Notes under the pieces: generated by a model
Database searches by the model: none
Told to the model about the DNA's origin: nothing
The model's input: the letters and a program-made list of their open reading frames with translations, nothing else
Shown here: one piece after another, positions 1-64,000 of the stretch
How the letters are laid out: the number at the start of each line of letters is the position of its first letter
Position numbering within the stretch: the first letter of the stretch is position 1
NCBI GenBank assembly: GCA_000165345.1
Contig: CM000429.1
Span: forward strand, 256,001-320,000
Direction: 5' to 3'
Length of the DNA: 64,000 nucleotides
Translations under genes and position numbers: made by a program

Positions 1-705
1 AATATCTTTACAAGCATTTAACAAATCTTCTTGCAAGGACTTGATTTGGGATGTATATGCAACTGAAACAAGCTTAGAGCTATTTTGTGAATCTTGTATT
101 GTCTTATGAAGATTTTGAACAGCTTCTTGTGTAGCATTTAGCTCCTCATTTAATGACTCAATTCTTTGTTCTTGTGATATGTTATTTAAACTTAGTTCTA
201 CAAATGATCGAAAAATGAGTCTATAAGCATCCTCAATATCTCCAGAAGATTCAAGCTTGGATACAAATTCATCTCCATCATCCAATATTTGAGTTTCTTC
301 TAATGCAATATTAATAAATTCTTCAAAAATGTAATCCTCAGGAGACTTTGATATTTTTGATGTAGAATCACTATTAACAACAGCTTTATTACTATCAATT
401 TTTGACTCAAACGGCCCTTTAAGTAAATTGCAATTTCGATTATACTCTTTTTGCATCTCTAGTTGATTTCTTTCAATTAGTAACTTCTTCAAGCTTTCAA
501 TTTCTGAGTTTTTCTCCTCAATCTCAAGCTTTGCAGCATGAAAAGCTGCTTCCCATACCTTTTTCTCACTAACTAAAACCTCAATTGCATTATCAAGTTC
601 TTCTTCATCTTCTTCTTGAGGAATATTTGCTTGATCTTTATTCGTTTGTAGTTGAGAAATGCTTTCTTCATCAAACAGATTTTTCTCCTGATCATAATCT
701 AGCAT
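1..705 (-). CDS. partial CDS (start codon in window, remainder runs off the window start): coiled-coil protein, N-terminal part
   Basis: The minus-strand frame is open from ATG (reverse complement of CAT at 703-705) to position 1 with no stop. Translation begins MLDYDQEKNLFDEESISQLQTNKDQANIPQEEDEEELDNAIEVLVSEKKVWEAAFHAAKLEIEEKNSEIESLKKLLIERNQLEMQKEY... and is E/K/L-rich and heptad-like. It is absent from the ORF track because no stop lies inside the window. Confidence 0.55.
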   Translation of the reverse strand, partial: MLDYDQEKNLFDEESISQLQTNKDQANIPQEEDEEELDNAIEVLVSEKKVWEAAFHAAKLEIEEKNSEIESLKKLLIERNQLEMQKEYNRNCNLLKGPFESKIDSNKAVVNSDSTSKISKSPEDYIFEEFINIALEETQILDDGDEFVSKLESSGDIEDAYRLIFRSFVELSLNNISQEQRIESLNEELNATQEAVQNLHKTIQDSQNSSKLVSVAYTSQIKSLQEDLLNACKDI

Positions 706-1676
706 TTCTATCTGCTTTTGGAGCAATAATCTACCTTTTATTCATGTTCTGAGAGTTTTTTGTTGATTAATATGGCCTTTTTACTTAACTGAATTTTGTT
801 TTTTAAATATATATTTATGGATTAAGTAATTCGGCGCGTAATTCCACTTGGTCATGAAATTATACATGGGGCGTTTAGATTAATATTAGAATAGTGATAA
901 TCATTAGAATTAAAAAAAAAAAAATAAAAAATAAAAAGTATTTTAATAAAGATACACAAATGCAAGTCTTACAACTAAATTTATTATTTCCTAAAAATAA
1001 TAGTATTTATTGAACTTAATTATCAAACTTGAAATGTGTTATTATCGTTGTAAAAATTTTCCTAGTAAATCATATATAATAATAAGAAGCTACAAATAAT
1101 AGTTAATTCTTAAATATGTATCTTATTTATTAATTAAAAAAAAAAAAAATAATATGAACATTTTTTTAAAAACTATTTAATCAATTGCATGCATTTTCTA
1201 TCCACATAAAAATGCATGCATTTACTCACGTGTATTATTCTGAAAAAAAATACATGCGTAAGTTTGTACATTAAAAAAATTTATATAAATATGGCTTAAA
1301 TAACTGATTAAATAACAATAATTCAGTAATTAATGTAAAAATAATTTTAATTAGATAAAATATAACTCAAACTTTTAAATATAATTTATTTAAAAAAAAT
1401 AAATAAATAATAGCGGCAAAACACACTATTAATAATATTACGTATGAAATCGTCAGTGTGGCTATAAAGGCAAAGAAAAATTATTAATATAAAGATTAAA
1501 AGAGAACTAGAGTAAAAAGAATATAATTATAAATAATAAATAGAATATATACATAAATTTATTTATTTATAAGTCGGCTTGTAATAAATTAGACAATATA
1601 TATCATATATTTATATATATGGAGTAAAGAAGTAGATTATCTAAAGGATAATCATTTTTTGGAAAATTCAGAAAGA

Positions 1677-2372
1677 ATGAACGATCTGGATGATTCAACT
1701 TTTAGATTCTATACGAGTCCAGAAGATAGAAATGAGTTGGTAAATTATAGGTCTTCTCTATCAAAATTTGACCATGACGAATTTATGCTTCAATCTACAG
1801 CAAGACAGTCTGGATATGTAGTCAATTCATATATACATGGAAGAGCAGCTTCAGAATATAGTTGCAGTAGTGGCAGTTTTCGTGATTTAAATTCAAGTGC
1901 GGAACAGACAACTTTTGAGAGGTCACTATCTCCAGTTAACCGTACATTAGACACTACTACATCTGAAGTTTCTACAATTCCTTCGGCAAGATCTATTGTT
2001 GAATGTAATAGGAGGGGTAGATCTCCAAGTCTATCATATACAGTAACTACTTTGCAAGCTCAAAGAGGCGCAAATCAAGCATTTAAAGGGTTAACAAATA
2101 CTAACAATAATATAGGCTGGAATAACAACCAATTAATAAGTTCAAATGATAGAAATCCACTATGCACTCTTACAATGAAAAGCATTGATTTAAATCCTCC
2201 ATGTTTAAGTGAAGATAATTTAAGCACTACCAGAGTAATTAATAATGGTATGCTAACTGGTTCTGTGAAAAATAAAAATTATACTGACAAAACTGCAAGA
2301 TCTTCTCTTTGCACATTCTTCGACTTTTGTAATTGTTTTGGTCCCAGGGTCAAAGATATCCATAATTTATAG
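1677..2372 (+). CDS. hypothetical Ser/Thr/Asn-rich low-complexity protein (231 aa)
   Basis: Track ORF 1659..2372 begins at TTG. The first in-frame ATG is at 1677 (MNDLDDSTFRFYTSPEDRNE...). Composition is S/T/N-rich and no domain is recognised. Confidence 0.6.
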   Translation: MNDLDDSTFRFYTSPEDRNELVNYRSSLSKFDHDEFMLQSTARQSGYVVNSYIHGRAASEYSCSSGSFRDLNSSAEQTTFERSLSPVNRTLDTTTSEVSTIPSARSIVECNRRGRSPSLSYTVTTLQAQRGANQAFKGLTNTNNNIGWNNNQLISSNDRNPLCTLTMKSIDLNPPCLSEDNLSTTRVINNGMLTGSVKNKNYTDKTARSSLCTFFDFCNCFGPRVKDIHNL

Positions 2373-2727
2373 TATAATCTACAAGAATAGATTTCATAAT
2401 TTTATCATGACTATCATTTTCTTTTTTTTCCTTTAAATTCATTTTCTAAAAGCTAAGTTTCATTTGCTATTTTTTATATATATAATATTTATTATTTTAT
2501 GCATGTAGAAAAATAATCTAGTATACAAAAAGAGTCAATCTAAGCTTACTTAAACTTCCTACGTGCTTATCTTTGATATTCAAAAGACTGTGGGATCTCT
2601 ATTTTTCAACTAATTTCGCTTGTAGTATACGTTTCTTAATTACTCTGGATTCCTATAAATCCTTCTTTATTATATTGTATTGACTATATCAAAAGTAATC
2701 TTCTATAGTAATAAATAAAATAACACT

Positions 2728-2737
2728 TTGGCGCCAA
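2728..2737. promoter_or_regulatory. E2F-like palindrome TTGGCGCCAA, 63 nt upstream of ATG 2800
   Basis: Exact TTGGCGCCAA. This is the motif class over-represented upstream of Cryptosporidium genes. Confidence 0.5.
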
Positions 2738-2799
2738 ATGTTTAAATTATAACTAGCTAAAAAAGTAAAAATATAAATGTCGGTAATAAAAAATTAATA

Positions 2800-3847
2800 A
2801 TGGAATACAAAAACAAAAAGTTTGTAGTATTTCCAGATACAAATACTGGCTTGGAAAGAAACTTAACTATAATTACTTTACCTCATCCTAGTGTTAGCAC
2901 ACTCTGCGAATATTTGTTTGACACAGTTAATAATGAGGTATATGAAATTTTTGAATTGTCAGAGAGATCTAGTGGGATAAAGCCATCTGCATTTTTTGGA
3001 AATGATTGTATTTCAAAATTAGAACTTTGTGGAGCAGTAAATGTCGACACTTTTTTCTTTTTAATTTCAGCTTTAGTTTTTGCCAGAAATAAAAAGTATG
3101 TAAATAAAGAACTTTCTCAAGTTGTTATATATTATATTAGTAATCTAAAGCTAGAATTGGAACAGAGTGATTTTGACTTATTTGATGAGGTTAAGGATGG
3201 CATTTTAGAACTGTTTCAGAAATTTCTTTTAGATACCAAATTAATTGAAAAGATTGAAAAAGTTTGTGATATTTCATTAGGTAAGTTATAATTTTAATAA
3301 TATTCTTCTTTTACTCATTTTTTTTATGTGTTTAGAAGGAAAAAATTCAACAAATAGTGAAAACCAACCTAAAAAATTCACTCTAAACGATGAAAAACTT
3401 TTAAATTATCTCTCTGAAAGAGTTATTAAAACTGCAAAAATTTCTACTGAAAGAGGTCTTATACTTAATGATTATTATAGCGAACAAGGAACAAATTCTC
3501 CACATACATCACTTTCCCAAGTTCCCGCCCAGGAAATTGCATGCGATATGTTATTTGCATGTATTCCAAAATCTCTGACAAATGTCGGAGAGAGACTAAA
3601 GAGAAGATTTGGAGAGTATAAGACAACAAATGACTCAGGAAACACTGATAAAAATAATGCTTCTTTAAATAAAAACCCAAAGAATCAATATATTGGAGTT
3701 AAAAGAGGTATTAATAAGAGAGCTCCTCCTATTATTACAAAGTCTACACCATCCAAAAGAGCGCCACCACACAAATCATTAAAACTAAATGTAAATAATG
3801 ACGTGTCAAATGGTAATATATTAGAATTCTTAAAAAAAAAAAAATAG
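2800..3847 (+). CDS. RNase H2 non-catalytic subunit B-like protein; two exons 2800..3280 + 3336..3847 (330 aa)
   Basis: Track ORFs 2800..3291 and 3326..3847 are joined by a 55-nt intron (GTAAGTTATA...TGTGTTTAG, 3281..3335). The splice restores the frame exactly (g|aa = GAA). The N-terminus aligns with RNASEH2B, and the C-terminus carries a PIP-box-like tail. The relevant stretches are FVVFPD...LTIITLPHPSVSTLCEYLF...VNVDTFFFLISAL...ELSQVV and NGNILEFLKKK. Confidence 0.5.
3281..3335 (+). other. spliceosomal intron (55 nt) in RNase H2B-like gene
   Basis: GTAAGTTATA...TTTTTTTATGTGTTTAG. It joins two track ORFs in frame. Confidence 0.65.
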
Positions 3848-3906
3848 AATAAATATTTGAATTAAAATAAAATATTATATTAACTTATGAATTAAAAATA
3901 AAACTG

Positions 3907-5670
3907 TTATAAATGCTGATTGTCAAACATTTCTATTAAATTTGGTAAAGGCTTCTCGAGTTCTTTCTCTAAATAATCAATAATGTTTTCTCTGACTCCT
4001 ACTACAGTAATGGGTGTCGTAATTTCGCAAATTCGACTGTAACATTTTGCAATATTTGTCAAGCCTAAGCTTTCATCTAATCCTTTTTCGGGATTAGTTA
4101 CTACTTCAATATTTGATACTGGTATACTCTTTACGTGCCTATTTTTCAATCTTATATATCTTCCCCATTTATTTTTTTCAAAAATTTGAGAGTCATTTTC
4201 ATTCTGTTTATTATTTGGTTCCAAATTTACTTTAGCTTGATACTTTTTACTTTCATTCCTGAGATCTTCTTCCCATTTATATGGCGGTATATATTTTTTT
4301 TTTGGCTTTTCTTGGACTTTCTCAATATTATTACTAATATTTGGTTCTTTTTTATTTTGTTTTAGTTTCTGTCTAATTTCTCTATCATAGATTGGTCCTT
4401 GTTCACGATTCTCCCAGTCGTATTTGATTCGGCTTTTGGAATTGTTTTTCAACGTACTTGTGCTTTTTGTTGAATCCTTCATTTCATCATCAATTAATTC
4501 AGCACTATCAAATTTATCTGTAATTGGAATCAAATTTGAATAGACCTTACTAGAATCAAAATTAAAAACTATATTCATTGAATCGTTCCATACTTCTTTA
4601 AATATTCTGTTAATTACCTTTGTTCTCTCCTTTTGTATTCTTTCATTATCCAAATTGTTCTCAGCCTCCTCTCTACCAAAAAATACCATTTCTGATTTAT
4701 TTGTACTCTCAATTTCTTTTACTTCCTCTTTACTTTCCTTCTTTATTTTTGAATAATATTCCTTAGGTACTCCCTTTTTTATAAATTTCTCAATATTTGG
4801 TTGAAATGTACATTCTTGGAGAGATTTAAAATATGATTCCACCTTTTCATCCTTGTCATTATTATCCAATAATAAATACTTCTTTATCATTTGCATACAC
4901 TCATCATTCTTTGTAATGGAGTTAATTCCCAACTCATTTCTATACTTTTCAAAAAGTGTCTTACGTAAATTTGGTTGAAAAGTACACTCTGGATCAATTT
5001 CTGTTTTATATATTCCATCTCCTCCATTGTTACTTCTTTCGTTAATCAATTGCCTCCTTTTAAGGTATTCATTAATAGCTTTCTCCATTTGGGGTCCTAC
5101 TTGACTTTTTGTTAATTTTATTAATTTATTTCTTTCCTTATTTTTTTTATCCAAATTATCATTCTTGTCTTCTCCTTTACAATCTTTTGGAATTCCTTTC
5201 TTATCAAATCTTATTGGTATTGGAAACTTTTTACCATTTGGTAGTTTTAAATAAGATTGCATACTTTCAAGAAATGAATCTCTTGTCACAAATAAATGCA
5301 TTTCCTCATCAAAGTCTACCATAATAGGAGTAGTATTATACTTCATCTTAACTAAGTACTCTGTCTTTTCAATATTATCTGGAATTTCATCATCTTCCAA
5401 CTTATATGAATGTTTTATTACATATGGAACAAAATACTGAATTGCCAATATTTGATGTTTTGTCATCTTTTTTTGATTCTCTATTGATGTTGGTTGAAAA
5501 TTCATTAAATCATATACTTCAGATCCATTTGCAATTAAATCATACAATTCTAAAATTGATCTCTTTCTTAGATTCTCTGCAATTTGTCTGCTATTTTCAT
5601 TAATCTCCGGTTGGAAACTGGGAGTGGATTTTTGTTCCATCTCATCATCTTTCAAATTATTATCTTCCAT
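3907..5670 (-). CDS. hypothetical protein (587 aa) with a duplicated internal E-C-T-F-Q-P-N motif
   Basis: Long ORF with a true ATG at 5670..5668. It is K/E-rich. The two motif copies, IDPECTFQPNLRKTLFEKY and LQECTFQPNIEKFIKKGVPKEY, lie about 60 aa apart. No confident family assignment. Confidence 0.7.
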   Translation of the reverse strand: MEDNNLKDDEMEQKSTPSFQPEINENSRQIAENLRKRSILELYDLIANGSEVYDLMNFQPTSIENQKKMTKHQILAIQYFVPYVIKHSYKLEDDEIPDNIEKTEYLVKMKYNTTPIMVDFDEEMHLFVTRDSFLESMQSYLKLPNGKKFPIPIRFDKKGIPKDCKGEDKNDNLDKKNKERNKLIKLTKSQVGPQMEKAINEYLKRRQLINERSNNGGDGIYKTEIDPECTFQPNLRKTLFEKYRNELGINSITKNDECMQMIKKYLLLDNNDKDEKVESYFKSLQECTFQPNIEKFIKKGVPKEYYSKIKKESKEEVKEIESTNKSEMVFFGREEAENNLDNERIQKERTKVINRIFKEVWNDSMNIVFNFDSSKVYSNLIPITDKFDSAELIDDEMKDSTKSTSTLKNNSKSRIKYDWENREQGPIYDREIRQKLKQNKKEPNISNNIEKVQEKPKKKYIPPYKWEEDLRNESKKYQAKVNLEPNNKQNENDSQIFEKNKWGRYIRLKNRHVKSIPVSNIEVVTNPEKGLDESLGLTNIAKCYSRICEITTPITVVGVRENIIDYLEKELEKPLPNLIEMFDNQHL

Positions 5671-5779
5671 TTTGCTTAATTTATCTGGCTCTACTCCTCG
5701 CCTTCTTTCTACAGAACTTATATTTTAATATTCTTATTCTTACTAAAATAGCTATTTCTATTATACATACAGCTGAATT

Positions 5780-5797
5780 TGCATGCAAATTGGCGGT
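5780..5797. promoter_or_regulatory. composite TGCATGCA + E2F-like AATTGGCGG element, 110 nt upstream of minus-strand ATG 5670
   Basis: TGCATGCAAATTGGCGG. Confidence 0.45.
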
Positions 5798-6332
5798 CTT
5801 TTTTTTTTTTTTTAAATTTATTATTAGAGAATTGAAGTATTTAATATTGTGGATTTAATTCCATTTTTTTGATTAAAATACAAGCAAAATTATTTAAAGA
5901 TGAGAATAATGAAAATAGCCTACTAATTCATTTTTATTCTCTTTTATTATTGTTACTTTCAAAGTTTTATTTAAATTTACCACATATTCATCATTTTCCC
6001 TATTCCATTTTCACACTCTTTAGACATGTAACATAACACGTGCCCACACATGTCTATATATGATTAATTAAATTTTTCGATACCATCAATTTTACATTTT
6101 CGAAGTATTTTCTGCCTTAAATATACATATATTTTAATGGAATATTATCTTAATATAATTATTTATTAAAATAATTATCTCTATTAGCATACCTTCTTAC
6201 TTAAAAAAAAAATTTCTTAATAAACCAAAAATCATAATTATTCTTTTCATTTCTGTCTTTTTTTATTTAATTATTTTATAAGGATTTTTAATAAAATAAT
6301 TAAATATTTTTTTCCACATTAATTCATAATGT

Positions 6333-6393
6333 TGCATGCATTTAAAAATGCATGCAACTCCCCACACTTGACTATTGATTATTTTGGCGGGCA
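6333..6393. promoter_or_regulatory. two TGCATGCA palindromes (6333-6340, 6349-6356) followed by E2F-type TTTGGCGGGCA (6384-6393)
   Basis: GTTGCATGCATTTAAAAATGCATGCAACTC...ATTTTGGCGGGCACGCG lies inside a 1.4-kb ORF-free interval. Confidence 0.45.
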
Positions 6394-7067
6394 CGCGATA
6401 TAATAGGCAATAATAACAAATAAATAACAGAAAGAAAAAAAAACATCTAAGCTATGATTGAGAATTAGTTACTAGCCCTAAATTTTCTCTATAATAGATC
6501 TATTTATACCATTTAATGTAATTATTAAATAAAATTATTACTTGCAGGCTTCTCTTGCATTTATATAGATTCTAGTCTATTTTCCATTAGTAGTGACTCA
6601 TTAAATCTGTATCTTATTCATTACATTTATACTATTTTAAGAAGTACAAATCCACAACAAATTCAGATTAGAACCAAAAAAAAATATAGGAAATATATGG
6701 GACCTCCTTTCTTCAGAATGGCCATATTAAAATGTGCCATCCAGAATAACATGCTGAACCCCAAACTTGAGATTAAAAAAAACACACACACAAAACTTAA
6801 ACAAAAAGTTATTATACAAAACAATACAATACATTAATACAAATAAAAACTAATTTATTTAGTGGGGGAGGTTGCATAAATAACAATAATATAGTATAAA
6901 TTTAAAACCATAATATATATTTAATATTTATTTACTTAAATGGGCGGGAACTCTAATTAATTTACATGATGGATATTCCTCTTATTTCAATGAAAATTGT
7001 TTAAGAATACGAATAATTAAATGAACTTTCTCTTTTAATATATGGGACTGAGAAATAATTAAAGAAG

Positions 7068-7505
7068 ATGACATTTTCAATTATTCCTTTTCCAAAAATA
7101 ATAAGCTTTATGCTCCAGTACCTTTATCCATTAGTAGGAACTGCAAATGTAACGTTTGATTTTGGTAAAAAAGATATCCCAGTTTTTGAGCTGACTAATC
7201 TCTTATTCTATTGGATTATTTGTGGGGTAATCTTTATGATTGAGAGCATTGTTGGAATAGTTACTAAAATACCATTCTATTACGATTTGAAAATTATGGT
7301 ACTCCTGTGGCTCATCCTTCCTGTGTTCTCTGGATCTGGGTATATCTATTATATGTATATCCATGAATTGATTAACAATGGCTTAGAAAGTCACTTTTCT
7401 AAAGTTTCCCATAAATTAAAAGCTTTTAAATCTAGTTTGTTGGAATTCTCCAATAGTCCTAAGGCTAGAAAGTCTTACAAAAATAGAAAATACTTCAAAA
7501 GATGA
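7068..7505 (+). CDS. HVA22/TB2/DP1 family protein (REEP/Yop1-like ER-shaping reticulon-like protein)
   Basis: 145 aa with two hydrophobic hairpins and the family core FYWIICGVIFMIESIVGIVTKIPFYYDLKIMVLLWLILP...GSGYIY. Confidence 0.8.
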   Translation: MTFSIIPFPKIISFMLQYLYPLVGTANVTFDFGKKDIPVFELTNLLFYWIICGVIFMIESIVGIVTKIPFYYDLKIMVLLWLILPVFSGSGYIYYMYIHELINNGLESHFSKVSHKLKAFKSSLLEFSNSPKARKSYKNRKYFKR

Positions 7506-7518
7506 TACATCGGAAATC

Positions 7519-10500
7519 TTAAAGGCTTCTGTTAATTATAGATGAGGATACCCACCTGAGTTTAAGTTTTAGAGATGGGTCATTAAAATTTAGTACAAAT
7601 TCTAACGATAAGTTTTTAAAGTCTTTCAACAGTTGAGTTATATACTCTTCTTGAGTTGATTCAAGTTCTGATCTAGGAGTAACTTCTGTTCCAGTTAGAA
7701 CTGATCCAAATCTCAGAAAAATCTCAACTGTTGAATCCTCCATAAACTTTTGAATCTTTTCGTCCACTTGTCTATAGCTACATGTCTTTGAGCCAGTTTT
7801 GAATATATAAATTAAAGCTAAAACACACTTTTTCAAACCATTATTGCTTAATTCACCTGATTGATGTTCCCTATCATTCATCTCTGATTCTTTTGAATCT
7901 TCTGGTACTGGATCTTCAGAGACTGACTCTCGAGCCTTCATTCCCTCAAGAATCTCAAGAATAAGCTCAAATAAATCTAAAAATATCTGGTACCTACTCA
8001 TATTTAAAGAAATATCCAAACATACTGGAGACTGGATACAAGTTAAAATACATGCCAAGCTAATAGATGCTAGACCAGGATTTATTATTCCTTCTCCTAT
8101 GGCAACTGTTATCAAATTCTTAAGCTTTTGAAAGTTGAATCCCAAACAAATACCAGAATTCTCGTCTAAAAGTCCTCCCCAAATTGTCAAAATAATAGAC
8201 AAAAGTCTAATTTCCGTCTTGATATTGGGATTATTAATTATGTTGAAGTTTTTTTCAATAGATGAACTATCATCATCATTGGAAATGAGCTGTTCAACCG
8301 AGCTCCTAAACAAGTCATAATTTAATATACCATTTGATATTTGGCTGACTTGGTCTGAAAAGTAGTGTTGACCAAAATCTATGGTTGTAATATTGAAATC
8401 ACTTTCACTTGATTCTGTAAGATTATTCTTCTCGTCTTCATACCATTCCAAAATGGATGTTTTATAATTAGCGAAAAGACGCCTAATATGGCTCGGACTC
8501 TTGCTTCCCTGATCTACAATGGATATGAATAACAGGTCAAATAAGCTATCTTTTGTCCAAGTAAACTGGTCTTGTGGATGAGTGCTATTCATTCGTCTTT
8601 TTTTTGAACTTTTAAATGTATCTTTAAGAGAACTTTTATCTTGATCTTCATGATTATGGCTGATATCTTCGTCTTTTGACTCTTCTTTGTGGAATTGTCT
8701 TTCCTCATACCGTTTCGATACCTGCAGATCTTCATCAAGATCATCTTTATTTTCCTCCTGATCATTTAGTTTACCAAGCTTAGATTTAAGAAAATGCTTG
8801 ATTTGGCTATTCTTTTCCGTAATTTCATCCTTTGTAGTGAATTTAAAGACCAAAATCTCCTTTAGATAGTTGAGTTCTTTAAGCTTGAGGAAATTTGTGG
8901 GCAAGATAACTTTGGATGATTCTTTTCTTAGAAATGGGAACTTGTTAATTCTGAGACTTAAATTTTCATTTGGAATAGATAAAAGCATTTGAGGGAGCAT
9001 TATCCTAGACATTCCTGTTAGTATAGAATCCAAAAGACCGTTTAGAAACTGATCATGGATTTCAGTCTTGAATAGAAACTCGGTTTTATTGTTATTCCAG
9101 AAGGATTCTTTCAAAAAAGCACTTTGAAAAATGTCATTACTGGACAAAACACATATAATGTGTTTCTTAAGCCTAAATAACATTCCCATAGAAAAAGTTC
9201 TAATATGGGGGAATATCAGATGGTTAATCATCTCTCCAATCATAGGATTATTGGAATCTTCAATTGTACAATTTTGTTTTTGGGATTCATTTCCTGGTTC
9301 AAGTTCAGAATCAACCATTTCTCGAGATCTTGGAGAGTTCTCATTAATTAAATCCTTACAAGGCTGCATATTAAGTATAAATATGGGGGTCCAAATGGTA
9401 ACAAAAAATGAGCTTTGAAGCTTAACCAAGTTAATTACAAGACTATTAATAAAACTGATATGACATACATAGAAAGGATTAAGTAAATAGTTCCAAATTG
9501 TAATGGATAAACATAAATCATAAGAAGAAGAAGTGACCGGTAACTTTAATAATTGTCTTGCCGTCTCATAAGGTGATTGTACAAAGATTTCGTTAATACT
9601 GTCCATAGTTCTAAGGAGTATAAATTCTCCGATCTCTAATGTGTTGATTGAAGGAAATCTGACTAATTGCTTTGATAAATATTCATTGATTTCTCCAAGT
9701 TCTAGATTACTTAAAGCTTCTTCAAAGTTAAAGTCTTTTGGAGGGGAAAGGATTTCAGAAAGATAGTCAGAAATAGAGGATGATCTATAGAATCTTAATA
9801 TGGTCATAATTCTTGGAGATTGTTGTTCTCTCCAGCGAAGAAAACTATTCCAGTATTTGATGAAAGGATTCTCAAGAGATTGAATTTCTTTTAAATCTTT
9901 TCCAACAAGATTTAACAATACCTTTTGTGTCTCATTACAATATTCAACTATATATGTATCGTAGAACAATGTAACATCTTTAAGAATCTCATGATAAAGA
10001 GCTTGATTCTGGTTTTCTGATTCTGAATTCCTCATTTCTTCTCTAATTAAAGGTAAAGCATATGCAATTAAAGTAAATAGTATGAAAGAATGATGATCGG
10101 AAACAAGATACTTTTGGGAAGAATTAGATCTTGATTTTTTCAGAGACAAAGATGTATTGAGAATAACTCTATATATAGAGACAAGCTGGCTCAAGTCAAT
10201 TATGTAGAAATTGGCCATTTCAGTGAAGAAATTTAAAATGAGTTGACAAGAGTAGTAGTTTGACTTACTGAGGTCAGAAGTAAACCTCTTAATTGAGAGC
10301 TCAAGAATCCTAGTAGTTAAGTTTGAGTGAGTTGATAATGGAGAGTCATTAGTTAAAGATGTTGAGAATAGAGCAGTAACTCCTGCAAAAATACCAGTTT
10401 TAAAAGGCTGTGTAGCAATAAACTCCACAAGAATACGAGTAATAGACTCATATACTAAGTCTGCCTCAACTTGAGACAACCCCTGAAATAAGCTGAGAAA

Positions 10501-10686
10501 CTCTTTAACTATCTGGATCATTCTTTCTCCAACTCCCTCATAAGACTCAGTATTTTTGATTAATATACTTTTGATCTTGTCTTCAACAGAATTGCCGGAT
10601 GAATTTCCTTTATAGGACTGCCTCCTTGCATATTGGTCCAGACCAGTTATCTCCTTTGATTCGTGTCTATTTTGTGCTTCAAACAT
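7519..10686 (-). CDS. large alpha-helical protein, probably nuclear cap-binding protein subunit 1 (CBP80, MIF4G) homologue (1055 aa)
   Basis: Track ORF begins at GTG (10698). The first ATG is at 10686 (MFEAQNRHESKEI...). The N-terminal 250 aa align with the CBP80 MIF4G region. Aligned segments include ITRILVEFIATQPFKTGIFAGVTALF and SNYYSCQLILNFFTEMANFYIIDL against human NYNEAVYLVRFLSDLVNCHVI. There is a charged lineage-specific insertion at about 8560-8790. Confidence 0.4.
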   Translation of the reverse strand: MFEAQNRHESKEITGLDQYARRQSYKGNSSGNSVEDKIKSILIKNTESYEGVGERMIQIVKEFLSLFQGLSQVEADLVYESITRILVEFIATQPFKTGIFAGVTALFSTSLTNDSPLSTHSNLTTRILELSIKRFTSDLSKSNYYSCQLILNFFTEMANFYIIDLSQLVSIYRVILNTSLSLKKSRSNSSQKYLVSDHHSFILFTLIAYALPLIREEMRNSESENQNQALYHEILKDVTLFYDTYIVEYCNETQKVLLNLVGKDLKEIQSLENPFIKYWNSFLRWREQQSPRIMTILRFYRSSSISDYLSEILSPPKDFNFEEALSNLELGEINEYLSKQLVRFPSINTLEIGEFILLRTMDSINEIFVQSPYETARQLLKLPVTSSSYDLCLSITIWNYLLNPFYVCHISFINSLVINLVKLQSSFFVTIWTPIFILNMQPCKDLINENSPRSREMVDSELEPGNESQKQNCTIEDSNNPMIGEMINHLIFPHIRTFSMGMLFRLKKHIICVLSSNDIFQSAFLKESFWNNNKTEFLFKTEIHDQFLNGLLDSILTGMSRIMLPQMLLSIPNENLSLRINKFPFLRKESSKVILPTNFLKLKELNYLKEILVFKFTTKDEITEKNSQIKHFLKSKLGKLNDQEENKDDLDEDLQVSKRYEERQFHKEESKDEDISHNHEDQDKSSLKDTFKSSKKRRMNSTHPQDQFTWTKDSLFDLLFISIVDQGSKSPSHIRRLFANYKTSILEWYEDEKNNLTESSESDFNITTIDFGQHYFSDQVSQISNGILNYDLFRSSVEQLISNDDDSSSIEKNFNIINNPNIKTEIRLLSIILTIWGGLLDENSGICLGFNFQKLKNLITVAIGEGIINPGLASISLACILTCIQSPVCLDISLNMSRYQIFLDLFELILEILEGMKARESVSEDPVPEDSKESEMNDREHQSGELSNNGLKKCVLALIYIFKTGSKTCSYRQVDEKIQKFMEDSTVEIFLRFGSVLTGTEVTPRSELESTQEEYITQLLKDFKNLSLEFVLNFNDPSLKLKLRWVSSSIINRSL

Positions 10687-10738
10687 CTTTGTGAACACGA
10701 TTTTATTTTAACTTCCAATTCAGATGCCATTTGAAACA

Positions 10739-10747
10739 TTTGGCGCC
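10739..10747. promoter_or_regulatory. E2F-like TTTGGCGCC, 53 nt upstream of minus-strand ATG 10686 in a divergent promoter
   Basis: CATTTGGCGCCTTTC. Confidence 0.45.
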
Positions 10748-11264
10748 TTTCTTGAATTGGCAATTAATATTACTTATATAATTGAATTTTAGGCGGGAGC
10801 TTCGATCATAATAAAAGAGCATGTAAGGATAGTAACAGGAAATTATTGATTTTGTTAGGTTTTAAAGAATTTCAGAATGCTTATGTAGGCGGATAATCGG
10901 TATTTAGTTTTTTTTGAAAGTTAAAACTCAAAAGTCGATTATTTTAACATAAGAAATTATTGTTAAGCCTGTAAGTATTTTTTTTGGGAGAGATTATAAG
11001 ACTAAAAGAGCGTCGTATAGATGAGATTAAAAGATATTATTTAGCTTGTAATGAGATAAATTAATTTACAGTATCTTGTTTATAATTTTCAAAAGCTTTA
11101 TCTTTTAATATTCCGACTTTTTTAACTTTAATAAAAATATTGACTTTAAATCAAAAGGCGGGTATTCCAACCTGTACTAAATATATATTTAGATAGAGAA
11201 AAAATCAAGAAAAAAAAGTATTGAAAAAGAAAGTCAAATAAATAAAGAAATTAATGAGTTCCAA

Positions 11265-11534
11265 ATGACTAAAATAACTAGAGAAGAACGGGAGAGAAGA
11301 GAGAAAGTGAATAGAGAAATTACAAGGCTTGCTCAACAGGAGAAATGGCTGGAATCATTTAGACCTAAGAGAGAAGAGAAAAACCGAGTAAAGGTTCAAA
11401 TCAAGAAAAAAGCTATCAAGATAGTAAAAGAAAAGGTTTCAAAAAAGAAAAAGAAGCTAAATCCAAAACTCCTTCAGGAACTTAATAACGAGATTCAAAG
11501 AACAATGACTTTATATAAAAATAAGGCTAAATAA
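11265..11534 (+). CDS. small basic coiled-coil protein (89 aa), function unknown
   Basis: ATG start and K/R/E-rich sequence (MTKITREERERREKVNREITRLAQQEKWLESFRPKREEK...). It sits in a normal gene slot between two convincing genes. Confidence 0.45.
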   Translation: MTKITREERERREKVNREITRLAQQEKWLESFRPKREEKNRVKVQIKKKAIKIVKEKVSKKKKKLNPKLLQELNNEIQRTMTLYKNKAK

Positions 11535-11614
11535 ATTGACATTTGATAGATTAACAGCATAAATAGACATGTAAATAATTAATTAAAACTTTTAAACAAA
11601 ACAATATATTTTGC

Positions 11615-12106
11615 CTATCTTTGAAATTTATCTGAATATTTTCTCTTTTTGTATTCCTTTTGGTAGTCTTGAACAAGAGCATTTGCCGATTCATTTCGTC
11701 TTGTCATTTCGTCAAATCTTTTATTTTTGTCAGAATCAATTTCTCTATCTTTCCATTTAGATCTCTTTAGAGTAATTGGTCTGCTTCCCACATATTTCCT
11801 ATTCATTTCCTTCATTGCATTCAACATATCATTTGGGTTAGTGAATGAAACAAATCCATAGCCTCTACTCTTTCCTGTATGTTTATTTCTAATTACTTTA
11901 CATTTTTCAAAAGAAGCATACTTTTTGAAGGCATTTGCTAATATCTCCTCAGTAACATCATTTCCTAAATCTCCACAAAATAGCCTGAAGTCATTTTCTG
12001 GCCATTCATCCAAAGTATTGTCCACCCAAACTTGGCCTGCTGCCTTTCTAAAACGCTTCTTTGAATGACTATCTAGTATTGATTTATCTTCCTTCTCTAT
12101 ATTCAT
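11615..12106 (-). CDS. RBM42-like RNA-binding protein (single C-terminal RRM)
   Basis: RNP2 FRLFCGDLG and RNP1 RGYGFVSF are present. The whole RRM plus the downstream YVGSRPITLKRSKWKDREID matches the RBM42 C-terminus. Confidence 0.8.
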   Translation of the reverse strand: MNIEKEDKSILDSHSKKRFRKAAGQVWVDNTLDEWPENDFRLFCGDLGNDVTEEILANAFKKYASFEKCKVIRNKHTGKSRGYGFVSFTNPNDMLNAMKEMNRKYVGSRPITLKRSKWKDREIDSDKNKRFDEMTRRNESANALVQDYQKEYKKRKYSDKFQR

Positions 12107-12198
12107 TTCTTAGAATAATCAAACTAAACCAAAAACTCCATTATTCTACCATTTAATGCCTTTCTCCTTTTACTAAATTCTCTAACTTTTTATCTATA

Positions 12199-12243
<45 letters not shown>

Positions 12244-12277
12244 TTTTCTGTTTTAACACGTAATAATTACGTTAATT

Positions 12278-12288
12278 TTTGGCGGGAA
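12278..12288. promoter_or_regulatory. canonical E2F site TTTGGCGGGAA in the bidirectional promoter between RBM42 (-) and hydrolase (+)
   Basis: AATTTTTGGCGGGAACA. It matches the TTTSSCGC E2F consensus. Confidence 0.5.
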
Positions 12289-12372
12289 CATATTAACATG
12301 TAAGTTTAATTAGAATAAACGCGAGTTAATATTGGGGATATTTACAAAGGTGAAACGAAATTTATTAAAAAA

Positions 12373-13314
12373 ATGCAACAGGGAAATTACTGGGACTTTT
12401 GTAAGGACACAGAGTAAGTTTCTATTTGTAGAAATTCATGTTGTGAGTTGAAGTTCATTATCTACTTATAGGGGTAAATTTTTTATTGAAAGTGGTAAAA
12501 ACCATTTGCTCTCTGCAGTATCTACAATACACGATTATGAGAGTCCCCAAACTGCTATAATTTGTCATGGTTTATTTTCAAGTAAAGAAAATCGTCTCTG
12601 TCAGACTATTGCAAAACATCTCAGTATTAATGTTGTTCGTTTTGATTTTCATGGTAATGGAGAGTCTCAAGGAGCAGACTCTTGGAGCTTTGGGGATTAT
12701 CATGGGGAAGTTAATGATGACCTAAGAAAAGTGGTTGAATTTTTAAGAAATAAAGGTCTTGAAATAAAGGCTATTATTGGCCATTCTAGAGGTGGAGTTG
12801 AGACTTTAATGTATTCATGGATGTATGATGATGTTGACATTATTATTAGTATCTCAGCTAGATTTGACTTAGCTAATTCAATTATAACTAGATTTATATC
12901 GGATGAACAGTATGAAAAATTAAAGAATAATGAGCTTGAATCTGTTGAAATTATTCCAAGAGATAATATTCCAAGAAAGATTACTCTTGAATGTATAAAT
13001 AAAAGAAATTTGGTGGATTATAATATGCTTAAAACAGTAAAGAACACAAAGTATTTCCTACTAATACATGGCACAAAAGATGATATTGTCCCAGTACAAG
13101 TAAGTTCTATTTAAGACTTAACTTAAACTAAGTAATTTGACATTATTTTTAGGATTCTAGTGAAATTGCAAGATTTATTCCTCCACAAATTCCTCATGAA
13201 ATTGTTTTAATTGAAGATGGTTCTCACTCACTCACAGAGAATAGTGAAATTAGATCCCTAGTGAATCATCATATAAATCGAGTTATTAGTTCTCTATTAA
13301 ATAAAAAGACTTAG
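12373..13314 (+). CDS. alpha/beta-hydrolase-fold serine hydrolase; three exons 12373..12413 + 12472..13099 + 13153..13314 (276 aa)
   Basis: Track ORF 12506..13114 starts at TTG and has no in-frame ATG. Upstream, ATG 12373 plus a GTAAGTTTC...CTTATAG intron (12414..12471) joins in frame. A second GTAAGTTCT...TTTTTAG intron (13100..13152) joins a 3' exon encoding DSSEIARFIPPQIPHEIVLIEDGSHSLTEN... The nucleophile elbow is IGHSRGG, the Asp lies in HGTKDDIVP, and the His lies in DGSHS. Confidence 0.65.
12414..12471 (+). other. spliceosomal intron 1 (58 nt) of alpha/beta hydrolase gene
   Basis: GTAAGTTTCT...TCTACTTATAG. It provides the otherwise missing ATG exon (MQQGNYWDFCKDTE|GKFFIESGKNHLL...). 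Confidence 0.55.
13100..13152 (+). other. spliceosomal intron 2 (53 nt) of alpha/beta hydrolase gene
   Basis: GTAAGTTCTATTT...CATTATTTTTAG. The downstream exon encodes the catalytic-His region DGSHS in frame. Confidence 0.65.
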
Positions 13315-13661
13315 AAAGTAGATTAAAAACATTAATAGTACTTTAAGCTGAAATATGATAATTAATATACTAATAATAAATTTTAATTTAGAGGCCATTT
13401 TTTAAGCCTGCCATATTATATGGCGTGCAATACGTATATCTAAGAATATGTCTATCACCCACAAAGTAAATTATGACAATAACTAAAAATTCTATTAATC
13501 ATAAATTAGTATTAAAATAGATGAGTAGTGGGACTTATCATGTAATTAGTGAGGCCAAAAACATTTGAGATTCAGTTAGATTTCTGCAATGTATTGATTT
13601 TCAAATGAAATAAAAGGGTGATGACAATTATAAACGTTATAATTTAGTAATACAGGAAAAC

Positions 13662-15962
13662 ATGGGAAATGATGATATAAAATATATTTGTATCAGATTA
13701 ATTTCAGGTCTAAAGTTTTTAGAATTTGATGATATAGAGACAGGAAAACCGTCCTTAAAGACTTCTCAAGGATTCAAAGGATGCAAACTTTTTTTGTCAA
13801 ATATTGAAATAGTGAATGAGATTCTGGAAATTGAGGCCTCAGATAGAATCTATAGAAGTTCCTTTACAAATAATTATAAGGCATTATTTCCATATCCTAA
13901 AAAAAGATTTTATCGTGTGGATGTTTTAGAAGCTTCAATAGAAGGTTATACATCAATATGGGTGAATGGAGAAAGATTTGAATTCAATTCAAATGTGATT
14001 CAAACAGGTAAAGATCTTCATGAAAGTTGGATTTGTTTGGTAACATTGATTTTTCAGATGAAAGATCTAATAGAAGAAAGGATTAAGAAAGAAAAGGAAT
14101 TAAAGATATTTGATTTTGAGAATGAGTTATGGAAGGCAAATGTAATTAATGTTCTAAAAAGATTTGATCAATCTTGGGTAGAATTTGAGAGGGAATATAT
14201 TACAGAACTGATTGCCATAGAAAATATTGCTAGAAGATTTATAATAAATTTACATAAATATATGTTAGAAAATGAAATTCTAAGTAATAATAGCGTTGGC
14301 GCCAAAATGGGTGTGAATATTGATAATAATATTGATATTTTTGTACATGAAATGCACAAGAAGGAAGAATCTGAAAATAACGGTAGCGACGGGAGTAGAT
14401 TAAAAAGTGAAATTAAGTGTAATAGTCTGGATCTAGTATTTTTTGAGCTAATAAAAAGCCTTTTTCGAGTTTTGAATCTAAATAATAAGCACAGCATTAC
14501 AGAAAACATTAATTTATCAACATGGGAACAAATAGTGCAAATTAACGAATTGGCGGCAAGCTCCCCACATTCTAGTTTTTCTGTAGTTGGCGCCTTGGGC
14601 ATGCATTGCGTGTCAGAAATGACAATATTGTTAGAAAAAGTCGCAGAAATATGCGAGATTCCAGAAAAGATAGACCCCCATATTTGTAATAATTTGAGCT
14701 TACAACAGCAAATTTTAAAGGTAGATGAGACATGGGGTATAGCAAAAAAACAATTTAATAAATTGGTATCAATGGAGAAAGAGGATGTTGATAAATTATC
14801 ACTTGTACAGCTTGTAAAATTGCTTCAAAAAGTGTTTTCAATTCAGTTTCAAATTAGAAGAAGAATTAAGGGGTTAGAAATTGGAGAATTAATCACTGAA
14901 ATAGGATCTGTGAATAATTTTGAAGAAATATGTTTATGGGAAAATATATTTGTTGAGAAATTAGAAGAATGTGATGTTATTGCATTATTGGCTCTTCCAA
15001 AGATTTGCTGTATTTTGTTTTTGGTAAATCCGGGAGTTTGTTCGGATATGATAAGTCAGTTTCTAAATAATGATACTACAATGGAATATCACTGGGTTCA
15101 ACAAGAAACTGAAAATATTGAAGATAAGTTAATAAAAAGTCAAATTTTCAGATCTATTCAATTGAATAATGCTTTACCCAATAATAAAAAGATTGAGAGT
15201 AAAAATTGCTCAGTTAAAAATTCTTTTTTAAATATGGTAACTCTTTGGAATTCATTCACAGAAGCTGTTTTATGTTGTGAAGATTATATGAATTTCTCAA
15301 CAAATTTACTAGCTTTAGAAACTAGTAAAAAAGCTTTCAATAAAGAAGAGATACTTTTTGTATATATTTTTTCACTATTAACAGGGACCTGTTTATGTGG
15401 AGAAAACCAAATAAATAATTGTAAAATCTGTAATAAAGAGACAAAGATCATTCAGGAAAATGAATTCATTAAAAAATCAGAAAAATTATTAAATTCTTTG
15501 TTAATTTCAATAGAGGAGGTGAGTATATTATTACAGAGAGTATCCGTTTCTGAATGGAATGAATTTATTCAAACTGCAGTAATTTGCATTACAAAATCAC
15601 CAATTATATTGGAAGAAATAATTAATGTTGATACTGATCAAACAGAAATTGAAATTGAACAAAATAATTTCCTTCTTAAATTGGAAGATAATACTACTAG
15701 TACTCAAACTAGTAGTAGCAATTCAGCATATATAGTGAGTCAAGCTAAAAATACTGATTCTTCTTCTTTTGTCATTAATAACACAAAAATTCAAAGTTTT
15801 TTAAGCAACATTGGCTCAATTATATATGAAAATGTTAAGAGTTATGGAAAATTTACCACTACTAGCAGAAGTTCAGTAACTCCAAAGCCTTCTGAAAGCT
15901 CTACAATGATTATGTATAGTAATTCTAATTCTAATTTCGATAATGCAACACATATATTATAA
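13662..15962 (+). CDS. hypothetical protein (766 aa), no recognisable domain
   Basis: Long ATG-initiated ORF (MGNDDIKYICIRLISGLKFLEF...) with coding-like composition. No family assigned from memory. Confidence 0.75.
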   Translation: MGNDDIKYICIRLISGLKFLEFDDIETGKPSLKTSQGFKGCKLFLSNIEIVNEILEIEASDRIYRSSFTNNYKALFPYPKKRFYRVDVLEASIEGYTSIWVNGERFEFNSNVIQTGKDLHESWICLVTLIFQMKDLIEERIKKEKELKIFDFENELWKANVINVLKRFDQSWVEFEREYITELIAIENIARRFIINLHKYMLENEILSNNSVGAKMGVNIDNNIDIFVHEMHKKEESENNGSDGSRLKSEIKCNSLDLVFFELIKSLFRVLNLNNKHSITENINLSTWEQIVQINELAASSPHSSFSVVGALGMHCVSEMTILLEKVAEICEIPEKIDPHICNNLSLQQQILKVDETWGIAKKQFNKLVSMEKEDVDKLSLVQLVKLLQKVFSIQFQIRRRIKGLEIGELITEIGSVNNFEEICLWENIFVEKLEECDVIALLALPKICCILFLVNPGVCSDMISQFLNNDTTMEYHWVQQETENIEDKLIKSQIFRSIQLNNALPNNKKIESKNCSVKNSFLNMVTLWNSFTEAVLCCEDYMNFSTNLLALETSKKAFNKEEILFVYIFSLLTGTCLCGENQINNCKICNKETKIIQENEFIKKSEKLLNSLLISIEEVSILLQRVSVSEWNEFIQTAVICITKSPIILEEIINVDTDQTEIEIEQNNFLLKLEDNTTSTQTSSSNSAYIVSQAKNTDSSSFVINNTKIQSFLSNIGSIIYENVKSYGKFTTTSRSSVTPKPSESSTMIMYSNSNSNFDNATHIL

Positions 15963-16315
15963 GAAACTTAGTTTTTTAATCTGTCTATTTTTATTTTTCT
16001 AAATACTATACTTTGGTGTAAAACATTTTGATTAATCATTTATTTTTATTGCGATTTTTTGTTGTGTTGTTAAAAATAATCCAAATATACATATTACGTG
16101 TCAAATATTGAAATAAAGCTCTAAATAAAATTTAAAAAGAAAAAACAGAGTTAGTTCGAAATTATATTTAAAAGTTTAATACAATAATAAAAGTTGAAAC
16201 ATTTAAAAAATATTATGAAAAAAAAATGAGAAATTCTCTACTATTCCAAAACCTAAAGCTATCTGTTTCTAATTTATTGCATGTATTGTAATAAGTGGCC
16301 GCTAATCGTCCGGGA

Positions 16316-16380
16316 TTTCCCGCCAATTGCTTTGGCTGCATGCATTTTTTATATATGCAAAATTGCATGCAACGCATGCA
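16316..16380. promoter_or_regulatory. E2F-like TTTCCCGCCAA plus three (T)GCATGCA motifs upstream of the S15 hydrolase gene
   Basis: GGGATTTCCCGCCAATTGCTTTGGCTGCATGCATTTTTTATATATGCAAAATTGCATGCAACGCATGCAG. Confidence 0.5.
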
Positions 16381-16651
16381 GATTTTACATTAAATTTATC
16401 AATATTCTTAGGAATGGGGTACTGAAAGAAATTATTTAAGCAAATTAATAAATAATTCAGGTAAAAGTTGAAAAACCAAAAAAAAAAAAAATAATTTTAT
16501 TTGAAAGAAAACAAGAGGGACTTTAATGAAAGGTTAGAGGGATAGTCCATAAAACTCTCCATATAAGAGAAGGAGTAAATCAAGGCCAATTAAGTTTAAA
16601 GCGGTGCAGATAAATACGGGTCTGTGTGTAAGTGTGGGGATAAGGAGTCCG

Positions 16652-19600
16652 ATGTCAAAGGCTTCACAGCTGGAGAAAGTGGAGCAACAAGAGGAAAATA
16701 TCTCAGAACTCATTAATGGTAGGGAAACTGTCAAAGGAGTAAGGAAAGATGTGCTGGAATATATGCAAGGAAGCTGGGAAGATCAATCGCTGCAAACGCC
16801 TCAGTCTGCAATGTTTAAAGCAAACAAAGAAAATGAGTCGGATATAATGGACACATATTGTGAAAGTGGGCCTGAGACTCCTGAAGAATGTTTAGATAAT
16901 TCTGAAGGGGGACTATCACCAATTAACTCAGCTGAGAGCGAGGGATTAAATGGAAGTATTGGAGATGTAAATCAATGCAAGATATGGGAGGAAGAAACTA
17001 TCAAAAAGTTTGAAAAGTTGTTAAGAAATATACAGCTTTTTAGCAGAGCTATTACAGTCTACATAATATATCATATCACAGTTTTGAACCTTTACCCATC
17101 AATATATACTGTTAATAAGGAAATGAATACTGATGAGATTTTTGAATATTATTATGCTCAACATATCATTCCAAAAAGCCTTCCAACTAGTATTATGGAT
17201 TCATGCTTTTTAGGTTGCATCATATTCATATTAACATATGTTGCCTCAAGAGCTCTGAGGGCAAATTTGAAGGAAATTAAAAGAAATAAGCTGAATAACT
17301 ATCAGATTAAGAAAGCTAGAAGTACTTATGGAAAGAAGATGATGATATGTGGGGTAGCAGGAAGAGTGTTTGGTATTTCCTGTCTATTGATTATTTTAGT
17401 TGGTTTGACACAATACGTTGCTCATGAAAGTTTAAACACTAAAGGATTACTGGTTCCAGATATTTGGTTCTCATTAGCCAAAGATAAATACAAATATGAT
17501 GATTATAAGGGATTTACAAGTTTGTTAGCCCATATAATATTATACTGGACAGGATTATCTGTTGACTTTTTTGGCTTCATTACTGCATTAAGAATGGTTT
17601 TTGCCTATGTTCACTTATTTGATGGAGTTATTCTTGGTATTTACTTATGTATGGTTGTAGGAATTGGTTTACCTTTAATGCAAGAAGGTCTTTTGGGACC
17701 AAAGAATTCATGCAATGCAAATGATCACCATTGGTATAAATTTGATACTCATGAGATCACATTCTTCAGGGATGAGTCAGGAAAGATTCGAACTGGAGAT
17801 TTCAGAGGTCCAACAAGTACTAATTACCCACCTCTATTTTACAGTGAATACATTACAATGGATGATGGAGTTAAAATTGCTGTAGATGTATATTTACCTA
17901 GAATCAGATTTGGGTACAAAACCTTGCCAACTGTAGTAGATATTACAAGATATAATAGAAGAATGGATGTTCATTGGCCATTCACTTTATTCTCTCTCTG
18001 GGGAGAACCCAAATCTGTATCAATGAATATTTGGTCTTGGCAAATTACTCAAACTTTTATTCCTAACTTTTATGCTGTTGTTGTAGTTGATACCAGGGGA
18101 ACAGGTGCAAGTACCGGGCATAGAATTGTGGATTTTTCAGAAAACGAGGTTGATGATTTTAGACAAATTATTGGATGGATAAAGAATCAGCCTTGGAGTA
18201 ATGGAAAGGTAGGAGTAGGAGGAATCAGTTATGATGGAATGGCTGCAATCAAAACAGCTGCATTATCTGGAAATAATGAATCTGAAAGCAGCTCAGAAGG
18301 TTTTAGAAGTGATAACAATCTAGTTGATGCAGTTTTTGCTCTTTCATCGCCAATGAATGTAATTAAAGAGTTAATTGAGCCAGGGGGTTTGATTTGTAAA
18401 CCTCTAGTGGAAGACTATTATAGTATAACATATTCGTTTGAACAATATGGATCTCCATTACTTCATTTCTTAAAAACGGTTGCATATTATCCTTTTAAAT
18501 TGGTGGTAGCCTTCTTATTAGTAATAGGAAATGTTTCTCCTGTTCAAGGGTATTCAAGTATTAAGAAGCAAGCATTGGAAATGCATCAAAAGAATTGGGA
18601 TATGTCAAAGACTATTAAGAAGTACAAGTACTTGGATGAACAGGTTGAGTTAGATGATGGAACTTTGATATACGCAGAAAGGCTTGGGAATACTGAAGAT
18701 GTTGCAACAATTCTCGGAAATAAGGGAGTAAATGTCTATTTAACTTCAGGATATTGTGATTCTGCTAACTCTAGAGGAGTAATTCAATTCTATGATGCTT
18801 TAGTAGAGTCAGCATCTAAGGCATATGAGCAGTATTTACTAGAAGCTGGAAATATGGCATCTAAAGAAAAACCTATATATAAGTTGGTCCTTGGTCCTTG
18901 GACTCACTCCGGCAGAGCAAGTTGCTCTCCATTTGGAAAAAGTATTTCTTGTTTTGAGCCAGCCTTATATTACGACTTGGTTAGATTTATGGACTGTGCT
19001 TTGAAAGGAATTTGCTGGGAAAACCAAGATAAGAACATTCATTTCTTCCAAGTTGGAGAAGAAAAATGGTATACTACAGACAAATTCCCTCCTCCAGATA
19101 CCAAGTATCTTCAGTTTTCTTTTGAAAAGCATGGAGAGAATGAAAAAAGTTCAATTCAAGAATTCTCATCAATATTAGGAACTAGATTTGTTCCACTTGT
19201 ATTCCAATCAAAAAAGAAGGAAACAAGAACAAATTTAAATCAAAGTCAAAACAATCCTTCAGGATCTTCCTCAAGCTACATTCAACTCAAAGTTGGTGAT
19301 AACTATTTCTCAGAATATAGATCCAGATGGATGATTGCAATGCATCCTTTTAGAGTTACAGTATCTTATAATGAGAAAGGAAAACAATTATGGCATGCTG
19401 GTGAAAGACTTCACCAAAAAAGAAAAAGTAGACAGCATATAAGATTTGCAACTGCACCATTTAAGGCAGATATACGACTTGTAGGGAGTGTTTGGTTACA
19501 TTTCTCAGTTCAACTTCTTGATGGTTATGATGCTCCAATCTATGTATACTTGGAGGATATTTCTCCAGAAAACGAAATTATGTATATAACAGAAGGATTG

Positions 19601-19963
19601 GCACAAATTGGACACAGACATGTTAATATGACAAAAAGTGCTCTTGAGAACATACCACATGGATCAGCAAGGAAGGTTATTAGGCCTCTTACAAGGAGTT
19701 ATTACCAGCCTTTAAGAAGAATTGGGGATGAATCTCCAATGCAAATCACTTTGGAACCAATTACTTGGACCTTCTTTAAAGATCACAGACTGGCCATCTC
19801 AATTACAGGTGCAGATACAAAGAACTTTAAACTACATCATATTTCTCAGAACATTAAAATAGCCAAAACCATTAATATTAAGCTGGACAACTCGTTTATG
19901 GTCAAACTTCCAGTTAATAGAGAGGACTACAATACTTGGATTGAGTTAAATCCTGAAGTTTAA
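16652..19963 (+). CDS. CocE/NonD-family (peptidase S15 / X-Pro dipeptidyl-peptidase-like) alpha/beta hydrolase with N-terminal multi-pass membrane region (1103 aa)
   Basis: Track ORF starts at GTG 16604. The first ATG is 16652 (MSKASQLEK...). There are several hydrophobic helices at residues ~150-360. The S15 core is AVVVVDTRGTGASTGHRIVDFSENEVDDFRQIIGWIKNQPWSNGKVGVGGISYDGMAA, with a GxSYxG nucleophile. Confidence 0.75.
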   Translation: MSKASQLEKVEQQEENISELINGRETVKGVRKDVLEYMQGSWEDQSLQTPQSAMFKANKENESDIMDTYCESGPETPEECLDNSEGGLSPINSAESEGLNGSIGDVNQCKIWEEETIKKFEKLLRNIQLFSRAITVYIIYHITVLNLYPSIYTVNKEMNTDEIFEYYYAQHIIPKSLPTSIMDSCFLGCIIFILTYVASRALRANLKEIKRNKLNNYQIKKARSTYGKKMMICGVAGRVFGISCLLIILVGLTQYVAHESLNTKGLLVPDIWFSLAKDKYKYDDYKGFTSLLAHIILYWTGLSVDFFGFITALRMVFAYVHLFDGVILGIYLCMVVGIGLPLMQEGLLGPKNSCNANDHHWYKFDTHEITFFRDESGKIRTGDFRGPTSTNYPPLFYSEYITMDDGVKIAVDVYLPRIRFGYKTLPTVVDITRYNRRMDVHWPFTLFSLWGEPKSVSMNIWSWQITQTFIPNFYAVVVVDTRGTGASTGHRIVDFSENEVDDFRQIIGWIKNQPWSNGKVGVGGISYDGMAAIKTAALSGNNESESSSEGFRSDNNLVDAVFALSSPMNVIKELIEPGGLICKPLVEDYYSITYSFEQYGSPLLHFLKTVAYYPFKLVVAFLLVIGNVSPVQGYSSIKKQALEMHQKNWDMSKTIKKYKYLDEQVELDDGTLIYAERLGNTEDVATILGNKGVNVYLTSGYCDSANSRGVIQFYDALVESASKAYEQYLLEAGNMASKEKPIYKLVLGPWTHSGRASCSPFGKSISCFEPALYYDLVRFMDCALKGICWENQDKNIHFFQVGEEKWYTTDKFPPPDTKYLQFSFEKHGENEKSSIQEFSSILGTRFVPLVFQSKKKETRTNLNQSQNNPSGSSSSYIQLKVGDNYFSEYRSRWMIAMHPFRVTVSYNEKGKQLWHAGERLHQKRKSRQHIRFATAPFKADIRLVGSVWLHFSVQLLDGYDAPIYVYLEDISPENEIMYITEGLAQIGHRHVNMTKSALENIPHGSARKVIRPLTRSYYQPLRRIGDESPMQITLEPITWTFFKDHRLAISITGADTKNFKLHHISQNIKIAKTINIKLDNSFMVKLPVNREDYNTWIELNPEV

Positions 19964-20471
19964 CAAAGTCCAACAAAGACTGACTCAATTAGGCGTAATT
20001 AATAATAATTTGGCTAAGATATAAGGGTATTAATATGTCCGTTAGGAGGTTAAATAATCGGGAAAAAGAAGCAATAAGAAAGAAACGACCAGAAATAAAC
20101 AATAATCTCACCAAGAAACAGGCTAAATTGTCAAAGGAGAAATTCCTTCCCACATTTCAAGGTTTTTTCTCTTGGTGTCTTGAAGCAGCAAAATATGAAT
20201 GTGGGAAGCCCGCCTAATTTTGTTATTAAATGCTTGAACATTAATACATTTTGAGTAATAACAAAAAATTGTGAGCTTTTCCTGTGAAAAAGACTCCGTA
20301 CAGTTCTTGAAGGGGTTAGGCATTGGAAGGCTGCAAAAGGTTCTTAATTGGTGGTTTGCAGGCTCCGTGCTGGGTTAGGTAAAAAGAACAGATTGGTTGA
20401 AAATAACCAAGAGATTGTGAGATAAAGTGGATTTTTACAATTGTTGAATTCTGGTGGCTTTTGGCAGAATT

Positions 20472-21839
20472 ATGAGTGTTTTAAGGAATAGATATATTCC
20501 CAGAATGGAAGAGTACAATTCTTCAAAATCAACAGGATATATGGGTTTTTGGGCATCTATTCTTTTGTCAATACCAGTAATTATACTTTGGGTATTTTCT
20601 GAGCTCTTTTCAAGAGGTTTGCTTTTCGAAAGTTTAAGAATGTCTTCAAATATGAGAGTAGCATATGGGGTCATGGCAGTAGTTGCTATTACTATGGTAA
20701 TGTCAATACATTTTCTCCCAAGTGGAACTTTTAGATGGCCTTGTTATGCTTTTTGGAAGATTATAATGGGCATGAATATTCTATATTTTATGCTTTTAAC
20801 ATTTTTACTCTTTCAGGACACAGAGCATATCAGAAATACTTTGGTTTATATTGACCCAAAGTTAATTGAAAAGGTCCCGGAGGTGAATTATGCAGGAAAT
20901 TCGTGTTCGATAATTGATGGATCAAATGGATGGTTTTCAAACATTCTTCCAAAGATAGATATGTTTGTTATTGCTCACTTCCTTGGTTGGATGGTCAAAG
21001 CATTAATCTTAAGGAATAATTTTCTTGTTTGGTTTAATTCAATATTGTTTGAATGGCTTGAAATTACCCTTAGACACATTTTACCAAACTTTTATGAATG
21101 CTGGTGGGACCATATAATTTTGGATATTTTTGGATGCAACATGATAGGTATATTCTTGGGGAATTATATAATTAAAAGATTCAACATGACTCGTTTTAAT
21201 TGGCATACTTGCCGTAATGGACTTGGAGGCCAAGAATATGATCATAAAGCAGGTGATTCAATTTCAAATTCAAAACAGAGTATAAAAGCTTCAAAAGAGG
21301 TAGGCTCTAGTTCTGTAAATAAGAAAAAACAAAAATCCACATCAAAACCAAGATTATTAAAAGTAAAGAATTTCATGTATTCATTGTTTAAATGGCCAAA
21401 AATTCTCACAACATTACGTGGTCTTGGATCTTTTTTGATTTTGACAGCAATTGTTCAGTTGATTGACTTGAATTACTTTTTTTTCAAAGCTGAGTTCAAT
21501 ATGCCAGTTTCTCACTGGATTTTTGGTTTAAGAACAGCTCTTTTGGCAATTAGTGGTGCTTCAGCAGTCAGAGAATTATATGAAACAATCGCAAGGGATT
21601 CATCAATTCACTTTGGTAAAGTGAGCTTTCAATGTTGGCTCATCGTGGTAGTAATCTTTACAGAATCACTGCTTTGTTGGAGATTTAGTGGAAATCTTCG
21701 TGTTGATTCTTTCATACCCTCGAATTTTATTATATATATTTGGACTTTTATCTTTTTCATTCTTGTTGTTTTGTATTTATTTTTAACTTTGAAAAGTTTT
21801 TTTCAAAATTTTGGTCCAAGCGACAAAAAAAATAAATAA
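20472..21839 (+). CDS. PSS: phosphatidylserine synthase (base-exchange type, PTDSS/PSS family)
   Basis: Track ORF starts at GTG 20454. The first ATG is 20472 (MSVLRNRYIPRMEEY...). It is a polytopic membrane protein. The stretch FVIAHFLGWMVKALILRNNFLVWFNSILFEWLEITLRHILPNFYECWWDHIILDIFGCNMIGIFLGNYIIKRF closely matches PTDSS1/2 (HFFGWW...[26 protein letters not shown]). Confidence 0.85.
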   Translation: MSVLRNRYIPRMEEYNSSKSTGYMGFWASILLSIPVIILWVFSELFSRGLLFESLRMSSNMRVAYGVMAVVAITMVMSIHFLPSGTFRWPCYAFWKIIMGMNILYFMLLTFLLFQDTEHIRNTLVYIDPKLIEKVPEVNYAGNSCSIIDGSNGWFSNILPKIDMFVIAHFLGWMVKALILRNNFLVWFNSILFEWLEITLRHILPNFYECWWDHIILDIFGCNMIGIFLGNYIIKRFNMTRFNWHTCRNGLGGQEYDHKAGDSISNSKQSIKASKEVGSSSVNKKKQKSTSKPRLLKVKNFMYSLFKWPKILTTLRGLGSFLILTAIVQLIDLNYFFFKAEFNMPVSHWIFGLRTALLAISGASAVRELYETIARDSSIHFGKVSFQCWLIVVVIFTESLLCWRFSGNLRVDSFIPSNFIIYIWTFIFFILVVLYLFLTLKSFFQNFGPSDKKNK

Positions 21840-22130
21840 CTTTTGAAGTCGTCAATTATAATAGTTTAAACATATTTTCCTTTCTTGTATTGCAGATAGC
21901 ATGTCAGGGCATTCGTTAATTGTTTACCGGAATTTGTATCTTTTTAGACTATTTCCTAAACTAATAGTATATTCATTAGTTAATTCATATTGGCTATATA
22001 ATTACTTTGAATACTAAAATATATTTCTCTTTTTGCGAGGAATTTTTTGCCGTATTTTAATGATTGGGAAATGTTCATCTTTGCATGTGGTCGAACACCG
22101 GTATTGAATTTTCTCAAATTACGAATATGC

Positions 22131-22150
22131 TTGCCCGCCAATTGCATGCA
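22131..22150. promoter_or_regulatory. composite E2F-like TTGCCCGCCAA + TGCATGCA element
   Basis: TTGCCCGCCAATTGCATGCAACC. A second site, TTGGCGCGCATGC, lies at 22472-22484, 74 nt upstream of ATG 22558. Confidence 0.45.
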
Positions 22151-22557
22151 ACCACTAAGATGTAATTGTTGTAAATATGCACACAAAAAGAATAGTTTAA
22201 AAATTAATATATTTACTATTTAATTGACAGATAATAAAGTAATTAGCAAGTCAGCTAATATGATTTTTTCGGTAAAATTCATAGCGTGTAAGAGACATTG
22301 AGTTAGCAATATAAAAAAGAGAGCTCACAAACATCTCTTTCAACATAAACAATGAACATCAAATCTCCATATTTTAAAAATTTTAAATAGTATTGAAGGT
22401 ATTCACATTTTAAAAAAAAAAAAAAAAGAAATACATTCCTCGATAAGGCTAAATTAGTGGGGAACACGTAGTTGGCGCGCATGCTGTATATTAACTCAAG
22501 GAACGAATTTATGTAAAGGAGTAGAGGAATAGCAATAGTGACAAAAGAAGTAAGGAA

Positions 22558-24279
22558 ATGTTGGATAGAGGACTTCTTCAGTCAATATTTGGTTCTGATT
22601 CAGCCTCAGCTCCTTCAGGATATCAATTAAATGAGGTAACTAATTTGAGTTATATTCAGGAAGGTAGTTGTAATTATTTGGAGGACTATTTAATCAAAAA
22701 ATTAAAAAGAAATGATCCGAAAGTAAAGTTTAAGGCATTAAGATTGATAAAACACCTCTGTGAGAATGGTAATCCAACTTTTAAGATGCTGGTACAACGT
22801 CATGCGAATCAAATAAGAGTTTGTCAAAGCTATAAGGGCACATTTGATCCTGTATATGGAGATACTTTATCGGAATTAGTTAGAGAAGAAGCAATTCAAT
22901 GTTTAAAGTCAATATTTAGCAGCAACAATAGGAGTGACGAGAGTATCAAAGTTGGGAACCAAAGTAAAGGGTCTGGACTTAAAGCTAATGGATCTGCGAA
23001 TAATAGTTACAAAGATAGAATTCATGGATTTGGAAATCCAAACTTTATTGATAAAATAGAGCCAGATAATGACTCAATGGATATTTCTCAAATTGGGAAT
23101 TCTATTGTATACAATGCAAAAATCGGACAATATAATCAAGTAGTTGATGACCTTTCTGAGTTAGTGTTGAAAGTACTTCCAAACAAGTTAATTAATGGTA
23201 TTTCGAACTATTATGGGAACTCCAGAAGCGGAGCAAAACCTGCAAATTTTAGTTATCAGAGCAATCCTGAGCCTCGCAGAGACTTCAGAGATGGCTTCTT
23301 TAACAGTGAAATCTCAAGAGGAGTTACCAATATTCAAAATTATCAGATTCCAACATATAAACAAAAAGATTTCCCTGAGTGTAAAATCGAGGAAAATAAG
23401 CTTCAATATTCAAAACCTACTATTACAATAAACAGCCAAAATATTTCCAGTGGCAATACACTAGAAACCCATTTTGTTGAAAGCTATTGCTCATCAACAG
23501 GACTAATTATGAATCCTTCCAATGAAATTCTTCAAAATAGCATCAAAGAGATTCAAAAATTAGATATACCTATTGTTATTAAGTTGCTACATAACAAACT
23601 AATCGATCTAAGCGATACAGATACTAACTTTGGTAAGAAAGATAATGAAACCCATAGCAATGGCAATGATGAACAAACTGATAGTTATTATATTGATAAA
23701 AATGAACAACATAAATCTCCTTACACTTCGAATCAAACATTAAAATCAGAAAGTAACTTCAAAGTTATTTATAAAATTTTGTGCCTCATTCTTTCTATGC
23801 TTGAAACAAATCAAAACACTAAAAAAAGTCTCATTGAGTATTCAAATGACGATTTCATACACTTCCTGAATACAATTTCAACCAGTAACATTCACTGTAG
23901 GAGAAAGGTCAAACAAATTATCGAAGTATTAGGTGCCAGCACCAGCACCTCGCATGCAGTTGCGCATGCCCCACAATGCCCGCCCGACGTTGAGTTAACT
24001 AATAATTTAATAGACTTGAGTACGGAAAGTACAGATTTTAAGGCTGATAAAGAATTAAATTCAGTAACTGATCTGACAGATTCATTATTAATACTATCAA
24101 ATCAGACGCAGGAGAATTCCTATAAGAAAAATAATTTATTTAAGAATTTATCAATAAAAAATCATTCAAATAAAGCAGGAGCTATAAATTCGAGGAGGCA
24201 ACAACAGGACAAGCAAACTAAAGGTTTTGGATCAAATGAAAACGTAGGAAAGTCTCTAGTCGATTTGGGAATATTATAG
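22558..24279 (+). CDS. ENTH/VHS-like domain protein resembling tepsin (AP-4 accessory protein); long low-complexity C-terminus
   Basis: The N-terminal 120 aa align with the tepsin ENTH domain. Query: GYQLNEVTNLSYIQEGSCNYLEDYLIKKLKRNDPKVKFKALRLIKHLCENGNPTFKMLVQRHANQIRVCQSYKGTFDPVYGDTLSELVREEAIQCLKSIFS. Human: PGYLFEEIAKISHESPGSSQCLLEYLLSRL...KLKVLKILLYLCSHGSSFF...PPDPLHGNSLYQKVRAAAQDLGSTLFS. Confidence 0.5.
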   Translation: MLDRGLLQSIFGSDSASAPSGYQLNEVTNLSYIQEGSCNYLEDYLIKKLKRNDPKVKFKALRLIKHLCENGNPTFKMLVQRHANQIRVCQSYKGTFDPVYGDTLSELVREEAIQCLKSIFSSNNRSDESIKVGNQSKGSGLKANGSANNSYKDRIHGFGNPNFIDKIEPDNDSMDISQIGNSIVYNAKIGQYNQVVDDLSELVLKVLPNKLINGISNYYGNSRSGAKPANFSYQSNPEPRRDFRDGFFNSEISRGVTNIQNYQIPTYKQKDFPECKIEENKLQYSKPTITINSQNISSGNTLETHFVESYCSSTGLIMNPSNEILQNSIKEIQKLDIPIVIKLLHNKLIDLSDTDTNFGKKDNETHSNGNDEQTDSYYIDKNEQHKSPYTSNQTLKSESNFKVIYKILCLILSMLETNQNTKKSLIEYSNDDFIHFLNTISTSNIHCRRKVKQIIEVLGASTSTSHAVAHAPQCPPDVELTNNLIDLSTESTDFKADKELNSVTDLTDSLLILSNQTQENSYKKNNLFKNLSIKNHSNKAGAINSRRQQQDKQTKGFGSNENVGKSLVDLGIL

Positions 24280-24423
24280 TTATTTTCTAGCCACTAATTG
24301 TTCGAATGTTTTCTTTCCCCCTCCTTTTTTTTTGTATATTTTATACTCATTTTCTTAAGTTTACTCATTAATTCAAATTATTATGAATTTGTAGTGCTTC
24401 TGGTGAATATGACTTCTTAAGAG

Positions 24424-24433
24424 TTGGCGCCAA
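24424..24433. promoter_or_regulatory. E2F-like TTGGCGCCAA upstream of ATG 24646
   Basis: Exact palindrome. Confidence 0.45.
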
Positions 24434-24645
24434 ATTGTGCAAAATTATTGGTGGAATTTCTGGATCAAAATAAAATTTCAATAAGAAAAGAACAATATTT
24501 TGTGTATTTGATTGAAATTAATTCTTTGTATCAAAATTCGATTCATTACTTATGCCTCTATTGTATTTAGAATACAAGAAAATATTTTTATAAGGTAATA
24601 CTTATTTGCAAAACGAATAAAGTGAGGGGAAGCTAGAAGTTAGTA

Positions 24646-25359
24646 ATGATCGAAAATCAGCTATCCTGCAGTTCTGCAGGCAAAATGAAAGAAATTATAA
24701 AGATACAAGAACAACTCAGGGATGAAGTTTTGGAATGCATACAAAGTCGAAAAAGTAAGATGGCTGAATTACAAAGTGAAACTGAGGAACTTGGAAACCA
24801 AATGATACAAGAAGTAACAATGAAGGTTTTACATCGAATTGAGCTTATTATGAATACTTTAGAAAGTATTCTTTGTAGATGTGAGAAAGTTGAAGCCAAG
24901 TTTATTAGTTATAAGAGAGATTCAAATTCAAAAAGTCAACAAGTTGGAGAACTTGCAGAAAGATTTGAATCTGTCAAGCATGAACTTAAACATTACTTTG
25001 TTATAATTGAAAGAATAGCAGGAATTTTCTCAGAAACTAATCATCTCAATAATCAGATGATTAAAACAATCAATGATAAACTTTCTAGACTGTCATGCAA
25101 TAATTCGCATATTCCAATTCAAGAACAAATACAAAAATTCCACGAAAATTTTGAAAATAATTCAAAACTTAATGTTTTTAACCCTAATAATCAATTCAGT
25201 AATTTTGTTCTTCAAGAATTCAAAAGCATTCAGAACGCTATAAATTCCACTTCAAAACTCAGACAAGAAGCTGATGACAGCATTGCCAATGCAATGAAGG
25301 AATTTACTGATACACTCCAAAACGGACTTAAAATCGCTGTTAGTCACTCAAAATACTAA
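24646..25359 (+). CDS. hypothetical coiled-coil protein (237 aa)
   Basis: ATG-initiated ORF with heptad-rich sequence (EELGNQMIQEVTMKVLHRIELIMNTLESIL...). No domain recognised. Confidence 0.6.
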   Translation: MIENQLSCSSAGKMKEIIKIQEQLRDEVLECIQSRKSKMAELQSETEELGNQMIQEVTMKVLHRIELIMNTLESILCRCEKVEAKFISYKRDSNSKSQQVGELAERFESVKHELKHYFVIIERIAGIFSETNHLNNQMIKTINDKLSRLSCNNSHIPIQEQIQKFHENFENNSKLNVFNPNNQFSNFVLQEFKSIQNAINSTSKLRQEADDSIANAMKEFTDTLQNGLKIAVSHSKY

Positions 25360-25573
25360 TTATGTTGAACCTAATTATATTTTTATTAACATTCCGCCGC
25401 AAACCAAATGTACTATTTTCTTATTTAATTTTTTGCATGTAGCTACCGCTAAAACTTTCTTCCTACTAAATTTGTTCCACATTCTCACAAGTTTTGGCGG
25501 CACATTCCTTATGGAATTCGGTATTTTGGCGGTAAGAGCCTAGTTATTTGAGCAGATTACTCCGGACGATAGA

Positions 25574-25583
25574 GGGGGGGGGG
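25574..25583. repeat. G10 homopolymer followed by a mirrored C-rich tract (TCTCCCCCACC at ~25609-25619), upstream of the ACBP gene
   Basis: GATAGAGGGGGGGGGGTTGGGAACC. A G10 run is very unusual in a ~30% GC genome. Confidence 0.9.
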
Positions 25584-25744
25584 TTGGGAACCAGAGAAAA
25601 ACAAATCTCTCCCCCACCTTTGTATAGTTTCTTTGCTTTCTCGAGTGGAGTTTATCTGAGTTTTTTACTTTCTTTTAGAAAGCATTTTATTTAGTAATAT
25701 ATTTATTGGGTAACCAAATCAATTGAGAGTCTCTGTTTTCAAGA

Positions 25745-26551
25745 ATGACTGATATCTTATCCACGAACAAAAAGTTTGCCTCAGCTGCTGATTACTGTGC
25801 AAATAATGTGTCTTCATTTAGCAATGAGGAGCTTTTGGATTTATATGGATTCTATAAACAGGCAACTGTGGGCGATGCACCAGAAAAATCTGGCTCATTT
25901 TTTTCTGCATTTAGCATGAAAGACCAAGCTAAATCAAAGTCTTGGGCTTCAAGAAAAGGAATGAATCCAGAGGATGCCGCCAATGAATATATTAAACTTA
26001 TAGAGAAGAAAAATCCTCAATGGGAGGAAACTATTGGTAAGAATTCGTGTATGTCACTTTCCAATTCAACTTCTCGTCCTTTATTAGAATCAAACCTGGA
26101 TGAAGAGAAACTTGAAGTAGAATTGAAAGGTGTATTGGATCAGGTTCTGCTTGATCCAAACTTTTCCGAAAAGAATTGCTCACTTTCTGTTTTTGATGCA
26201 TTTTGCTCGCAGGTAAATAAAAATGAGGTTGAATTTTTAAAGAAAATTCTTGAAAGATATCCATTTTTGTCTAATTCCCGAAGTTCAGAAGGATCTTATG
26301 CTCTTCATCTAGCATGCGACAAAGGTTATAGTGAAATTGCTCTGCTACTTTTAAAGAATGGAGCAAATCCAAATGTTAAAGATAACTTTGGGGACTCCCC
26401 TCTTCATGTTTCTGTAATTTCTGAGCAGGAAAGCTGCGTTAAAGTTCTTCTCAAGCATGGAGCTGACCTAAAATTAACAAATGATGATGGTTTGACTCCT
26501 ATCCAACTGTCAGAAAATGATCAACTCAAAAGAATTCTCGAAAGCAGTTAA
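25745..26551 (+). CDS. ACBP1: acyl-CoA-binding protein fused to C-terminal ankyrin repeats (CpACBP1-type)
   Basis: The N-terminal ACBP fold is FSNEELLDLYGFYKQATVGDAPEKSG...KSWASRKGMNPEDAANEYIKLIEKKNPQWEE. Two ankyrin repeats follow: GSYALHLACDKGYSEIALLLLKNGANPNVKDNFGDSPLHVSVISEQESCVKVLLKHGADLKL. The 268 aa fused architecture is that described for Cryptosporidium parvum ACBP1. Confidence 0.85.
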   Translation: MTDILSTNKKFASAADYCANNVSSFSNEELLDLYGFYKQATVGDAPEKSGSFFSAFSMKDQAKSKSWASRKGMNPEDAANEYIKLIEKKNPQWEETIGKNSCMSLSNSTSRPLLESNLDEEKLEVELKGVLDQVLLDPNFSEKNCSLSVFDAFCSQVNKNEVEFLKKILERYPFLSNSRSSEGSYALHLACDKGYSEIALLLLKNGANPNVKDNFGDSPLHVSVISEQESCVKVLLKHGADLKLTNDDGLTPIQLSENDQLKRILESS

Positions 26552-26860
26552 ATCCTCAACTCTGAATGAAAATATAGAGGAAAGACTTGGGATAATTAGA
26601 ACTTTATGCGTATAGCTCATGCTAAATAGAAAATCAAGGTAGGAATGGAAGCTAGAGGACGTTTGATTCACTTATGGCTTGAAGGTCCTTACTTTGACTA
26701 CATTAACTCCTCCTATCATAAGTATAATAAATTGTGTTTCTTAAGTTGCTATTTCTTATTTTTTTATTCCAACTATTTTTTCCAAATCAACATTATTTCT
26801 GTCTGTTCATTTGGAAAATCATCTTTTTGAGCTAGAACTGAATTGCTACCTCACGTATCC

Positions 26861-27241
26861 TTAACGACCACAGAAAACTATACAACATTCACCGCATCTG
26901 CATCCTCCAGTTGGATTCTTCTGAATTGGCCCCTGGTTATGTGAACATGATTGATTATGCTCGCATTTATCTAAAACTTCGGGCTTCTGAGACTGTATTG
27001 GCGCAGTGCCCGCCTTTTGTCCGCATGCAGAACATTCAAAGCATGTGTTTCTATTCTGCAAAGCTGGCATTCTATTTACTCTGGGGATACAAATTCTGCA
27101 TATGTATCTATGAACGACAGGCCTTCTATTTGTACACATAAGCTGTTGAGAACATCCTCTTCTTAGATCAAAGCAACAGCAAGAGCATCTTCTATTATTT
27201 GCTGGGTAACTTTCAAAGCAAAAAAAATTGTTATTACACAT
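26861..27241 (-). CDS. small Cys-rich protein (126 aa), putative metal-binding; family unknown
   Basis: Track ORF 26861..27313 starts at TTG. The first ATG is 27241..27239 (MCNNNFFCFESYPANNRRCSCCCFDLRRGCSQQLMCTNRRPVVHRYICRIC...CFECSACGQKAG...CRCGECCIVFCGR). It has about 24 Cys in CxxC-like pairs and codon usage that looks coding. It is the only ORF filling a 1.1-kb gap. Confidence 0.35.
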   Translation of the reverse strand: MCNNNFFCFESYPANNRRCSCCCFDLRRGCSQQLMCTNRRPVVHRYICRICIPRVNRMPALQNRNTCFECSACGQKAGTAPIQSQKPEVLDKCEHNQSCSHNQGPIQKNPTGGCRCGECCIVFCGR

Positions 27242-27574
27242 TTTTAAAAATAAAATATTACCAGTAATTTTCAACCTTTCTAAAAATATGAATTCAATAA
27301 AAGAGAGTGCCAATAGGGACAGAGATATGATAATTTACTATTTTATTTTTTTGTAAAAAAGTCAAAATTGAATGGTATCTCCTTATTCTGGACGTCTGGA
27401 ACATTTCCATTTTTAATCTTTTCAACCCTCACCATAGGGCATTCTTTTTTCTTTTTTTCATGATTCTATTTAAATTTAATTTATGTAAATACATGCATTA
27501 ATCTATTTTTTTTTTTATTACCTGTGCTTATGCAATACAATCGCCAAATTTTTTTATGTGGACGTCCACAATAA

Positions 27575-27598
27575 TGCATGCATGCATGCATGCATGCA
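27575..27598. repeat. (TGCA)6 microsatellite, giving three overlapping TGCATGCA palindromes upstream of ATG 27685
   Basis: AATGCATGCATGCATGCATGCATGCAAAAAAGG. Confidence 0.95.
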
Positions 27599-27684
27599 AA
27601 AAAGGTGCAAAAAAAAATTTAGGAATAAAATTAGGCAATATAAATAATAAATTTGAATTTGAATGATAGTAATGAGAAAATTAA

Positions 27685-28578
27685 ATGAGGATTACTTTTT
27701 TGGCTTTTTTAGTTGTGATTTTTTTCTTTTTAGTAAAAACGTCAAAAGGAGAAGAAAATGAGAAATTGATGAAAACAAGTAGACGGTTTTTGGTTCAAAT
27801 ATGCAAGAGCTTACAGATAAGTAAAAATCCAGAAGATTTAGTAAACTGTTATAAATCCTCAATATACTTTTGTGAATATCTTTGGGTTATAGCATACATA
27901 ATAGAGGAAAAGAAATCTTTTAAGACCCAAATGATTTTGCCTAAAGGAGTAATTGACGATAAAAATTGCATGGAGATTAATTTTCAACAATGTATTACAA
28001 TAGCTAATTTTTTAATTAATGAAAGTTCTATTTCCGTGGAATATAATGCAATTAATAGTATGGTTAGTCCAGTCATTGAAGAATGCAATTTTGAAAATAC
28101 CAATTTATTATTAAGCTTAAATGCATTATGGTTGAAAAATTCGAATAAGATTTCAGATCTTACTCAAGGCGTTATAATAGGGAGGGGATACCAAGAACTG
28201 GTACAGTTTACTAATCCTTTTCTTGATTTATCAACAATAATTTGTCAAGATGTAAAAATGTATTTATTTACTGAAAAGTATAAAATGAAACTTAAAGCAG
28301 TCATGAAGGATCTTATACAATACAAGAACCTATCCTTAACCATTCCAGATCCTGTTTATGTTAGATTACCACTTAAATACGATGAAGAATTAGATTTAAA
28401 TTGGCTCTACTGCCAAGATCTGCCAAAATATTTAAATAAATTGGATGAAGTGTCTGATCAAATTAAGCTAGATTTACGTGGTAAAAGTTTAATAATTAAC
28501 AAGGATATTATTACAAAATGTACACTAAAGAATAATAATAAAGTAATGAAGATAATTACGTGGAAAATTATCAACTAA
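27685..28578 (+). CDS. hypothetical secreted protein (297 aa) with N-terminal signal peptide
   Basis: MRITFLAFLVVIFFFLVKTSKGEENE... is a hydrophobic h-region followed by a polar mature protein. No homology recognised, so it is probably lineage-specific. Confidence 0.65.
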   Translation: MRITFLAFLVVIFFFLVKTSKGEENEKLMKTSRRFLVQICKSLQISKNPEDLVNCYKSSIYFCEYLWVIAYIIEEKKSFKTQMILPKGVIDDKNCMEINFQQCITIANFLINESSISVEYNAINSMVSPVIEECNFENTNLLLSLNALWLKNSNKISDLTQGVIIGRGYQELVQFTNPFLDLSTIICQDVKMYLFTEKYKMKLKAVMKDLIQYKNLSLTIPDPVYVRLPLKYDEELDLNWLYCQDLPKYLNKLDEVSDQIKLDLRGKSLIINKDIITKCTLKNNNKVMKIITWKIIN

Positions 28579-28737
28579 ATTTTGGATTTAAATCTAGAAA
28601 ATATATAAACTTTGAATTAAATGAATGAACAAAATACTGGACTCTGCTGAATAAAAATCATTTAGTAGCAAAATAAAGCATTCAAATATTTTTTCATATA
28701 CTGGATATATCATGTTCTCTCTTGTTTTCGAATCCAA

Positions 28738-29862
28738 TTACTGTAACTGAGAAAGTTTCTTCATTAATAGACCTTTTTTCGATGCATGCCTTAAAAGAGT
28801 AAGAACAAAAGGAAGAAAATCATGCCTTCTTCTCTCGTTCTCTTTCTTCCATATTTCACGATTATACTTTTCGTTCTGAATTATCGAGAGATTTTCAGAT
28901 ATTTCATGGGTGATCTTAGTAATTTCTTTTTGAATTAAAGCGATATCATTTGGAATGGAAGATAATATAGAATCAAGCTCATCAGATTCAATTTCTTCTT
29001 CAGAAAGACTTTCCAAATCAGTACTTAAGTCCCCTCCCAAACTTAGAAGCTTTGCAATATGAGCTTGCCTGGAAATTTTGAGATATTTGACTTTTTTTTC
29101 GGTAACAGAAATTTTATCTGGAACAACGGCTAATAAACTGAATCTTATTTCACCATGAGATGAATCCTCATTTTGTAGCTCAATCCTTCTTTTAACTTCC
29201 TCCATTACTCTTGATACCCAAAGATTTGGTTTATCATATAATGCTGATATTTCATTATCTAATGAGAAATTCTCAGAATCATTAACTTTAGGACTTCCTA
29301 AATCTACAACTCCAGTAGTAAGTCCATCAAGCTCATAAACATTTTTTCCAAATGGAATATAACAAATATAATGAAATGCATCTCCCTTGGAGTCATTTGA
29401 GTCTGGATCAGAAACTTCCAAAGAAGAGATTGGCCTAAAAGAATTGTGTGCGGTTCTCAATACTTCACTATTACCAATTACAAGTCCTTTTGTCATTGGA
29501 TCAAAGCTACTTGAAAACTTTTTAAATTCTTCAAGATGGGATCCAATATCAATATCTAATCTATTCAAGATAATTGAAAGTATCGCCTGAGTTGCACATG
29601 CATTGTTTATTACCTGGTTTGCATAAAACATTCCTGGAGGAGCCTCAATTGGCTGTGAAAAGTGATTTCCCTTGAACTTTTCTGTAAATTTAAAGAGGAA
29701 AATTATTCCATAAATATTCCCATATTCATTAGCTATGAATTCCATCCCACTCTCACTATAGTCATATATTTCAGCAAATTGTATTCCCTTAACTCCATAT
29801 CTCTCCACTAACTCTGTAAAAACTCCTGGGTCGCTTTCTATTGTACACCAATCCCCTGACAT
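28738..29862 (-). CDS. ubiquitin C-terminal hydrolase, UCH37/UCHL5-like (peptidase C12) with C-terminal ULD extension (374 aa)
   Basis: Track start 29877 is TTG. The ATG is at 29862 (MSGDWCTIESDPGVFTELVERYGVKGIQFAEIYD...). The active-site region is QVINNACATQAILSI, with ...FHYICYIP...YELDGL following. The C-terminal ENERRRHDFLPFVLTLLRHASKKGLL matches the UCHL5 tail EENIRRKHNYLPFIMELLKTLAEH. Confidence 0.85.
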   Translation of the reverse strand: MSGDWCTIESDPGVFTELVERYGVKGIQFAEIYDYSESGMEFIANEYGNIYGIIFLFKFTEKFKGNHFSQPIEAPPGMFYANQVINNACATQAILSIILNRLDIDIGSHLEEFKKFSSSFDPMTKGLVIGNSEVLRTAHNSFRPISSLEVSDPDSNDSKGDAFHYICYIPFGKNVYELDGLTTGVVDLGSPKVNDSENFSLDNEISALYDKPNLWVSRVMEEVKRRIELQNEDSSHGEIRFSLLAVVPDKISVTEKKVKYLKISRQAHIAKLLSLGGDLSTDLESLSEEEIESDELDSILSSIPNDIALIQKEITKITHEISENLSIIQNEKYNREIWKKENERRRHDFLPFVLTLLRHASKKGLLMKKLSQLQ

Positions 29863-30026
29863 GATTTCAAATATCAAATTAACCAGTTTATTTGCATATA
29901 AATATATATGTATGTATATATATTTATATTTATATTAACTTGCCTTCTTCTCAATGGTGGCAAATATTATTTTTTCTTTCTTTCTCGCCAAATTCCTCAC
30001 TTATGGGGGAATTTTAACTATTTCCA

Positions 30027-30056
30027 TTTGGCGCCACATTTCGAAATTGCATGCAG
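30027..30056. promoter_or_regulatory. composite TTTGGCGCCA + TGCATGCA element in the 208-bp RAD54-stop / UCHL5-start interval
   Basis: CATTTGGCGCCACATTTCGAAATTGCATGCAG. Confidence 0.5.
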
Positions 30057-30070
30057 AAAAAAGGATAAAA

Positions 30071-32704
30071 TTACTCCATACCACTATCTGAGGATGAGTA
30101 ATATTCCATTTCTTCATCCATATCAAATTCACTAGCATAATCATCCTCAGAACCATTTGAATCCTTAATTCTTTTTGCATCTGGTGAAACATGACCGCCA
30201 AATATATTTATTACAGGATTAACAGGACTGATTGAATTATCTGTACGGGTATCATCTATATTGCAAATAGTATTATCTTTGTTATAGTTTTCTTTGTCAA
30301 CTTCCATTGGCTTTTCCCCATTAGACTCTTTGGTTTGCTCATCTTCCTGGTCTTGAAGTTCGATTCTACAGGCCATTACAAATGAAACTGGTTGAAAATC
30401 AGAAGGTAACTCTAAGGGATGAGGTTTCTCGCCTTCCATATCAACAGCCATCTTGTTTGTTTCATTTGAACATTCATTTAGAGTTAGTGATAAGATTTCA
30501 TCGGGTATTTCAGAAAAAGAGTGATAATGCCCCCATGTATTGAGATCATCTTCTAAACCTGTAGTTTGTGGAACCATATCAAGAGGCTGACCATTGGAAT
30601 CATGGCACCGGTTGCATTGTATCATATCATGAGTATCTGAAATGGTATCTTCTTTTAGAGTAAATAAATCTCGAACAAGATCAGCTGAAATTGAATCTTT
30701 AAGTTCATTATTGCCTCCGGAAGTTACAAGCATAGCACTCAGGCCGTCTTTACAAAGTTGTCTTTGGTATATCTTTTCCTCAATTGTTCCTGTAGAAAAT
30801 AGTCTATAAATGTAGCAGTTCTTTTTCTGGCCATCTCTCCAAACCCTTGCTAATGCTTGTTTGTCATTTGCAGGGTTCCAGTCTGGGTCAAACATGACAA
30901 GCCGATTTGCTCCAATTAAGTTGATCCCACATCCTCCTGCTTTGGAAGAAAGTAAAAATGCAAAGCTATTGGAATTCGGATCGTTGAATGTTTTAACTAA
31001 GTTATGCCTTCTTGTAATACTTGTCGAGCCATCCAATCTTACGCATGGTACTTGGAGATCTCTGCAAAGACACTCGAATACATCCAATGTCTGGGTATAG
31101 TTACTTACTAGTACAACTCTGTCTTTTGTATTACTTCTAATATGAAAAAGTAATCTGGAAAGAAGATATAACTTTCCACTTAAATTTGGTTTAGAGCTGA
31201 ATCCTGTTCTGTTGCTATTCCTTATAGAGCTTCCAATTGTAACTCTTTTCTTATATTCTCCACCAGATTCGCCTGAAACACTTCTCCCATGAATCATTTC
31301 CAAGTACTTTTCAGATCCCTCAAAGCCCTTTCCATATCCTCCCGAAGTCTTTGGTCTAATCAAAGTAGGATGATTACAAAGCTTCATTAGCGATTGGATT
31401 GAAGAAAGAACCTGTCCTGTCAAGCCAGTAGGATTTCCCGTAGAATCAGAGTCTAATAACTTTTTGCATGCCGAAGAACGTAGAAATCTTCTGTAGAGAT
31501 AATTTTGTATTGGAGTCAAGTTACAAAAAATATTTAGAATTATTTTTGGTGGTAACACTTTTGCCAACAATGTATTTGCACGCCTTAATATAAAATGATT
31601 TGTAATATTCGAAAGCTCTTGTAATCTCTGAGTGGCAAGCTCCTGTTGATATTCCGAGGCATCTGGCTCTCTTCCTTCCAATATTGGATTGGCATAAATC
31701 TTTTTAAATTGAGAAACATCCCCTAATACTTGAGGATTAGCCAACGAAACCAATGAGTAAAATTCGACCAAATCATTTTGAATAGGAGTACCACTCAATA
31801 AAAGCCTTTTCTTTGCTGGGAGATTATTGATTGCCATTGCTGTCTTAGTTTTGTCATTTTTTAGCCTGTGAGCTTCATCACATATTACTAAGTCTATCGG
31901 AACTCCATCAAGTTGCTCTACATGCATCCTAAAAGTTTCATATGATGCAATCAAAATTCTTGACATCGTGTCATATTTGAATCCTGCAAACGCGGAAACT
32001 ACCTTTTCTCTGTCTCTTTCTGCAACAGGGGTACACTTACATTTACCTTGGAGCCACTTTTCTATTTCAGAGGCCCAATTTTTGACCAAAGATGCTGGGC
32101 AAACTACCACAGCTTTCCTAACAGATGGCTTGCCATCAAACCCTTGATTTAATAAAGTCCAAAGGATTGTAATTGATTGCAATGTCTTCCCCAATCCCAT
32201 ATCGTCAGCTAAAATACAACCATTTCCATCAAAATCTCTTAAGCCCATTAAACATTCAAAAATAAACGTTACTCCTTGCCTTTGATGTTCTCTCAACCAC
32301 TTGGTTAACATTGAATCAACTTCAATAACTCTTTTTTCCCCATCTTCTGAGGAAATCCAAAGTATTAAAGGGTTTACATTAACCTGAGGTTCAGGCTCCC
32401 CCTTAGGAGAGCTATCATCAGCCTTTGGAGGAAGTTTAAATCCTGGTTGTTTTATGCTGTTGCAGTATGTTGAATCTCTCGGTATTCTCACTCCAAGAGT
32501 CATCTTTCTACTTTCTAAGCTTACTCCCGGAACGTGGCCTGACATAGGGGATCTGAAAGACTGGAACATGACAGGCTTGCCGGATTCTACTGACAACATT
32601 GACATTATCGGGCTTCTAATTAGCGCGATTTCTGTTTGTCTTACTGCATTCTTTCCAGTATCATCCAATCCACCCTCTGACTTGTTGGTATTTATCCTTA
32701 TCAT
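30071..32704 (-). CDS. RAD54: RAD54-like SWI2/SNF2 DNA repair/recombination ATPase (877 aa)
   Basis: It is near-collinear with RAD54: [18 protein letters not shown]...[20 protein letters not shown]...[12 protein letters not shown]...[13 protein letters not shown]...[11 protein letters not shown]...[26 protein letters not shown]...[62 protein letters not shown]. The C-terminal tail is acidic. Confidence 0.9.
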
Positions 32705-33196
32705 CTTCTACCAATATCCACCATGTGGAATCCGATTAACTAATAATATATTTATTCTGTACTTAAGCCTTTAAGTATTACATGTGCTTTCCCGGTTACA
32801 AAAAGAAATGGGGAGTTAGTGAGGGAATGCACATTCGGAGTTTTAACCTAAAAATATTTCTTTTCAAAAAAAATTTCGGCCTGTGTATCTTCTCTAATTC
32901 TAGCCTTTTCTATGTGGACAAAAACTATTCTAATATGCATGCTGATTTCTACATGCAAAATTTCACACGTAATACTTTTATTGCCAATATTGCATGCAAT
33001 TGCCGGTATAGGAGGGCTTTTACAAAAAAAAGTGAAAAAAAATTAATTAATCAATTAAATTTGAAAAAATATCGCAATAGATTATTCTTAAAATTATATA
33101 GTTGAGCAGTACTAGGAATTGAGTTACCTTTCAATTTTTGTAATGGAATTTTTTTGAATTATTATTCATATGTTATTTATTTATCGCAAGCCAATA

Positions 33197-33205
33197 TTGG
33201 CGCCA
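33197..33205. promoter_or_regulatory. E2F-like TTGGCGCCA in the divergent promoter RAD54(-)/33472(+); second copy TTGGCGCC at 33389-33396
   Basis: AATATTGGCGCCAGATA and GTAGTTGGCGCCTATT. Confidence 0.45.
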
Positions 33206-33471
33206 GATATAGAAATGGTATCTTTTTTATATAGAAAAATATAGAAAGTAAATGATTAATTAGAAAGGAAAAACAGAATCAAAGGACTGATTTTTATCTT
33301 CATATACTGAGCCGCCGTTATCATTTCTGTTTACATTGTTCAAAGAAATTTACTACTTCAAATTATTTCTGAAATGACAAATTTGTAGTTGGCGCCTATT
33401 AGTGGTGATTTTTGACCATGCTATAATAATTAGATATTATGTAAAGAGAACAATTTATAAGTTACTTTGGA

Positions 33472-34395
33472 ATGAAGGGTGAAGTTTCACTTATTGAGAA
33501 GAAACATATAACCGGTGGAAATGATGAATATGTAAGTGCAGTAGAAGTTAAAAAAACTGCTCAACAACAGTCAGAAGCAGCCAAAGATATTATGTCATGC
33601 TCAAATTTGAATATATACTATCCAATTCAAACTACCCAAAGAAAATCAAACGAAATAGATAGTGAAGGTTTCTGCTTTGAGAAGAATCAATATCCATCTT
33701 CCACTCGAGTTTTGAGCGAATTAGATGACTGCACTGAAGAGTCTTTTGAAAGTCTTTCTGGAGTTGGAAAAACATGCAATAAAACTATTTCCAGAAAAGA
33801 ATCCCTTGAGTGTATCGAGTGGTCTGGAGAGGAGAGAGTTTTTTCCCCCGAAACAAAATTTCCTCTATCCAAAATTGAGTTCTACTCGAACTGGAAAAAT
33901 ATCATTAATCACCAAGATGCTCCCAGAACTCCCCAATTTAGGGCAACTTATATACTCCCTACATCACCCCATTTTTCTGACTCTGATGAATTTTATTCAG
34001 ATTCATCAAGCAATAGTTCTGAATCTCTTTTATATATTCAGAAAGAAACTCCTATTATGAGAAAAAATAATAATGCCTTCAAAACTAATTCTAGACGAGT
34101 TAATGGTATTTCCTGGAATCAATATGAAGGTGCCAATGAAGTAAATTACAATTGTATTTCTCCATCCCTTCCAATTCCTAGCAGTATACAAGGAAGGAAT
34201 AGATTAGACATATTACTTTCTCAATGGGTAAGCTATTTCTCTGGTAGACAATCAATTGATATTAATGATATTGATTATGCAACCCAATACTTTACTGGAT
34301 TGGATGGGGCTACTTTGGCTGCAGTTACAAGCTCACTAATTTATATAGGTCACTGTGCTAGATATACCCAAATTAGAAAATATAATCAAGAATAA
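33472..34395 (+). CDS. hypothetical protein (307 aa)
   Basis: ATG-initiated ORF with a convincing upstream region carrying two GGCGCC sites. No domain recognised. Confidence 0.6.
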   Translation: MKGEVSLIEKKHITGGNDEYVSAVEVKKTAQQQSEAAKDIMSCSNLNIYYPIQTTQRKSNEIDSEGFCFEKNQYPSSTRVLSELDDCTEESFESLSGVGKTCNKTISRKESLECIEWSGEERVFSPETKFPLSKIEFYSNWKNIINHQDAPRTPQFRATYILPTSPHFSDSDEFYSDSSSNSSESLLYIQKETPIMRKNNNAFKTNSRRVNGISWNQYEGANEVNYNCISPSLPIPSSIQGRNRLDILLSQWVSYFSGRQSIDINDIDYATQYFTGLDGATLAAVTSSLIYIGHCARYTQIRKYNQE

Positions 34396-34455
34396 TTTAA
34401 ATTTCAATATTCTGTTCCAAATGAATACAAAGCAGATATTATTTAAATATTATTA

Positions 34456-36144
34456 CTATGGATATACCATCATACCGACAGGTATACTCACCTTATTATT
34501 ATAGAAAGATTGTGCATACTTTTGACCAGGCGCCATCTTGACTAATATGTTCTTTTTCTTTTCTGATAGGTGAGTTAACGGTGGTAACACATTATTTATA
34601 ACTGTTTTTGCGTGTCTACTTTTTTTCTCTGGTACTAAAACTGTACGGTTGTATTCTTTAAGTGTTTTGTCTAAATCAACTTTCCTGGAAGCTAACTTCT
34701 GAAGTTCCTGTACTGGTCTTATTGGTTTGTATTGCCAGTTCTCGAACTCTAATTTCACACTTGAAATTAATCTTTCACCTTCAAAGTTACCAAAAAATGC
34801 CTTTGAGCGCTTAATCACCTCATTTGTTAAGAATCTTGCTTCTAATGAATTTCCTACCACAGGTTTTGGTAATTTAATACCTTTTTCAGAATTGGCGCCA
34901 TCTTCTGCATGCGCTTTTCTACTTGAGTCCTTTAAATAGCATGCTAGTCTGGTTTGAACTCTATTTGCCATAATTGATGTAGCAAGAGGCTTTAAAAATG
35001 AATTTAACAATGGTATATGCTGAGCTAAAGAGTTTAATGTGTATTTCCATTCAAATATTTCGTAGTCAAACATTTGACTTTTTGCAGCAATATGTGTGAA
35101 TAACGATGAATCATCAAATACAAAAGCCATATGTAAATAATACTGAGCAAATTCAGGGTTACATCTCCATGCTGGACTTCCTCCCATAGATTCTAGAACA
35201 CTTCCAAAAGAAATAGTAATTCTGGACATTATTTCAACAAGTCTCATTCCCGGTAACTTGTTTCTTCGTATTCTATTGATTAATCTTCTTGCATCTCCTG
35301 GATCTTTTGAGTTTAGCTCTTCATCTGTTTCAGTAATCATTGGATACTCATCAAAAAGAAGTTTCATTAATGCCATATAAAACAATGGACATCTTAATGA
35401 AGTATATATTCTACCATCTGTTTCTTCTAGAAAACGTTTATATGTTACTGGAAAGTGTTTAACAAGATGTCTAATGACCCTTGCTAATTCTCCAAGCCAT
35501 CCACATATAATCTCCAATTGAGAAAGCCATTCTTTGTCTTCTATTCTACGCCTAATCACGTCAATTATACACTTTTCAGTTATTAAGTCCTCAGGAGAAG
35601 TATTAAATGGAAATTGAAATACAGTTGCTTTTGTAATTGGTTCTTTATAACCAATAATATCTAAATATTCCTTTGGAGGAACTAATGGATCATTTTCAGA
35701 AAAATGGTTTTCATCATCGCTCTTTGATTTAGGATCTTTGAAACTAGATTTATTGAAACCTTTGTAATCTAAAGGAAGTAATGTAAAACCTTTCTTTTCA
35801 GTGCTAATAACTTTAAAACTTAGATTCAATGATCCTTGTCTTTTCCCCTCCTGGTATGAATATATGTCATGATCTAACTCATGTAAGCTCTCTAATATAG
35901 TTCCTGAACATAATATTGATTGAAAAAGTCCTTCCATAAGGCTTAAAGCAAATGATAATATACTTCTTTGGCAATGATCAGTTTCGCCAAATTTTCCAAA
36001 ACTTCCCAGTGATGAATGAAACTCTCTAAATTCGCATTTAGCTAACATTCGATGAGGATCAGGTAAATACTCCACTCTGCTCTCATTCCTGCTTTTTGGG
36101 TGCGAAGAGCTCTCACTTGATTTATTTTTCCTACTTTTACTCAT
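34456..36144 (-). CDS. hypothetical protein (562 aa)
   Basis: Long ATG-initiated ORF (MSKSRKNKSSESSSHPKSR...). No family recognised. Confidence 0.7.
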   Translation of the reverse strand: MSKSRKNKSSESSSHPKSRNESRVEYLPDPHRMLAKCEFREFHSSLGSFGKFGETDHCQRSILSFALSLMEGLFQSILCSGTILESLHELDHDIYSYQEGKRQGSLNLSFKVISTEKKGFTLLPLDYKGFNKSSFKDPKSKSDDENHFSENDPLVPPKEYLDIIGYKEPITKATVFQFPFNTSPEDLITEKCIIDVIRRRIEDKEWLSQLEIICGWLGELARVIRHLVKHFPVTYKRFLEETDGRIYTSLRCPLFYMALMKLLFDEYPMITETDEELNSKDPGDARRLINRIRRNKLPGMRLVEIMSRITISFGSVLESMGGSPAWRCNPEFAQYYLHMAFVFDDSSLFTHIAAKSQMFDYEIFEWKYTLNSLAQHIPLLNSFLKPLATSIMANRVQTRLACYLKDSSRKAHAEDGANSEKGIKLPKPVVGNSLEARFLTNEVIKRSKAFFGNFEGERLISSVKLEFENWQYKPIRPVQELQKLASRKVDLDKTLKEYNRTVLVPEKKSRHAKTVINNVLPPLTHLSEKKKNILVKMAPGQKYAQSFYNNKVSIPVGMMVYP

Positions 36145-36816
36145 TTCTGATCACCCAAGTTTCGTTACTTGTTAAGATCATGACACACTTTATCAAACTT
36201 ATCAAAAACGCTCCTATTTTTATTTTCTTTCTCTTCTCTTTTTTTTTCTCCTTTTCCAAATTCCATAAAAAAATACATGCAATTTAGACATCAAATAAAT
36301 GCATTAGGCGGGCTCGTCGATACCAGGGTGAGTGTGTGTGTGAATAGCAAATAAATAAAAAAATTTGACGAGTAAATTTTGAGGTAAAATGATTATTTAT
36401 TAAAACAAGGCTTTGGTGGAAAAGGAAAAAAAATTATTATCCAGAATTATAGATGAAGACCTGCTTTGTATTCTCAATATTTTAAATTTACATCTTTGGG
36501 TATTATGGTAAATATTCAAAAGTGATTTTAATTTTATTTTAGCTGATTTCGAATATTTATTACTCGAATTATTATTAAATTATAATTACTCGAACTGAGA
36601 ATATTACAGTTTTCAAGTTTGTATTTTCAATTTTTGGGTCGAGATCTAATCTTAAATATAGCTGGAATTGAAGTAATTAAATACGTATATAACAATTTGA
36701 ACGTAATATCATTACTTAATCGAGATTTAGTCAAAATTTATATCAAGGAATTGGCTATATTTTCAAGGGATATCTTTAGCTGAAAAGGCTTTATCTTACT
36801 ATTAAAAAAAATCCTT

Positions 36817-39093
36817 ATGGTTCTTGATTGGTCCTTATGTTCATCTTCAAGGAGTGGTAATGACTCCAAGAAAATTCGCTCAAAAGTTAATAACTTATCA
36901 AATAACAAAGAATTCAGTAATTCTTTAAACAAAAGAGAGACTTCCAGCCGCTTTAACAGTTCTTCTAGTCTTACACAATCAACACGAACAGAAAGCAAGC
37001 AAAAGCCTTCTCTTTTAAAGAAAAGTACCTCTAATAATGAGGCTTCAAGAAATTTATCAGATGTTAACTTAAAGCAGAATTCTAGAGAAAAGCCTGGAGA
37101 TATTAGTTCTTTATCAAATAAAAGTAAAAGTCCAGAACCTGAAGAAAAGTATTGTGCTTCTTGTAAGAAAAAGATTTTGAACAAGGAAATTGATGAAAAC
37201 TCCGTAGAGTATCACAGAAATATCTTTTCATTGCGTCAAAATGTGACATTGGATGACTTCCACACCATTTCTGTAATTGGCCAAGGAGGCTATTCAATAG
37301 TAAGACTGGTATTTGATATTCATACTGGGAATGTTTATGCATTAAAACAGGCAAAGAAATGTCAAATAATGAATAATCAAAGCCAACACGATAACCTTGA
37401 GAATTTGGTAAAGATAGATATTAATTCTTCTAAGAAACAAGTTGAAGAAAAACAAACTTTGAACACTGGAATAATGCTGAATACTGAGATTTCATTAATG
37501 TATAATTCAGATAGCCCATGGATTAATAAACTTTATTATTATTGGGAAGACAACCATTTCTATTATATGTTGATGGAATATATGCCAGGAGGAGATTTAA
37601 TGCGGCATTTGATTGATCTTCATACTTTTGATGAAGAAACAGCAAAATTTTATATTGCTGAATTGCTTCTGGCCTTAGATTATTTAAATAATATTCAAGG
37701 TCATATTCATAGAGATATAAAACCAGATAATATACTGTTAGACGTAGATGGCCATATAAAATTAATAGACTTTGGACTATCAAAGCAAATAATCCAAAGC
37801 AAACAAAGACCTTTTGTTTCGAATGCTTCAGTAAATTCATCTTTTCAAAAGAATGTAACTGCTAGAATTGATCCACATGAAGTACTTATTCATGATCAAA
37901 ACTTTCATGCTGGCACCCCAGATTATATGGCTCCTGAAATTCATAGAGGAGAACCTTACTCCCTTTGTGTAGATTTATGGAGTGTAGGGATAATATTATT
38001 TGAAATGCTTTTTGGTGGCCCTCCGTTATCAGATCCAGGTCAGAACTCACTTATAACAAGAAACAAGGTGATGAATTGGGATAAGCATTTTTACTTACCT
38101 TCAGAGCATCATAAATATTCTCCAGAAGCCATGGATTTGATTTGTTCTTTGGTTTGTGAACCTTCACAAAGAATTAAGAGTGCGAAAGAAGCTTTGAAGC
38201 ATCCATTTTTTAAAGGAATGGACTTTACCAAAATCCGCCACCAAAAACCTCCAATTGTACCAAAAGTCAAGCATAAATTAGACCATTCAAACTTTGACAA
38301 GTTCCCTGATGATTTGTTAGTTTCTTTTTATAACTCTGCAAAAGCTTCTACTTCTGTTCCAATATCTAATCTCTCTGAAGAACTTAATTTCAATTCATGT
38401 AATACCAATAAAATTCAAGGAGAATCTTTCGTTAGTGAGTTCTTTCCAAGCTCGATGGTTCCTGGAACATCACACAAGCTTGGTAATTCTCAAAGCGTCA
38501 TTGAACATTGTTCTATCCCAACTGTTGGTAATTCAAAAATACCAATTTGTACCCCAAAACGCTCGTATCTTCCTCTTATTACACACATATCTTCTCCTTT
38601 ATCCAACCCTTCAACGGCGTCGTCATGGAAACAAATTAATAACTCTCCAATTTTCCAAACTCCAAGGAAACCTTCACCAGCCTCTAATAATATTTCAAGT
38701 CAAAGTATTTCTCTTAATTCACGCATACTACCTCAAAGCCATTCGTTTTCACAAATAATTGGAAAAACCAACTCTAACTTCTCCAACCCAATTGGTACAT
38801 CTTCATGCATACCTCAACCCTTCAGCAATTTAACTCCAATAGATAAAATTTCATCAAATTTACCAAAATCAACGATTCAAACCTCAAACTCCAATATATT
38901 AAACCGTAATTCTGGAACGCCAAATAATCATAAATTCCTTACATTCAAAGAAAGAAAATCTTCTGAGAATGTTTATAGTAGGCAATCACAAAAACCAAAT
39001 ACTCATTTATTTCCACAAAGATCTACCAGCACATCTATCACCAGAAATAATCAAGAAATAGTAAATATTCTTAGAAAAAAAAATATTATTTAA
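36817..39093 (+). CDS. AGC-family Ser/Thr protein kinase, NDR/LATS-like, with Ser-rich N- and C-terminal low-complexity regions (758 aa)
   Basis: Kinase motifs are present: VIGQGGYSIVRL...YALKQAKK (Gly-loop/VAIK), HRDIKPDNILLD, DFGLSK, a long basic insert before GTPDYMAPE (typical of NDR/LATS), DLWSVGIILFEML, and the AGC C-terminal HPFFKGMDFTKIRHQKPPIVPKV. Confidence 0.8.
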   Translation: MVLDWSLCSSSRSGNDSKKIRSKVNNLSNNKEFSNSLNKRETSSRFNSSSSLTQSTRTESKQKPSLLKKSTSNNEASRNLSDVNLKQNSREKPGDISSLSNKSKSPEPEEKYCASCKKKILNKEIDENSVEYHRNIFSLRQNVTLDDFHTISVIGQGGYSIVRLVFDIHTGNVYALKQAKKCQIMNNQSQHDNLENLVKIDINSSKKQVEEKQTLNTGIMLNTEISLMYNSDSPWINKLYYYWEDNHFYYMLMEYMPGGDLMRHLIDLHTFDEETAKFYIAELLLALDYLNNIQGHIHRDIKPDNILLDVDGHIKLIDFGLSKQIIQSKQRPFVSNASVNSSFQKNVTARIDPHEVLIHDQNFHAGTPDYMAPEIHRGEPYSLCVDLWSVGIILFEMLFGGPPLSDPGQNSLITRNKVMNWDKHFYLPSEHHKYSPEAMDLICSLVCEPSQRIKSAKEALKHPFFKGMDFTKIRHQKPPIVPKVKHKLDHSNFDKFPDDLLVSFYNSAKASTSVPISNLSEELNFNSCNTNKIQGESFVSEFFPSSMVPGTSHKLGNSQSVIEHCSIPTVGNSKIPICTPKRSYLPLITHISSPLSNPSTASSWKQINNSPIFQTPRKPSPASNNISSQSISLNSRILPQSHSFSQIIGKTNSNFSNPIGTSSCIPQPFSNLTPIDKISSNLPKSTIQTSNSNILNRNSGTPNNHKFLTFKERKSSENVYSRQSQKPNTHLFPQRSTSTSITRNNQEIVNILRKKNII

Positions 39094-39297
39094 TACAAAT
39101 TTTCTGATTGTCCACATTAAAAAATTGTTGCATGTAAAAACAATCTAATTGCATGCACCACGTAATGACTTTATATATAATGCCGGTATACGGTTTCATG
39201 CGGGTTTTTTTTTAAATTTCATTCTATTCTAACTTCCTATAGTATATTCAAAAAATAAAGAATAAGTTATATTAAATTTGACTAATCTATCTCTAAT

Positions 39298-42200
39298 TTA
39301 ACACAAGGCAAAGAATGACTCCAATTTTTGTCCCTGGTCTACACCGATACAATTTTGTGAGGGATAAATACTCTTCAAGTAGTGATGTAGCCTGCTTGCA
39401 ATCCCATCTATATCTTTAACTCCTAAATCAGTTTTGAATATTTGTGATAGACTCAAAATCTGCTGAGGATTCAACATCTGTAAAATCGTCTCCTTTAAAG
39501 TACTAAAACTCCTCCTTATTCTGCCAAAGTAGAAATTCCCTACTATCTTCTCTATTGTACTTCTCCTTACTGCTTTACTTGCTCTAAGAAGAGAGTTATT
39601 ATGATAATATGTTCCCCAATCAGACTTTTCAGTATCTATTCCTGAAAATGATTTTCTTAGTACATCAAGCTCTGGATCATATTTAAAGTGATTAAAAGCT
39701 GTTAATAACAAATTATGTAATGAATTCAATACTACTGATAGCTTGTAAGTGTCTTGCTTTATATTTGAAAGATATTTCTTGATCCTTTTTCTTAAGGCTT
39801 TGTGTGTTGTATGCTTCATCCTATAGAACCTCTGATATCCACCTTTTCTTACCTTTGGAAGTAAATTTATAGCAAACTCATTCAATGAAATAATTATCAG
39901 CATTTGTCTAACTGCCTTCTTTAGAGAATGTGACAACATTTCGTATCCTGTTATTCTGATATCTACATGTTGAATTTGAAATATCAAGTCAGAAAATAGC
40001 TTTAGCATCTCAAACTGTCTTGAACCTCTAATCTTACATTGACATAGTGCAAAACTTGAGAAATCCCGTCCTATCAATACAAAATTGGTCTTACCTGATT
40101 TAAAGAAAGGAAGACTTTCTTTTTCAATTTGTTTATTTTCATCCATTTTTGCCATTCCTTCTTTTGACTCCTTAATCATTGATAATTCTTCCTCCAATTC
40201 GTTCTTATGTTTCTCCAAATCTGCCTTTATTAATGAATTTAGCTCTTTTAAGTTCTCTATTGTTATTGGAAAGTCTTCTTTCAACATTTGAGCTGGAAAT
40301 TTATAATGTTCATTCACCATCTTGGCTGTATGTTTTGTATATCTTTTTTTCATATATCTACTAATTACTTTTGAATTTAGAAAAACAAAATCTCCATTTG
40401 TTAAGATTTTTAGTTCATTTGTCTCCAATTTTGCTGCTGCTGTCTGGATATTTCTTAACTCTGGCCTAAGCTCCACATTCACATTATCTAATGTCGATGT
40501 ATATGTATAAAATGCCTTTCTTAATAATCGTCTTGCTCCTTTAAGCTTTCTTCTTTTCTTACTAAAGTGATACCAATGCATTAAAGAAGAAAAACAGTTA
40601 TTTCCCACTTCCGAAACAAAATGACCATACTTGCTACCTTTCAAGTCCCTTCCTAATTCTCTGAATTCGTGTAATAGCTGAGATTGAGATACCTTTTGTA
40701 AGTTTTGGTTCATTTGAGTTATTGCTTTTTGGTTTGCAATCTTATTAAATGCTGATCCAAATAATGTTGAATGATCCTTAATCTTTTCACAAATATTTGT
40801 AGTTTCTCTAATATAATAGTTCATTGTATCAAAGTAGTTAATTAAACATGATCTATCTGTATCTACAAATACCTGCTCGAGATTCATCTTATTATCTGTT
40901 GAATCTTTATTTTTATATATTTGAGCGTTTCCAGGGATTATGCTTGGTAGAGATGAATTAACTACAAGAGGAATTAATAATCTATTTATTGTTATAAACC
41001 TCCTATTGTTATAATTCGCATCATCAAGTTCTGAGTTGAGCCTTGAACATATTTTTGAAGCTAAATTAGTTCTTCTAACACTTAAAATGGTACTAAGATT
41101 CTTAACTTGATTCCCAATAGAACCAAAAGACCTTTCAATACTTGCCAATTTACTATTTAATACCAAATTCTTTGTTGTTGGACATGTATTAATAAGCCAA
41201 GCATTAAACTTTGTATCTAACTTATTATTCAAAAAAAATTGACCAATTAAATCTAAAAGTGTAGTTGAAATATCCTGATCCATTTCATATTCAGATAGTC
41301 CCTGACTAGAAAGTACTTTCTTGTCACTTTCAACCATGCAAAGTTGAGAATTAGTATCAGCAGCTTTACGGGAATATTCATATAATTTGGAAGTCTGCAT
41401 ACCAAGTATTACATTCTTTCTATCAACAAAGATCAAGTTAACAGCTTTTAAATTCTCAGAAATTTCTTTAGTCTTTTTAGGATCTTCATCTGGTAAGTTC
41501 AAGAACTCATTATAGTCTGTACAGAATTGTTTCAAAGAATCAGTATAAAGCTTTATTTCAGTCAAAATGATAAGCTTCTCGTAGCTTTTTGATTCAAAAT
41601 AATGATCAATTTCCTCCCTAATTTTGTTAACACCAAGAATAATATCATCACAAACACCTTTCAAAGGAGAAATTTTATTTCTAAACCATCGACTAGCATC
41701 TTCATTTTCTCCAATTCCCCAGTTTTTATTCATTAAATCAAGAAAGGTTCTCAATGGACCCAAAATAGCCATAAATGATATTCCAGAATTAAAATCCATA
41801 TAATGCTCTAATAAATTACCAATATTAAATATGTGGAATATGAAAGCTTCTGGATTTAATGTATTATACATTTTAATTTGATTTTCTTTATCTATATTAT
41901 AAAGCTGCTTGTTCTTAATAGTATTCAAAACATCAGTAATCTGACCAATTCTGGCTGTCATATTAATATCATAATCTGAATTTTTATGCTTTTGAATTTC
42001 ATAGAGTATTTGGTCATTGATAAAGGTAGTAAAATCCTCAATAGCCGATTCACAGTTAATTCCATGATTAGTCTGGATTAGACAATAAATAACCTGCGAT
42101 AATTGTTCATCAAATGGCTCCATTTCATTAAAAAGCTCATCACCATCAAAATTCTCACCATTTATAACTCTATATATTGGGCTTAAGAGGAATAATATAA

Positions 42201-42495
42201 TTAATGCACCCTCATTTCTATGTCGTATTTGGATCTTGTCATATATTGATAGCCAGACCAAGGAAAGCGACTCAAATGGTGAAATCACCGGAAATTGTGC
42301 GGAAAGTTGCAACATATTATCAGAAAATACATAGAAATCGGCTTTTGAGCGTTTTCTATCAATATTATTAAGATCTTCCACTCTCATTGTACTTCTATAT
42401 GGGTCTTTTTGCTCTGCTTTCTGGTCACCAGTCGCATATTGCAACAAGGCCACCAATATCAAGCATGATATCTGAATTCCCCATATTATATTCAT
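39298..42495 (-). CDS. large hypothetical secreted protein (1065 aa) with cleavable-looking signal peptide
   Basis: MNIIWGIQISCLILVALLQYATGDQKAEQK... is followed by no further long hydrophobic segment. No homology recognised. It adjoins SEC14 and the giant secreted gene. Confidence 0.7.
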   Translation of the reverse strand: MNIIWGIQISCLILVALLQYATGDQKAEQKDPYRSTMRVEDLNNIDRKRSKADFYVFSDNMLQLSAQFPVISPFESLSLVWLSIYDKIQIRHRNEGALIILFLLSPIYRVINGENFDGDELFNEMEPFDEQLSQVIYCLIQTNHGINCESAIEDFTTFINDQILYEIQKHKNSDYDINMTARIGQITDVLNTIKNKQLYNIDKENQIKMYNTLNPEAFIFHIFNIGNLLEHYMDFNSGISFMAILGPLRTFLDLMNKNWGIGENEDASRWFRNKISPLKGVCDDIILGVNKIREEIDHYFESKSYEKLIILTEIKLYTDSLKQFCTDYNEFLNLPDEDPKKTKEISENLKAVNLIFVDRKNVILGMQTSKLYEYSRKAADTNSQLCMVESDKKVLSSQGLSEYEMDQDISTTLLDLIGQFFLNNKLDTKFNAWLINTCPTTKNLVLNSKLASIERSFGSIGNQVKNLSTILSVRRTNLASKICSRLNSELDDANYNNRRFITINRLLIPLVVNSSLPSIIPGNAQIYKNKDSTDNKMNLEQVFVDTDRSCLINYFDTMNYYIRETTNICEKIKDHSTLFGSAFNKIANQKAITQMNQNLQKVSQSQLLHEFRELGRDLKGSKYGHFVSEVGNNCFSSLMHWYHFSKKRRKLKGARRLLRKAFYTYTSTLDNVNVELRPELRNIQTAAAKLETNELKILTNGDFVFLNSKVISRYMKKRYTKHTAKMVNEHYKFPAQMLKEDFPITIENLKELNSLIKADLEKHKNELEEELSMIKESKEGMAKMDENKQIEKESLPFFKSGKTNFVLIGRDFSSFALCQCKIRGSRQFEMLKLFSDLIFQIQHVDIRITGYEMLSHSLKKAVRQMLIIISLNEFAINLLPKVRKGGYQRFYRMKHTTHKALRKRIKKYLSNIKQDTYKLSVVLNSLHNLLLTAFNHFKYDPELDVLRKSFSGIDTEKSDWGTYYHNNSLLRASKAVRRSTIEKIVGNFYFGRIRRSFSTLKETILQMLNPQQILSLSQIFKTDLGVKDIDGIASRLHHYLKSIYPSQNCIGVDQGQKLESFFALC

Positions 42496-43106
42496 TTTAT
42501 TCTATAGTTCCTCTTCACTCCAACCTTTTTAATCTAATTAACTTTTAATTTGGATGCATGCCACGTCTGTGTCTCCACATGTAAAGGGGGGTTATAAATA
42601 GTGAAAAAAGAATATTAGGTGGTTAAAAGTTATTAGTGATGAGAGAATATTTTTTATTTGGTTAATTTTCAGCGTTATTGGGTTATAATAGGTGAATGTT
42701 GAGATATAAAGAATGATTTGAGTAGAATGGAGAATAGGTCTATGGATTTTGATTAGACTGAATTAAGCTTTTTAGATTCATTTTTTTATAAGGCAAAGAA
42801 TAAAATAAAAATGTAGTATTTGGCGGGAGACTGATTGAGTAGGTATTTAAAGTAGAAATAATGGTTAGAAAACTACAATTACAAAGAATAAGAATAGTGA
42901 AAATATCCAAATGCAAATTTTCAAGCAAACAAACGAGGTAATACACGTTAAATATTTATATGTAGTGGATTTCTCGTAGTAAGTTTGATACTTTTTATTG
43001 GGTAAAATGGCAAAATGGCGTGATTACTTATATCGTAGGGGATCAGATAAGTAAAAAGCGCGGATTATAATTTCATCTTGAGAAATCTAAAAGCATACCA
43101 CTAGAT

Positions 43107-44492
43107 TTAAGGATTAGTAATATCTTCTGTAGTTATTTTAGGTTTAATTTCGGTACCAAGGATCTGAGAAAGCTGTTCTGCTGTTTTCTTAGTGAAGTTA
43201 GCATTAGGTATTTGGCTAAGCCATGGGAGTTTTGTGAGATCAAATCTAGGTGGGATCTCAATGGAAATTCCAGAAATATATTCAGGGGGTATTATAGCGT
43301 GGATATTAGGAAATTTCTGATCTAGCTCATTCATTGGGTAAAATCTGAAGGGGTAAAAGTTTTCGGTTAAGTTAGGACATTTGCCTCCATATGACTCTTC
43401 AAGTTGTTCAAGAGGAACCAAACTAGTAATTTCATCAGAATAGGATTCATCAATAAATCTAATCTTTCTAACTGATGATCCTGGAATTGCAGCAACAAGA
43501 GCGTTACTAACAACATTTATAAACTTTGGACAGTTCACAATGAACATTCTATAAAGTCTCATTCTATAACGTGTATTAACAAGTGAAAGAACAGACTTTA
43601 GGACTTGAATAGGGAGATCAGTTATCCCTTTTCCAGCCAAGTCAATGATTACATTCCAGTTTTCAACTCTTCCTGCAACCTGAAGGTATTTAAGAAAGAA
43701 TTCTAGACAAAAACACAATAGCTTTTGGATTCGTTCGATTTCACCAACAAAAGTATCAAGCTTTGCAAGCTTCACAATAAGTATTGGCCTACACTTAATA
43801 TCCTTACCGTGCCAATAAATAGCTCCAACTTTAAGATCATTCATCACATCTTTCTCACTTATTGGTAGCTCCTTGATTCTAAATTCATGGTTACTTAACA
43901 TCATCTCCAAAGCCGTTTGGACATGAAAACGGGAAGAGGCCAAAAATCTCAATGCCTGAATCCAAATAGAGTGAGGAAACTTGTAGCCGTGGTTCTTAGC
44001 ATATTTTCTTAACTTTGCTAGATAAAGTTGTTCGTTTTCTGAAAGAATCTGGTTTAAATAAATATATCTTATTTCATCTTCTATTATATCACTTTCTGAT
44101 GGCTCAATTAACAAGCAACTTAAAGTGGTCGAAAATGGGTTTAAAGCGGAATATATTTCTACTCCTCCAATATTTCTCTGAATTGGTTTAGCATTTCCAG
44201 AATTAGTCATGGAAGTGCTCTTTGTTATTTCAAGATTCCCAACAGTTTCTTGAAGCTGAGGCAAACTATTCATCTTTCTGTCAAGAAATGCCCTAGAAGA
44301 AACTGGATCAAGCTCCTCAACAAGCTCCATATCAGACTCCTCCAATGCAGATGTAAAAGATACACTCTCTGACTCTGAGTGAGACTTTTCTAAAATCGAG
44401 GTATCCTTAAAGGCGTCTATAATCTCAGAAATACGCTCCTCCTCTTTGCTTAAACAAGGTCCTAACACTTCACCAGAATCTTGGTCTGCCAT
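43107..44492 (-). CDS. SEC14/CRAL-TRIO domain phosphatidylinositol-transfer-like protein (461 aa)
   Basis: Track start 44510 is GTG. The ATG is at 44492 (MADQDSGEVLGP...). The CRAL-TRIO core is IYWHGKDIKCRPILIVKLAKLD...ENWNVIIDLAGKGITDLPIQVLKSVLSLVNTRYRMRLYRMFIVNCPKFINVVSNALVAAIP. Confidence 0.75.
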   Translation of the reverse strand: MADQDSGEVLGPCLSKEEERISEIIDAFKDTSILEKSHSESESVSFTSALEESDMELVEELDPVSSRAFLDRKMNSLPQLQETVGNLEITKSTSMTNSGNAKPIQRNIGGVEIYSALNPFSTTLSCLLIEPSESDIIEDEIRYIYLNQILSENEQLYLAKLRKYAKNHGYKFPHSIWIQALRFLASSRFHVQTALEMMLSNHEFRIKELPISEKDVMNDLKVGAIYWHGKDIKCRPILIVKLAKLDTFVGEIERIQKLLCFCLEFFLKYLQVAGRVENWNVIIDLAGKGITDLPIQVLKSVLSLVNTRYRMRLYRMFIVNCPKFINVVSNALVAAIPGSSVRKIRFIDESYSDEITSLVPLEQLEESYGGKCPNLTENFYPFRFYPMNELDQKFPNIHAIIPPEYISGISIEIPPRFDLTKLPWLSQIPNANFTKKTAEQLSQILGTEIKPKITTEDITNP

Positions 44493-44580
44493 TTTGCTTA
44501 TTTTAACCACTTCTATTAATTTTGTCAGGCAAAATTCTGTATTGCTTTTTCTTTCCGTGTGAAAACGCTCACAAGATTGT

Positions 44581-44588
44581 TTGGCGCC
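44581..44588. promoter_or_regulatory. E2F-like TTGGCGCC, 89 nt upstream of SEC14 ATG (minus); second site ATGGCGCCAA at 44794-44803 toward the giant gene
   Basis: Two sites in one divergent promoter. Confidence 0.45.
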
Positions 44589-45024
44589 TTTTGTTTTGAC
44601 ATAAAGTGAGCTTTCTATAAAATAGGTTGCAAAAAAAAAAATCCGTCTTGATCTTCAAAAACTGTTTAGTATTAATGGAATATAGGTAGCTACTGCTTTA
44701 ATATTAACTTATTTTTGAGTTTTTCTTCTTTCTAAGTAATTTTGTAGAATTATGCATTTAACGCAAAATAATAATTTTTATAGTGGCACCATTATGGCGC
44801 CAACTGCTAGATCTAAATTTTTGGTGAGCGAGAACCAAGATGTTTAAAAAACTCTAAGAAGATTAAGAAATATCAAAAAAACAAGCAATTTCCTAATGAG
44901 TAAGATAACGTTGACTGTATTTATCTGATTTACTAAGAGCCTGAAAATCAGATACACTTTTTTCTATTGTTTGGTTCTTTATATAGAACTCTTTCGCCAT
45001 TTACACGAAGGATTAGATATTCCA

Positions 45025-48000
45025 ATGTCAAGAACCAAAAAGAGCTGGAAGAGGAATAATTCTGGCTTCCAGCTTTACATTAAACTTATTCCTGCTATTC
45101 TTCTTTGGATATTTTTTCTTTCTGGGAAAGTTTTATCATCTAATACTTATGAAAATCTTCAAAGCTCAAGAACAGGCAACTACTCTCCTCTCAGATACGA
45201 AGAAGCCTCAAGTAATTTTCAGGAAGGTAATAAACAACATCATTCTTTTATAAAAACTGGGAATTTAACTCCAGATGGACCATTATCCACTAGGAAATCT
45301 AGTTTAAATTCAGCACCTGATGAATCTCAGAAAAAAGACCCACTTTTAACCCAGCAAAATCCCTCCAGTGCATTCCTTCCTGAGATATTTATGTCCCAAT
45401 TGGACATGGAGTATGGGAATAGAAATCAGGGATCAGGGAGAATCACAGATAAAAATTCTGATGAGAGATCAGAAAGCAGCTTAAACTTACAAATATCGTC
45501 CTTGTCAACTTCTCCAGCAACAACTCTAGAATCTGATTTACAAAAATTATCTTCGGAACCAAATTCTTTAATGAATACTTCACTGAGTTTTTCTCCTCCG
45601 CCTGCTCCGCCACCACCTCCGCCTCTTCCAGGCCAATCCCCGACGAATAGTCCAAGTTTTCAGATGCTTGATCCTTTGTTTGAGCCTATAAATAAGAAGA
45701 AACAAGATGAATTCATTAAAGATTTAACAAAAATTAAATTAGTCTCAGATGTCCTACCAGTTCCTTTTAAGAAAAGCGAGCAGAAGTACGAATTTGGTTA
45801 TAGCCGCAATAGAAACCAGAGCCTAAACAATTATAAAATAAAGAATCTTGCAATAACTAGAGAAGAATTTAAGGAAAACCAGAAGAAACTGGAAGAGAAA
45901 GACCCTGAGCAGCAAGGTAAAGCTATTGATACTCCAGAGAGAGCTGAAGAAGACAAGATTGAGATGCTTCCATTACCTCTTGGGCCTCCAATTCCTGGTA
46001 CTGAGCCTGGAATAGAGGGTTTATCTCATATTATACCTTTAGATAAAGTACCAATTAGGCCTCAAAAGCGACAGGATGAGTGGGAATGCATTACCTCGCA
46101 GGTTGAAAGAGACAAAACCACATGGAAGATTGAAAAAGGTAAAATGAGGTTTAACTATATCCCAAAATTCAGTGAAATCAGCCAATCAATTTTTCCTTTA
46201 AGCGGAGATCCTAAAAGTTTGTATTATAACTGTATCTCAGCACTGAAGGCTTTGGAAGCTAAGTTAATTATTACTCCACCTTCCAGTGATGAGATTGAGG
46301 CAGAGTTTCTCAGAACTACCTTTTGCATTTCTGCTGCAGTATTTTGTTACGTAGAAACTGCCATGGGAGATCCAGAACTTCAGCTCTTTTGGAATCGTGA
46401 AGTTAGAACGATTACTGATGCCCTTGTTGCCAGGGATCCGAATTTGGATCTCCTTCAGGTTGTAGGTGAGAGTTTGGCTACAAAGATTGATACTCATGTT
46501 GGATCAACAGGAATTTCCTCCCCAGATCGTTTGCCAGATTTTATGCCTCAGAGAATGCCTAACCAAAGTTTTTCCTTTGCCTCCACAAAGTTGGAAACTT
46601 GCCCTACCAGGAATCAAAGAACCGATCAGGGAGACTATGAATATGAGGGAGGGCTTGCTGTAGCTTTGTCAACTAATATTAATGGTGTAATTGTTGATGA
46701 TCCTGAAATTTGGACAATGTGGAAAGCTATCATTACACAAAAGGATAGGGATTTAAATATGAATTTGAAGAGATTTAAGATTTTTTCAAAGGATTTTCCA
46801 GTAAAGTTTAGCTCAGATACAAAGCCAAAGAAGATGAGGGAGATGCGGAATTTATGCGTGGAACTAATAAGGGAGGGAATTAAAGAAAATCCTCCAAGAT
46901 ACGAACTTTTACCTTTGGCAAAACCAAATGAGGAGCAAGTTTTGAATGAGTTTTGTAACTATGCAGCAGACTACTACTTTGGAAATAGACAATGGAGTTA
47001 CATTTATGACTTTTCCTTAAATTCAAAATATATTAATGGGGTACCGGTTTACAGACCATATGCACCTTTTAGATATTTTGCAGCTGAAACATTTAATGAG
47101 ATGAGGAACAATTGTTGTTCAGTAATTTACGACCTCTTCTTAAGCAAAGTATTTCCTCACCTTTCTACAAATCACTATAGAGACAAAGGTGCTTCAATGG
47201 ATAAGTCAAAATTGGAACGATTCTGCCATGAAGCAGCTGGAAAGTACTTTAAGAAGGATACCTCAGAGTTTGACTCAAGGCTAAAGAATGTAGGATACTT
47301 TGATTTTGCAAGCTATAAATCAAGGGTAACCAATTACAAGAAAGCAAATTACCAATCTTTAGTATTAGAAGGTATGCATGACTTGGAGGATACTCCAGGA
47401 CACTTTTCAATAGGAAGTATTGATGGGAATCTAAGCTACACTCCAAGATTTCCAAACTTGAAGCCAACAAGAGTCTGTTTTTCACAGTGGAAGGCAATTC
47501 TAGACCAAAATAAGGAGGATCTTAAAAACAATATAGAAACTCCAACTCACTTGCCTGATGTAATTCCTAGTGAATGGAATATGCCTCAGTTTTCTCGAGC
47601 AACCTTTAAGATAACTTGCTTTAGAATATTACGTAAGTTATACAGAGAAGGAAGTGTTTCATTAAGATCTAGTGTTTTGAGACCAAGCAGTGTTGAGCAA
47701 AACATGGAGAAGATTTTCTCAGACTTTTGTACTGAGGCTTCCAAGAGATACTTTGATGGGCTAAACACAGATTATTCAATGGAAAGTCTTCTACAAGTTC
47801 AAGCTGATACAGAATCTCAGTGGAATTCGGTAGTAGAAGCTATAATGAGGCTTCAAGAGAGTAAGAAGAGCACAACAATCTATTGGGTTTACCCTATTCC
47901 TCCAGAAAGTTATGCTCTGAGTTTATTTAGATATAACGTGAACCCTTCTTCAGAAGATGAGGAAGAGGAGGAGAAGATTAAAAAGAGCTTTTGGAAATCA

Positions 48001-51000
48001 AGGGAAGGAGAAGTAGGATATGAAACTAGGTGCATCGAGTCATTAAAATTTTATAAAGCTAAAAGCGATGAAGAAATAATGAAAATGGAGGTTGACACCA
48101 AGGATATGGCATTAATTGAAATGGCAATGAGAAAGGTTTGTGAAGAAGCTGCTGACTCATTCTTCGGAGCAATTGAATGGATTTGGATGTATAAGCTTTC
48201 AAATATTGACAATATTAACAAGTATGCAACTTGGGTTCCAGCAGTTACAGGCCTGCCTAAGAGAAGACCAAATAGTTCTCTTTTAAAATACAAAGGGACA
48301 GGAAACATAGTACAATTCAGAAACTACTGCTTTGCATTTGTTTGGACCCTATGGAAATCAGGAAATGAGCCAGATCTAAGAATTTCAGGAAAGCTATATT
48401 CTCCAGGAGAGGGAAGTTTGGTGGATCAGAAGGCTCAGCTTGAGAGATGGTGCACTCATGTTGCGAACGAAGCCTATAACTCTGGATATAAGCTTTCTTT
48501 AGAAAAGAAGAAACAAGAAGGGATAGTCGACCTTATGCCTAGAGCAGACCCTCAGACCTCTCTCTCCGCGGTAGAGCATGAAAACAAGTCAGAACAAGAA
48601 AGCGCGCAGGTGATAGAAGGAGAAACTGTTGTTTTCTCTTTTGGAAACGCATCTTCACAGTGGAAAATGATCCTCTCACAAATTGAGGTAGATCGAAGAC
48701 GTAATATTAAAAGAATTGCTTGGCTTCCAGAGTATTCCGAAATTAAAGAATATTTCCCAGGGCCTGTCGAAAGGCGCCACTTTGTGCCCGCCTGCATGCA
48801 AATTTTGCAAAAGCTGGGTGAAAGAGGACTTTTGGTGTGGGGAACAGTCTCACCAGAGTACCAGGGAGTAGTGATCAGAGAATTTTGTTCAGATGCCTTC
48901 ATGAATGGATATGAGTGGAGAAATGACGACTCAAATCCAATTTCTGCACCATATGGAGAAAAGGAGGCAAATAGAGAGTTGCTCATAGAGTTTTTGAAAT
49001 TCATGCACACAAATCGAATGAACATAAGGAAGTGGATTCTTTTTTACTTGAATGAGAATTTGAATCTTGATTATGCAATAACGTGGGCTATTAATGAAGA
49101 TAACTGGGGTTATTTGAACGATTACTTCCATCAGTCACAACTTCACGAACCTGAAAACTTTGATCAGCTTTTTGAAGAGGTTAGGGAGAGAGTAAGGCAG
49201 ATGGGAGGTTTTGTAGATGCCTCTGGGGATGATTACTTCTCTAATAGTCCAACAGCTAGGGAGAATTTATGGAAAGCAATTTACAATCAAATGCATATAG
49301 ATTTACTTCTTGGAAGACAACAAAGAGTTTCAAATCTTCCATTGAATCCTCCAGAGATTTGGCTGGGCTCAAAGAGTCCAGAGGAATTTGTAGCCGATTG
49401 CAAAAGAGTGATAACAATGTTGCAAGGCCAAACAAACCCTGATTTGCCTTCAAGTAAAGAGCTAACATTAAAGGAGATTCTTACTGCTGTTAGAGTCTTT
49501 GCAAGTGGTGATAAAGACGATTCTGAAATACTTAATTCATATTGCGATGATGTTCTTCTGCATGTTTCTGATAAAAGAGGAAGCTCAATTTTCAAAGGTA
49601 GTGGATTTAGTTATCCAGGAGCAATTTTGGAATTTGAAAGAAATAGACAATGGGGAGTCATTGCAAATTTAGAAAGTAAGTACTCAAAGCTTGAGCAAAG
49701 AGATGTTGATGGCAAAATTGGCTCTATTTCGAGAATCTCGAAAATTCCAGGGTTTGTAAGGCACACCATATTCCAAGGAAGCTATGATATGGAGGAATTC
49801 CAGTCTCAATGCGAAATTGCTCTTCAAACTTTGGCAACTGATATTAATATTCCGTCACATCTACGGGTTGTTTTTCCCGATATGCATGCTGGAGAAAAGA
49901 TTGAGGATATCATAAAAGAATATTGCAGAACTGCTTCCGAATACGCTTTCCAAGAAAAGGTTGATCACGCTCTAAGTGAAGATGCAACAGAAGAAGCTGC
50001 AATTTTGAATGATTTGGACACTGTTAGTCGAAAATTCAAGCTAAGAAATCCTTTGGGTCTAGACTACTCCAAACGATGGAATAGCATTATAGACCTCGCT
50101 AAGAAAAGAATTGAAGAAGAAAAGTACTTAAGGATGAATAGAGTGCTTGAGATCGACTCTGCGTGGCTTAAGAATACTTATCCAGAGATTTCAGGGAAAG
50201 ACTTAAAAAATGCTTTTGATTCAAAGGGAAATAATCACCTTGCAAGCTTTGTATTAGTCTCATATGAGCTTTTTTCAGCTATTTTGCTTGGAAAGGAAGG
50301 GAATAATGGAGCTAATAAGGACAAATTCAAGTTCATATCCAGGAAAACTCTACTACAATTCTGTAGAGATGTCTGCTACAAGTATTTTACCGATGAAGCA
50401 AGAGGTGACGTAAACTACTCTAGCCGAGATAAAGCAGCTACGGAAAACGCTTTGATTCTTGACATGATTGCAACCAGACCTAGAATTGGCCCTGACCCGA
50501 GAGACCCACTTTACGAGCTTTATCCTGAACAAGGAGAGGAGGTCCCTGAATTAAATAGCTTTAATATGGACCAGTATATCACCTCTAGGTGGGAAATCTA
50601 CAAAAAAGACTTTGAAAGTGACAGTTACAAGGAAAATTTGCGCAAAAATATTATGGATAGTCTCACTTCTGCAGAAATTAATCTCCTTAATCCTGGAAGT
50701 GGAAAACCTTCACCTATTGGAAATAATATTGTTTGGGCGCCAACTGCCCCCTATCCCTGGAAGCACCACACTGCAAGCAAAATTGCATTGCAAGGGAATG
50801 CGCATGCATCAAATGGTGGAGCCGTTTTGGCGGGTAAAACGTTGGAGCATATGAAGTCAATTTTCGGAGGAAATATTGCAGATGTTGCAAAGGTTGCAGT
50901 CATTCCGGCAATTCCAGACCCCAATTCTAGAAAGCAAAATGGAAAGTCAGATCATCAGAGTGGTAGTGGATCTTCTACAGATTTTGGAACAAGTAATCGC

Positions 51001-52356
51001 ATTTTACCTTTGGGCGACTTTGGAGAGACCGCCAAGGTCAAAAGACTCAAAATTGGAACTAAAGGTGGAAGGGCGATTAAAGGAAGGGAAGTTAACCCTA
51101 TCGAAGACAAGTTTGATCAAATAGATAGAGAGTATAAAGAATTGGTTTCTAATAACTTTATCTCTAAAGGAGCCTTAGGCGAAAATGAAGAGAAAAATAT
51201 TATAAGTGGAATCAAGCCTAGGAATAGGAGTAATCCTGATCGAATCTCACAAGAACCCAGGAAAAAGATCAGATCTAATCGGAGCAAAGGTAGCCGCTCT
51301 TCTGACGCTTCAGTCGCAGAAGGTGAACCACCTGAGGGAAGCTTGGAAGAAAAGACTTTAACCAAGGAAGAGTTAGCAAGTTCTAGATTAGCTGATAGAG
51401 AATGGACTGTCATTTCTCAACTGGGGAAGATTTTACCTGCAAATGAGGGGTCAAATTTAGTAGCAGGGATTCCAATTGAAAGGCCAAAGGACTTTTACAA
51501 AAAACCTATGGGAAATGTAAGAGGTATGACTGAAGCCTGTTTCTCTGTCATATCTAATGCAAAATTTAGAGCAATTTCAGGTACTCGAATTTCTGGAAAA
51601 ACAAAGGAGGAAAGAAGACAGAATGCTAACTTTTACTGCAGGAAGGCAGCCGAAGCCTACTATGAATCTATTGATGGAGAATTTATTCCCCCTAAAGGCT
51701 TTGAAAACCTTCCAGGATTCTATGGGCTATATAGTTCTATTGGGAAATCCAAAGCTGTTCGAGGAAGAGGTAATCGTGTCTTCCTAGGAGAAAGCTCTGC
51801 AAACCCAATAGGTAAAGAGGTGGGCCTGAAACCATTACATAAGGAATCTGCCAGAATTAGAAGATCCTTTGGTCCAACAGTTGGTTCTTTTGGACTAAAT
51901 GTTCATATGCAGAATCAGTCTAACTCTTTAGCAAATACTTATAGCAAAATTTCTGCAGCTGATTCAACTGTAATAAGCGGATTCGGTATTAGTGGTAAGG
52001 CGTCCAGAATTAAAAGGAGTGTTTTTACAGACTCCAAGAATAATGTCAGAGAGAGATTAGAGCTGAGTCCAGGAGATGATTTACTGACTGATCCTGACTA
52101 TTATAATGATGTAAAACCTGTAACAACTCCGAACAGTTATGTTGAAATGAGGCCATCAAAAGGACTTGGGTCAGGGGCCCCAAGGCCTGGAAAGTCACCA
52201 AAAAAAGATAAATTTGGCAATCCAGAGGTTTATTATGTTCATCCAAGACCAGATATAGTGGAAGAAGCTAAGATAAAATCTCAGCTTGCTAAACGAATTA
52301 ACCAATTTTCTACAATTAACAAACCAGAAAATAAAAATCGTCCAAATAGTAGTTAG
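45025..52356 (+). CDS. giant secreted/anchored protein (2443 aa) composed of ~10 tandem copies of an undescribed ~200-250-aa module; Pro-rich N-terminal region; Gly/Arg/Lys-rich C-terminal region
   Basis: Track ORF starts at TTG 44971. The first ATG is 45025 (MSRTKKSWKRNNSGFQLYIKLIPAILLWIFFLSGKVLSS is a basic N-region plus hydrophobic core). Each unit pairs a W-[KN]-x-I-[ILV] motif with a [FY]-C-x-x-[AV]-[AS]-x-x-[YF]-[FY] motif downstream. The W motif occurs as QWKAILDQNK, MWKAIITQKD, QWKMILSQIE, LWKAIYNQMH, RWNSIIDLAK and QWNSVVEAIM. The C motif occurs as EFCNYAADYYF, RFCHEAAGKYF, DFCTEASKRYF, KVCEEAADSFF, RWCTHVANEAY, EFCSDAFMNGY, EYCRTASEYAF, QFCRDVCYKYF and FYCRKAAEAYY. Confidence 0.8.
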   Translation: MSRTKKSWKRNNSGFQLYIKLIPAILLWIFFLSGKVLSSNTYENLQSSRTGNYSPLRYEEASSNFQEGNKQHHSFIKTGNLTPDGPLSTRKSSLNSAPDESQKKDPLLTQQNPSSAFLPEIFMSQLDMEYGNRNQGSGRITDKNSDERSESSLNLQISSLSTSPATTLESDLQKLSSEPNSLMNTSLSFSPPPAPPPPPPLPGQSPTNSPSFQMLDPLFEPINKKKQDEFIKDLTKIKLVSDVLPVPFKKSEQKYEFGYSRNRNQSLNNYKIKNLAITREEFKENQKKLEEKDPEQQGKAIDTPERAEEDKIEMLPLPLGPPIPGTEPGIEGLSHIIPLDKVPIRPQKRQDEWECITSQVERDKTTWKIEKGKMRFNYIPKFSEISQSIFPLSGDPKSLYYNCISALKALEAKLIITPPSSDEIEAEFLRTTFCISAAVFCYVETAMGDPELQLFWNREVRTITDALVARDPNLDLLQVVGESLATKIDTHVGSTGISSPDRLPDFMPQRMPNQSFSFASTKLETCPTRNQRTDQGDYEYEGGLAVALSTNINGVIVDDPEIWTMWKAIITQKDRDLNMNLKRFKIFSKDFPVKFSSDTKPKKMREMRNLCVELIREGIKENPPRYELLPLAKPNEEQVLNEFCNYAADYYFGNRQWSYIYDFSLNSKYINGVPVYRPYAPFRYFAAETFNEMRNNCCSVIYDLFLSKVFPHLSTNHYRDKGASMDKSKLERFCHEAAGKYFKKDTSEFDSRLKNVGYFDFASYKSRVTNYKKANYQSLVLEGMHDLEDTPGHFSIGSIDGNLSYTPRFPNLKPTRVCFSQWKAILDQNKEDLKNNIETPTHLPDVIPSEWNMPQFSRATFKITCFRILRKLYREGSVSLRSSVLRPSSVEQNMEKIFSDFCTEASKRYFDGLNTDYSMESLLQVQADTESQWNSVVEAIMRLQESKKSTTIYWVYPIPPESYALSLFRYNVNPSSEDEEEEEKIKKSFWKSREGEVGYETRCIESLKFYKAKSDEEIMKMEVDTKDMALIEMAMRKVCEEAADSFFGAIEWIWMYKLSNIDNINKYATWVPAVTGLPKRRPNSSLLKYKGTGNIVQFRNYCFAFVWTLWKSGNEPDLRISGKLYSPGEGSLVDQKAQLERWCTHVANEAYNSGYKLSLEKKKQEGIVDLMPRADPQTSLSAVEHENKSEQESAQVIEGETVVFSFGNASSQWKMILSQIEVDRRRNIKRIAWLPEYSEIKEYFPGPVERRHFVPACMQILQKLGERGLLVWGTVSPEYQGVVIREFCSDAFMNGYEWRNDDSNPISAPYGEKEANRELLIEFLKFMHTNRMNIRKWILFYLNENLNLDYAITWAINEDNWGYLNDYFHQSQLHEPENFDQLFEEVRERVRQMGGFVDASGDDYFSNSPTARENLWKAIYNQMHIDLLLGRQQRVSNLPLNPPEIWLGSKSPEEFVADCKRVITMLQGQTNPDLPSSKELTLKEILTAVRVFASGDKDDSEILNSYCDDVLLHVSDKRGSSIFKGSGFSYPGAILEFERNRQWGVIANLESKYSKLEQRDVDGKIGSISRISKIPGFVRHTIFQGSYDMEEFQSQCEIALQTLATDINIPSHLRVVFPDMHAGEKIEDIIKEYCRTASEYAFQEKVDHALSEDATEEAAILNDLDTVSRKFKLRNPLGLDYSKRWNSIIDLAKKRIEEEKYLRMNRVLEIDSAWLKNTYPEISGKDLKNAFDSKGNNHLASFVLVSYELFSAILLGKEGNNGANKDKFKFISRKTLLQFCRDVCYKYFTDEARGDVNYSSRDKAATENALILDMIATRPRIGPDPRDPLYELYPEQGEEVPELNSFNMDQYITSRWEIYKKDFESDSYKENLRKNIMDSLTSAEINLLNPGSGKPSPIGNNIVWAPTAPYPWKHHTASKIALQGNAHASNGGAVLAGKTLEHMKSIFGGNIADVAKVAVIPAIPDPNSRKQNGKSDHQSGSGSSTDFGTSNRILPLGDFGETAKVKRLKIGTKGGRAIKGREVNPIEDKFDQIDREYKELVSNNFISKGALGENEEKNIISGIKPRNRSNPDRISQEPRKKIRSNRSKGSRSSDASVAEGEPPEGSLEEKTLTKEELASSRLADREWTVISQLGKILPANEGSNLVAGIPIERPKDFYKKPMGNVRGMTEACFSVISNAKFRAISGTRISGKTKEERRQNANFYCRKAAEAYYESIDGEFIPPKGFENLPGFYGLYSSIGKSKAVRGRGNRVFLGESSANPIGKEVGLKPLHKESARIRRSFGPTVGSFGLNVHMQNQSNSLANTYSKISAADSTVISGFGISGKASRIKRSVFTDSKNNVRERLELSPGDDLLTDPDYYNDVKPVTTPNSYVEMRPSKGLGSGAPRPGKSPKKDKFGNPEVYYVHPRPDIVEEAKIKSQLAKRINQFSTINKPENKNRPNSS

Positions 52357-52440
52357 TAATTTACGATTCAGATTTTTGTGTGGAAGCATCTGTATATCCC
52401 CACAAAATTCTTCTGCACAATATTTCAGCAAGATCTTGCC

Positions 52441-53427
52441 TTATACTGTGTCATTGCATGTGATCACAAGAAACATCCGAGTGGATTGGATCGGAAGTCC
52501 CTTGGTCTGATTTATTATGGATATAGTACCATCGCATCTGGCCAAAATAATACTTGATAATGAGTTATTAATAGTTCTGGGAAATGCTTCTGCTACAGCA
52601 ATTTCTTGTCCATATTTAACCCTTCTATTTCTAGAAATTGTTTTGGAAAAGTGAATAACAACAGGTTCTGCTGCAAAATATGCAGCAAAAATAGAAGTCT
52701 TAATTTCAAGTGGTACGTAGGTTTCGGGGCGCATTTTGTTTCCATTATAATTAGAGTTCATTACATCCTCATTTGATGTCATATCCTGTATGAACAGCTT
52801 CCTTGTGGCTTGAGGATTTCCAAATGTAGAGTTGGATTTGTTACCAGGATCTGAACCAAAAAATAGATATTCACAACTATCAATTTGATTCTGATTTGTA
52901 TTAGTTTGCTTTTCTTTTGAATCTTCCTTTTTCTTCTTTTGCCTTCTGATATACTTTGACCACCAGTACTTCATTCTACTACCACTTTTCTCCTTCTGGC
53001 TTTCATTGGATTCCTTTTCTGGTCTCAAATTATTTTTATTCTTTTCAGATTTGTTGTCAGATTTACTCTCCGACTTGTTTTCTGACTTCTTTTCTGACTT
53101 CTTTTCTGACTTCTTTTCTGACTTCTTATCAGACTTTTCAGAAGTCTCCAGGTTTTCAGAAGATTTAACCCCAGTCATTTTAGAATCCCTCTTGTTAACA
53201 TAATGATAAACTCCAAATCTAATAGCATTACTGGTTAAGCTTGAGACAGAATTGATGAGAAAATCCTTATTATCAAATGGATCCACTGGCTCAGACTCAT
53301 CAGAAGCCATATGTAACCTATAATACTCATCATCTGATGCCTCCAAATTTCCTTAATTTTTGAAATAGAAGAAAATTAATTCTTTCCTATAACTTTGATT
53401 TGATTGAGCAACTTACCTTTCCCCCAT
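52441..53427 (-). CDS. hypothetical protein with internal (S-E/D-K-K)n repeat; tentative 2-exon model 53427..53417 + 53317..52441 (295 aa), or unspliced 53310..52441
   Basis: Track ORF starts at TTG 53346. The in-frame ATG is at 53310 (MASDESEPVDPF...). Upstream on the minus strand, ATGGGGGAAAG is followed directly by GTAAGTTGC (53416..53411). The only acceptor keeping the frame is TATTATAG (53325..53318), giving MGER|LHMASDE.... The C-terminal ~130 aa look like a folded domain (YFAAEPVVIHFSKTISRNRRVKYGQEIAVAEAF...ILARCDGTISIINQ). Confidence 0.55.
53048..53143 (-). repeat. degenerate 12-nt tandem repeat (about 8 copies, core GACTTCTTTTCT) inside a CDS, encoding (SEKK/SENK/SESK/SDNK)n
   Basis: ...TCTGACTTCTTTTCTGACTTCTTTTCTGACTTCTTTTCTGACTTCTTATCAGAC... 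Confidence 0.9.
53318..53416 (-). other. tentative spliceosomal intron (99 nt) in KSE-repeat gene
   Basis: On the minus strand GTAAGTTGC...GAGTATTATAG. It is the only frame-preserving acceptor. The polypyrimidine tract is weak, so it is tentative. Confidence 0.35.
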
Positions 53428-53814
53428 AATGTTTTAACTCCAAAATGTATTGGAATTCGAAGACCAGAACAATAGAGTTCTTCGCAGATCCAATCAGAAA
53501 GAGCAGGCCAAGATCTTTGAATCTGCCTTAATGAGCTTTCCTCTGTATCAGTACTTTGACGAAAACACTTTGTGGAATCATGGAATCAGTTACTTCTATA
53601 AGGTGGTTGCATGCATGTAGAACTTACCTCAATTTGAAAAACAAGTAATTGAATAAGTAAAAGAGCAAAGTACATTTTTTCTTAAGAAGTTTTAAAATCA
53701 ACCAACTTTAAATCGAACTCATGGTGAGAATCCTAAAAAAAATGAACATTGGCCCAGTCCTTCTTTGGCTGAAAAAGCATTTCGAGACTAAAAAAATAGT
53801 CAACCAAAAACGAA

Positions 53815-53824
53815 ATGGCGCCAA
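53815..53824. promoter_or_regulatory. E2F-like ATGGCGCCAA in the divergent promoter 53427(-)/53998(+)
   Basis: Exact match. Confidence 0.45.
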
Positions 53825-53997
53825 TGTGTGTGGGGAAGATAAATTTTAGGTAAAGTCAGATAGAGGGAGATTTGAATTTACTAGTTGATAAAAATATAAG
53901 GATTAAAAGGTTAATTGTAGTTTAGTTGTTAGTTTTTACTGGAGTATTTAATTTATATATTTAGGATAATATTTTAAATTTCACTGTTGAATTACAA

Positions 53998-55179
53998 ATG
54001 AGTGATATAGGGGAAAAAGTGGAGCTTCATATTTACGACTTAAGTAATGGAATGGCATCTCAACTATCCCCAATGCTTTTGGGAAGAACGATTGAAGCTA
54101 TTTATCATACAGGAGTATTTGTTTATGGGTATGAATACTTTTATGGAGGTGGGATAGTTTGTGTTAGACCAGAAGAGATTACCAGATTGTATGGACTAAA
54201 ACCTATTCGAACATTGACATTGGGAACCACGAAAAAGTCTCAGAAAGAACTAAATAGCCACTTGGAATCAATTTCTAATGAATTTAACAGCGATAACTAC
54301 GACCTTTTAAATCATAACTGTAATCACTTTTCAGATAATATAGTCAAGTTTTTGATAGGAGAAGGTATTCCATCTTATATTTTAGATCTGCCAAATGAGG
54401 TGATGAGAACTCCTTTTGGTTCAATGATTCTTCCAATGCTACAAAAAGCGCAGAAGAGTCAGGCAATTCGCTCAGTTGCAAATGTTTGGAACACGAATGG
54501 AATCAACCCCTCAAATGTGATCAATAAAACTGCAGAGGAGTTCAGTTATTTGAGTTCTGGGTCAAGCTCTACAGGGAGTAGTAGAACAAGCCATCACTCT
54601 AGATCTTCTGGATCTTCAGATAGTATTTCTGAGTTTTCTAAGAAGCTGAGCACTGTTTCCAACAAGTATGGATGGCAGTGCCAAAGAGTATTAGAAACTC
54701 TCGAAACTATACTTTTCAATATTATAAGTAATCCCGGTGACTTAAGATACAGAAGCATTAAATCAACAAGTAATACACTAAAGAGTGTATTAATGAGTAT
54801 AGATGAAGGCCTTGAATTACTATTCTTAGTTGGTTTCCGTGAGAAGCAAGCGGAGGATCAACTTAGATACGAAATACAACTAAGCCAACCACTGAGCAGA
54901 GAGGAAAGAGAGCAATTAGAAACTCAAATTAACTTGGTCAGGCGTACCTTAAGCTCCCTGGGGATGGCAAGTGAGCAAGAAACGCAAGAGTCAGCATGCC
55001 CAGAATCCAAAGCAAGCAATGGATCAAAGTCAGAAAGTACAATTGACTATGTAAAACTATTAGCAGAAGTGAAAGGAATGGGATTTGAGGACAATAAGAA
55101 AATACTACAAGCCCTTCACAAGACTAATGGAGACATCTCCCGCACCGTGTCAATTCTGCTGGATGAACAGAGCCAATAG
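53998..55179 (+). CDS. PPPDE (DUF862, DeSI-type Cys isopeptidase) + PUB domain + C-terminal UBA domain fusion protein (393 aa)
   Basis: PPPDE core is VELHIYDLSNG...IEAIYHTGVFVYGYEYFYGGGI...YDLLNHNCNHFSDNIVKFL, with a His/Cys dyad. PUB motif is ILFNIISNPGDLRYRSIKSTSNTLKSVLMSIDEGLELLFLVGFRE (PNGase-type NPxDxKYRSIR...GF). UBA is IDYVKLLAEVKGMGFEDNKKILQALHKTNGDISRTVSILLD. Confidence 0.75.
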   Translation: MSDIGEKVELHIYDLSNGMASQLSPMLLGRTIEAIYHTGVFVYGYEYFYGGGIVCVRPEEITRLYGLKPIRTLTLGTTKKSQKELNSHLESISNEFNSDNYDLLNHNCNHFSDNIVKFLIGEGIPSYILDLPNEVMRTPFGSMILPMLQKAQKSQAIRSVANVWNTNGINPSNVINKTAEEFSYLSSGSSSTGSSRTSHHSRSSGSSDSISEFSKKLSTVSNKYGWQCQRVLETLETILFNIISNPGDLRYRSIKSTSNTLKSVLMSIDEGLELLFLVGFREKQAEDQLRYEIQLSQPLSREEREQLETQINLVRRTLSSLGMASEQETQESACPESKASNGSKSESTIDYVKLLAEVKGMGFEDNKKILQALHKTNGDISRTVSILLDEQSQ

Positions 55180-55376
55180 TGGTGGAAAGTCGTGGCTAAG
55201 AATATGTAGGAATGAGAATAATTTTTCGATTAGGCTCTAATAATAAGTAGAAGCTCCTGATCTATAAATTAAGAGCATTGCAGTCATATCAAATTTAGTC
55301 AAAATAAAGCCACTTTCTTAAATTCTGTGTTCTTTGTAATTCCGCGTTATGTTTGCATTTTTCTTTAAAATTGGCA

Positions 55377-55437
55377 ATGGCGCCAAACCTACTTCGTAGT
55401 GTTACCAGGAATGGGGGGCCGTTTGGCTTGGCGCCAA
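55377..55437. promoter_or_regulatory. pair of E2F-like sites ATGGCGCCAA (55377-55386) and TTGGCGCCAA (55428-55437) upstream of the KH gene
   Basis: Two palindromes 42 nt apart, 100-160 nt upstream of ATG 55537. Confidence 0.5.
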
Positions 55438-55536
55438 GTAGACATGCCCGAGGGATAAAGCAAAAAAAAAACAGGAAACAGGTGAAAGAACCAAGTTGTA
55501 ATTAAATTAGCTAGGAAATAGGAGTCACTAGAAAAC

Positions 55537-56919
55537 ATGTTGAATATTCTGAAAGTTGGAGATAACCAGACAATTGCGCAGATAGAATCTGCGGACGCGT
55601 CGTTCATTGTTGGAACAGGAGGAAGAACAAGAAGAAAACTCGCGGCCGTTTCTGGAACCTCCATTACAATTATTCAGGATGATAGCAAGACAGCCAGGGT
55701 TGAAATAAATGGAGATGCAGCATGTCGTGAAAAGGCTTACTTATATCTTAAATATTTAGTTCAGCAAAAGCATGGCCCAGTAACCATCGATGTTACCCCA
55801 GATTCAAGAGATGACCTTACAATAGTTAATGTTCCAGCTCTTTGTGTTGGATATATTACAGGAAAGAAAGGCCAAGGATTGAGAGCAATAGAAGAAGATT
55901 CTGGAACCTTAATGTTCTTTAGCAGACCAGAGGAAGAGTGTCCAACTGACAGTACCCCTCCAAGCAACGGTGTCCCTATGAACAATGGTAATTCCCAATC
56001 ACAATACATCTTGGCTATATTTGGAGTTGCTAGAAATAGAAGAGCTGCTGAGTTGAGAGTAATGTGTTACATTGAACAAAAGATTAATGGGCACTTTACA
56101 AAAGATTTGAAAGCAGAATCGCATGACCACATTGAGGATCTAGCAACAGATATTGTTCATATTGAAACAGAGGACCTTAGTTATGCTGTAGGAAAAGAGG
56201 GAAATACAAGAAGGAGACTTTGTGCATCTAGTGGAGCGATTATTGAATACGTGGGAAATTTTGCATTTATTCATGGTGACTTGAGTGAGAGAAAGCGCGC
56301 CAAAGAATATTTGGCATGGCTAATTGCCCAAAGAACATCGACAGTCTCTGTTGACACCAGAGCTAGAGAAGATGTAACAGTTGTTTCAATTCCACAAAAT
56401 GTGATAGGGTATGTAACTGGTGCAAAAGGAAGCTTTTTAAGACGTGTTGAAGATGAAACCGGTACCTTTATATTTATTGATGAAAATAAAGGAAACGTTC
56501 TTGAGAGAGTCCTAATATTCTCTAGATCAGCCTTTGGACGCCAAAAAGCTAGAGATTTTATTGAACGCAGAATGTATGAAAAATTGTGTGGCTATGCAGA
56601 TAATAAGAACTATCCACAAAATGGAAATGGATTCAATGGTAGGAACATGAATGGCATCCGCAAAACCAATGGAATTACTTTGAATAATTCGCACTTTGAT
56701 CACCCAATGAAGGGTAACTTTGCTGCAATCCCAAATGCATTCCTCTCACAACCTGGAATCAGTGGACTTGGAGCCCCTAATATGGGAATAGGAAGAAGAT
56801 CAAGAACTAGAGGTGGAGCACCAGAACACCATATTTCTGATAAATCTAGCGGTAAGCCCGCTGGACTTTATGGCGGTAATTTGGTTCCTTTCGGTCTGAG
56901 TGGTGGCGCCTTGTTTTAA
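55537..56919 (+). CDS. KH-domain RNA-binding protein with four KH (GxxG) repeats and Gly/Asn-rich C-terminus (460 aa)
   Basis: Four KH-type units are present: FIVGTGGRTRRKLAAVSGTSITI, VGYITGKKGQGLRAIEEDSGTLMFF, YAVGKEGNTRRRLCASSGAIIEY and IGYVTGAKGSFLRRVEDETGTFIFI. Local GC is higher than in neighbouring genes. Confidence 0.7.
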   Translation: MLNILKVGDNQTIAQIESADASFIVGTGGRTRRKLAAVSGTSITIIQDDSKTARVEINGDAACREKAYLYLKYLVQQKHGPVTIDVTPDSRDDLTIVNVPALCVGYITGKKGQGLRAIEEDSGTLMFFSRPEEECPTDSTPPSNGVPMNNGNSQSQYILAIFGVARNRRAAELRVMCYIEQKINGHFTKDLKAESHDHIEDLATDIVHIETEDLSYAVGKEGNTRRRLCASSGAIIEYVGNFAFIHGDLSERKRAKEYLAWLIAQRTSTVSVDTRAREDVTVVSIPQNVIGYVTGAKGSFLRRVEDETGTFIFIDENKGNVLERVLIFSRSAFGRQKARDFIERRMYEKLCGYADNKNYPQNGNGFNGRNMNGIRKTNGITLNNSHFDHPMKGNFAAIPNAFLSQPGISGLGAPNMGIGRRSRTRGGAPEHHISDKSSGKPAGLYGGNLVPFGLSGGALF

Positions 56920-57070
56920 GGCTAATGCGACGTGGGGGATATTAACCGATACTTAGACTCGAAAGTAATCATAAGTTTGTTCCAGAAAGGAGTTTCTGTC
57001 TATAAAGGCACTAGTAGGATTTAGAGGTTGATTTAAGACAACTTGTAAGTGAGGGGGACCTTTAGAAAAG

Positions 57071-57871
57071 ATGGGTTCTTCCAAAATCAGGACGGCAGCA
57101 GCAGTAGCAGGAGGTGTGGCAGTGGTTGGTGCCCTTTTGTACTATTTATTCCGAAGTGACTCTTCAGAAAATAAGGACGAGTCCAATACTTTAGTTGAAG
57201 CCTCGGCAACCAAAGATGTACCGGAGAACACGGTAAAGGGGTCGCTGGATACTTTTACTAAAGAAGACATGTTATTATTGCTTGATGAGATCCTAGAGAG
57301 TCAAAACTCTCTAAAGAAAATAATGCGCTCCCTAACTAATGACTTTGTTGCCGACCCCCCAAAGTCTCTCCAGGATTGCTATAATAAGGTTAAAGATGCG
57401 TCTCCCCAGGATCCATTAGATAAGAGGAAAATTTCTCTAGTTGACTTTGATCGCTTGGTAGAACGCTTTTATAATGACGAGGGTATAAGTAGCGCAATAG
57501 AAAAGATCATGGGAATCCATGGACCAAGTTCTATAACAGAGCGAGCGGGCAGTATTAGTAGTGATCAGCTTGTCAAGGTTAATGAGTTTATGTTGAAAGA
57601 ACTGAGAGAGTTCGTGGACCAATACATTTTTATAGCTAATAAAGATCAATTTGATGTTAAGACACTAACTATTGCCGCACAGGTTTGGGTAGGCTCTAAA
57701 GTTGAGAAGCAGTTTAACTTGAGTTCTGATGATATTGAAACCGCAATGCTGCTTCATTCCCAGACTCTTCGTAATGATCCAGATTTTGGACGAATTAGTT
57801 TCCAGATGCAGGCTACTATGGAACAGTTGCTTGGTTCTCCTGCGCCAACCAATCTTCCCTTTTCAATATAA
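57071..57871 (+). CDS. hypothetical N-terminally membrane-anchored protein (266 aa)
   Basis: MGSSKIRTAAAVAGGVAVVGALLYYLFRSD is a single N-terminal hydrophobic anchor followed by a soluble domain. No family recognised. Confidence 0.6.
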   Translation: MGSSKIRTAAAVAGGVAVVGALLYYLFRSDSSENKDESNTLVEASATKDVPENTVKGSLDTFTKEDMLLLLDEILESQNSLKKIMRSLTNDFVADPPKSLQDCYNKVKDASPQDPLDKRKISLVDFDRLVERFYNDEGISSAIEKIMGIHGPSSITERAGSISSDQLVKVNEFMLKELREFVDQYIFIANKDQFDVKTLTIAAQVWVGSKVEKQFNLSSDDIETAMLLHSQTLRNDPDFGRISFQMQATMEQLLGSPAPTNLPFSI

Positions 57872-58389
57872 TTTTATTATATATTAGAAATCCAGTTTCC
57901 AAGATTGTCGCATTGCTCGGGAATGTAATTGATTACCATTATATTTCCTCGATATATCTCTTTCATTTCGTTTACCAGCCTGGTATTTATTATCTAAAGT
58001 TTGATTTGTTCGATTTGGATGTAATTATATTATTCGGAAGAGACCAAATTTCTTATTTTTAAAGGAAAAATCAAATTGATCCTCCAATATCCTATAAATA
58101 TTTATTAGTCATAACTAGGTTTATATTTTATTTTGGTAGAGCATTCACTTGGACGCTGAGTTCACTAAGCCCAATTGGATCGTATACTTATAAAGTTAGA
58201 AAATTCTAATTGTGTCATTTTATCTTACTTTCCTTTCAATTTTGATAAATTATACTTCATTGTAGAAAGAGTCGTGGAAACTTAACATAGACTTATTAAC
58301 AAACAGGGTAATCATCTTTTTATTTGTGAAAAAATAGCGCGCAAATAATTTCAATTATTTATGACACGTCAATTGTTTGATTAAAAAAA

Positions 58390-61300
58390 TTATTTGCATG
58401 CAGATAAATTTTTATTGTGGCATGCAATTGTATGCAAAATCAATTCAAAGAAATCGCGAGAGAATTTTTCTCCATCGCAAAGTTTGGATTCAGTGAGTAT
58501 TCTACGAAGATTTGAGCGATAATAAATTAGTCTTTCAGTATCATTTGCAAGGCTTAAAGCGGCTTTAATAAATTCTTTCTTATTACTTGCAATGAGTTCA
58601 TTCAAGTTTAAATTAGTGAGAATGGACCTTCCAACATTTTGAGAATGAAATGACGAAATTTCAGTATAAATGTCTGAAGAATCTATTTGGGAATTTTCTG
58701 ATTGGTCAATACTTAAAGTAATTAATGGAACTCCCATAAAAATACATTCAAATGTCGTGGTTGTTCCAGCATATGGGAAAGTATCTAAAGAAATGTCAAT
58801 ATCATTATAAAGCTCCAGATGAGAGTAATAAGAGTTGCTTAAGGGGATTAAAGAAATTCTATGTGGTTGAATATTGTATTTTGATTTGAAAATTTCAAGA
58901 TAAAAATTGCAACAAGACTGTGAGCTGAATGCTTTGGATTTAAGCAACAAATGGCTTTCAGGAACACTTTTTAGGACTTCACCCCAAAGTTCTATTGTTA
59001 AGGGATGTAATTTAGTAACTCTGTTGAAAGATCCAAAAGTTATAAATCCATTTTTTTTCATAGGAGGTTCGGAAATTGGTGGATGTTGAATTTTTGGTAA
59101 AGTATAACAAAGAAAGCAATTTGGGAGATAAAGTAATTTTTCAGAGTATTTTTGTTTTGTATGAAGAGGATCAACTATCTTATCAGTAATACGATAATCA
59201 ATGTACTTTAATCCAGTAGTGTTTGGATACCCAATCCAAGAGATTTGTATTGGAGAGTTTTTTAAAGCAAATAAAGCCAAGCAATTATTGACTGTATGAC
59301 CACTTAAGTCAAAGAGAATATGGATATTATCACTCCGGATAAGCTTTGAAGAAAATTCAATATCTTTCCCATGTATATATCTCCAATTTTCACTAGGAAT
59401 AAGATCCTTGAAAAAACATGAATAATAGTCATGGTGAGGGGAATTGTCATATATGAAGATATTCAGTTTGACTTGTGAATTGCCTTCTATATTACAATCT
59501 CTAGTTGAGTTCTTTGAGAAATTCTTAATTAAAAATTTTATGGGAGCTAAAATGAAGAATGCAACTGCATGATGGAAGTATTCTGCACCAACAAACCCTA
59601 TATTAATCAATTGTTTGTCTGAAGTTGACTCAATATCTGGAATTTCAGCAATAGGAATTAAATCATCAAGACGGTTCTTGATTTCTCTATGAATCTCGAT
59701 GAATTTATCCCCCCATTCCAAAGATAGGTCATACATATCTTGGTAATTTATATAATAATCGGAGTTATTTATCCAGATTTGAGACTCGCATACATAAGAT
59801 TCTGGAGTAGAGCTGATATCTAAGCAAAGACTCTTTTCAGAATCCTTTAAGTTATTAATAATTGACTCAATTGAATTGTTTCTAATATTACCAATTAACT
59901 TTGGGTTATCTAATGGAATAAAGTAATTCAAAATATACAATAGGTTCTGAAACGCCAAAGTATGGTTAGGATCTAGCTCAAGAGCTACTAGAAAACAGTT
60001 TTTTGCCATCAAAAAGTTCCCACAGTCTCTATAAAGCACTCCAAGATTATTATATACATCGGGAACGCCTTGATTAACTTCGATACACCTTTTAAAATAC
60101 TCGTATGACTCGTCAATCTTACCAATATTACCGTATAAAGCTGCAATAACATTCAATGTAGTAATACAATTTTGATTAATTCTGGAAATCCTTTCATAAC
60201 ATAAAATTGCTTGATCAATAAATCCAAGCTTTCTAAGAATTATCCCAAAGTTATCATAGGCATTAACATTCATAGGATTAAAGTGGATTGAAAGTTTGAA
60301 GCACCAAATGGCCTTTTCTTCCTTACCTAATTCATAATATATTATTCCCAAGTCAGTGTATGCTTCTGAAGATTGTGGAATATATAATATCACTTTTTTC
60401 AAAATGGACTTAACTAGGCTAAATCCAGCATTTTTTTTTCTGGCTTCAACTGCTTTATTATAAAGTAATTTACCAAAATAAGATCTGAAATCATCATTAA
60501 ATGGATTTTTCTTGATTAATCTCTCCATAATACCAATGCTCTTATCAATATTGCCATCGATCTCGAAACAAAGTCTGGATAATGAATACCCAATTTCACA
60601 ATTAATACAGTTTTTGTTTGATTCAAAGCATTCCTGTAGCAAATTCTTGCATCTAGAATAAACTTCAAGATTTTTAGAATCATTTATTCTAATATTCGCT
60701 AAAGGTGGTTGACTAAGTTCTATTCCATTCAAAGATAATATTATCCTAACCATACAATGAATAATATTTGGATAAAATAAAAAACAACTCAAGAAATATT
60801 GATGTGAATTATTTTCCAGAAATTCCAGTTTATTTGATTTGAATAGTATTAAAATTGTCTCCTTGAGACAATTTACTAGTCTATCAATATCCTGATACTT
60901 ATTTGCAATATAATTTAATGCAAGACAAGCATCATCATAATTTTTAAGAGAAATTTGAATAATTCCAAATGACAAAACTTGCATAATTAGTTCATGAATT
61001 CTATCAGTATTCTTTATTGAGTTTTCATTATCGTTAATTGATTCGATATTTGTCATTTTGTAACGAATACAATTCTGGATCAGATCAATTATTAAAGAAA
61101 TAACTCTATCAAAATTTACCAATTTAATATTAAAAATTTGAAGCAGAATCTTGGAGAAAATCATTCCTATAAAGTAAGCCAAGTCCTCCATATCAGACTC
61201 TTCAAACTTTTGTATGTCCGAAAGTTTACTTAAGCATTTATTGCAAGAGTAACTCCTTAAATTAATACATATTTGTTGAAATGACTCAATATTATTTAAA

Positions 61301-61488
61301 AGTTCAATTAAAATTGTGCCCACAATACTAATATGATCATTATTCAATAAATGTTCATCAGCTCCATTCACTACCCATTCTTTGAAATTAATGTTACCAT
61401 CAAATTCGGAATTATTACAAAAGCAAAAAATAGTCATTTCTTGGCAAGTTTCTGGGATTTTATTCGTAACTCCACCATCTTTCAGCAT
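58390..61488 (-). CDS. SPINDLY/OGT-family (GT41) glycosyltransferase with N-terminal TPR repeats (1032 aa); in apicomplexans this family acts as a nucleocytoplasmic O-fucosyltransferase
   Basis: TPR block: AYTDLGIIYYELGKEEKAIWCFKLSIHFNPMNVNAYDNFGIILRKLGFIDQAILCYERIS...VYNNLGVLYRDCGNFLMAKNCFLVALELDPNHTLAFQNL. GT41 catalytic region: IGFVGAEYFHHAVAFFI...HILFDLSGHTVNNCLALFALKNSPIQISWIGYPNTTGLKYIDYRITDKIVDPLHTKQKYSEKLLYLPNCF. Confidence 0.8.
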   Translation of the reverse strand: MLKDGGVTNKIPETCQEMTIFCFCNNSEFDGNINFKEWVVNGADEHLLNNDHISIVGTILIELLNNIESFQQICINLRSYSCNKCLSKLSDIQKFEESDMEDLAYFIGMIFSKILLQIFNIKLVNFDRVISLIIDLIQNCIRYKMTNIESINDNENSIKNTDRIHELIMQVLSFGIIQISLKNYDDACLALNYIANKYQDIDRLVNCLKETILILFKSNKLEFLENNSHQYFLSCFLFYPNIIHCMVRIILSLNGIELSQPPLANIRINDSKNLEVYSRCKNLLQECFESNKNCINCEIGYSLSRLCFEIDGNIDKSIGIMERLIKKNPFNDDFRSYFGKLLYNKAVEARKKNAGFSLVKSILKKVILYIPQSSEAYTDLGIIYYELGKEEKAIWCFKLSIHFNPMNVNAYDNFGIILRKLGFIDQAILCYERISRINQNCITTLNVIAALYGNIGKIDESYEYFKRCIEVNQGVPDVYNNLGVLYRDCGNFLMAKNCFLVALELDPNHTLAFQNLLYILNYFIPLDNPKLIGNIRNNSIESIINNLKDSEKSLCLDISSTPESYVCESQIWINNSDYYINYQDMYDLSLEWGDKFIEIHREIKNRLDDLIPIAEIPDIESTSDKQLINIGFVGAEYFHHAVAFFILAPIKFLIKNFSKNSTRDCNIEGNSQVKLNIFIYDNSPHHDYYSCFFKDLIPSENWRYIHGKDIEFSSKLIRSDNIHILFDLSGHTVNNCLALFALKNSPIQISWIGYPNTTGLKYIDYRITDKIVDPLHTKQKYSEKLLYLPNCFLCYTLPKIQHPPISEPPMKKNGFITFGSFNRVTKLHPLTIELWGEVLKSVPESHLLLKSKAFSSQSCCNFYLEIFKSKYNIQPHRISLIPLSNSYYSHLELYNDIDISLDTFPYAGTTTTFECIFMGVPLITLSIDQSENSQIDSSDIYTEISSFHSQNVGRSILTNLNLNELIASNKKEFIKAALSLANDTERLIYYRSNLRRILTESKLCDGEKFSRDFFELILHTIACHNKNLSACK

Positions 61489-61958
61489 AATGAAGTCCTA
61501 ATACCGTATTTTTTCCACTAACATTATACAATTTAAGCTTTCAGATTACTTTAATTAAAAAAAAAAAAAAAAGTAGTTATTATGTCATTTAGTATGTTAT
61601 GAAAAAACCGCATAAACTTCTGGACTAGACCTTAAAAGCTATAAATCTAGAAATTGATTTCAAAGGTATAAAGTCAATATTGAGTTTGTGTCCTAAAAAC
61701 CCTGGAAATATATTAATGATTACTATTTTTCAATTTTTTATCCAACTCGAATCTATTTTCAACATCATTCAAAAAGCTTTTGCAAATATGAACGCGTATA
61801 AAAGACACTAGTAAAAAATAATAATAAATGGATACCAATAGATATTTTTGAACTAGTAAAAAAGTAATATCACACAAGGAACAGTCTAACTTTAATTATA
61901 TCTAATAATTACTTTGACTTGAAGGCAAATATAAAAAAATTAAATATAGAATAATTCA

Positions 61959-61968
61959 TTGGCGCCAA
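61959..61968. promoter_or_regulatory. E2F-like TTGGCGCCAA upstream of CstF-64 ATG 62107
   Basis: Exact palindrome. Confidence 0.45.
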
Positions 61969-62106
61969 AACGAGAATTGTTTTTTTTAATTTATAATACA
62001 ATTAGAGGCGAAGTGAAAAACAGAAAAAAATCCTAAAATATTATTTATAAATAAATATATATATTAACTTATAGAAGGACTTAAACAAGTGGGATAGTTT
62101 TCTGTG

Positions 62107-63095
62107 ATGCATTCTTCAGGAGGAAGTCAGGTCTGGGGTAAGTTTTAAAAGAGTTAAACTTGACAAAAGTGATCATTTAAAATAACTTATCTTTAGTTGG
62201 AAATGTACCATTTGACGCTACAGAAGACGAACTAAGGGAGGTTATGAATTCAGCTGGTCCTGTTCTGTCAATGAGAATTGTGCATGATAAGGACACTGGA
62301 TTGAGTCGTGGGTTCTCTTTTTGCGAATATCGTGATATAGAGACTTGTATTATGGCAATAAAGAGTTTAAATGGATACGAATTAAGAGGGAGATCTATTA
62401 GGGTTGACTGGGCAAGCCAGGATATGAGAAGTAGATATAATCATTTAGTTGTAAATAATACATCTGGTACAGCTCCTGTAACAGCAACAACTCAAGGTGG
62501 GATTGGAATGGGACAACAAGGAACTGAAGGCTTACATCATCCAATATCTTTAACAGCGCCATCTCACGTTCAACAAATTCAGGAGGATGGGACATCTATG
62601 CCTTCAATCCCAAATAACAATGCAAATTTTGATAATATTTCGTCAGAAATTATCCAACTTGTACAAGGAATGACAGTTTCTCAGTTATATTATTTGATAG
62701 GCCATATGCAAAAACTTGTTGTCCAGAATCCTGAAACTGCAAGAAGCATTTTACTTGATAATCCTCAATTTTGTTATGCTCTTCTTCACTCTCAATTCAT
62801 TTTAGGTATGGTTAATGAACCATTTGTTCCACTTAATCAAGAGCAACTTAACAAAGCGAATGAAATCAGAACTAAAGTATTGACTTTAAGAAACGAAAAT
62901 TCTAATATTAATATTAAAAATTTGGGAGAAGATGTTTCTGTTCTTATTGAGGAAATTGCAAACAACCCAAACCCTGCATTACTTCAAGCATTGGCTTCAA
63001 TCCAGCCAAATTCCGTTGCCCAGTGGACTGAAGAAGAAAAATCTAAGATCCTTGCAATCCAACAAGCACTAAAAAATAGGGGGCTAATTAACTAA
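62107..63095 (+). CDS. cleavage stimulation factor subunit 2 (CstF-64) homologue; two exons 62107..62137 + 62197..63095 (309 aa)
   Basis: Track ORF 62244..63095 starts inside an RRM (RNP1 SRGFSFCEY but no RNP2). Upstream ATG 62107 plus the GTAAGTTTT...TCTTTAG intron (62138..62196) supplies MHSSGGSQVWVGNVPFDATEDELREVM (RNP2 VWVGNVPF), matching CSTF2 SVFVGNIPYEATEEQLKDIF. The hinge domain MTVSQLYYLIGHMQKLVVQNPETARSILLDNPQFCYALLHSQ matches CSTF2 MFELMKQMKLCVQNSPQEARNMLLQNPQLAYALLQAQ. The conserved C-terminal EEEKSKILAIQQALK is present. Confidence 0.8.
62138..62196 (+). other. spliceosomal intron (59 nt) in CstF-64 gene
   Basis: GTAAGTTTTAAAAG...AACTTATCTTTAG. It restores the RNP2 half of the RRM. 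Confidence 0.75.
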
Positions 63096-63252
63096 AGAGC
63101 TCGTTCATATACTACTAAATCATTGTTATAGAAATTAGTATGCTTAATTTATTATATTATATGTTTCTTTCATTATTTTTTAATATTCTTTTATTTGTGT
63201 GTTTTTATGTGCAAATTTCCAAGGTAAAAAAAATAATAAATTTGTACTTTTT

Positions 63253-63262
63253 ATGGCGCCAA
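63253..63262. promoter_or_regulatory. E2F-like ATGGCGCCAA 22 nt upstream of CHMP1 ATG 63284
   Basis: Exact match. Confidence 0.45.
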
Positions 63263-63283
63263 AAATTAAATTTTTACTTCAAA

Positions 63284-63923
63284 ATGGGAAATAGGATTTC
63301 TATTGATGATTCAATATTTGAACTCAAGCTACAGAAAAAGGAGCTAGAGAGACAATACAATAAGAGAGATAGAGATTCAAAGAGCGAAAGGAAGAAAGCT
63401 AAGGATGCTATAATTTCCGGCAAGGCAGACCTCTCTAAGTAAGTTTAAAATAACTACAATTTTTAACCATTGCCTCTTGTTTATAACGTCTCCAAATTAT
63501 TATTCTGATAGGATTTATGCAGAGAACTCACTAAGAATGCAGGAAGAATGTAAAGAACTTCTTATCATGATCTCCAAACTAGATCGACTCTGCGCCAGAC
63601 TAGAAAAAGCATCATCAAAGGAAAAAATTTCAACACAGCTTTTAGATATTATGCCAAAATTGAAAAAGCAACTTTCCGAAGAAGGAGTTATGGGATACTC
63701 AAATATGGGCAAGATCAAAGAAATCGGCCAGCTACTTAATACTATTGAAGATTCCCAGCCCGAAACAGTTGGGGAGAATGTGGGTAAAGAAAAATGCATG
63801 CATGCAGAAGACTCTGTTGAAAGACTGCTAGATGAGCTTTTAAATGAACATGCTATGGAAATTGATCTGGCAATATCCTCAAAAACTGAAATTAATGAGT
63901 TACTGGAAGAAAAGTTAGAGTAA
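63284..63923 (+). CDS. CHMP1: ESCRT-III subunit CHMP1/Did2 (Snf7 family); two exons 63284..63438 + 63512..63923 (188 aa)
   Basis: Track ORFs 63140..63442 and 63477..63923 (both TTG starts) are joined by a GTAAGTTTA...TCTGATAG intron (63439..63511), giving aa|g = AAG. The spliced product ELKLQKKELERQYNKRDRDSKSERKKAKDAIISGKADLSK|IYAENSLRMQEECKELLIMISKLDRLCARLEKA aligns with CHMP1B [72 protein letters not shown]. Confidence 0.8.
63439..63511 (+). other. spliceosomal intron (73 nt) in CHMP1 gene
   Basis: GTAAGTTTAAAATAAC...TTATTATTCTGATAG. It joins two track ORFs into a full-length Snf7-family protein. Confidence 0.75.
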
Positions 63924-64000
63924 AGCTATTGAATGAGTTTTAAAGCAACTTTAAAGCTTTAAATATATATATTAATTATTGGCGAGTGTTTTTTAAAAAA

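Follow-up and report, generated by a model that had tools for sequence, protein, structure and literature searches.

Seven short, already annotated introns beginning with GTAAGTT in five genes of Cryptosporidium parvum chromosome 1

The intron-containing genes

The window, i.e. the whole stretch of 64,000 nt that was analysed (contig CM000429.1, positions 256,001 to 320,000), is 99.99% identical to C. parvum chromosome 1 sequence CP029780.1. Introns are present in five of the 32 annotated genes, as judged from annotated gene span against product length, and the differences of 55, 111, 125, 59 and 73 nt per gene equal the introns listed here. Together the spans and product lengths imply seven annotated introns.

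2800 to 3847, plus strand: gene for RNase H2 subunit B, 330 aa when spliced, product identical to QOY43525.1 (CPATCC_000318)
3281 to 3335, plus strand: RNase H2B intron, 55 nt, phase 1, GTAAGTTA...GTTTAG, 16% GC
12373 to 13314, plus strand: alpha/beta hydrolase gene, 276 aa in three exons, product identical to KAL5370348.1, OLQ18578.1 and PPA63946.1
12414 to 12471, plus strand: hydrolase intron 1, 58 nt, phase 2, preceded by a first exon of 41 nt (MQQGNYWDFCKDT plus 2 nt)
13100 to 13152, plus strand: hydrolase intron 2, 53 nt, phase 0, followed by a last exon with the GSH histidine
52441 to 53675, minus strand: KSE-repeat protein gene, 369 aa in three exons, from annotated span and length
53568 to 53627, minus strand: KSE intron 1, 60 nt, phase 0, GTAAGTTC...CACAAAG (AAG acceptor)
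53352 to 53416, minus strand: KSE intron 2, 65 nt, phase 1, GTAAGTTG...AATTAAG (AAG acceptor)
62107 to 63095, plus strand: gene for CstF-64 (cleavage stimulation factor subunit 2), 309 aa, product identical to QOY43496.1 and WKS76031.1
62138 to 62196, plus strand: CstF-64 intron, 59 nt, phase 1, preceded by a first exon of 31 nt and splitting RNP2 between VW and VGNV
63284 to 63923, plus strand: CHMP1/Did2-like ESCRT-III gene, 188 aa, product identical to EAZ51329.1 and QOY43495.1
63439 to 63511, plus strand: CHMP1 intron, 73 nt, phase 2

The seven introns are 53–73 nt long with 16–38% GC, five of them lie within the first 67 codons, and the tiny first exons that carry a start codon measure 31, 41 and 48 nt. 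Such a 5' bias of introns is usual in intron-poor genomes. Excision of the seven introns restores one open frame, with products that are colinear with their homologues across the junctions, and four of the five spliced products match IOWA-ATCC proteins, three under QOY accessions and the hydrolase through an L006 gene call. A preliminary description, made from the letters of the DNA alone, had placed introns at 3281–3335, 12414–12471, 13100–13152, 62138–62196 and 63439–63511, and all five are exact, the spliced products being equal to deposited proteins. Its view that splicing is needed for full-length RNase H2B-like, hydrolase (two introns), CstF-64 and CHMP1 proteins is borne out by these exact matches, by the RRM domain, by homology and by conserved positions, and GTAAGTT is present in the sequence at every 5' end that it gave. 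Spliced transcript contigs were sought in the protein clusters, but all their Logan members were unspliced ORF calls from genomic DNA. The window gave no matches in Rfam and tRNA scans, and thus no evidence of intron-hosted snoRNAs.

Spliced gene models

RNase H2B is a single 330-aa gene in IOWA-ATCC, but a 163-aa and a 173-aa gene in CP029780.1 and CM109961.1, and the 2004 Iowa II annotation also splits it into two genes. A two-gene reading, with independent products of 163 and 173 aa and no intron, would agree with these three public annotations and with the presence of an own ATG in each of the two ORFs. Against this, the ORFs are just 34 nt apart and are joined in frame by a canonical 55-nt GTAAGTT...TTTAG intron, and the full-length protein is annotated in IOWA-ATCC, C. 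hominis, C. tyzzeri, C. meleagridis, C. ubiquitum and C. canis. RNase H2 subunit B consists of a triple-barrel N-domain and then a wHTH domain, and with a single sequence the Pfam matches are borderline, Ydr279_N reaching 24.9 bits (cut-off 25.2) and wHTH 18.9 bits, the latter over residues 86–201 and therefore crossing the junction. PDB searches with one and with four RNase H2B sequences gave no matches; a profile of eight orthologues matches human and mouse RNase H2B (3PUF_B, 3P56_B, 3KIO_B; E=1e-7), with both halves colinear on a single human chain, the second stretch being weak. Independent genes are very unlikely on these grounds, and one spliced gene is the preferred reading. The only practical use of the analysis lies in flagging the RNase H2B gene that is still split in Iowa II, CP029780.1 and CM109961.1.

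The second RNase H2B ORF encodes a conserved C-terminal ...SI(L/M)xF(L/F)KKK motif (...NGNILEFLKKKK, with KSIMSFFAKKA in the most distant homologue), in which we presume a resemblance to a PIP box (PCNA-interacting). A PDB search with this C-terminal tail as a PIP-box peptide gave no matches, and an AlphaFold2 model of RNase H2B from a four-sequence alignment was unusable, with a pLDDT of 36. In C. meleagridis the gene is interrupted at the same point by an intron of 52 nt, GTAAGTTG...TTTAG. Identity between the two species is 94.2% in the intron and 94.5% in the exons, with one indel of 3 nt, and the comparison of rates is uninformative for this intron.

The annotated span of the hydrolase gene, 942 nt, exceeds its CDS of 831 nt by 111 nt, which is the sum of 58 and 53. 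Its product matches Abhydrolase_1 (46.4 bits), Hydrolase_4 (44.8 bits) and Abhydrolase_6 in Pfam, and residues 2–208 of the 217 in Abhydrolase_6 are covered in the spliced form only. The motifs GHSRG, KDD and GSH are visible and align with solved hydrolases as a Ser-Asp-His triad, the histidine being encoded in the third exon, and this alignment runs without a break over the junction of intron 2. Conservation of the micro-exon peptide (WDFC) extends to C. muris, which has both introns at the same position and in the same phase. Compared with C. meleagridis, intron 1 is 84% identical and the exons 96%, and intron 2 has a 1-nt indel.

For CstF-64, the matches to RRM_1 (68.8 bits), CSTF2_hinge (47.2 bits) and partial_CstF (61.2 bits) are all above cut-off. 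RRM_1 is covered from 1 to 70 of its 70 positions in the spliced product, compared with 21–70 and 41.6 bits in the unspliced one. The micro-exon had been described as supplying the initiator Met and RNP2; it does supply the Met, but of RNP2 just the first two residues and one base, since the intron splits the motif. C. ubiquitum has the intron at the same position, 62 nt, GTAAGTTT...CCTAG. That such short 5' exons are easily missed, as suggested from the beginning, is seen in the 2004 Iowa II annotation, where the hydrolase and CstF-64 models are both 'partial' proteins that read into the intron.

The CHMP1 product aligns with human CHMP1A and CHMP1B over residues 7–173 (E=1.1e-12), contiguously across the junction, and it has no match to Pfam Snf7 at E<=0.01. 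In C. ubiquitum the intron is at the same position, 70 nt, GTAAGTTG...TCTCAG, with 61% identity in the intron and 85% in the exons.

The KSE gene starts at ATG 53675, and its first exon is hydrophobic and signal-peptide-like, MYFALLLIQLLVFQIE. When GT-AG models were enumerated, one sole model, with introns of 60 and 65 nt, fitted the annotated span and the 369 aa. The homologous model, with its intron of 60 nt, yields exactly the protein deposited for C. meleagridis, intron 1 is found at the same place in C. ubiquitum as GTGAGTT...GAAAG, and the position and phase of intron 2 are kept in C. ubiquitum and C. bovis. Exon 2 (SWPALSDWICEELYCSGLRIP) and LEASDDEYY are conserved among the orthologues of seven Cryptosporidium species. 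The exact 369-aa product was not found in the public protein collection, and the model therefore rests on the annotated span and length, the unique solution and the orthologues. The protein matches no Pfam family, and we propose that it is Cryptosporidium-specific and secreted-looking.

The preliminary description had tentatively given this gene a single intron, 53318–53416 on the minus strand, after a four-codon first exon (ATG 53433, MGE plus 2 nt). Its donor at 53416 is the annotated one, but the acceptor (annotated at 53352), the frame and the start codon are not, and the further intron 53627–53568 had been missed. The sequence does contain a GTAAGTT donor at 53416 and, at 53318, a TATAG acceptor, and the frame stays open, and an in-frame ATG at 53310 would allow a gene with no coding intron at all. 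However, neither of these alternative products is present in the public collection, and the annotated gene, 52441–53675 with 369 aa, is fitted by the 60 plus 65 nt model only. The interval 53318–53416 also deletes NLEASDDEYYR and ignores exon 2, both of which are shared by up to seven Cryptosporidium species, and use of acceptor 53318 with the conserved upstream frame leads to a frameshift. Both alternatives are regarded as highly improbable, and the three-exon model is retained.

Splice signals

All seven introns start with GTAAGTT and end with AG, which is part of a YAG in five and of the less common AAG acceptor in two, both in the KSE gene. The earlier generalization that all introns end in (T)YAG is thus correct for the five confident introns and fails for the two real KSE introns (CAAAG and TTAAG), and a strict YAG acceptor rule would mis-model genes with AAG acceptors. 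GTAAGT(T), an almost invariant donor sequence in this intron-poor genus, shows full complementarity to U1 snRNA at its conserved 5' end, and U1 snRNA would be expected to pair with these donors. No shared branch-point motif is visible by eye in the seven intron sequences.

There are 14 GTAAGTT sites in the window where 8.8 +/- 2.7 are expected, and 14 was reached in four of 100 shuffles, so by itself the heptamer count just marginally exceeds chance, and it is the placement that matters. On the sense strand inside gene spans, seven of eight sites lie exactly at base 1 of an annotated intron. The modest excess over shuffled sequence could also be expected if the interruptions were assembly frameshifts or pseudogene lesions with GTAAGTT nearby by chance, but the placement speaks against this, as does the fact that each interruption is bounded by GT and AG with the frame restored. 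Independent assemblies and other species also show these interruptions, and GT...AG is preserved in them. Artefacts of this kind are extremely improbable, and the interruptions are read as introns.

Other sites were tried as donors and rejected. Site 1258 was considered for the 231-aa gene (candidate introns 1258–1592 and 1258–1635), but it is not conserved in C. meleagridis (CATAGGTT), and the gene is annotated in C. parvum as an uninterrupted ORF from ATG 1677. Site 47633 is in frame within a 2443-aa ORF, and is not an intron because the annotated length is that of the uninterrupted ORF. Three sites, 40698, 41493 and 45490, lie on the strand opposite to genes, and 42979 falls between genes. 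One more, at 12300, is conserved and precedes the hydrolase ATG by 73 nt.

All seven introns of the window have T at position +7, as do the seven orthologues compared from C. meleagridis and C. ubiquitum, but C. bovis has A. Since the introns are about 40% T, the T at +7 may be partly compositional, and a discussion of the seventh intron position was not found in the intron literature consulted. It is rather unlikely, in our estimate, that the KSE AAG acceptors are used in vivo with T at +7 as a true extension of the consensus, or that 12300 marks an unannotated 5'-UTR intron, and if true, either would be a small refinement of the splice signals and no new kind of element.

Nature of the introns and related systems

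C. meleagridis and C. ubiquitum have their introns at conserved positions, and position and phase are also kept in C. bovis (KSE intron 2) and C. muris (both hydrolase introns). Five genes were compared, and in four of them divergence is faster in the introns than in the exons, the exception being RNase H2B against C. meleagridis; in the comparison with C. meleagridis and C. ubiquitum several orthologous introns differ by indels whose length is not divisible by three. With the donors, acceptors and restored frames, the seven elements are almost certainly ordinary U2-type GT-AG spliceosomal introns of five C. parvum chromosome 1 genes. The spliceosome would remove these short AT-rich introns from the pre-mRNA and join the exons, which a stop-to-stop ORF scan would see as separate or truncated frames, and the joined mRNAs would encode RNase H2 subunit B, an alpha/beta hydrolase, the KSE-repeat protein, CstF-64 and a CHMP1-like ESCRT-III protein. 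That the introns are excised in RNA is inferred from the published statement that RNA-seq supports 100% of the introns in the IOWA-ATCC annotation (Baptista et al. 2022, PMC8744675).

The lengths, the GC content and the fraction of five in 32 genes fit the published statistics of the genome. In C. parvum the median intron is 61 nt with no evident branch-point consensus (PMC2483917), the mean is 82–99 nt (PMC2483917, PMC4637869), and introns occur in 10.8% of the genes with an intron GC of 22% in the re-annotation by Isaza et al. (2015, PMC4637869). GTAAGT starts 84% of Cryptosporidium introns (Irimia and Roy 2008, PMC2483917), and the window follows the 5' splice-site consensus described there for intron-poor genomes, with GTAAGT in seven of seven introns and likewise no clear branch point. 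Tiny first exons with the start codon and 5'-biased introns are features that the window shares with yeast-like intron-poor genomes; it differs from Saccharomyces in having GTAAGT and not GTATGT, and in having no TACTAAC-type branch site.

The introns are real but ordinary and already known. They are the same objects as the annotated C. parvum introns (IOWA-ATCC, PMC8744675; PMC4637869), without difference for five of the intervals first described and with another acceptor for the sixth. The RNase H2B intron is absent from certain other public annotations of C. parvum. Because curated public annotations already have them there is no novelty in these introns, and they have little importance beyond annotation hygiene. 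The case shows that genes with micro-exons in an intron-poor eukaryote can be reconstructed by reading the sequence alone. The heading of the preliminary description counted six confident introns and a tentative seventh where its own list holds five and one, and its agreement with the annotated total of seven is a coincidence.

Introns and spliced products

The preliminary description of short introns beginning GTAAGTT is a real observation and mostly accurate; its interpretation is correct for five introns and wrong in detail for the sixth. The proposed intervals were read one by one and the spliced coding sequences were then assembled. The five confident introns are right, and all four spliced products are identical to deposited Cryptosporidium parvum proteins over their full length.

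Products obtained after removal of the five introns, with exact full-length matches
RNase H2 subunit B: intron 3281–3335 removed, 330 aa; QOY43525.1, CPATCC_000318
Alpha/beta hydrolase: introns 12414–12471 and 13100–13152 removed, 276 aa; KAL5370348.1 and others
Cleavage stimulation factor subunit 2 (CstF-64): intron 62138–62196 removed, 309 aa; QOY43496.1
CHMP1 ("developmental protein" or Snf7 family protein in the deposits): intron 63439–63511 removed, 188 aa; EAZ51329.1, QOY43495.1

Spliced CstF-64 covers the whole Pfam RRM_1 domain (1–70 of 70, 68.8 bits), whereas the longest unspliced ATG-ORF reaches only 21–70 of 70 (41.6 bits), and Pfam also recognises its hinge domain and its C-terminal CstF domain. 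Spliced CHMP1 matches human CHMP1A and CHMP1B with E=1e-12, in a gapless alignment across the junction ADLSK|IYAENSLR. In the hydrolase, junction 2 (DDIVPVQ|DSSEIA) is unbroken in alignments to solved alpha/beta hydrolases, and the last exon encodes the catalytic-type His (GSH). Its 41-nt first exon encodes MQQGNYWDFCKDT, with the WDFC core kept in C. felis and C. muris. The single RNase H2B sequence gives only borderline Pfam matches, and the PDB searches preceding the eight-orthologue profile, including one with the single sequence, gave no match. The aligned profile of eight orthologues matches human and mouse RNase H2B with E=1e-7, and the part encoded by exon 2 adds a second, weak stretch that is colinear on the same RNase H2B chain.

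The KSE-repeat gene

Public annotation places this minus-strand gene at 52441–53675 with a product of 369 aa, which leaves 125 nt of intron in total. All one- and two-intron GT-AG models with the annotated span and length were enumerated, and a single one survives, with introns at 53627–53568 (60 nt) and 53416–53352 (65 nt). The homologous two-intron model gives exactly the deposited C. meleagridis protein. Exon 2 (SWPALSDWICEELYCSGLRIP...WGKG) is conserved among orthologues from seven species, as is LEASDDEYYRLH directly after junction 2, and intron 2 has the same position and phase in C. ubiquitum, where it ends in TTTAG, and in C. bovis, where it ends in AATAG. The 369-aa sequence has no exact match in the protein collection, and the predicted two-intron model is based on the orthologues and on the span and length given by the annotation.

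The tentative intron had been placed at 53318–53416. Its donor stands, but the acceptor lies 34 nt too far, the real one being at 53352, and splicing the longer interval removes NLEASDDEYYR and translates the upstream exon out of frame. The four-codon first exon proposed with it is spurious; the true start is the ATG at 53675, which opens a hydrophobic, signal-peptide-like first exon, MYFALLLIQLLVFQIE. Intron 1, likewise starting with GTAAGTT, was overlooked. The supposed YAG acceptor rule fails for both KSE introns, which end in AAG (CACAAAG and AATTAAG), and it was therefore this rule that led to the wrong acceptor.

The (KSEK)n tract comes from a 12-nt tandem repeat at 53039–53136. Depending on the C. 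parvum assembly, the product is 369, 372 or 373 aa long, so the repeat appears polymorphic. The deposited model of the C. bovis orthologue (L011 10001–11848) begins MQKRIGLDKNF..., and its large first intron contains a signal-peptide-like exon (MVSILSLMLFFVLQE, then GTAATGA) resembling the C. parvum first exon; the 5' end of this gene is probably mis-modelled.

Splice signals and conservation

The window is AT-rich (26–40% GC) with tightly packed ORFs. Proteins derived from it match deposited C. parvum proteins exactly, and its last 11.9 kb are 99.99% identical to CP029780.1 (C. parvum chromosome 1), with a single mismatch over 11,894 bases; the genome is therefore that of an intron-poor, well-studied apicomplexan. 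On CP029780.1 the window falls at roughly 261.5–325.5 kb. The ORF track used previously came from a prokaryote-style tool, to which splicing is invisible. GTAAGTT occurs 14 times, against 8.8 ± 2.7 expected, and 14 was reached in 4 of 100 shuffles. This count by itself is weak evidence, but the placement is not: seven of the eight sense-strand copies within gene spans begin exactly where an intron begins. Comparison of annotated gene spans with product lengths gives introns in 5 of 32 genes, seven in total and all starting with GTAAGTT. The six plus one introns announced in the preliminary title conflict with the five plus one actually listed there, and seven was right only by accident.

The seven are best read as standard short spliceosomal introns. 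GUAAGU would base-pair with the 5' end of U1 snRNA. GTAAGT starts 84% of Cryptosporidium introns, and in C. parvum the median intron is 61 nt and a branch-point consensus is not evident (PMC2483917); introns are present in about 10.8% of C. parvum genes and have a GC content of 22% (PMC4637869). For the curated IOWA-ATCC annotation, 100% RNA-seq support is stated for its introns (PMC8744675). IOWA-ATCC contains all four spliced models, those of RNase H2B, the hydrolase, CstF-64 and CHMP1. The introns are already known and annotated, as is their consensus, and nothing here is new.

The C. meleagridis and C. ubiquitum orthologues have GT...AG introns at matching positions. Intron identity is lower than exon identity for the hydrolase (84% vs 96%, C. 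meleagridis), CstF-64 (71% vs 86%) and CHMP1 (61% vs 85%, C. ubiquitum), and indels of non-3n length occur within the compared introns. The RNase H2B intron is nearly alike in C. parvum and C. meleagridis, which says nothing on evolutionary rate. A three-intron model exactly reproduces the deposited C. muris hydrolase, with introns 1 and 3 matching the two C. parvum introns in position and phase. The extra 85-nt intron of this gene (L013 1001–2201), after codon 167 (GTAAGTCA...AATCAG), is absent in C. parvum, indicating that it was either lost in the intestinal lineage or gained in the gastric one.

In C. meleagridis, the orthologue (L010 8256–9583) of the gene at window 1677–2372 is annotated with an intron of 533 nt (GTAAGAAG...ATGAAG) preceded by an upstream exon of 16 codons. 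Neither is annotated in C. parvum, and the GTAAGTT at 1258 of the window has no conserved counterpart in C. meleagridis; the 533-nt intron model is probably an ab initio artefact.

Annotation history and upstream sequence

History bears out the remark that 5' micro-exons are easy to overlook: the 2004 Iowa II models of CstF-64 (NNLSLVGNV...) and the hydrolase (SSLSTYRGKFF...VQVSSI), both labelled "partial", run into and include intron sequence. In the Iowa II reference, RNase H2B (2800–3847) is divided into a 163-aa and a 173-aa gene, a split that persists in the recent C. parvum assemblies CP029780.1 and CM109961.1, and the 2015 re-annotation tables also seem to leave it unmerged; in IOWA-ATCC and five other species it is a single gene of about 330 aa. 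The split models are a correctable annotation error. These CstF-64, hydrolase and RNase H2B models were put right in later annotations, those of IOWA-ATCC, C. hominis 30976 and TU502_2012, C. tyzzeri and C. meleagridis. About 2.8 kb past the 3' end of the window, annotations disagree on the neighbouring SNF2 helicase gene, with an annotated 64-nt intron (L001 14730–14793) having the non-consensus donor GTTCACAG in one assembly (771 aa) and no intron there in another (807 aa).

An additional GTAAGTT lies at 12300, 73 nt 5' of the hydrolase ATG and directly 3' of an E2F-like site, TTTGGCGGGAA, in a near-identical stretch that shares 72 of 74 bases with C. meleagridis. Positions 12300–12349 could be a 50-nt 5'-UTR intron (GTAAGTT...ACAAAG) or just promoter or UTR sequence that is conserved. 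Between the hydrolase gene and the divergent RRM gene, the intergenic DNA also holds a perfect (TAT)x14.7 microsatellite (12199–12242), mostly missing in C. meleagridis and a possible typing marker. Palindromic TGGCGCCAAA motifs are located at 61960–61969, about 140 nt 5' of the CstF-64 start codon, and at 63254–63264, some 20–30 nt 5' of that of CHMP1, and GCATGCA recurs in upstream regions, for example at 1187–1193 and 1214–1220. Both presumably resemble the E2F-like and GCATGC motifs known from Cryptosporidium promoters.

Follow-up and report, generated by a model that had tools for sequence, protein, structure and literature searches.

The largest gene of the 64-kb window, by which we mean the whole stretch of DNA analysed, is an uninterrupted open reading frame of 2443 codons that runs from an ATG at 45025 to a stop at 52356 on the forward strand. 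Its translation agrees residue for residue with EAK88460.1, a GenBank protein of C. parvum Iowa II that is also CPATCC_000293 of C. parvum. The gene is genuine, has no introns and is conserved, and the gene order around it is the same in C. hominis and C. meleagridis. The preliminary description of this DNA had placed it beside SEC14 and a second large secreted protein; a CRAL/TRIO (Sec14) protein gene does lie upstream, and the next gene begins with a signal-like segment. In the chromosome 1 gene numbering, Sec14 (cgd1_1240) and PPPDE/PUB (cgd1_1270) flank the EAK88460.1 gene, and because of these numbers and that of the neighbour cgd1_1230 we infer that the gene is cgd1_1250. A literature search on expression and localisation returned no mention of this inferred number, of the neighbours' numbers or of the protein accessions in published main texts, and the inferred number was absent from those Cryptosporidium paper supplements that could be searched. 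Two GGCGCC-core motifs lie upstream of the gene, in the intergenic region shared with its neighbour; as a clue to life-cycle stage they were set aside as too generic. The gene and its terminal regions comprise the following features.

45025..52356, + strand: complete CDS for the 2443-aa giant protein, with its stop codon (ORF and translation; identical to EAK88460.1)
45064..45135, + strand: hydrophobic segment, aa 14-37, a putative signal peptide or signal anchor (Kyte-Doolittle)
45145..46044, + strand: variable N-terminal region, aa 41-340, Cys-free and Ser/Pro-rich (composition, low orthologue conservation)
45595..45630, + strand: polyproline tract PPPAPPPPPPLP, aa 191-202 (position; conserved in orthologues)
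51685..52353, + strand: C-terminal tail, aa 2221-2443, basic (net charge +16) with abundant Gly, Ser, Lys and Arg (composition, conservation)

The hydrophobic segment follows a basic 13-aa leader with a net charge of +5 and is the sole 19-aa window scoring above 1.6 on the Kyte-Doolittle scale across all 2443 aa; no other membrane-like window was found in the protein by this measure, and the N-terminal signal or anchor first proposed for it is thus borne out as a single segment. The polyproline tract was likewise found where it had been reported, and in the orthologue alignment it forms the only well-conserved patch within an otherwise variable N-terminal region. Long Pro runs occur in the same region in C. 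muris, a gastric species. At the other end, the tail carries candidate R-x-[KR]-R processing sites at aa 2276-2281 and aa 2327-2332 and a conserved motif, RPSKGLGSGAPRPGK, at aa 2376-2390. The four basic or dibasic sites originally quoted as candidate processing sites are all present in the sequence. The C-terminal 400 aa had been characterised as Gly/Arg/Lys-rich; this applies to the tail, which is basic and rich in Gly, Ser, Lys and Arg, but the region also includes a genuine repeat unit (U13, aa 2120-2217).

Between these terminal regions lies the repeat array. The preliminary description had proposed units of 200-250 aa, each marked by a W-K-x-I motif and a C-x-x-A-x-x-x-Y-F motif. We found C-x-x-A...Y/F motifs within a few nucleotides of the places it listed, at 46954, 47224, 47728, 48139, 48451, 48886, 49924, 50362 and 51637. 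With relaxed patterns, which were set after the sequence had been seen, there were 9 W-motifs where 0.33 were expected and 10 C-motifs where 0.02 were expected, and none of 2000 composition shuffles reached either count. The motifs are thus far above chance for this composition. The strict forms first given occur less often: W-[KN]-x-[IV]-[ILV] has 5 sites and the full C-motif has 4. The true invariants of the unit are one Trp and two Cys, which are found without exception across 45 unit sequences (alignment columns W9, C52 and C89). The unit is also shorter than proposed, at ~95-115 aa, and the claimed period matches only the double units U02-U03 and U05-U06. Cys makes up 27 of the 2443 residues (1.1%), with two per ~100-aa helical unit, 31-48 residues apart, and 21 of these 27 residues occupy the two conserved unit positions.

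Self-BLAST of the whole protein gave the identity match only, and BLAST of fragments against the whole gave weak pairs with a best E of ~4e-5. Plain pairwise methods nearly miss the repeats, and profiles were therefore required. Profile-profile comparison of unit against unit (hhalign) reached 97% probability with E = 9e-11. An iterated HMM drew in three units that were not among its seeds, while all reversed-sequence decoys had E > 2.7. An HMM built from paralogous proteins only found nine units with i-E values from 3e-6 to 4.5e-15, the best decoy being at 0.0015. In addition, the double units U02-U03 and U05-U06 are homologous and align end to end, with the Trp and all Cys residues invariant. 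By these measures the periodicity is real. The units and associated segments are listed below, with i-E values for the family HMM and the paralogue-only HMM and with hhalign probabilities where these were obtained.

46063..46359, + strand: U01, aa 347-445, W353, C403 and C434, with an extra Cys pair C355/C441 (HMM, hhalign); i-E 7e-20 (family) and 2.1e-10 (paralogue-only); 93% against U07
46702..46995, + strand: U02, aa 560-657, W566, C611 and C644 (HMM, hhalign, tandem model); i-E 1.6e-24 (family) and 7.8e-14 (paralogue-only); 94% against U04
46930..47022, + strand: predicted continuous 31-residue helix, aa 636-666, from U02 helix C to U03 helix A (DSSP on the tandem model)
46984..47265, + strand: U03, aa 654-747, W657, C697 and C734, of a subtype with a G-[LIV]-P-x-x-R-P loop (HMM, hhalign); non-seed, drawn in at E = 6e-22; i-E 8e-11 (paralogue-only); 97% against U06 and 93% against U13
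47470..47772, + strand: U04, aa 816-916, W822, C865 and C902, the unit modelled singly (AlphaFold2, HMM); i-E 3.8e-24 (family) and 4.5e-15 (paralogue-only)
47812..48171, + strand: U05, aa 930-1049, W933, C1003 and C1039, with an acidic insertion EDEEEEEK (double-unit alignment); weak or split with the single-unit HMM, i-E 0.13-0.67
48160..48492, + strand: U06, aa 1046-1156, W1052, C1102 and C1143, directly after U05 (HMM); non-seed, drawn in at E = 6.9e-21; i-E 3e-6 (paralogue-only)
48643..48930, + strand: U07, aa 1207-1302, W1213, C1257 and C1288 (HMM, hhalign); i-E 3e-23 (family) and 3.5e-11 (paralogue-only); 94% against U04 and 93% against U01
48976..49224, + strand: Cys-free, highly conserved segment, aa 1318-1400, with no detectable unit (orthologue conservation)
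49252..49578, + strand: U09, aa 1410-1518, W1416, C1459 and C1507 (HMM, hhalign); i-E 3.3e-20 (family) and 2e-11 (paralogue-only); 92% against U10 and 83% against U04
49633..49965, + strand: U10, aa 1537-1647, W1543, C1596 and C1634 (HMM); i-E 1.9e-21 (family) and 6.8e-9 (paralogue-only)
50071..50394, + strand: U11, candidate degenerate unit, aa 1683-1790, with W1685 and C1780 and lacking the middle Cys (motifs visible)
51382..51675, + strand: U13, aa 2120-2217, W2127, C2172 and C2205, inside the basic C-terminal region (HMM); non-seed, drawn in at E = 5.6e-22; i-E 5e-11 (paralogue-only)

On the profile evidence, nine units are statistically solid, U05 is well supported and U11 is a candidate only. 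The counterpart of U05 in the paralogue P0017 reaches significance (i-E 5.6e-9). U11 gave a full-length match to the paralogue-only HMM with an i-E of 0.016, which is at decoy level, and had no support from hhalign. Two further stretches, U08 (aa 1318-1400) and U12 (aa 1845-1925), were considered as degenerate units and rejected, as they gave hhalign probabilities of ≤1% against every unit and contain no Cys. In the alignment the segment at aa 1318-1400 is co-linear with the 2091-aa C. parvum paralogue.

We obtained an AlphaFold2 model of U04 with a pLDDT of 88.7 and a pTM of 0.81, in which helices occupy model residues 2-21, 45-61 and 74-99. The fold predicted for the module, at high confidence, is a bundle of three helices with one short beta bridge, in which the invariant Trp lies on helix A and the two invariant Cys lie on helices B and C, one on each. 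In a model of the U02-U03 tandem (pLDDT 84.1, pTM 0.80, alignment depth of 18 sequences), one helix spans model residues 85-115 according to DSSP. With the whole protein as query Pfam returned no family at E ≤ 1, and with 40 separate units it returned weak sub-threshold matches only, spectrin not being among them. A Foldseek comparison of the unit model with solved structures likewise gave no real match (best E = 2), so that the domain remains unrecognised in both Pfam and solved structures, as originally suggested. That the units have diverged from a known helical repeat, such as spectrin or the three-helix surface domains of Plasmodium, or else are chance motifs in a biased composition, is barely credible: these same Pfam and Foldseek results argue against the former, and chance is excluded by the shuffles, by the reversed decoys and by detection with a model built from other proteins only.

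A unit profile search of 1.84 billion representative proteins gave 13 matches (clusters), all from Cryptosporidium. By profile search, then, the module is detectable only in this genus, in roughly six protein groups, in agreement with the lineage-specific origin first suggested for it. A word-indexed homologue search with the unit alignment found nothing; the prefilter appears to have been limiting for so short a domain query, since the exhaustive HMM search did find the family. The C. parvum genome encodes a co-linear paralogue of 2091 aa (EAK87652.1; E = 9e-43), and the two giant co-linear proteins are conserved from gastric to intestinal species. Of 13 other family members examined, 12 had a signal-like N-terminal segment and no other membrane-like window. 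In the remaining one, P0025, the N-terminal hydrophobic segment is missing, but its ORF extends upstream, which suggests a truncated gene model. The module paralogues have short, classical signal-peptide-like N-termini and lack the N-terminal extension of the giant protein. Tandem clustering of the paralogues was looked for at four paralogue loci and not seen, the genes being scattered, and the giant gene itself is single copy, with unrelated neighbours. When the unit profile was run against all ORFs of the window, none of the others was found to carry the module. The 1065-aa neighbour with a signal-like N-terminus (39298-42495, - strand) was rejected as a paralogue, having neither a module match nor a Pfam family. 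The ORF at 16553-19960 gave a single partial match (E = 0.0016) and shows no W/C/C pattern in register, and we judged the match to be chance; its translation resembles a membrane protein of several spans whose C-terminal part is hydrolase-like.

We also compared substitution rates between orthologues. The repeat core had dN/dS values of 0.047-0.053, and U13 had values of 0.06-0.09. For the N-terminal region, the comparison with C. hominis gave 0.57 and that with C. meleagridis gave 0.35. The ratios indicate that the repeat core is under strong purifying selection.

The giant protein is predicted to be secreted, because it combines a signal-like N-terminus with the lack of any other membrane-spanning segment and with paired invariant Cys residues. 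The extracellular or secretory-organelle location proposed at the outset is supported, as a prediction, by the same features. Alternatively, the hydrophobic segment may be an uncleaved type II signal anchor, so that the array projects from a parasite or organelle membrane. The stretch is indeed long (~20 residues) and follows the strongly basic leader, and in one annotation the C. meleagridis orthologue is labelled a 'putative integral membrane protein'. Most annotations, however, read 'secreted' or 'signal peptide', the conserved small residues V-L-S-S after the hydrophobic core fit a cleavage site, and the N-termini of the module paralogues are of the classical signal-peptide type. We consider a membrane-anchored surface protein doubtful. 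As to the Cys residues, the two in each module probably pair in an intradomain disulfide, because they are invariant, the protein has a secretory signal and other Cys are nearly absent.

Taken together, our favoured reading, which we hold with slightly better than even confidence, is that the giant protein is a secreted, elongated structural scaffold or multivalent binding platform, stabilised by disulfides and situated outside the parasite cytosol. The protein would enter the ER, where the two invariant Cys of each module may form the disulfide that staples helix B to helix C. In abutting modules, helix C would run straight into the next helix A, and for this reason the array would form an extended rod of some stiffness and not a string of beads, an arrangement that derives from one predicted tandem pair in a protein where linkers of 50-200 aa separate most units. 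Unit order and the sequences of individual units are conserved genus-wide under purifying selection, which suggests that each unit probably has its own binding surface. The basic tail and the polyproline tract may serve as extra attachment elements. The site of action could be the lumen of a secretory organelle, the parasite-host interface, or the oocyst or sporozoite envelope. Pfam found no known catalytic or adhesive domain in the giant protein, whether searched whole or by units. The role of scaffold or binding platform is a generic one.

Two further explanations were weighed. The protein may be an oocyst-wall or other sexual-stage structural protein, produced by female stages, kept in wall-forming bodies and incorporated as a disulfide-stabilised element into the oocyst wall or sporozoite coat. 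A large, secreted, genus-specific and strongly conserved protein with paired Cys fits a structural component of the transmission stage, and the protein was absent from the searchable sporozoite extracellular-vesicle proteome tables, a weak negative against a secretory product of sporozoites. Against this, it lacks the hallmarks of known oocyst wall proteins, with its low Cys content and no closely spaced Cys/His repeats, and we regard this role as unlikely. It is a sub-case of the scaffold reading that differs in location only.

Host actin is rearranged beneath the parasite in Cryptosporidium infection, and the protein might instead be a host-directed effector, its polyproline tract SPPPAPPPPPPLPG binding host profilin, SH3, WW or EVH1 domains and taking part in actin remodelling at the attachment site. 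The fast-evolving N-terminal region has the Pro run as its only conserved patch, and in C. muris this run is present and longer. Yet stable domains that are probably disulfide-bonded make a protein of 2443 aa ill suited to crossing a membrane, polyproline runs are common as simple spacers, and the tract is not a family feature, since the paralogues lack the N-terminal extension. Such an effector role appears very improbable. A more specific form of the scaffold reading can be drawn, in which the module is a new extracellular fold that arose in Cryptosporidium and the giant protein and its co-linear paralogue are rigid, elongated rods, stapled by disulfides, of the genus's unique interface for host attachment and feeding, or of another structure unique to the genus, tied to partners in host or parasite by the conserved polyproline tract and the basic tail. 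We offer this as speculation that is distinctly unlikely to hold in full.

Cryptosporidium ranks among the leading causes of severe diarrhoea in children. To our knowledge, much of its secreted repertoire lacks recognisable domains, which has blocked function prediction. The module described here is now concrete and searchable, has a confidently predicted fold and links uncharacterised proteins that have signal-like N-termini and fall into roughly six groups. The proteins that carry it can be tagged and deleted as one set and shared partners can be sought. If surface-exposed, the repeat core of the giant protein would be a candidate genus-specific diagnostic or vaccine antigen, because it evolves under strong purifying selection and occurs neither in the hosts nor, by profile search, in any other organism. 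What appears to be new is the three-helix W-C-C module itself; in the sources searched, including the 'CpLSP family' annotations, we found no earlier description of it.

The C. hominis orthologue of the giant protein, PPS97264.1, is annotated 'Secreted Protein (CpLSP family)'; the C. felis orthologue has the same label, as do the C. hominis copies of the 2091-aa and 1601-aa module paralogues, which are likewise large Cryptosporidium-only proteins with a signal-like N-terminus. As an annotation label the name fits, for the giant protein is large, has an N-terminal signal-like segment, occurs in Cryptosporidium only and is so labelled. The name was first given to seven co-expressed genes that lie side by side on chromosome 7 (cgd7_3800 to cgd7_3870; PMC1779779). 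The giant gene does not belong to this original cluster: it is a single-copy gene on chromosome 1 with unrelated neighbours, and the module paralogues examined are scattered whereas the cluster genes are adjacent. The original cluster probably has no detectable module, because the profile search yielded 13 protein clusters, all assignable to about six other groups, and seven genes present in many species would have given more. The loose 'CpLSP family' label could thus be replaced by a definition based on homology.

In predicted architecture only, the unit resembles the spectrin repeat (PF00435), in that both are three-helix units of ~100 aa with a conserved Trp in the first helix and a last helix that runs, in our tandem model, into the first helix of the next unit to form a rod. 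Neither the whole protein nor any of the 40 units matched PF00435, however, and the unit did not superpose on solved spectrin-type three-helix repeats. Cryptosporidium oocyst wall proteins (COWPs) and the apicomplexan adhesins with TSP1, EGF, Apple/PAN or LCCL domains are likewise large, secreted and built from repeated Cys-containing modules, but Pfam found none of their domains in the giant protein, whose unit is predicted to be helical rather than a small disulfide-rich knot. Nor, with two Cys per unit and 1.1% overall, does it have the arrays of closely spaced, Cys-rich type I/II repeats of COWPs. In the case of the three-helix V2 domain of Plasmodium RIFINs, the structural scores of the unit were those of any helical bundle, HAD-family cap domains scoring higher, and a sub-threshold Pfam match was given by one unit in 40 (E = 0.054). 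RIFINs are short, hypervariable, single-domain proteins, in contrast to the strongly conserved array of the giant protein. We propose a new family, the W-C-C three-helix module, defined from its sequence profile as a unit of ~95-115 aa with a Trp in predicted helix A and a Cys in each of predicted helices B and C, to which nine units of the giant protein conform.

The giant gene encodes a Cryptosporidium parvum protein identical to GenBank EAK88460.1 / QOY43502.1 (CPATCC_000293), for which a hypothetical secreted protein is the existing annotation. It lies in a window of about 30% G+C, in the following setting:

45025-52356, plus strand: giant-protein ORF, translating uninterrupted into 2443 residues
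43107-44510, minus strand: gene for a CRAL/TRIO (Sec14) protein
53998-55179, plus strand: gene for a PPPDE and PUB protein
58390-61488, minus strand: gene for an OGT/SPY-type protein of 1031 aa that combines TPR repeats with a glycosyltransferase family 41 (GT41) domain

Genes for a KH-domain protein and a protein kinase are further neighbours, and the order of the neighbourhood is the same in C. hominis and C. meleagridis. Going by the published gene numbers of its neighbours rather than by direct look-up, the giant gene is probably cgd1_1250. The 1065-aa neighbour at 39298-42495 (minus strand) has a signal-like N-terminus and neither a Pfam domain nor the module described here. It is probably cgd1_1230, which the supplement of PMC13241007, a paper on DG8, a dense-granule protein at the host-parasite interface, enters as 'Signal peptide region containing protein' and lists in a pull-down table. 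Two GGCGCC-core motifs (44583-44588 and 44796-44801; GTTTGGCGCC, TTATGGCGCC) are located in the intergenic region of about 510 bp common to the divergently transcribed Sec14 gene and giant gene. We take these to be similar to E2F-type sites, and they give no clue to life-cycle stage.

The preliminary description proposed that the protein is built from a module marked by W-K-x-I and C-x-x-A...Y/F motifs, and this repeat is real. All nine listed positions of the second motif were recovered within a few nucleotides. Relaxed forms of the patterns match 9 W-motif and 10 C-motif sites, the strict patterns only 5 and 4. By 2000 composition-preserving shuffles of the core, chance would give 0.33 and 0.02 relaxed motifs, and no shuffle attained the observed counts. 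Since the relaxed patterns were devised after the sequence had been seen, we relied on independent tests. Self-BLAST of the whole protein showed no repeats, and BLAST of fragments gave weak pairs only; the repeats become visible with profile methods. When sub-alignments of the candidate units (numbered U01 to U13 along the protein) were cut from a nine-orthologue alignment and compared with hhalign, the pairs formed a network comprising U03-U06 (97%, E = 9e-11), U02-U04 and U04-U07 (94% each), U01-U07 and U03-U13 (93% each), U09-U10 (92%) and U04-U09 (83%). U08 and U12 were rejected as further units on this comparison. An iterated HMM seeded with six units recruited three unseeded ones (U03, U06 and U13) at E <= 6e-21, with all reversed-sequence decoys above E = 2.7. 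The cleanest test of homology was an HMM made only from units of paralogous proteins, excluding the giant protein and its orthologues; it found nine units in the giant protein with i-E values from 3e-6 to 4.5e-15, the best decoy scoring 0.0015. U11 retains the Trp and the last Cys, and its i-E of 0.016 is at decoy level. An acidic insertion depresses the score of U05 on its own. As a pair, however, U05-U06 can be aligned over its full length with U02-U03, and in 18 sequences neither the Trp nor any of the four Cys varies; the paralogue's counterpart of U05 gives a significant unit match.

Exactly three columns, one Trp and two Cys, are invariant among 45 unit sequences (nine units from five species), and 21 of the 27 cysteines of the giant protein occupy the two conserved positions. 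The Trp precedes the second Cys by 75-106 residues, and a distance of 31-48 residues separates the two Cys. This makes the unit about 95-115 aa long and not 200-250 aa as first described, the longer period corresponding to two double units. One subtype carries W-K-A-I-x-x-Q (U02, U04, U07, U09 and others) and another a G-[LIV]-P-x-x-R-P loop (U03, U06, U13). U02-U03 (46702-47265) and U05-U06 (47812-48492) are homologous double units in which eight residues are invariant, among them the Trp and all four Cys; given their end-to-end alignment, duplication of a block of two units produced part of the array. The double-unit arrangement is also present in the ancient paralogue. U01 has an extra pair of cysteines, C355 (46087-46089), two residues past the helix A Trp, and C441 (46345-46347), seven past the helix C Cys. 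Every orthologue keeps both, as does the first unit of the paralogue ('W-x-C-I...F-C-I-S-A-A-x-Y-C'), and this pattern suggests a second disulfide from helix A to helix C. Among the most conserved stretches is aa 1318-1400 (48976-49224; RKWILFYLNEN...WAINEDNWGYL...EEVRERVRQMGGF), which is Cys-free, rich in Trp and Tyr, and alignable with the paralogue though no unit is detectable there. Here a small domain of another kind may have been inserted into the array.

AlphaFold2 predicted U04, with the 45-sequence alignment, at pLDDT 88.7 and pTM 0.81, with helices at residues 2-21, 45-61 and 74-99; a short bridge of two strands connects the loops. Helix A carries the Trp, and helices B and C carry the first and the second Cys, respectively. 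The tandem U02-U03 prediction (18-sequence alignment; pLDDT 84.1, pTM 0.80) has a single unbroken helix at model residues 85-115 (aa 636-666), so that helix C of U02 runs directly into helix A of U03; the 'Y-F-G-x-x-x-W' spacing at this junction is the same at U05/U06. We infer a disulfide in each unit and an overall rod shape.

When 1.84 billion representative proteins were searched exhaustively with an HMM of the unit, 13 reached E <= 0.001; all are from Cryptosporidium, in line with the lineage-specific module first proposed. They sort into roughly six groups:

Group 1: the giant protein with its orthologues in intestinal species and as far as the gastric C. muris (46% identity)
Group 2: a co-linear paralogue with ten units, 1889-2096 aa long, genus-wide; C. 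parvum copy EAK87652.1 (CPATCC_001569)
Group 3: proteins of 1426-1602 aa, including C. parvum EAK88104.1
Group 4: proteins of about 800 aa, chromosome 7, adjoining ABC transporter genes
Group 5: a two-unit protein of 486 aa, C. parvum EAK90104.1
Group 6: a 1263-aa C. canis protein

EAK87652.1 (2091 aa) is 23-27% identical to the giant protein over >1500 aa (E = 9e-43), and this whole-gene duplication predates the split of gastric and intestinal Cryptosporidium. EAK87652.1 has neither the Ser/Pro-rich N-terminal extension nor the polyproline tract. The module was absent from genes flanking the paralogues at the four loci examined. In the window, the ORF at 16553-19960 (plus strand) gave a marginal, single partial match (E = 0.0016) that we judged to be chance; its translation resembles a multi-pass membrane protein whose C-terminal part is hydrolase-like.

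Selection was assessed as dN/dS (Nei-Gojobori) against C. hominis and C. meleagridis, respectively:

aa 1-340, N-terminal region: 0.57, 0.35
aa 341-1900, repeat core: 0.047, 0.053
aa 1901-2120: 0.19, 0.23
U13, last unit: 0.09, 0.056
aa 2221-2443, C-terminal tail: 0.19, 0.13

The array is tightly constrained, and unit-specific sequence and position are kept throughout the genus as well as in the ancient paralogue, which speaks against the units being interchangeable spacers and against the protein being a fast-evolving antigen.

The N-terminal hydrophobic segment described earlier is present at aa 14-37 and is the only one in the protein. The PPPAPPPPPPLP tract (aa 191-202) and the basic C-terminal sites are present as well. 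A signal-peptide-like start was found in 12 of the 13 other family members checked, and a second membrane-like window in none; the exception, P0025, has an ORF extending upstream, which suggests a truncated gene model. A hydrophobic segment at this position could also anchor the giant protein in a membrane, which we regard as possible but unlikely. Given the conserved gene, genus-restricted module, repeats, confidently predicted fold, signal-type N-terminus and strong constraint, we lean towards a secreted scaffold or multivalent binding platform. The protein would enter the ER, one disulfide per unit would staple helix B to helix C, and a stiff, elongated array would form wherever helices continue between units, acting in the lumen of a secretory organelle, at the host-parasite interface or in the oocyst/sporozoite envelope. 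A structural role in sexual stages or the oocyst wall is decidedly unlikely. The literature searched yielded no omics data on the giant gene. With its net charge of +16 the basic tail may, like the conserved polyproline tract, be an extra attachment element of the scaffold, and it is very unlikely that the polyproline tract marks a host-directed effector. The tail is otherwise loosely conserved, with the short, strongly conserved motifs DPDYY (aa 2356-2360; 52090-52104) and RPSKGLGSGAPRPGK (aa 2376-2390; 52150-52194). As their basic character is retained in most orthologues, the R-x-[KR]-R sequences at aa 2276-2281 and 2327-2332 are candidate processing sites, nothing more.

No publication describing the module was found in our literature search. 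The definition of the building block, its predicted fold, its confinement to a single genus, the uniting of the family and the strong constraint appear to be new, and provide a useful domain family in an important pathogen. In some annotations, orthologues of the giant protein and two of the paralogues bear the label 'Secreted Protein (CpLSP family)'. The name CpLSP (C. parvum large secretory protein) was coined for seven adjacent, co-expressed chromosome 7 genes, cgd7_3800 to cgd7_3870 (PMC1779779); the giant gene is not a member of that cluster, and the small number of profile matches suggests that the cluster lacks a detectable module. Pfam gave no match to the whole protein at E <= 1 and no family common to the 40 units scanned singly, each weak match being confined to one unit; the best E values were 0.57 for the unit profile against all PDB sequences and 2 for Foldseek against the PDB. 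Having survived the three tests set by the preliminary description, of periodicity, chance motif frequency and known-family match, the repeats are extremely improbable as chance or as a divergent known repeat. Spectrin repeats are alike in length, in having three helices, in the helix A Trp and in the continuous linking helix, and, given the absent Pfam, PDB and Foldseek matches, this likeness is architectural only.

Follow-up and report, generated by a model that had tools for sequence, protein, structure and literature searches.

A window of 64,000 nucleotides, the whole stretch of DNA analysed here (contig CM000429.1 of assembly GCA_000165345.1, positions 256,001 to 320,000), encodes a protein in which a cysteine peptidase domain of the PPPDE type shares one chain with a PUB domain and a predicted UBA domain, which raises the question of what such a chain does and whether it works together with Cdc48/p97. 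The coding sequence is a complete single exon at positions 53998..55179 of the plus strand; according to the ORF list and the sequence itself, it runs uninterrupted from an ATG start to a TAG stop, specifies 393 amino acids, and has exactly the boundaries given in the sequence-only reading that first pointed to it. It is a genuine Cryptosporidium gene and the counterpart of C. parvum cgd1_1270, a name under which it is annotated as a PPPDE/PUB protein (PMC12604037). Sequence searches and alignment recovered full-length orthologs in 12 Cryptosporidium clusters, with 54-96% identity and an identical start position, the entries of several species being titled 'UBA/TS-N domain-containing protein'; the Toxoplasma ortholog is TGME49_311690. 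The product of cgd1_1270 has been detected by proteomics and is thus expressed, and its transcript belongs to a 12-h module that also includes proteasome subunits (PMC12604037). The literature searched contained one proteomics table only and no experiment on cgd1_1270 or TGME49_311690. Upstream, 175 nt before the ATG, lies a TGGCGCCA palindrome (53816..53823), likely an E2F/DP promoter element; the 64-kb window contains 12 such sites against 0.12 expected, and the motif is the most over-represented upstream motif in C. parvum (PMC3734150). A hydropathy scan of the protein gave a 19-residue maximum of 1.24 and an N-terminus that is not hydrophobic, and found no signal peptide, hydrophobic segment or membrane anchor; the protein is predicted to be soluble.

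The N-terminal domain, residues 4-152 (54007..54453, plus strand), was assigned to the PPPDE/Peptidase_C97 (DeSI-type) permuted-papain family by Pfam, phmmer and Foldseek. The Pfam profile PF05903 matched residues 7-148 over 149 of its 151 positions (E=5.3e-44; 150.1 bits against a cut-off of 29.2 bits) and was likewise matched by 13/13 orthologs, and phmmer against the PDB retrieved 3ebq (E=1e-31) and 2wp7 (E=5e-30). In the AlphaFold2 model, where pLDDT is mostly 72-93 for residues 1-150, the domain is predicted to have a circularly permuted papain-like fold, matching 3ebq in Foldseek with a TM of 0.86 and an rmsd of 2.2 Å, and 2wp7 with a TM of 0.78. Identity of this domain within the genus is 78-99%. 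The His/Cys dyad that had been proposed from the letters alone is borne out, and a tyrosine joins it: His37 (codon CAT, 54106..54108), Tyr101 (codon TAC, 54298..54300) and Cys108 (codon TGT, 54319..54321), all on the plus strand, are invariant in 13/13 sequences and align to His38 of PPPDE1/2 and to Tyr101 and Cys108 of PPPDE1, the residues that form the centre of the human enzyme (PMC9012467). The centre is intact, and Cys108 also shows no variation in two sets of relatives, one of 97 and one of 40 members. Human and mouse DESI1 (PPPDE2) and DESI2 (PPPDE1), which are MEROPS C97 peptidases represented by 2wp7/3ebq, share 37-39% identity with this domain over about 145 residues, besides the permuted papain fold (TM 0.78-0.86) and the His-Tyr-Cys centre. 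As had been stated beforehand, however, the mammalian proteins are single domains of about 170 residues (PDB chains of 168-170 residues), whereas the Cryptosporidium chain continues beyond the catalytic domain with a conserved segment of 34 residues, a PUB domain and a UBA domain.

The PUB domain occupies residues 216-321 (54643..54960, plus strand) and consists, by Pfam, Foldseek and profile evidence, of a four-helix bundle with beta strands and a C-terminal helix. Pfam PUB (PF09409) matched residues 229-288 with E=7.5e-14 and 51.8 bits, above the cut-off of 34.3 bits, and 13/13 orthologs matched it too. A profile of the PUB family searched against the PDB found PNGase (E=3e-15) and UBXD1 (E=8e-14), and Foldseek aligned the modelled domain with the PUB domains of UBXD1 (6sap, TM 0.72) and PNGase (2hpl, TM 0.75). 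The string NPGDLRYRSIK, at residues 245-255, and the GF at 279-280, which had been taken as a clear PUB signature, are present as described, and the assignment is borne out by the fold and by most of the motif; the word 'clear' goes too far for the residues that would contact the p97 tail.

The Cdc48/p97 tail bound by PUB domains such as that of PNGase has the C-terminal form ...DDLY[GS], and Asn41 of PNGase hydrogen-bonds Tyr805 of p97. PUB domains that bind a PIM have been defined by the motifs YxxN(x)9Y and [K/R]xxN, the latter holding the C-terminal carboxylate of the tail, as in the PNGase pocket Y38-N41-Y51-R55-N58 and in UBXD1, with Y181, K198 and N201 (PMC6995525). In the register of the profile-to-PDB alignment, the corresponding region of the Cryptosporidium protein, residues 238-259 (54709..54774, plus strand), reads I238-x-x-N241-(x)9-Y251-x3-K255-x-x-S258-N259, so that two of the five tail-contacting residues of PNGase/UBXD1 are replaced, the first tyrosine by Ile238 and the cornerstone asparagine by Ser258. 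The first replacement extends well beyond the genus, since the position of PNGase Tyr38 is Ile throughout Cryptosporidium and Leu in Neospora, and I, L or V in 43/43 PPPDE-linked PUB domains inspected. The second, at the position of PNGase Asn58, is found in 12/12 Cryptosporidium sequences, where K255 is kept; Neospora and most other relatives retain RxxN or KxxN with the cornerstone Asn. Asn259 was considered as a shifted cornerstone and rejected: the helix that comes next has a hydrophobic register in keeping with an alignment without gaps, and Ser at 259 in C. felis also rules it out as a substitute. N241, the counterpart of PNGase N41, is the sole invariant column among 21 PPPDE-linked PUB domains, and Y251 stands exactly 9 residues beyond it, with Phe at that position in Neospora. 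Since N241 is invariant and the second aromatic residue and the Lys/Arg are kept, the Tyr-binding pocket is probably functional. Substitutions at the two replaced positions are not neutral in UBXD1, where binding was weakened 8-fold by Y181A and 5-fold by N201A (PMC6995525), and the incomplete motif must be counted as a caveat against docking.

The last domain, residues 348-392 (55039..55173, plus strand), is by profile, AlphaFold2 and Foldseek a predicted UBA three-helix bundle, nearest to the ubiquilin/Dsk2 type. The single sequence matched Pfam UBA (PF00627) at residues 355-387 with 17.8 bits (E=0.0029), which is below the cut-off of 22.4 bits; the assignment made in the sequence-only reading is upheld by the orthologs and the predicted fold. 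Pfam UBA was matched by 9/13 orthologs at E<=0.01 (best E=1.7e-6), and a profile built on the last 49 residues of 11 orthologs, compared with solved UBA domains, found those of ubiquilin-4, -2 and -1 (E=1.3e-10 to 7.4e-10) and Dsk2 (3.5e-6). The modelled helices span residues 351-359, 366-375 and 380-392 with a pLDDT of about 86, and the bundle 351-392 superposes on the Dsk2 UBA (2bwe) with a TM of 0.79 and an rmsd of 0.7 Å. UBA domains contact ubiquitin through a conserved Met-Gly-Phe loop that connects helix 1 to helix 2; Met361-Gly362-Phe363 (codons ATG GGA TTT, 55078..55086, plus strand) aligns to the MGF of the ubiquilin-4/-2 UBA and is invariant in 13/13 sequences.

Among the Cryptosporidium orthologs all three modules are conserved and the linkers are variable. 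Linker 1, residues 187-215 (54556..54642, plus strand), is Ser-rich, with a pLDDT of 28-38 and only 3-31% identity in distant Cryptosporidium species; linker 2, residues 322-347 (54961..55038, plus strand; pLDDT 27-45), varies in length and has large insertions in the C. bovis/ryanae group. A different behavior is seen in the segment that follows the PPPDE domain, residues 153-186 (QKSQAIRSVANVWNTNGINPSNVINKTAEEFSYL, 54454..54555, plus strand), whose identity is 76-100% in 10 of 11 Cryptosporidium orthologs, on par with the catalytic domain, although the AlphaFold2 pLDDT is below 50. The end of this segment, EEFSYLS (residues 180-186), was examined as a possible PIM within the chain, to be bound in cis by the PUB domain, and was rejected because the Tyr is not conserved, the aligned counterparts being AEELSNLS in C. 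felis and AGEINNLS in the C. bovis group.

The fusion had been called unusual, a description that does not survive a survey of the architecture: the layout is already annotated and, judging from sequence comparisons, is common to many related protists rather than a lineage-specific invention. The founding PPPDE paper of Iyer, Koonin and Aravind (2004) reportedly already argued from fusions to ubiquitin-system domains. Sequence and Pfam searches found PPPDE-PUB-UBA also in the coccidian Neospora, in Gregarina, in Cardiosporidium and in the chromerid Vitrella, and at least PPPDE-PUB in Cyclospora and Lankesteria, while other related protists have PUB-PPPDE or PPPDE-UBL-PUB-STI1-UBA. More than half of the 182 closest PPPDE relatives are fused to PUB (52/182) or to PUL (at least 44/182), and many are also fused to UBA, UBL or STI1; within this sample, PUB- and PUL-linked forms seem to exclude each other by lineage. 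PPPDE-PUB-UBA proteins number at least 21 among the relatives, a lower bound because some UBA domains that Pfam detected (for example in P0050) escaped the sub-profile for this domain, which was derived from Cryptosporidium and Neospora. Longer relatives, P0042, P0045 and P0050 among them, have UBL, UBQLN1(-like) and STI1 modules, and the apicomplexan PPPDE-PUB-UBA protein looks like a short form of the longer protist PPPDE-UBL-PUB-STI1-UBA proteins. These longer proteins join the peptidase to a ubiquilin-like shuttle module. The accessory modules seen in the PPPDE clade (UBA, UBL, UBQLN1, STI1, PUB and PUL) all belong to the ubiquitin/Cdc48 system, and no lipid- or membrane-binding module was among them. 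The suggestion that the architecture fits a role in ERAD in a parasite with reduced organelles found no support; because PPPDE-PUB-UBA also occurs in chromerids, it does not reflect a reduction specific to Cryptosporidium.

The best hypothesis for the protein, which we hold with moderate confidence, is that of a deconjugating enzyme docked on Cdc48. The protein would be a soluble enzyme acting in the ubiquitin system, in which PPPDE, PUB and ubiquilin-type UBA domains follow one another like beads on a string, joined by two disordered linkers. In this hypothesis, for which we infer Cdc48 binding, ubiquitin binding and the nature of the bond cleaved alike, a client would be held by the UBA through the ubiquitin or ubiquitin chains that it carries, and the PUB pocket would attach the enzyme to a short motif of Leu-Tyr type, for which the C-terminal tail of the Cdc48/p97 hexamer is the likeliest candidate; the PPPDE domain may then trim or remove ubiquitin or a ubiquitin-like modifier from the clients handled by Cdc48. 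The Cdc48 link, which had already been predicted from the letters, is plausible because the closest PPPDE relatives are recurrently fused to PUB or PUL, the domain types reported to bind the C-terminal tail of Cdc48/p97 (PMC7403338, PMC2804184). For mammalian and plant PUB domains, binding to the tail has been measured; Leishmania PUB proteins co-purify with VCP, the tail contact there being modelled only (PMC7403338). No paper in the literature searched links PPPDE mechanistically with PUL or PUB.

It could also be that the same three-domain enzyme does not dock on Cdc48, and that its PUB domain recognizes another Leu/Met-Tyr motif or works through a non-PIM surface. The Ile238-type change in all PPPDE-linked PUB domains and Ser258 throughout Cryptosporidium would fit this, as would the behavior of SPATA2, which has Val at the first pocket Tyr position and binds no PIM, of the HOIP PUB, which favors the internal PIMs of OTULIN and SPATA2 over p97, and of the PNGase PUB, which engages ubiquitin or the Rad23 UBL through a second surface. 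Yet the pocket asparagine is invariant, the second aromatic residue and the Lys/Arg are kept, and the cornerstone Asn is retained in Neospora and most other relatives. Moreover, PUL occurs in sister PPPDE proteins; its fold is a different one, yet it is reported to bind the same Cdc48 tail, a pattern that is hard to explain unless Cdc48 is the common partner. We thus consider a partner other than Cdc48 unlikely.

The chemistry is a separate matter, and it is here that the prediction of a deubiquitinating or deSUMOylating enzyme is contested. The family chemistry is unsettled even for the human enzymes, for which SUMO, ubiquitin or a palmitoyl thioester have been proposed as targets. PPPDE1 and PPPDE2 have high, palmostatin-sensitive S-depalmitoylase activity and act weakly on SUMO and ubiquitin substrates (PMC9012467, summarised in PMC13015453), and since the same His-Tyr-Cys centre is present here, the PPPDE domain might be a cysteine thioesterase, an S-depalmitoylase or another acyl or thioester hydrolase, with PUB and UBA serving only to localise it. 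The depalmitoylase data, however, come from two artificial substrates and their physiological relevance is called unknown by the authors (PMC9012467), the Cryptosporidium protein is without a membrane anchor, and the partners acquired by the clade point to ubiquitin and Cdc48 rather than to lipids or membranes, so that a plain thioesterase seems doubtful. Secretion of the protein from micronemes or rhoptries as an effector on the host cell, as might be read from the listing of cgd1_1270 among 'potential microneme and rhoptry proteins' in a secretome and transcriptome study (PMC12604037), is very improbable and was rejected, because that table is based on co-expression and includes pyruvate kinase, tubulin, histone H2B and proteasome subunits, the protein lacks a signal peptide or hydrophobic segment, and the architecture is also present in Vitrella and gregarines.

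The Cdc48-docked enzyme that we favor can be compared with known systems. PNGase/NGLY1 is likewise an enzyme with a PUB domain, which docks the glycanase on the p97 C-terminal tail for the processing of p97 clients; its catalytic domain is a glycanase of transglutaminase fold and not PPPDE. UBXD1/UBXN6, plant PUX2 and plant ECLIPSE (ZnF-UBA-PUB) are PUB-containing Cdc48 cofactors, and ECLIPSE, whose PUB binds the CDC48A tail, also pairs it with a UBA; all three are adaptors without a catalytic domain, and UBXD1 and PUX2 additionally contact the N domain of Cdc48 through VIM/UBX or SHP elements, for which a Pfam search detected no counterpart in the Cryptosporidium protein. Otu1/YOD1, ataxin-3 and VCPIP1 are p97/Cdc48-associated deubiquitinases with OTU or Josephin domains that bind the p97 N domain through UBX-like or VBM elements. 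They resemble the proposed enzyme in combining a cysteine deconjugating domain with ubiquitin-binding and Cdc48-binding elements on one polypeptide, and differ from it in that its fold is PPPDE and its docking is predicted on the Cdc48 C-terminal tail; the association of OTU1 with VCP has been noted (PMC7403338). PUB domains also have partners other than Cdc48, as with the HOIP PUB, which binds OTULIN and SPATA2, and the SPATA2 PUB, which binds CYLD through a non-PIM surface. There, too, a PUB brings deubiquitinases to their site of action; in LUBAC a PIM connects in trans the protein with the PUB and a second protein, the deubiquitinase, whereas here PUB and peptidase share a single chain. 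Finally, the UBA is nearest to those of ubiquilin and Dsk2 (E of about 1e-10), with UBL, UBQLN1-like and STI1 modules in the longer relatives, and PUL, the Cdc48-tail binder of Doa1/Ufd3/PLAA, is present in sister PPPDE proteins; the 393-residue protein itself is neither a ubiquilin nor a Doa1 homolog, with no Pfam match to UBL, ubiquitin-family, STI1 or PUL domains.

A broader and more speculative reading, which we think improbable, is that the PPPDE clade consists of old, widespread hydrolases that are placed at the exit (C-terminal) face of Cdc48 and prefer a thioester or oxyester bond. The tether would be PUB in alveolates and PUL in stramenopiles and fungi, and the bond would be that of ubiquitin on Cys, Ser or Thr, or of an acyl group, maybe not the lysine isopeptide. 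If true, such a preference would reconcile the activity of human DESI1/2, strong as thioesterases and weak as isopeptidases, with the presence of ubiquitin-system domains in the fusions described here. In Cryptosporidium, the changes to Ile238 and Ser258 could on this reading mean that recognition of the tail has been retuned. What PPPDE/DeSI proteins do physiologically is debated, and human and yeast models help little; in the human case, this is because the PPPDE proteins are bare catalytic domains. The protist fusions carry their context on the same chain, and they point to ubiquitin-marked clients of Cdc48. The hypothesis can be tested in genetically tractable organisms, Toxoplasma (TGME49_311690) and C. 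parvum, in the latter of which cgd1_1270 encodes a cysteine hydrolase of the proteostasis network that is conserved, expressed and probably druggable.

Profile searches bore out the PPPDE and PUB domains that a sequence-only reading had assigned to the 393-aa protein. The PPPDE domain (residues 7-148) scored 150 bits when the single window protein was compared with Pfam, matched human PPPDE1 (3ebq; E=1e-31) and mouse DeSI-1 (2wp7; E=5e-30) in phmmer, and overlaid 3ebq with a TM score of 0.86 in an AlphaFold2 model, which was built on 13 sequences only and has a mean pLDDT of 71.5. The claimed His/Cys catalytic pair is likewise intact: His37, Tyr101 and Cys108 are invariant among the aligned orthologs and are the counterparts of the His38-Tyr101-Cys108 centre of PPPDE1 (PMC9012467). 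PUB scored 51.8 bits against a Pfam cut-off of 34.3, was matched in all 13 orthologs and resembles the PUB structures of UBXD1 and PNGase (TM 0.72-0.75). The UBA domain fell below the Pfam cut-off as a single sequence (17.8 versus 22.4 bits), but a profile built on the 49 C-terminal residues in 11 orthologs matched the UBAs of ubiquilin-4, -2 and -1 (E ~1e-10) and of Dsk2 (3.5e-6); in the model it forms a confidently predicted bundle of three helices, which superposes on the Dsk2 UBA at 0.7 A, and its Met-Gly-Phe loop is invariant across the aligned orthologs.

The model consists of three folded beads (approximately residues 4-155, 210-321 and 348-392) joined by linkers at pLDDT below 50, which are the least conserved parts of the protein with the exception of residues 153-186. 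This 34-aa segment, QKSQAIRSVANVWNTNGINPSNVINKTAEEFSYL (54454-54555), is as conserved as the catalytic domain, with 76-100% identity in 10 of the 11 Cryptosporidium orthologs, despite a pLDDT also below 50. It matched no family and could serve as a short binding motif or extend the groove of the active site.

The architecture itself is not the oddity it had been taken for. Searching 1.84 billion representative proteins with a profile built from the full-length alignment yielded 6,609 PPPDE relatives. The top 150 of these and the proteins of the first search gave a sample of 182, which were typed by sub-profiles and Pfam. Twelve Cryptosporidium/Neospora sequences have PPPDE-PUB-UBA, as do no fewer than nine other clusters at 50% identity, UBA counts being lower bounds; PPPDE-PUB was found in about 22 clusters and the reversed PUB-PPPDE order in eight. 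Pfam confirmed PUB in all 40 PUB-bearing proteins from outside Cryptosporidium, some of which have additional ubiquitin-like (12), ubiquilin-1-like (3) or STI1 (2) domains; the full PPPDE-UBL-PUB-STI1-UBA series is present in one retrieved relative, P0050. Marine plankton datasets (Tara, MMETSP) are the source of the long forms. PPPDE and PUB were seen in Cyclospora cayetanensis and Lankesteria metandrocarpae. Since, among the relatives with a named source, all three domains are present in Neospora caninum, the chromerid Vitrella brassicaformis, Cardiosporidium cionae and Gregarina niphandrodes, the layout is ancestral to Apicomplexa and chromerids rather than specific to Cryptosporidium, and the proposed tie to reduced organelles thus falls away.

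Among the 97 long relatives without PUB or UBA by sub-profiles, at least 44 carry PUL and six a thioredoxin domain, PUL-type examples being found in the stramenopiles Cantina and Lagenidium and in the fungus Coprinopsis. Many stramenopile and fungal relatives (such as those retrieved as P0034, P0035, P0051 and P0057) have PUL, sometimes with thioredoxin, replacing PUB. PUB and PUL did not occur together in any sampled PPPDE relative, and we found no mention of their alternation on this clade in the literature searched. By the PUB and PUL counts, a majority of the nearest PPPDE relatives are fused to one or other of these domains, both reported to bind the C-terminal tail of Cdc48 (PMC7403338).

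The PIM pocket of PUB domains has been defined from the UBXD1 structure as YxxN(x)9Y plus [K/R]xxN (Y181, N184, Y194, K198 and N201 in UBXD1; Y38, N41, Y51, R55 and N58 in PNGase; PMC6995525). Over this stretch, a profile of 21 PPPDE-linked PUBs aligns without gaps to PNGase and UBXD1, which fixes the register, and the window-protein pocket reads I238-x-x-N241-(x)9-Y251-x-x-x-K255-x-x-S258. The PUB signature, earlier described as clear, is only partly preserved: the Asn (N241, the sole invariant column among the 21 PUBs), the second aromatic (Y251) and the basic residue (K255) are retained, but the first Tyr is aliphatic in all PPPDE-linked PUBs inspected, and the cornerstone Asn is Ser in 12 of 12 Cryptosporidium sequences, while Neospora and most others keep it. 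In UBXD1, binding drops 8-fold with Y181A and 5-fold with N201A, and SPATA2, which has Val in place of the first Tyr, bound no PIM (PMC6995525). Judging from the residues, a pocket for Tyr is probably still present, and neither the affinity for the Cdc48 tail nor even the identity of the ligand can be taken for granted. That PUB recruits a partner other than Cdc48 nevertheless appears unlikely, the PUB/PUL fusions being independent of pocket details and giving the strongest reason to connect this PPPDE clade functionally with Cdc48.

It could also be that the PPPDE domain hydrolyses thioester rather than isopeptide bonds, as human PPPDE1/2, assayed with artificial substrates, were found to work well as S-depalmitoylases but poorly as isopeptidases (PMC9012467). 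However, all accessory modules of this PPPDE clade belong to the ubiquitin system, and we consider such chemistry improbable here. Compared with DESI1/2 the window protein is a multi-domain variant. Known p97-associated deubiquitinases (Otu1/YOD1, ataxin-3, VCPIP1) are assembled by the same logic but have a different catalytic fold and dock on the N domain, whereas the C-terminal tail is the predicted site for the window protein. PNGase is the nearest precedent for a PUB-docked enzyme, and plant ECLIPSE is a precedent for UBA and PUB in one chain, PUB having been named after UBA- or UBX-containing proteins.

The gene is one continuous reading frame of 393 codons with an ATG start (53998-55179, +), in an AT-rich window (26-40% G+C). 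Its product is closest to a C. meleagridis protein (96% identity), and full-length orthologs are present in 11 further Cryptosporidium clusters, with identity graded to 54% (C. serpentis), which assigns the window to a Cryptosporidium from the parvum/hominis group. A CRAL/TRIO (Sec14) gene three ORFs upstream (43107-44510) fits the numbering of the gene as cgd1_1270. The gene and its domain composition are already in public annotation, several ortholog NCBI records being named 'UBA/TS-N domain-containing protein'; no functional study of the protein was found in the literature searched. Directly upstream in gene order lies a 2461-aa ORF (44971-52356, +) without Pfam match at E<=0.001. A low-complexity ORF with SEKK / SE(N)K repeat runs (52441-53346, -), also without Pfam match, possibly reaches ~53650, and the sequence at 53346-53650 suggests further exon(s) of it; FLTS/FSD repeat ORFs on the opposite strand were rejected as repeat artefacts mirroring these runs. 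Downstream are genes for an RNA-binding protein with three KH domains (55537-56919, +), a 1032-aa OGT/SPINDLY-type enzyme that combines TPR repeats with a glycosyltransferase family 41 domain (58390-61488, -), and a CstF-64-like RNA-binding protein with an RRM, CSTF2 hinge and C-terminal CstF domain (62244-63095, +), whose RRM is matched only from profile position 21 onwards; the gene may thus really start further upstream than the listed ATG, or in a different exon. The palindrome TGGCGCCA, an E2F/DP-like motif reported to be more over-represented than any other upstream of C. parvum genes (PMC3734150), occurs 12 times in the window against 0.12 expected (44795-44802, 53816-53823, 55378-55385, 55429-55436, 61960-61967, 63254-63261 and six more), and GGCGCC 20 times against 0.85. 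At least four of the palindromes lie shortly upstream of ORF starts: one is 175 nt from the start of the window-protein gene, two precede the KH-domain gene, and another precedes the 2461-aa ORF.

The cgd1_1270 transcript belongs to an expression module with its maximum at 12 h post-infection (PMC12604037, Table 1). That the protein is a secreted effector, as its place in this co-expression-based table could imply, is contradicted by a sequence scan, which revealed neither signal peptide nor hydrophobic segment; the table itself also includes glycolytic enzymes, tubulin, a histone and proteasome subunits. The module members include two proteasome beta subunits, RPN2 and a Blm10-like activator, in better agreement with a proteostasis role than with the label 'secretory organelle' used in the table. 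The best-supported reading, which builds on the observed domains and conservation, on the intact active site and on the fusions to PUB or PUL, is that of a soluble deconjugating enzyme whose three domains act together: UBA would keep hold of ubiquitin on a client protein, PUB would dock on the Cdc48 tail, and PPPDE would take off or trim the ubiquitin-type modifier.
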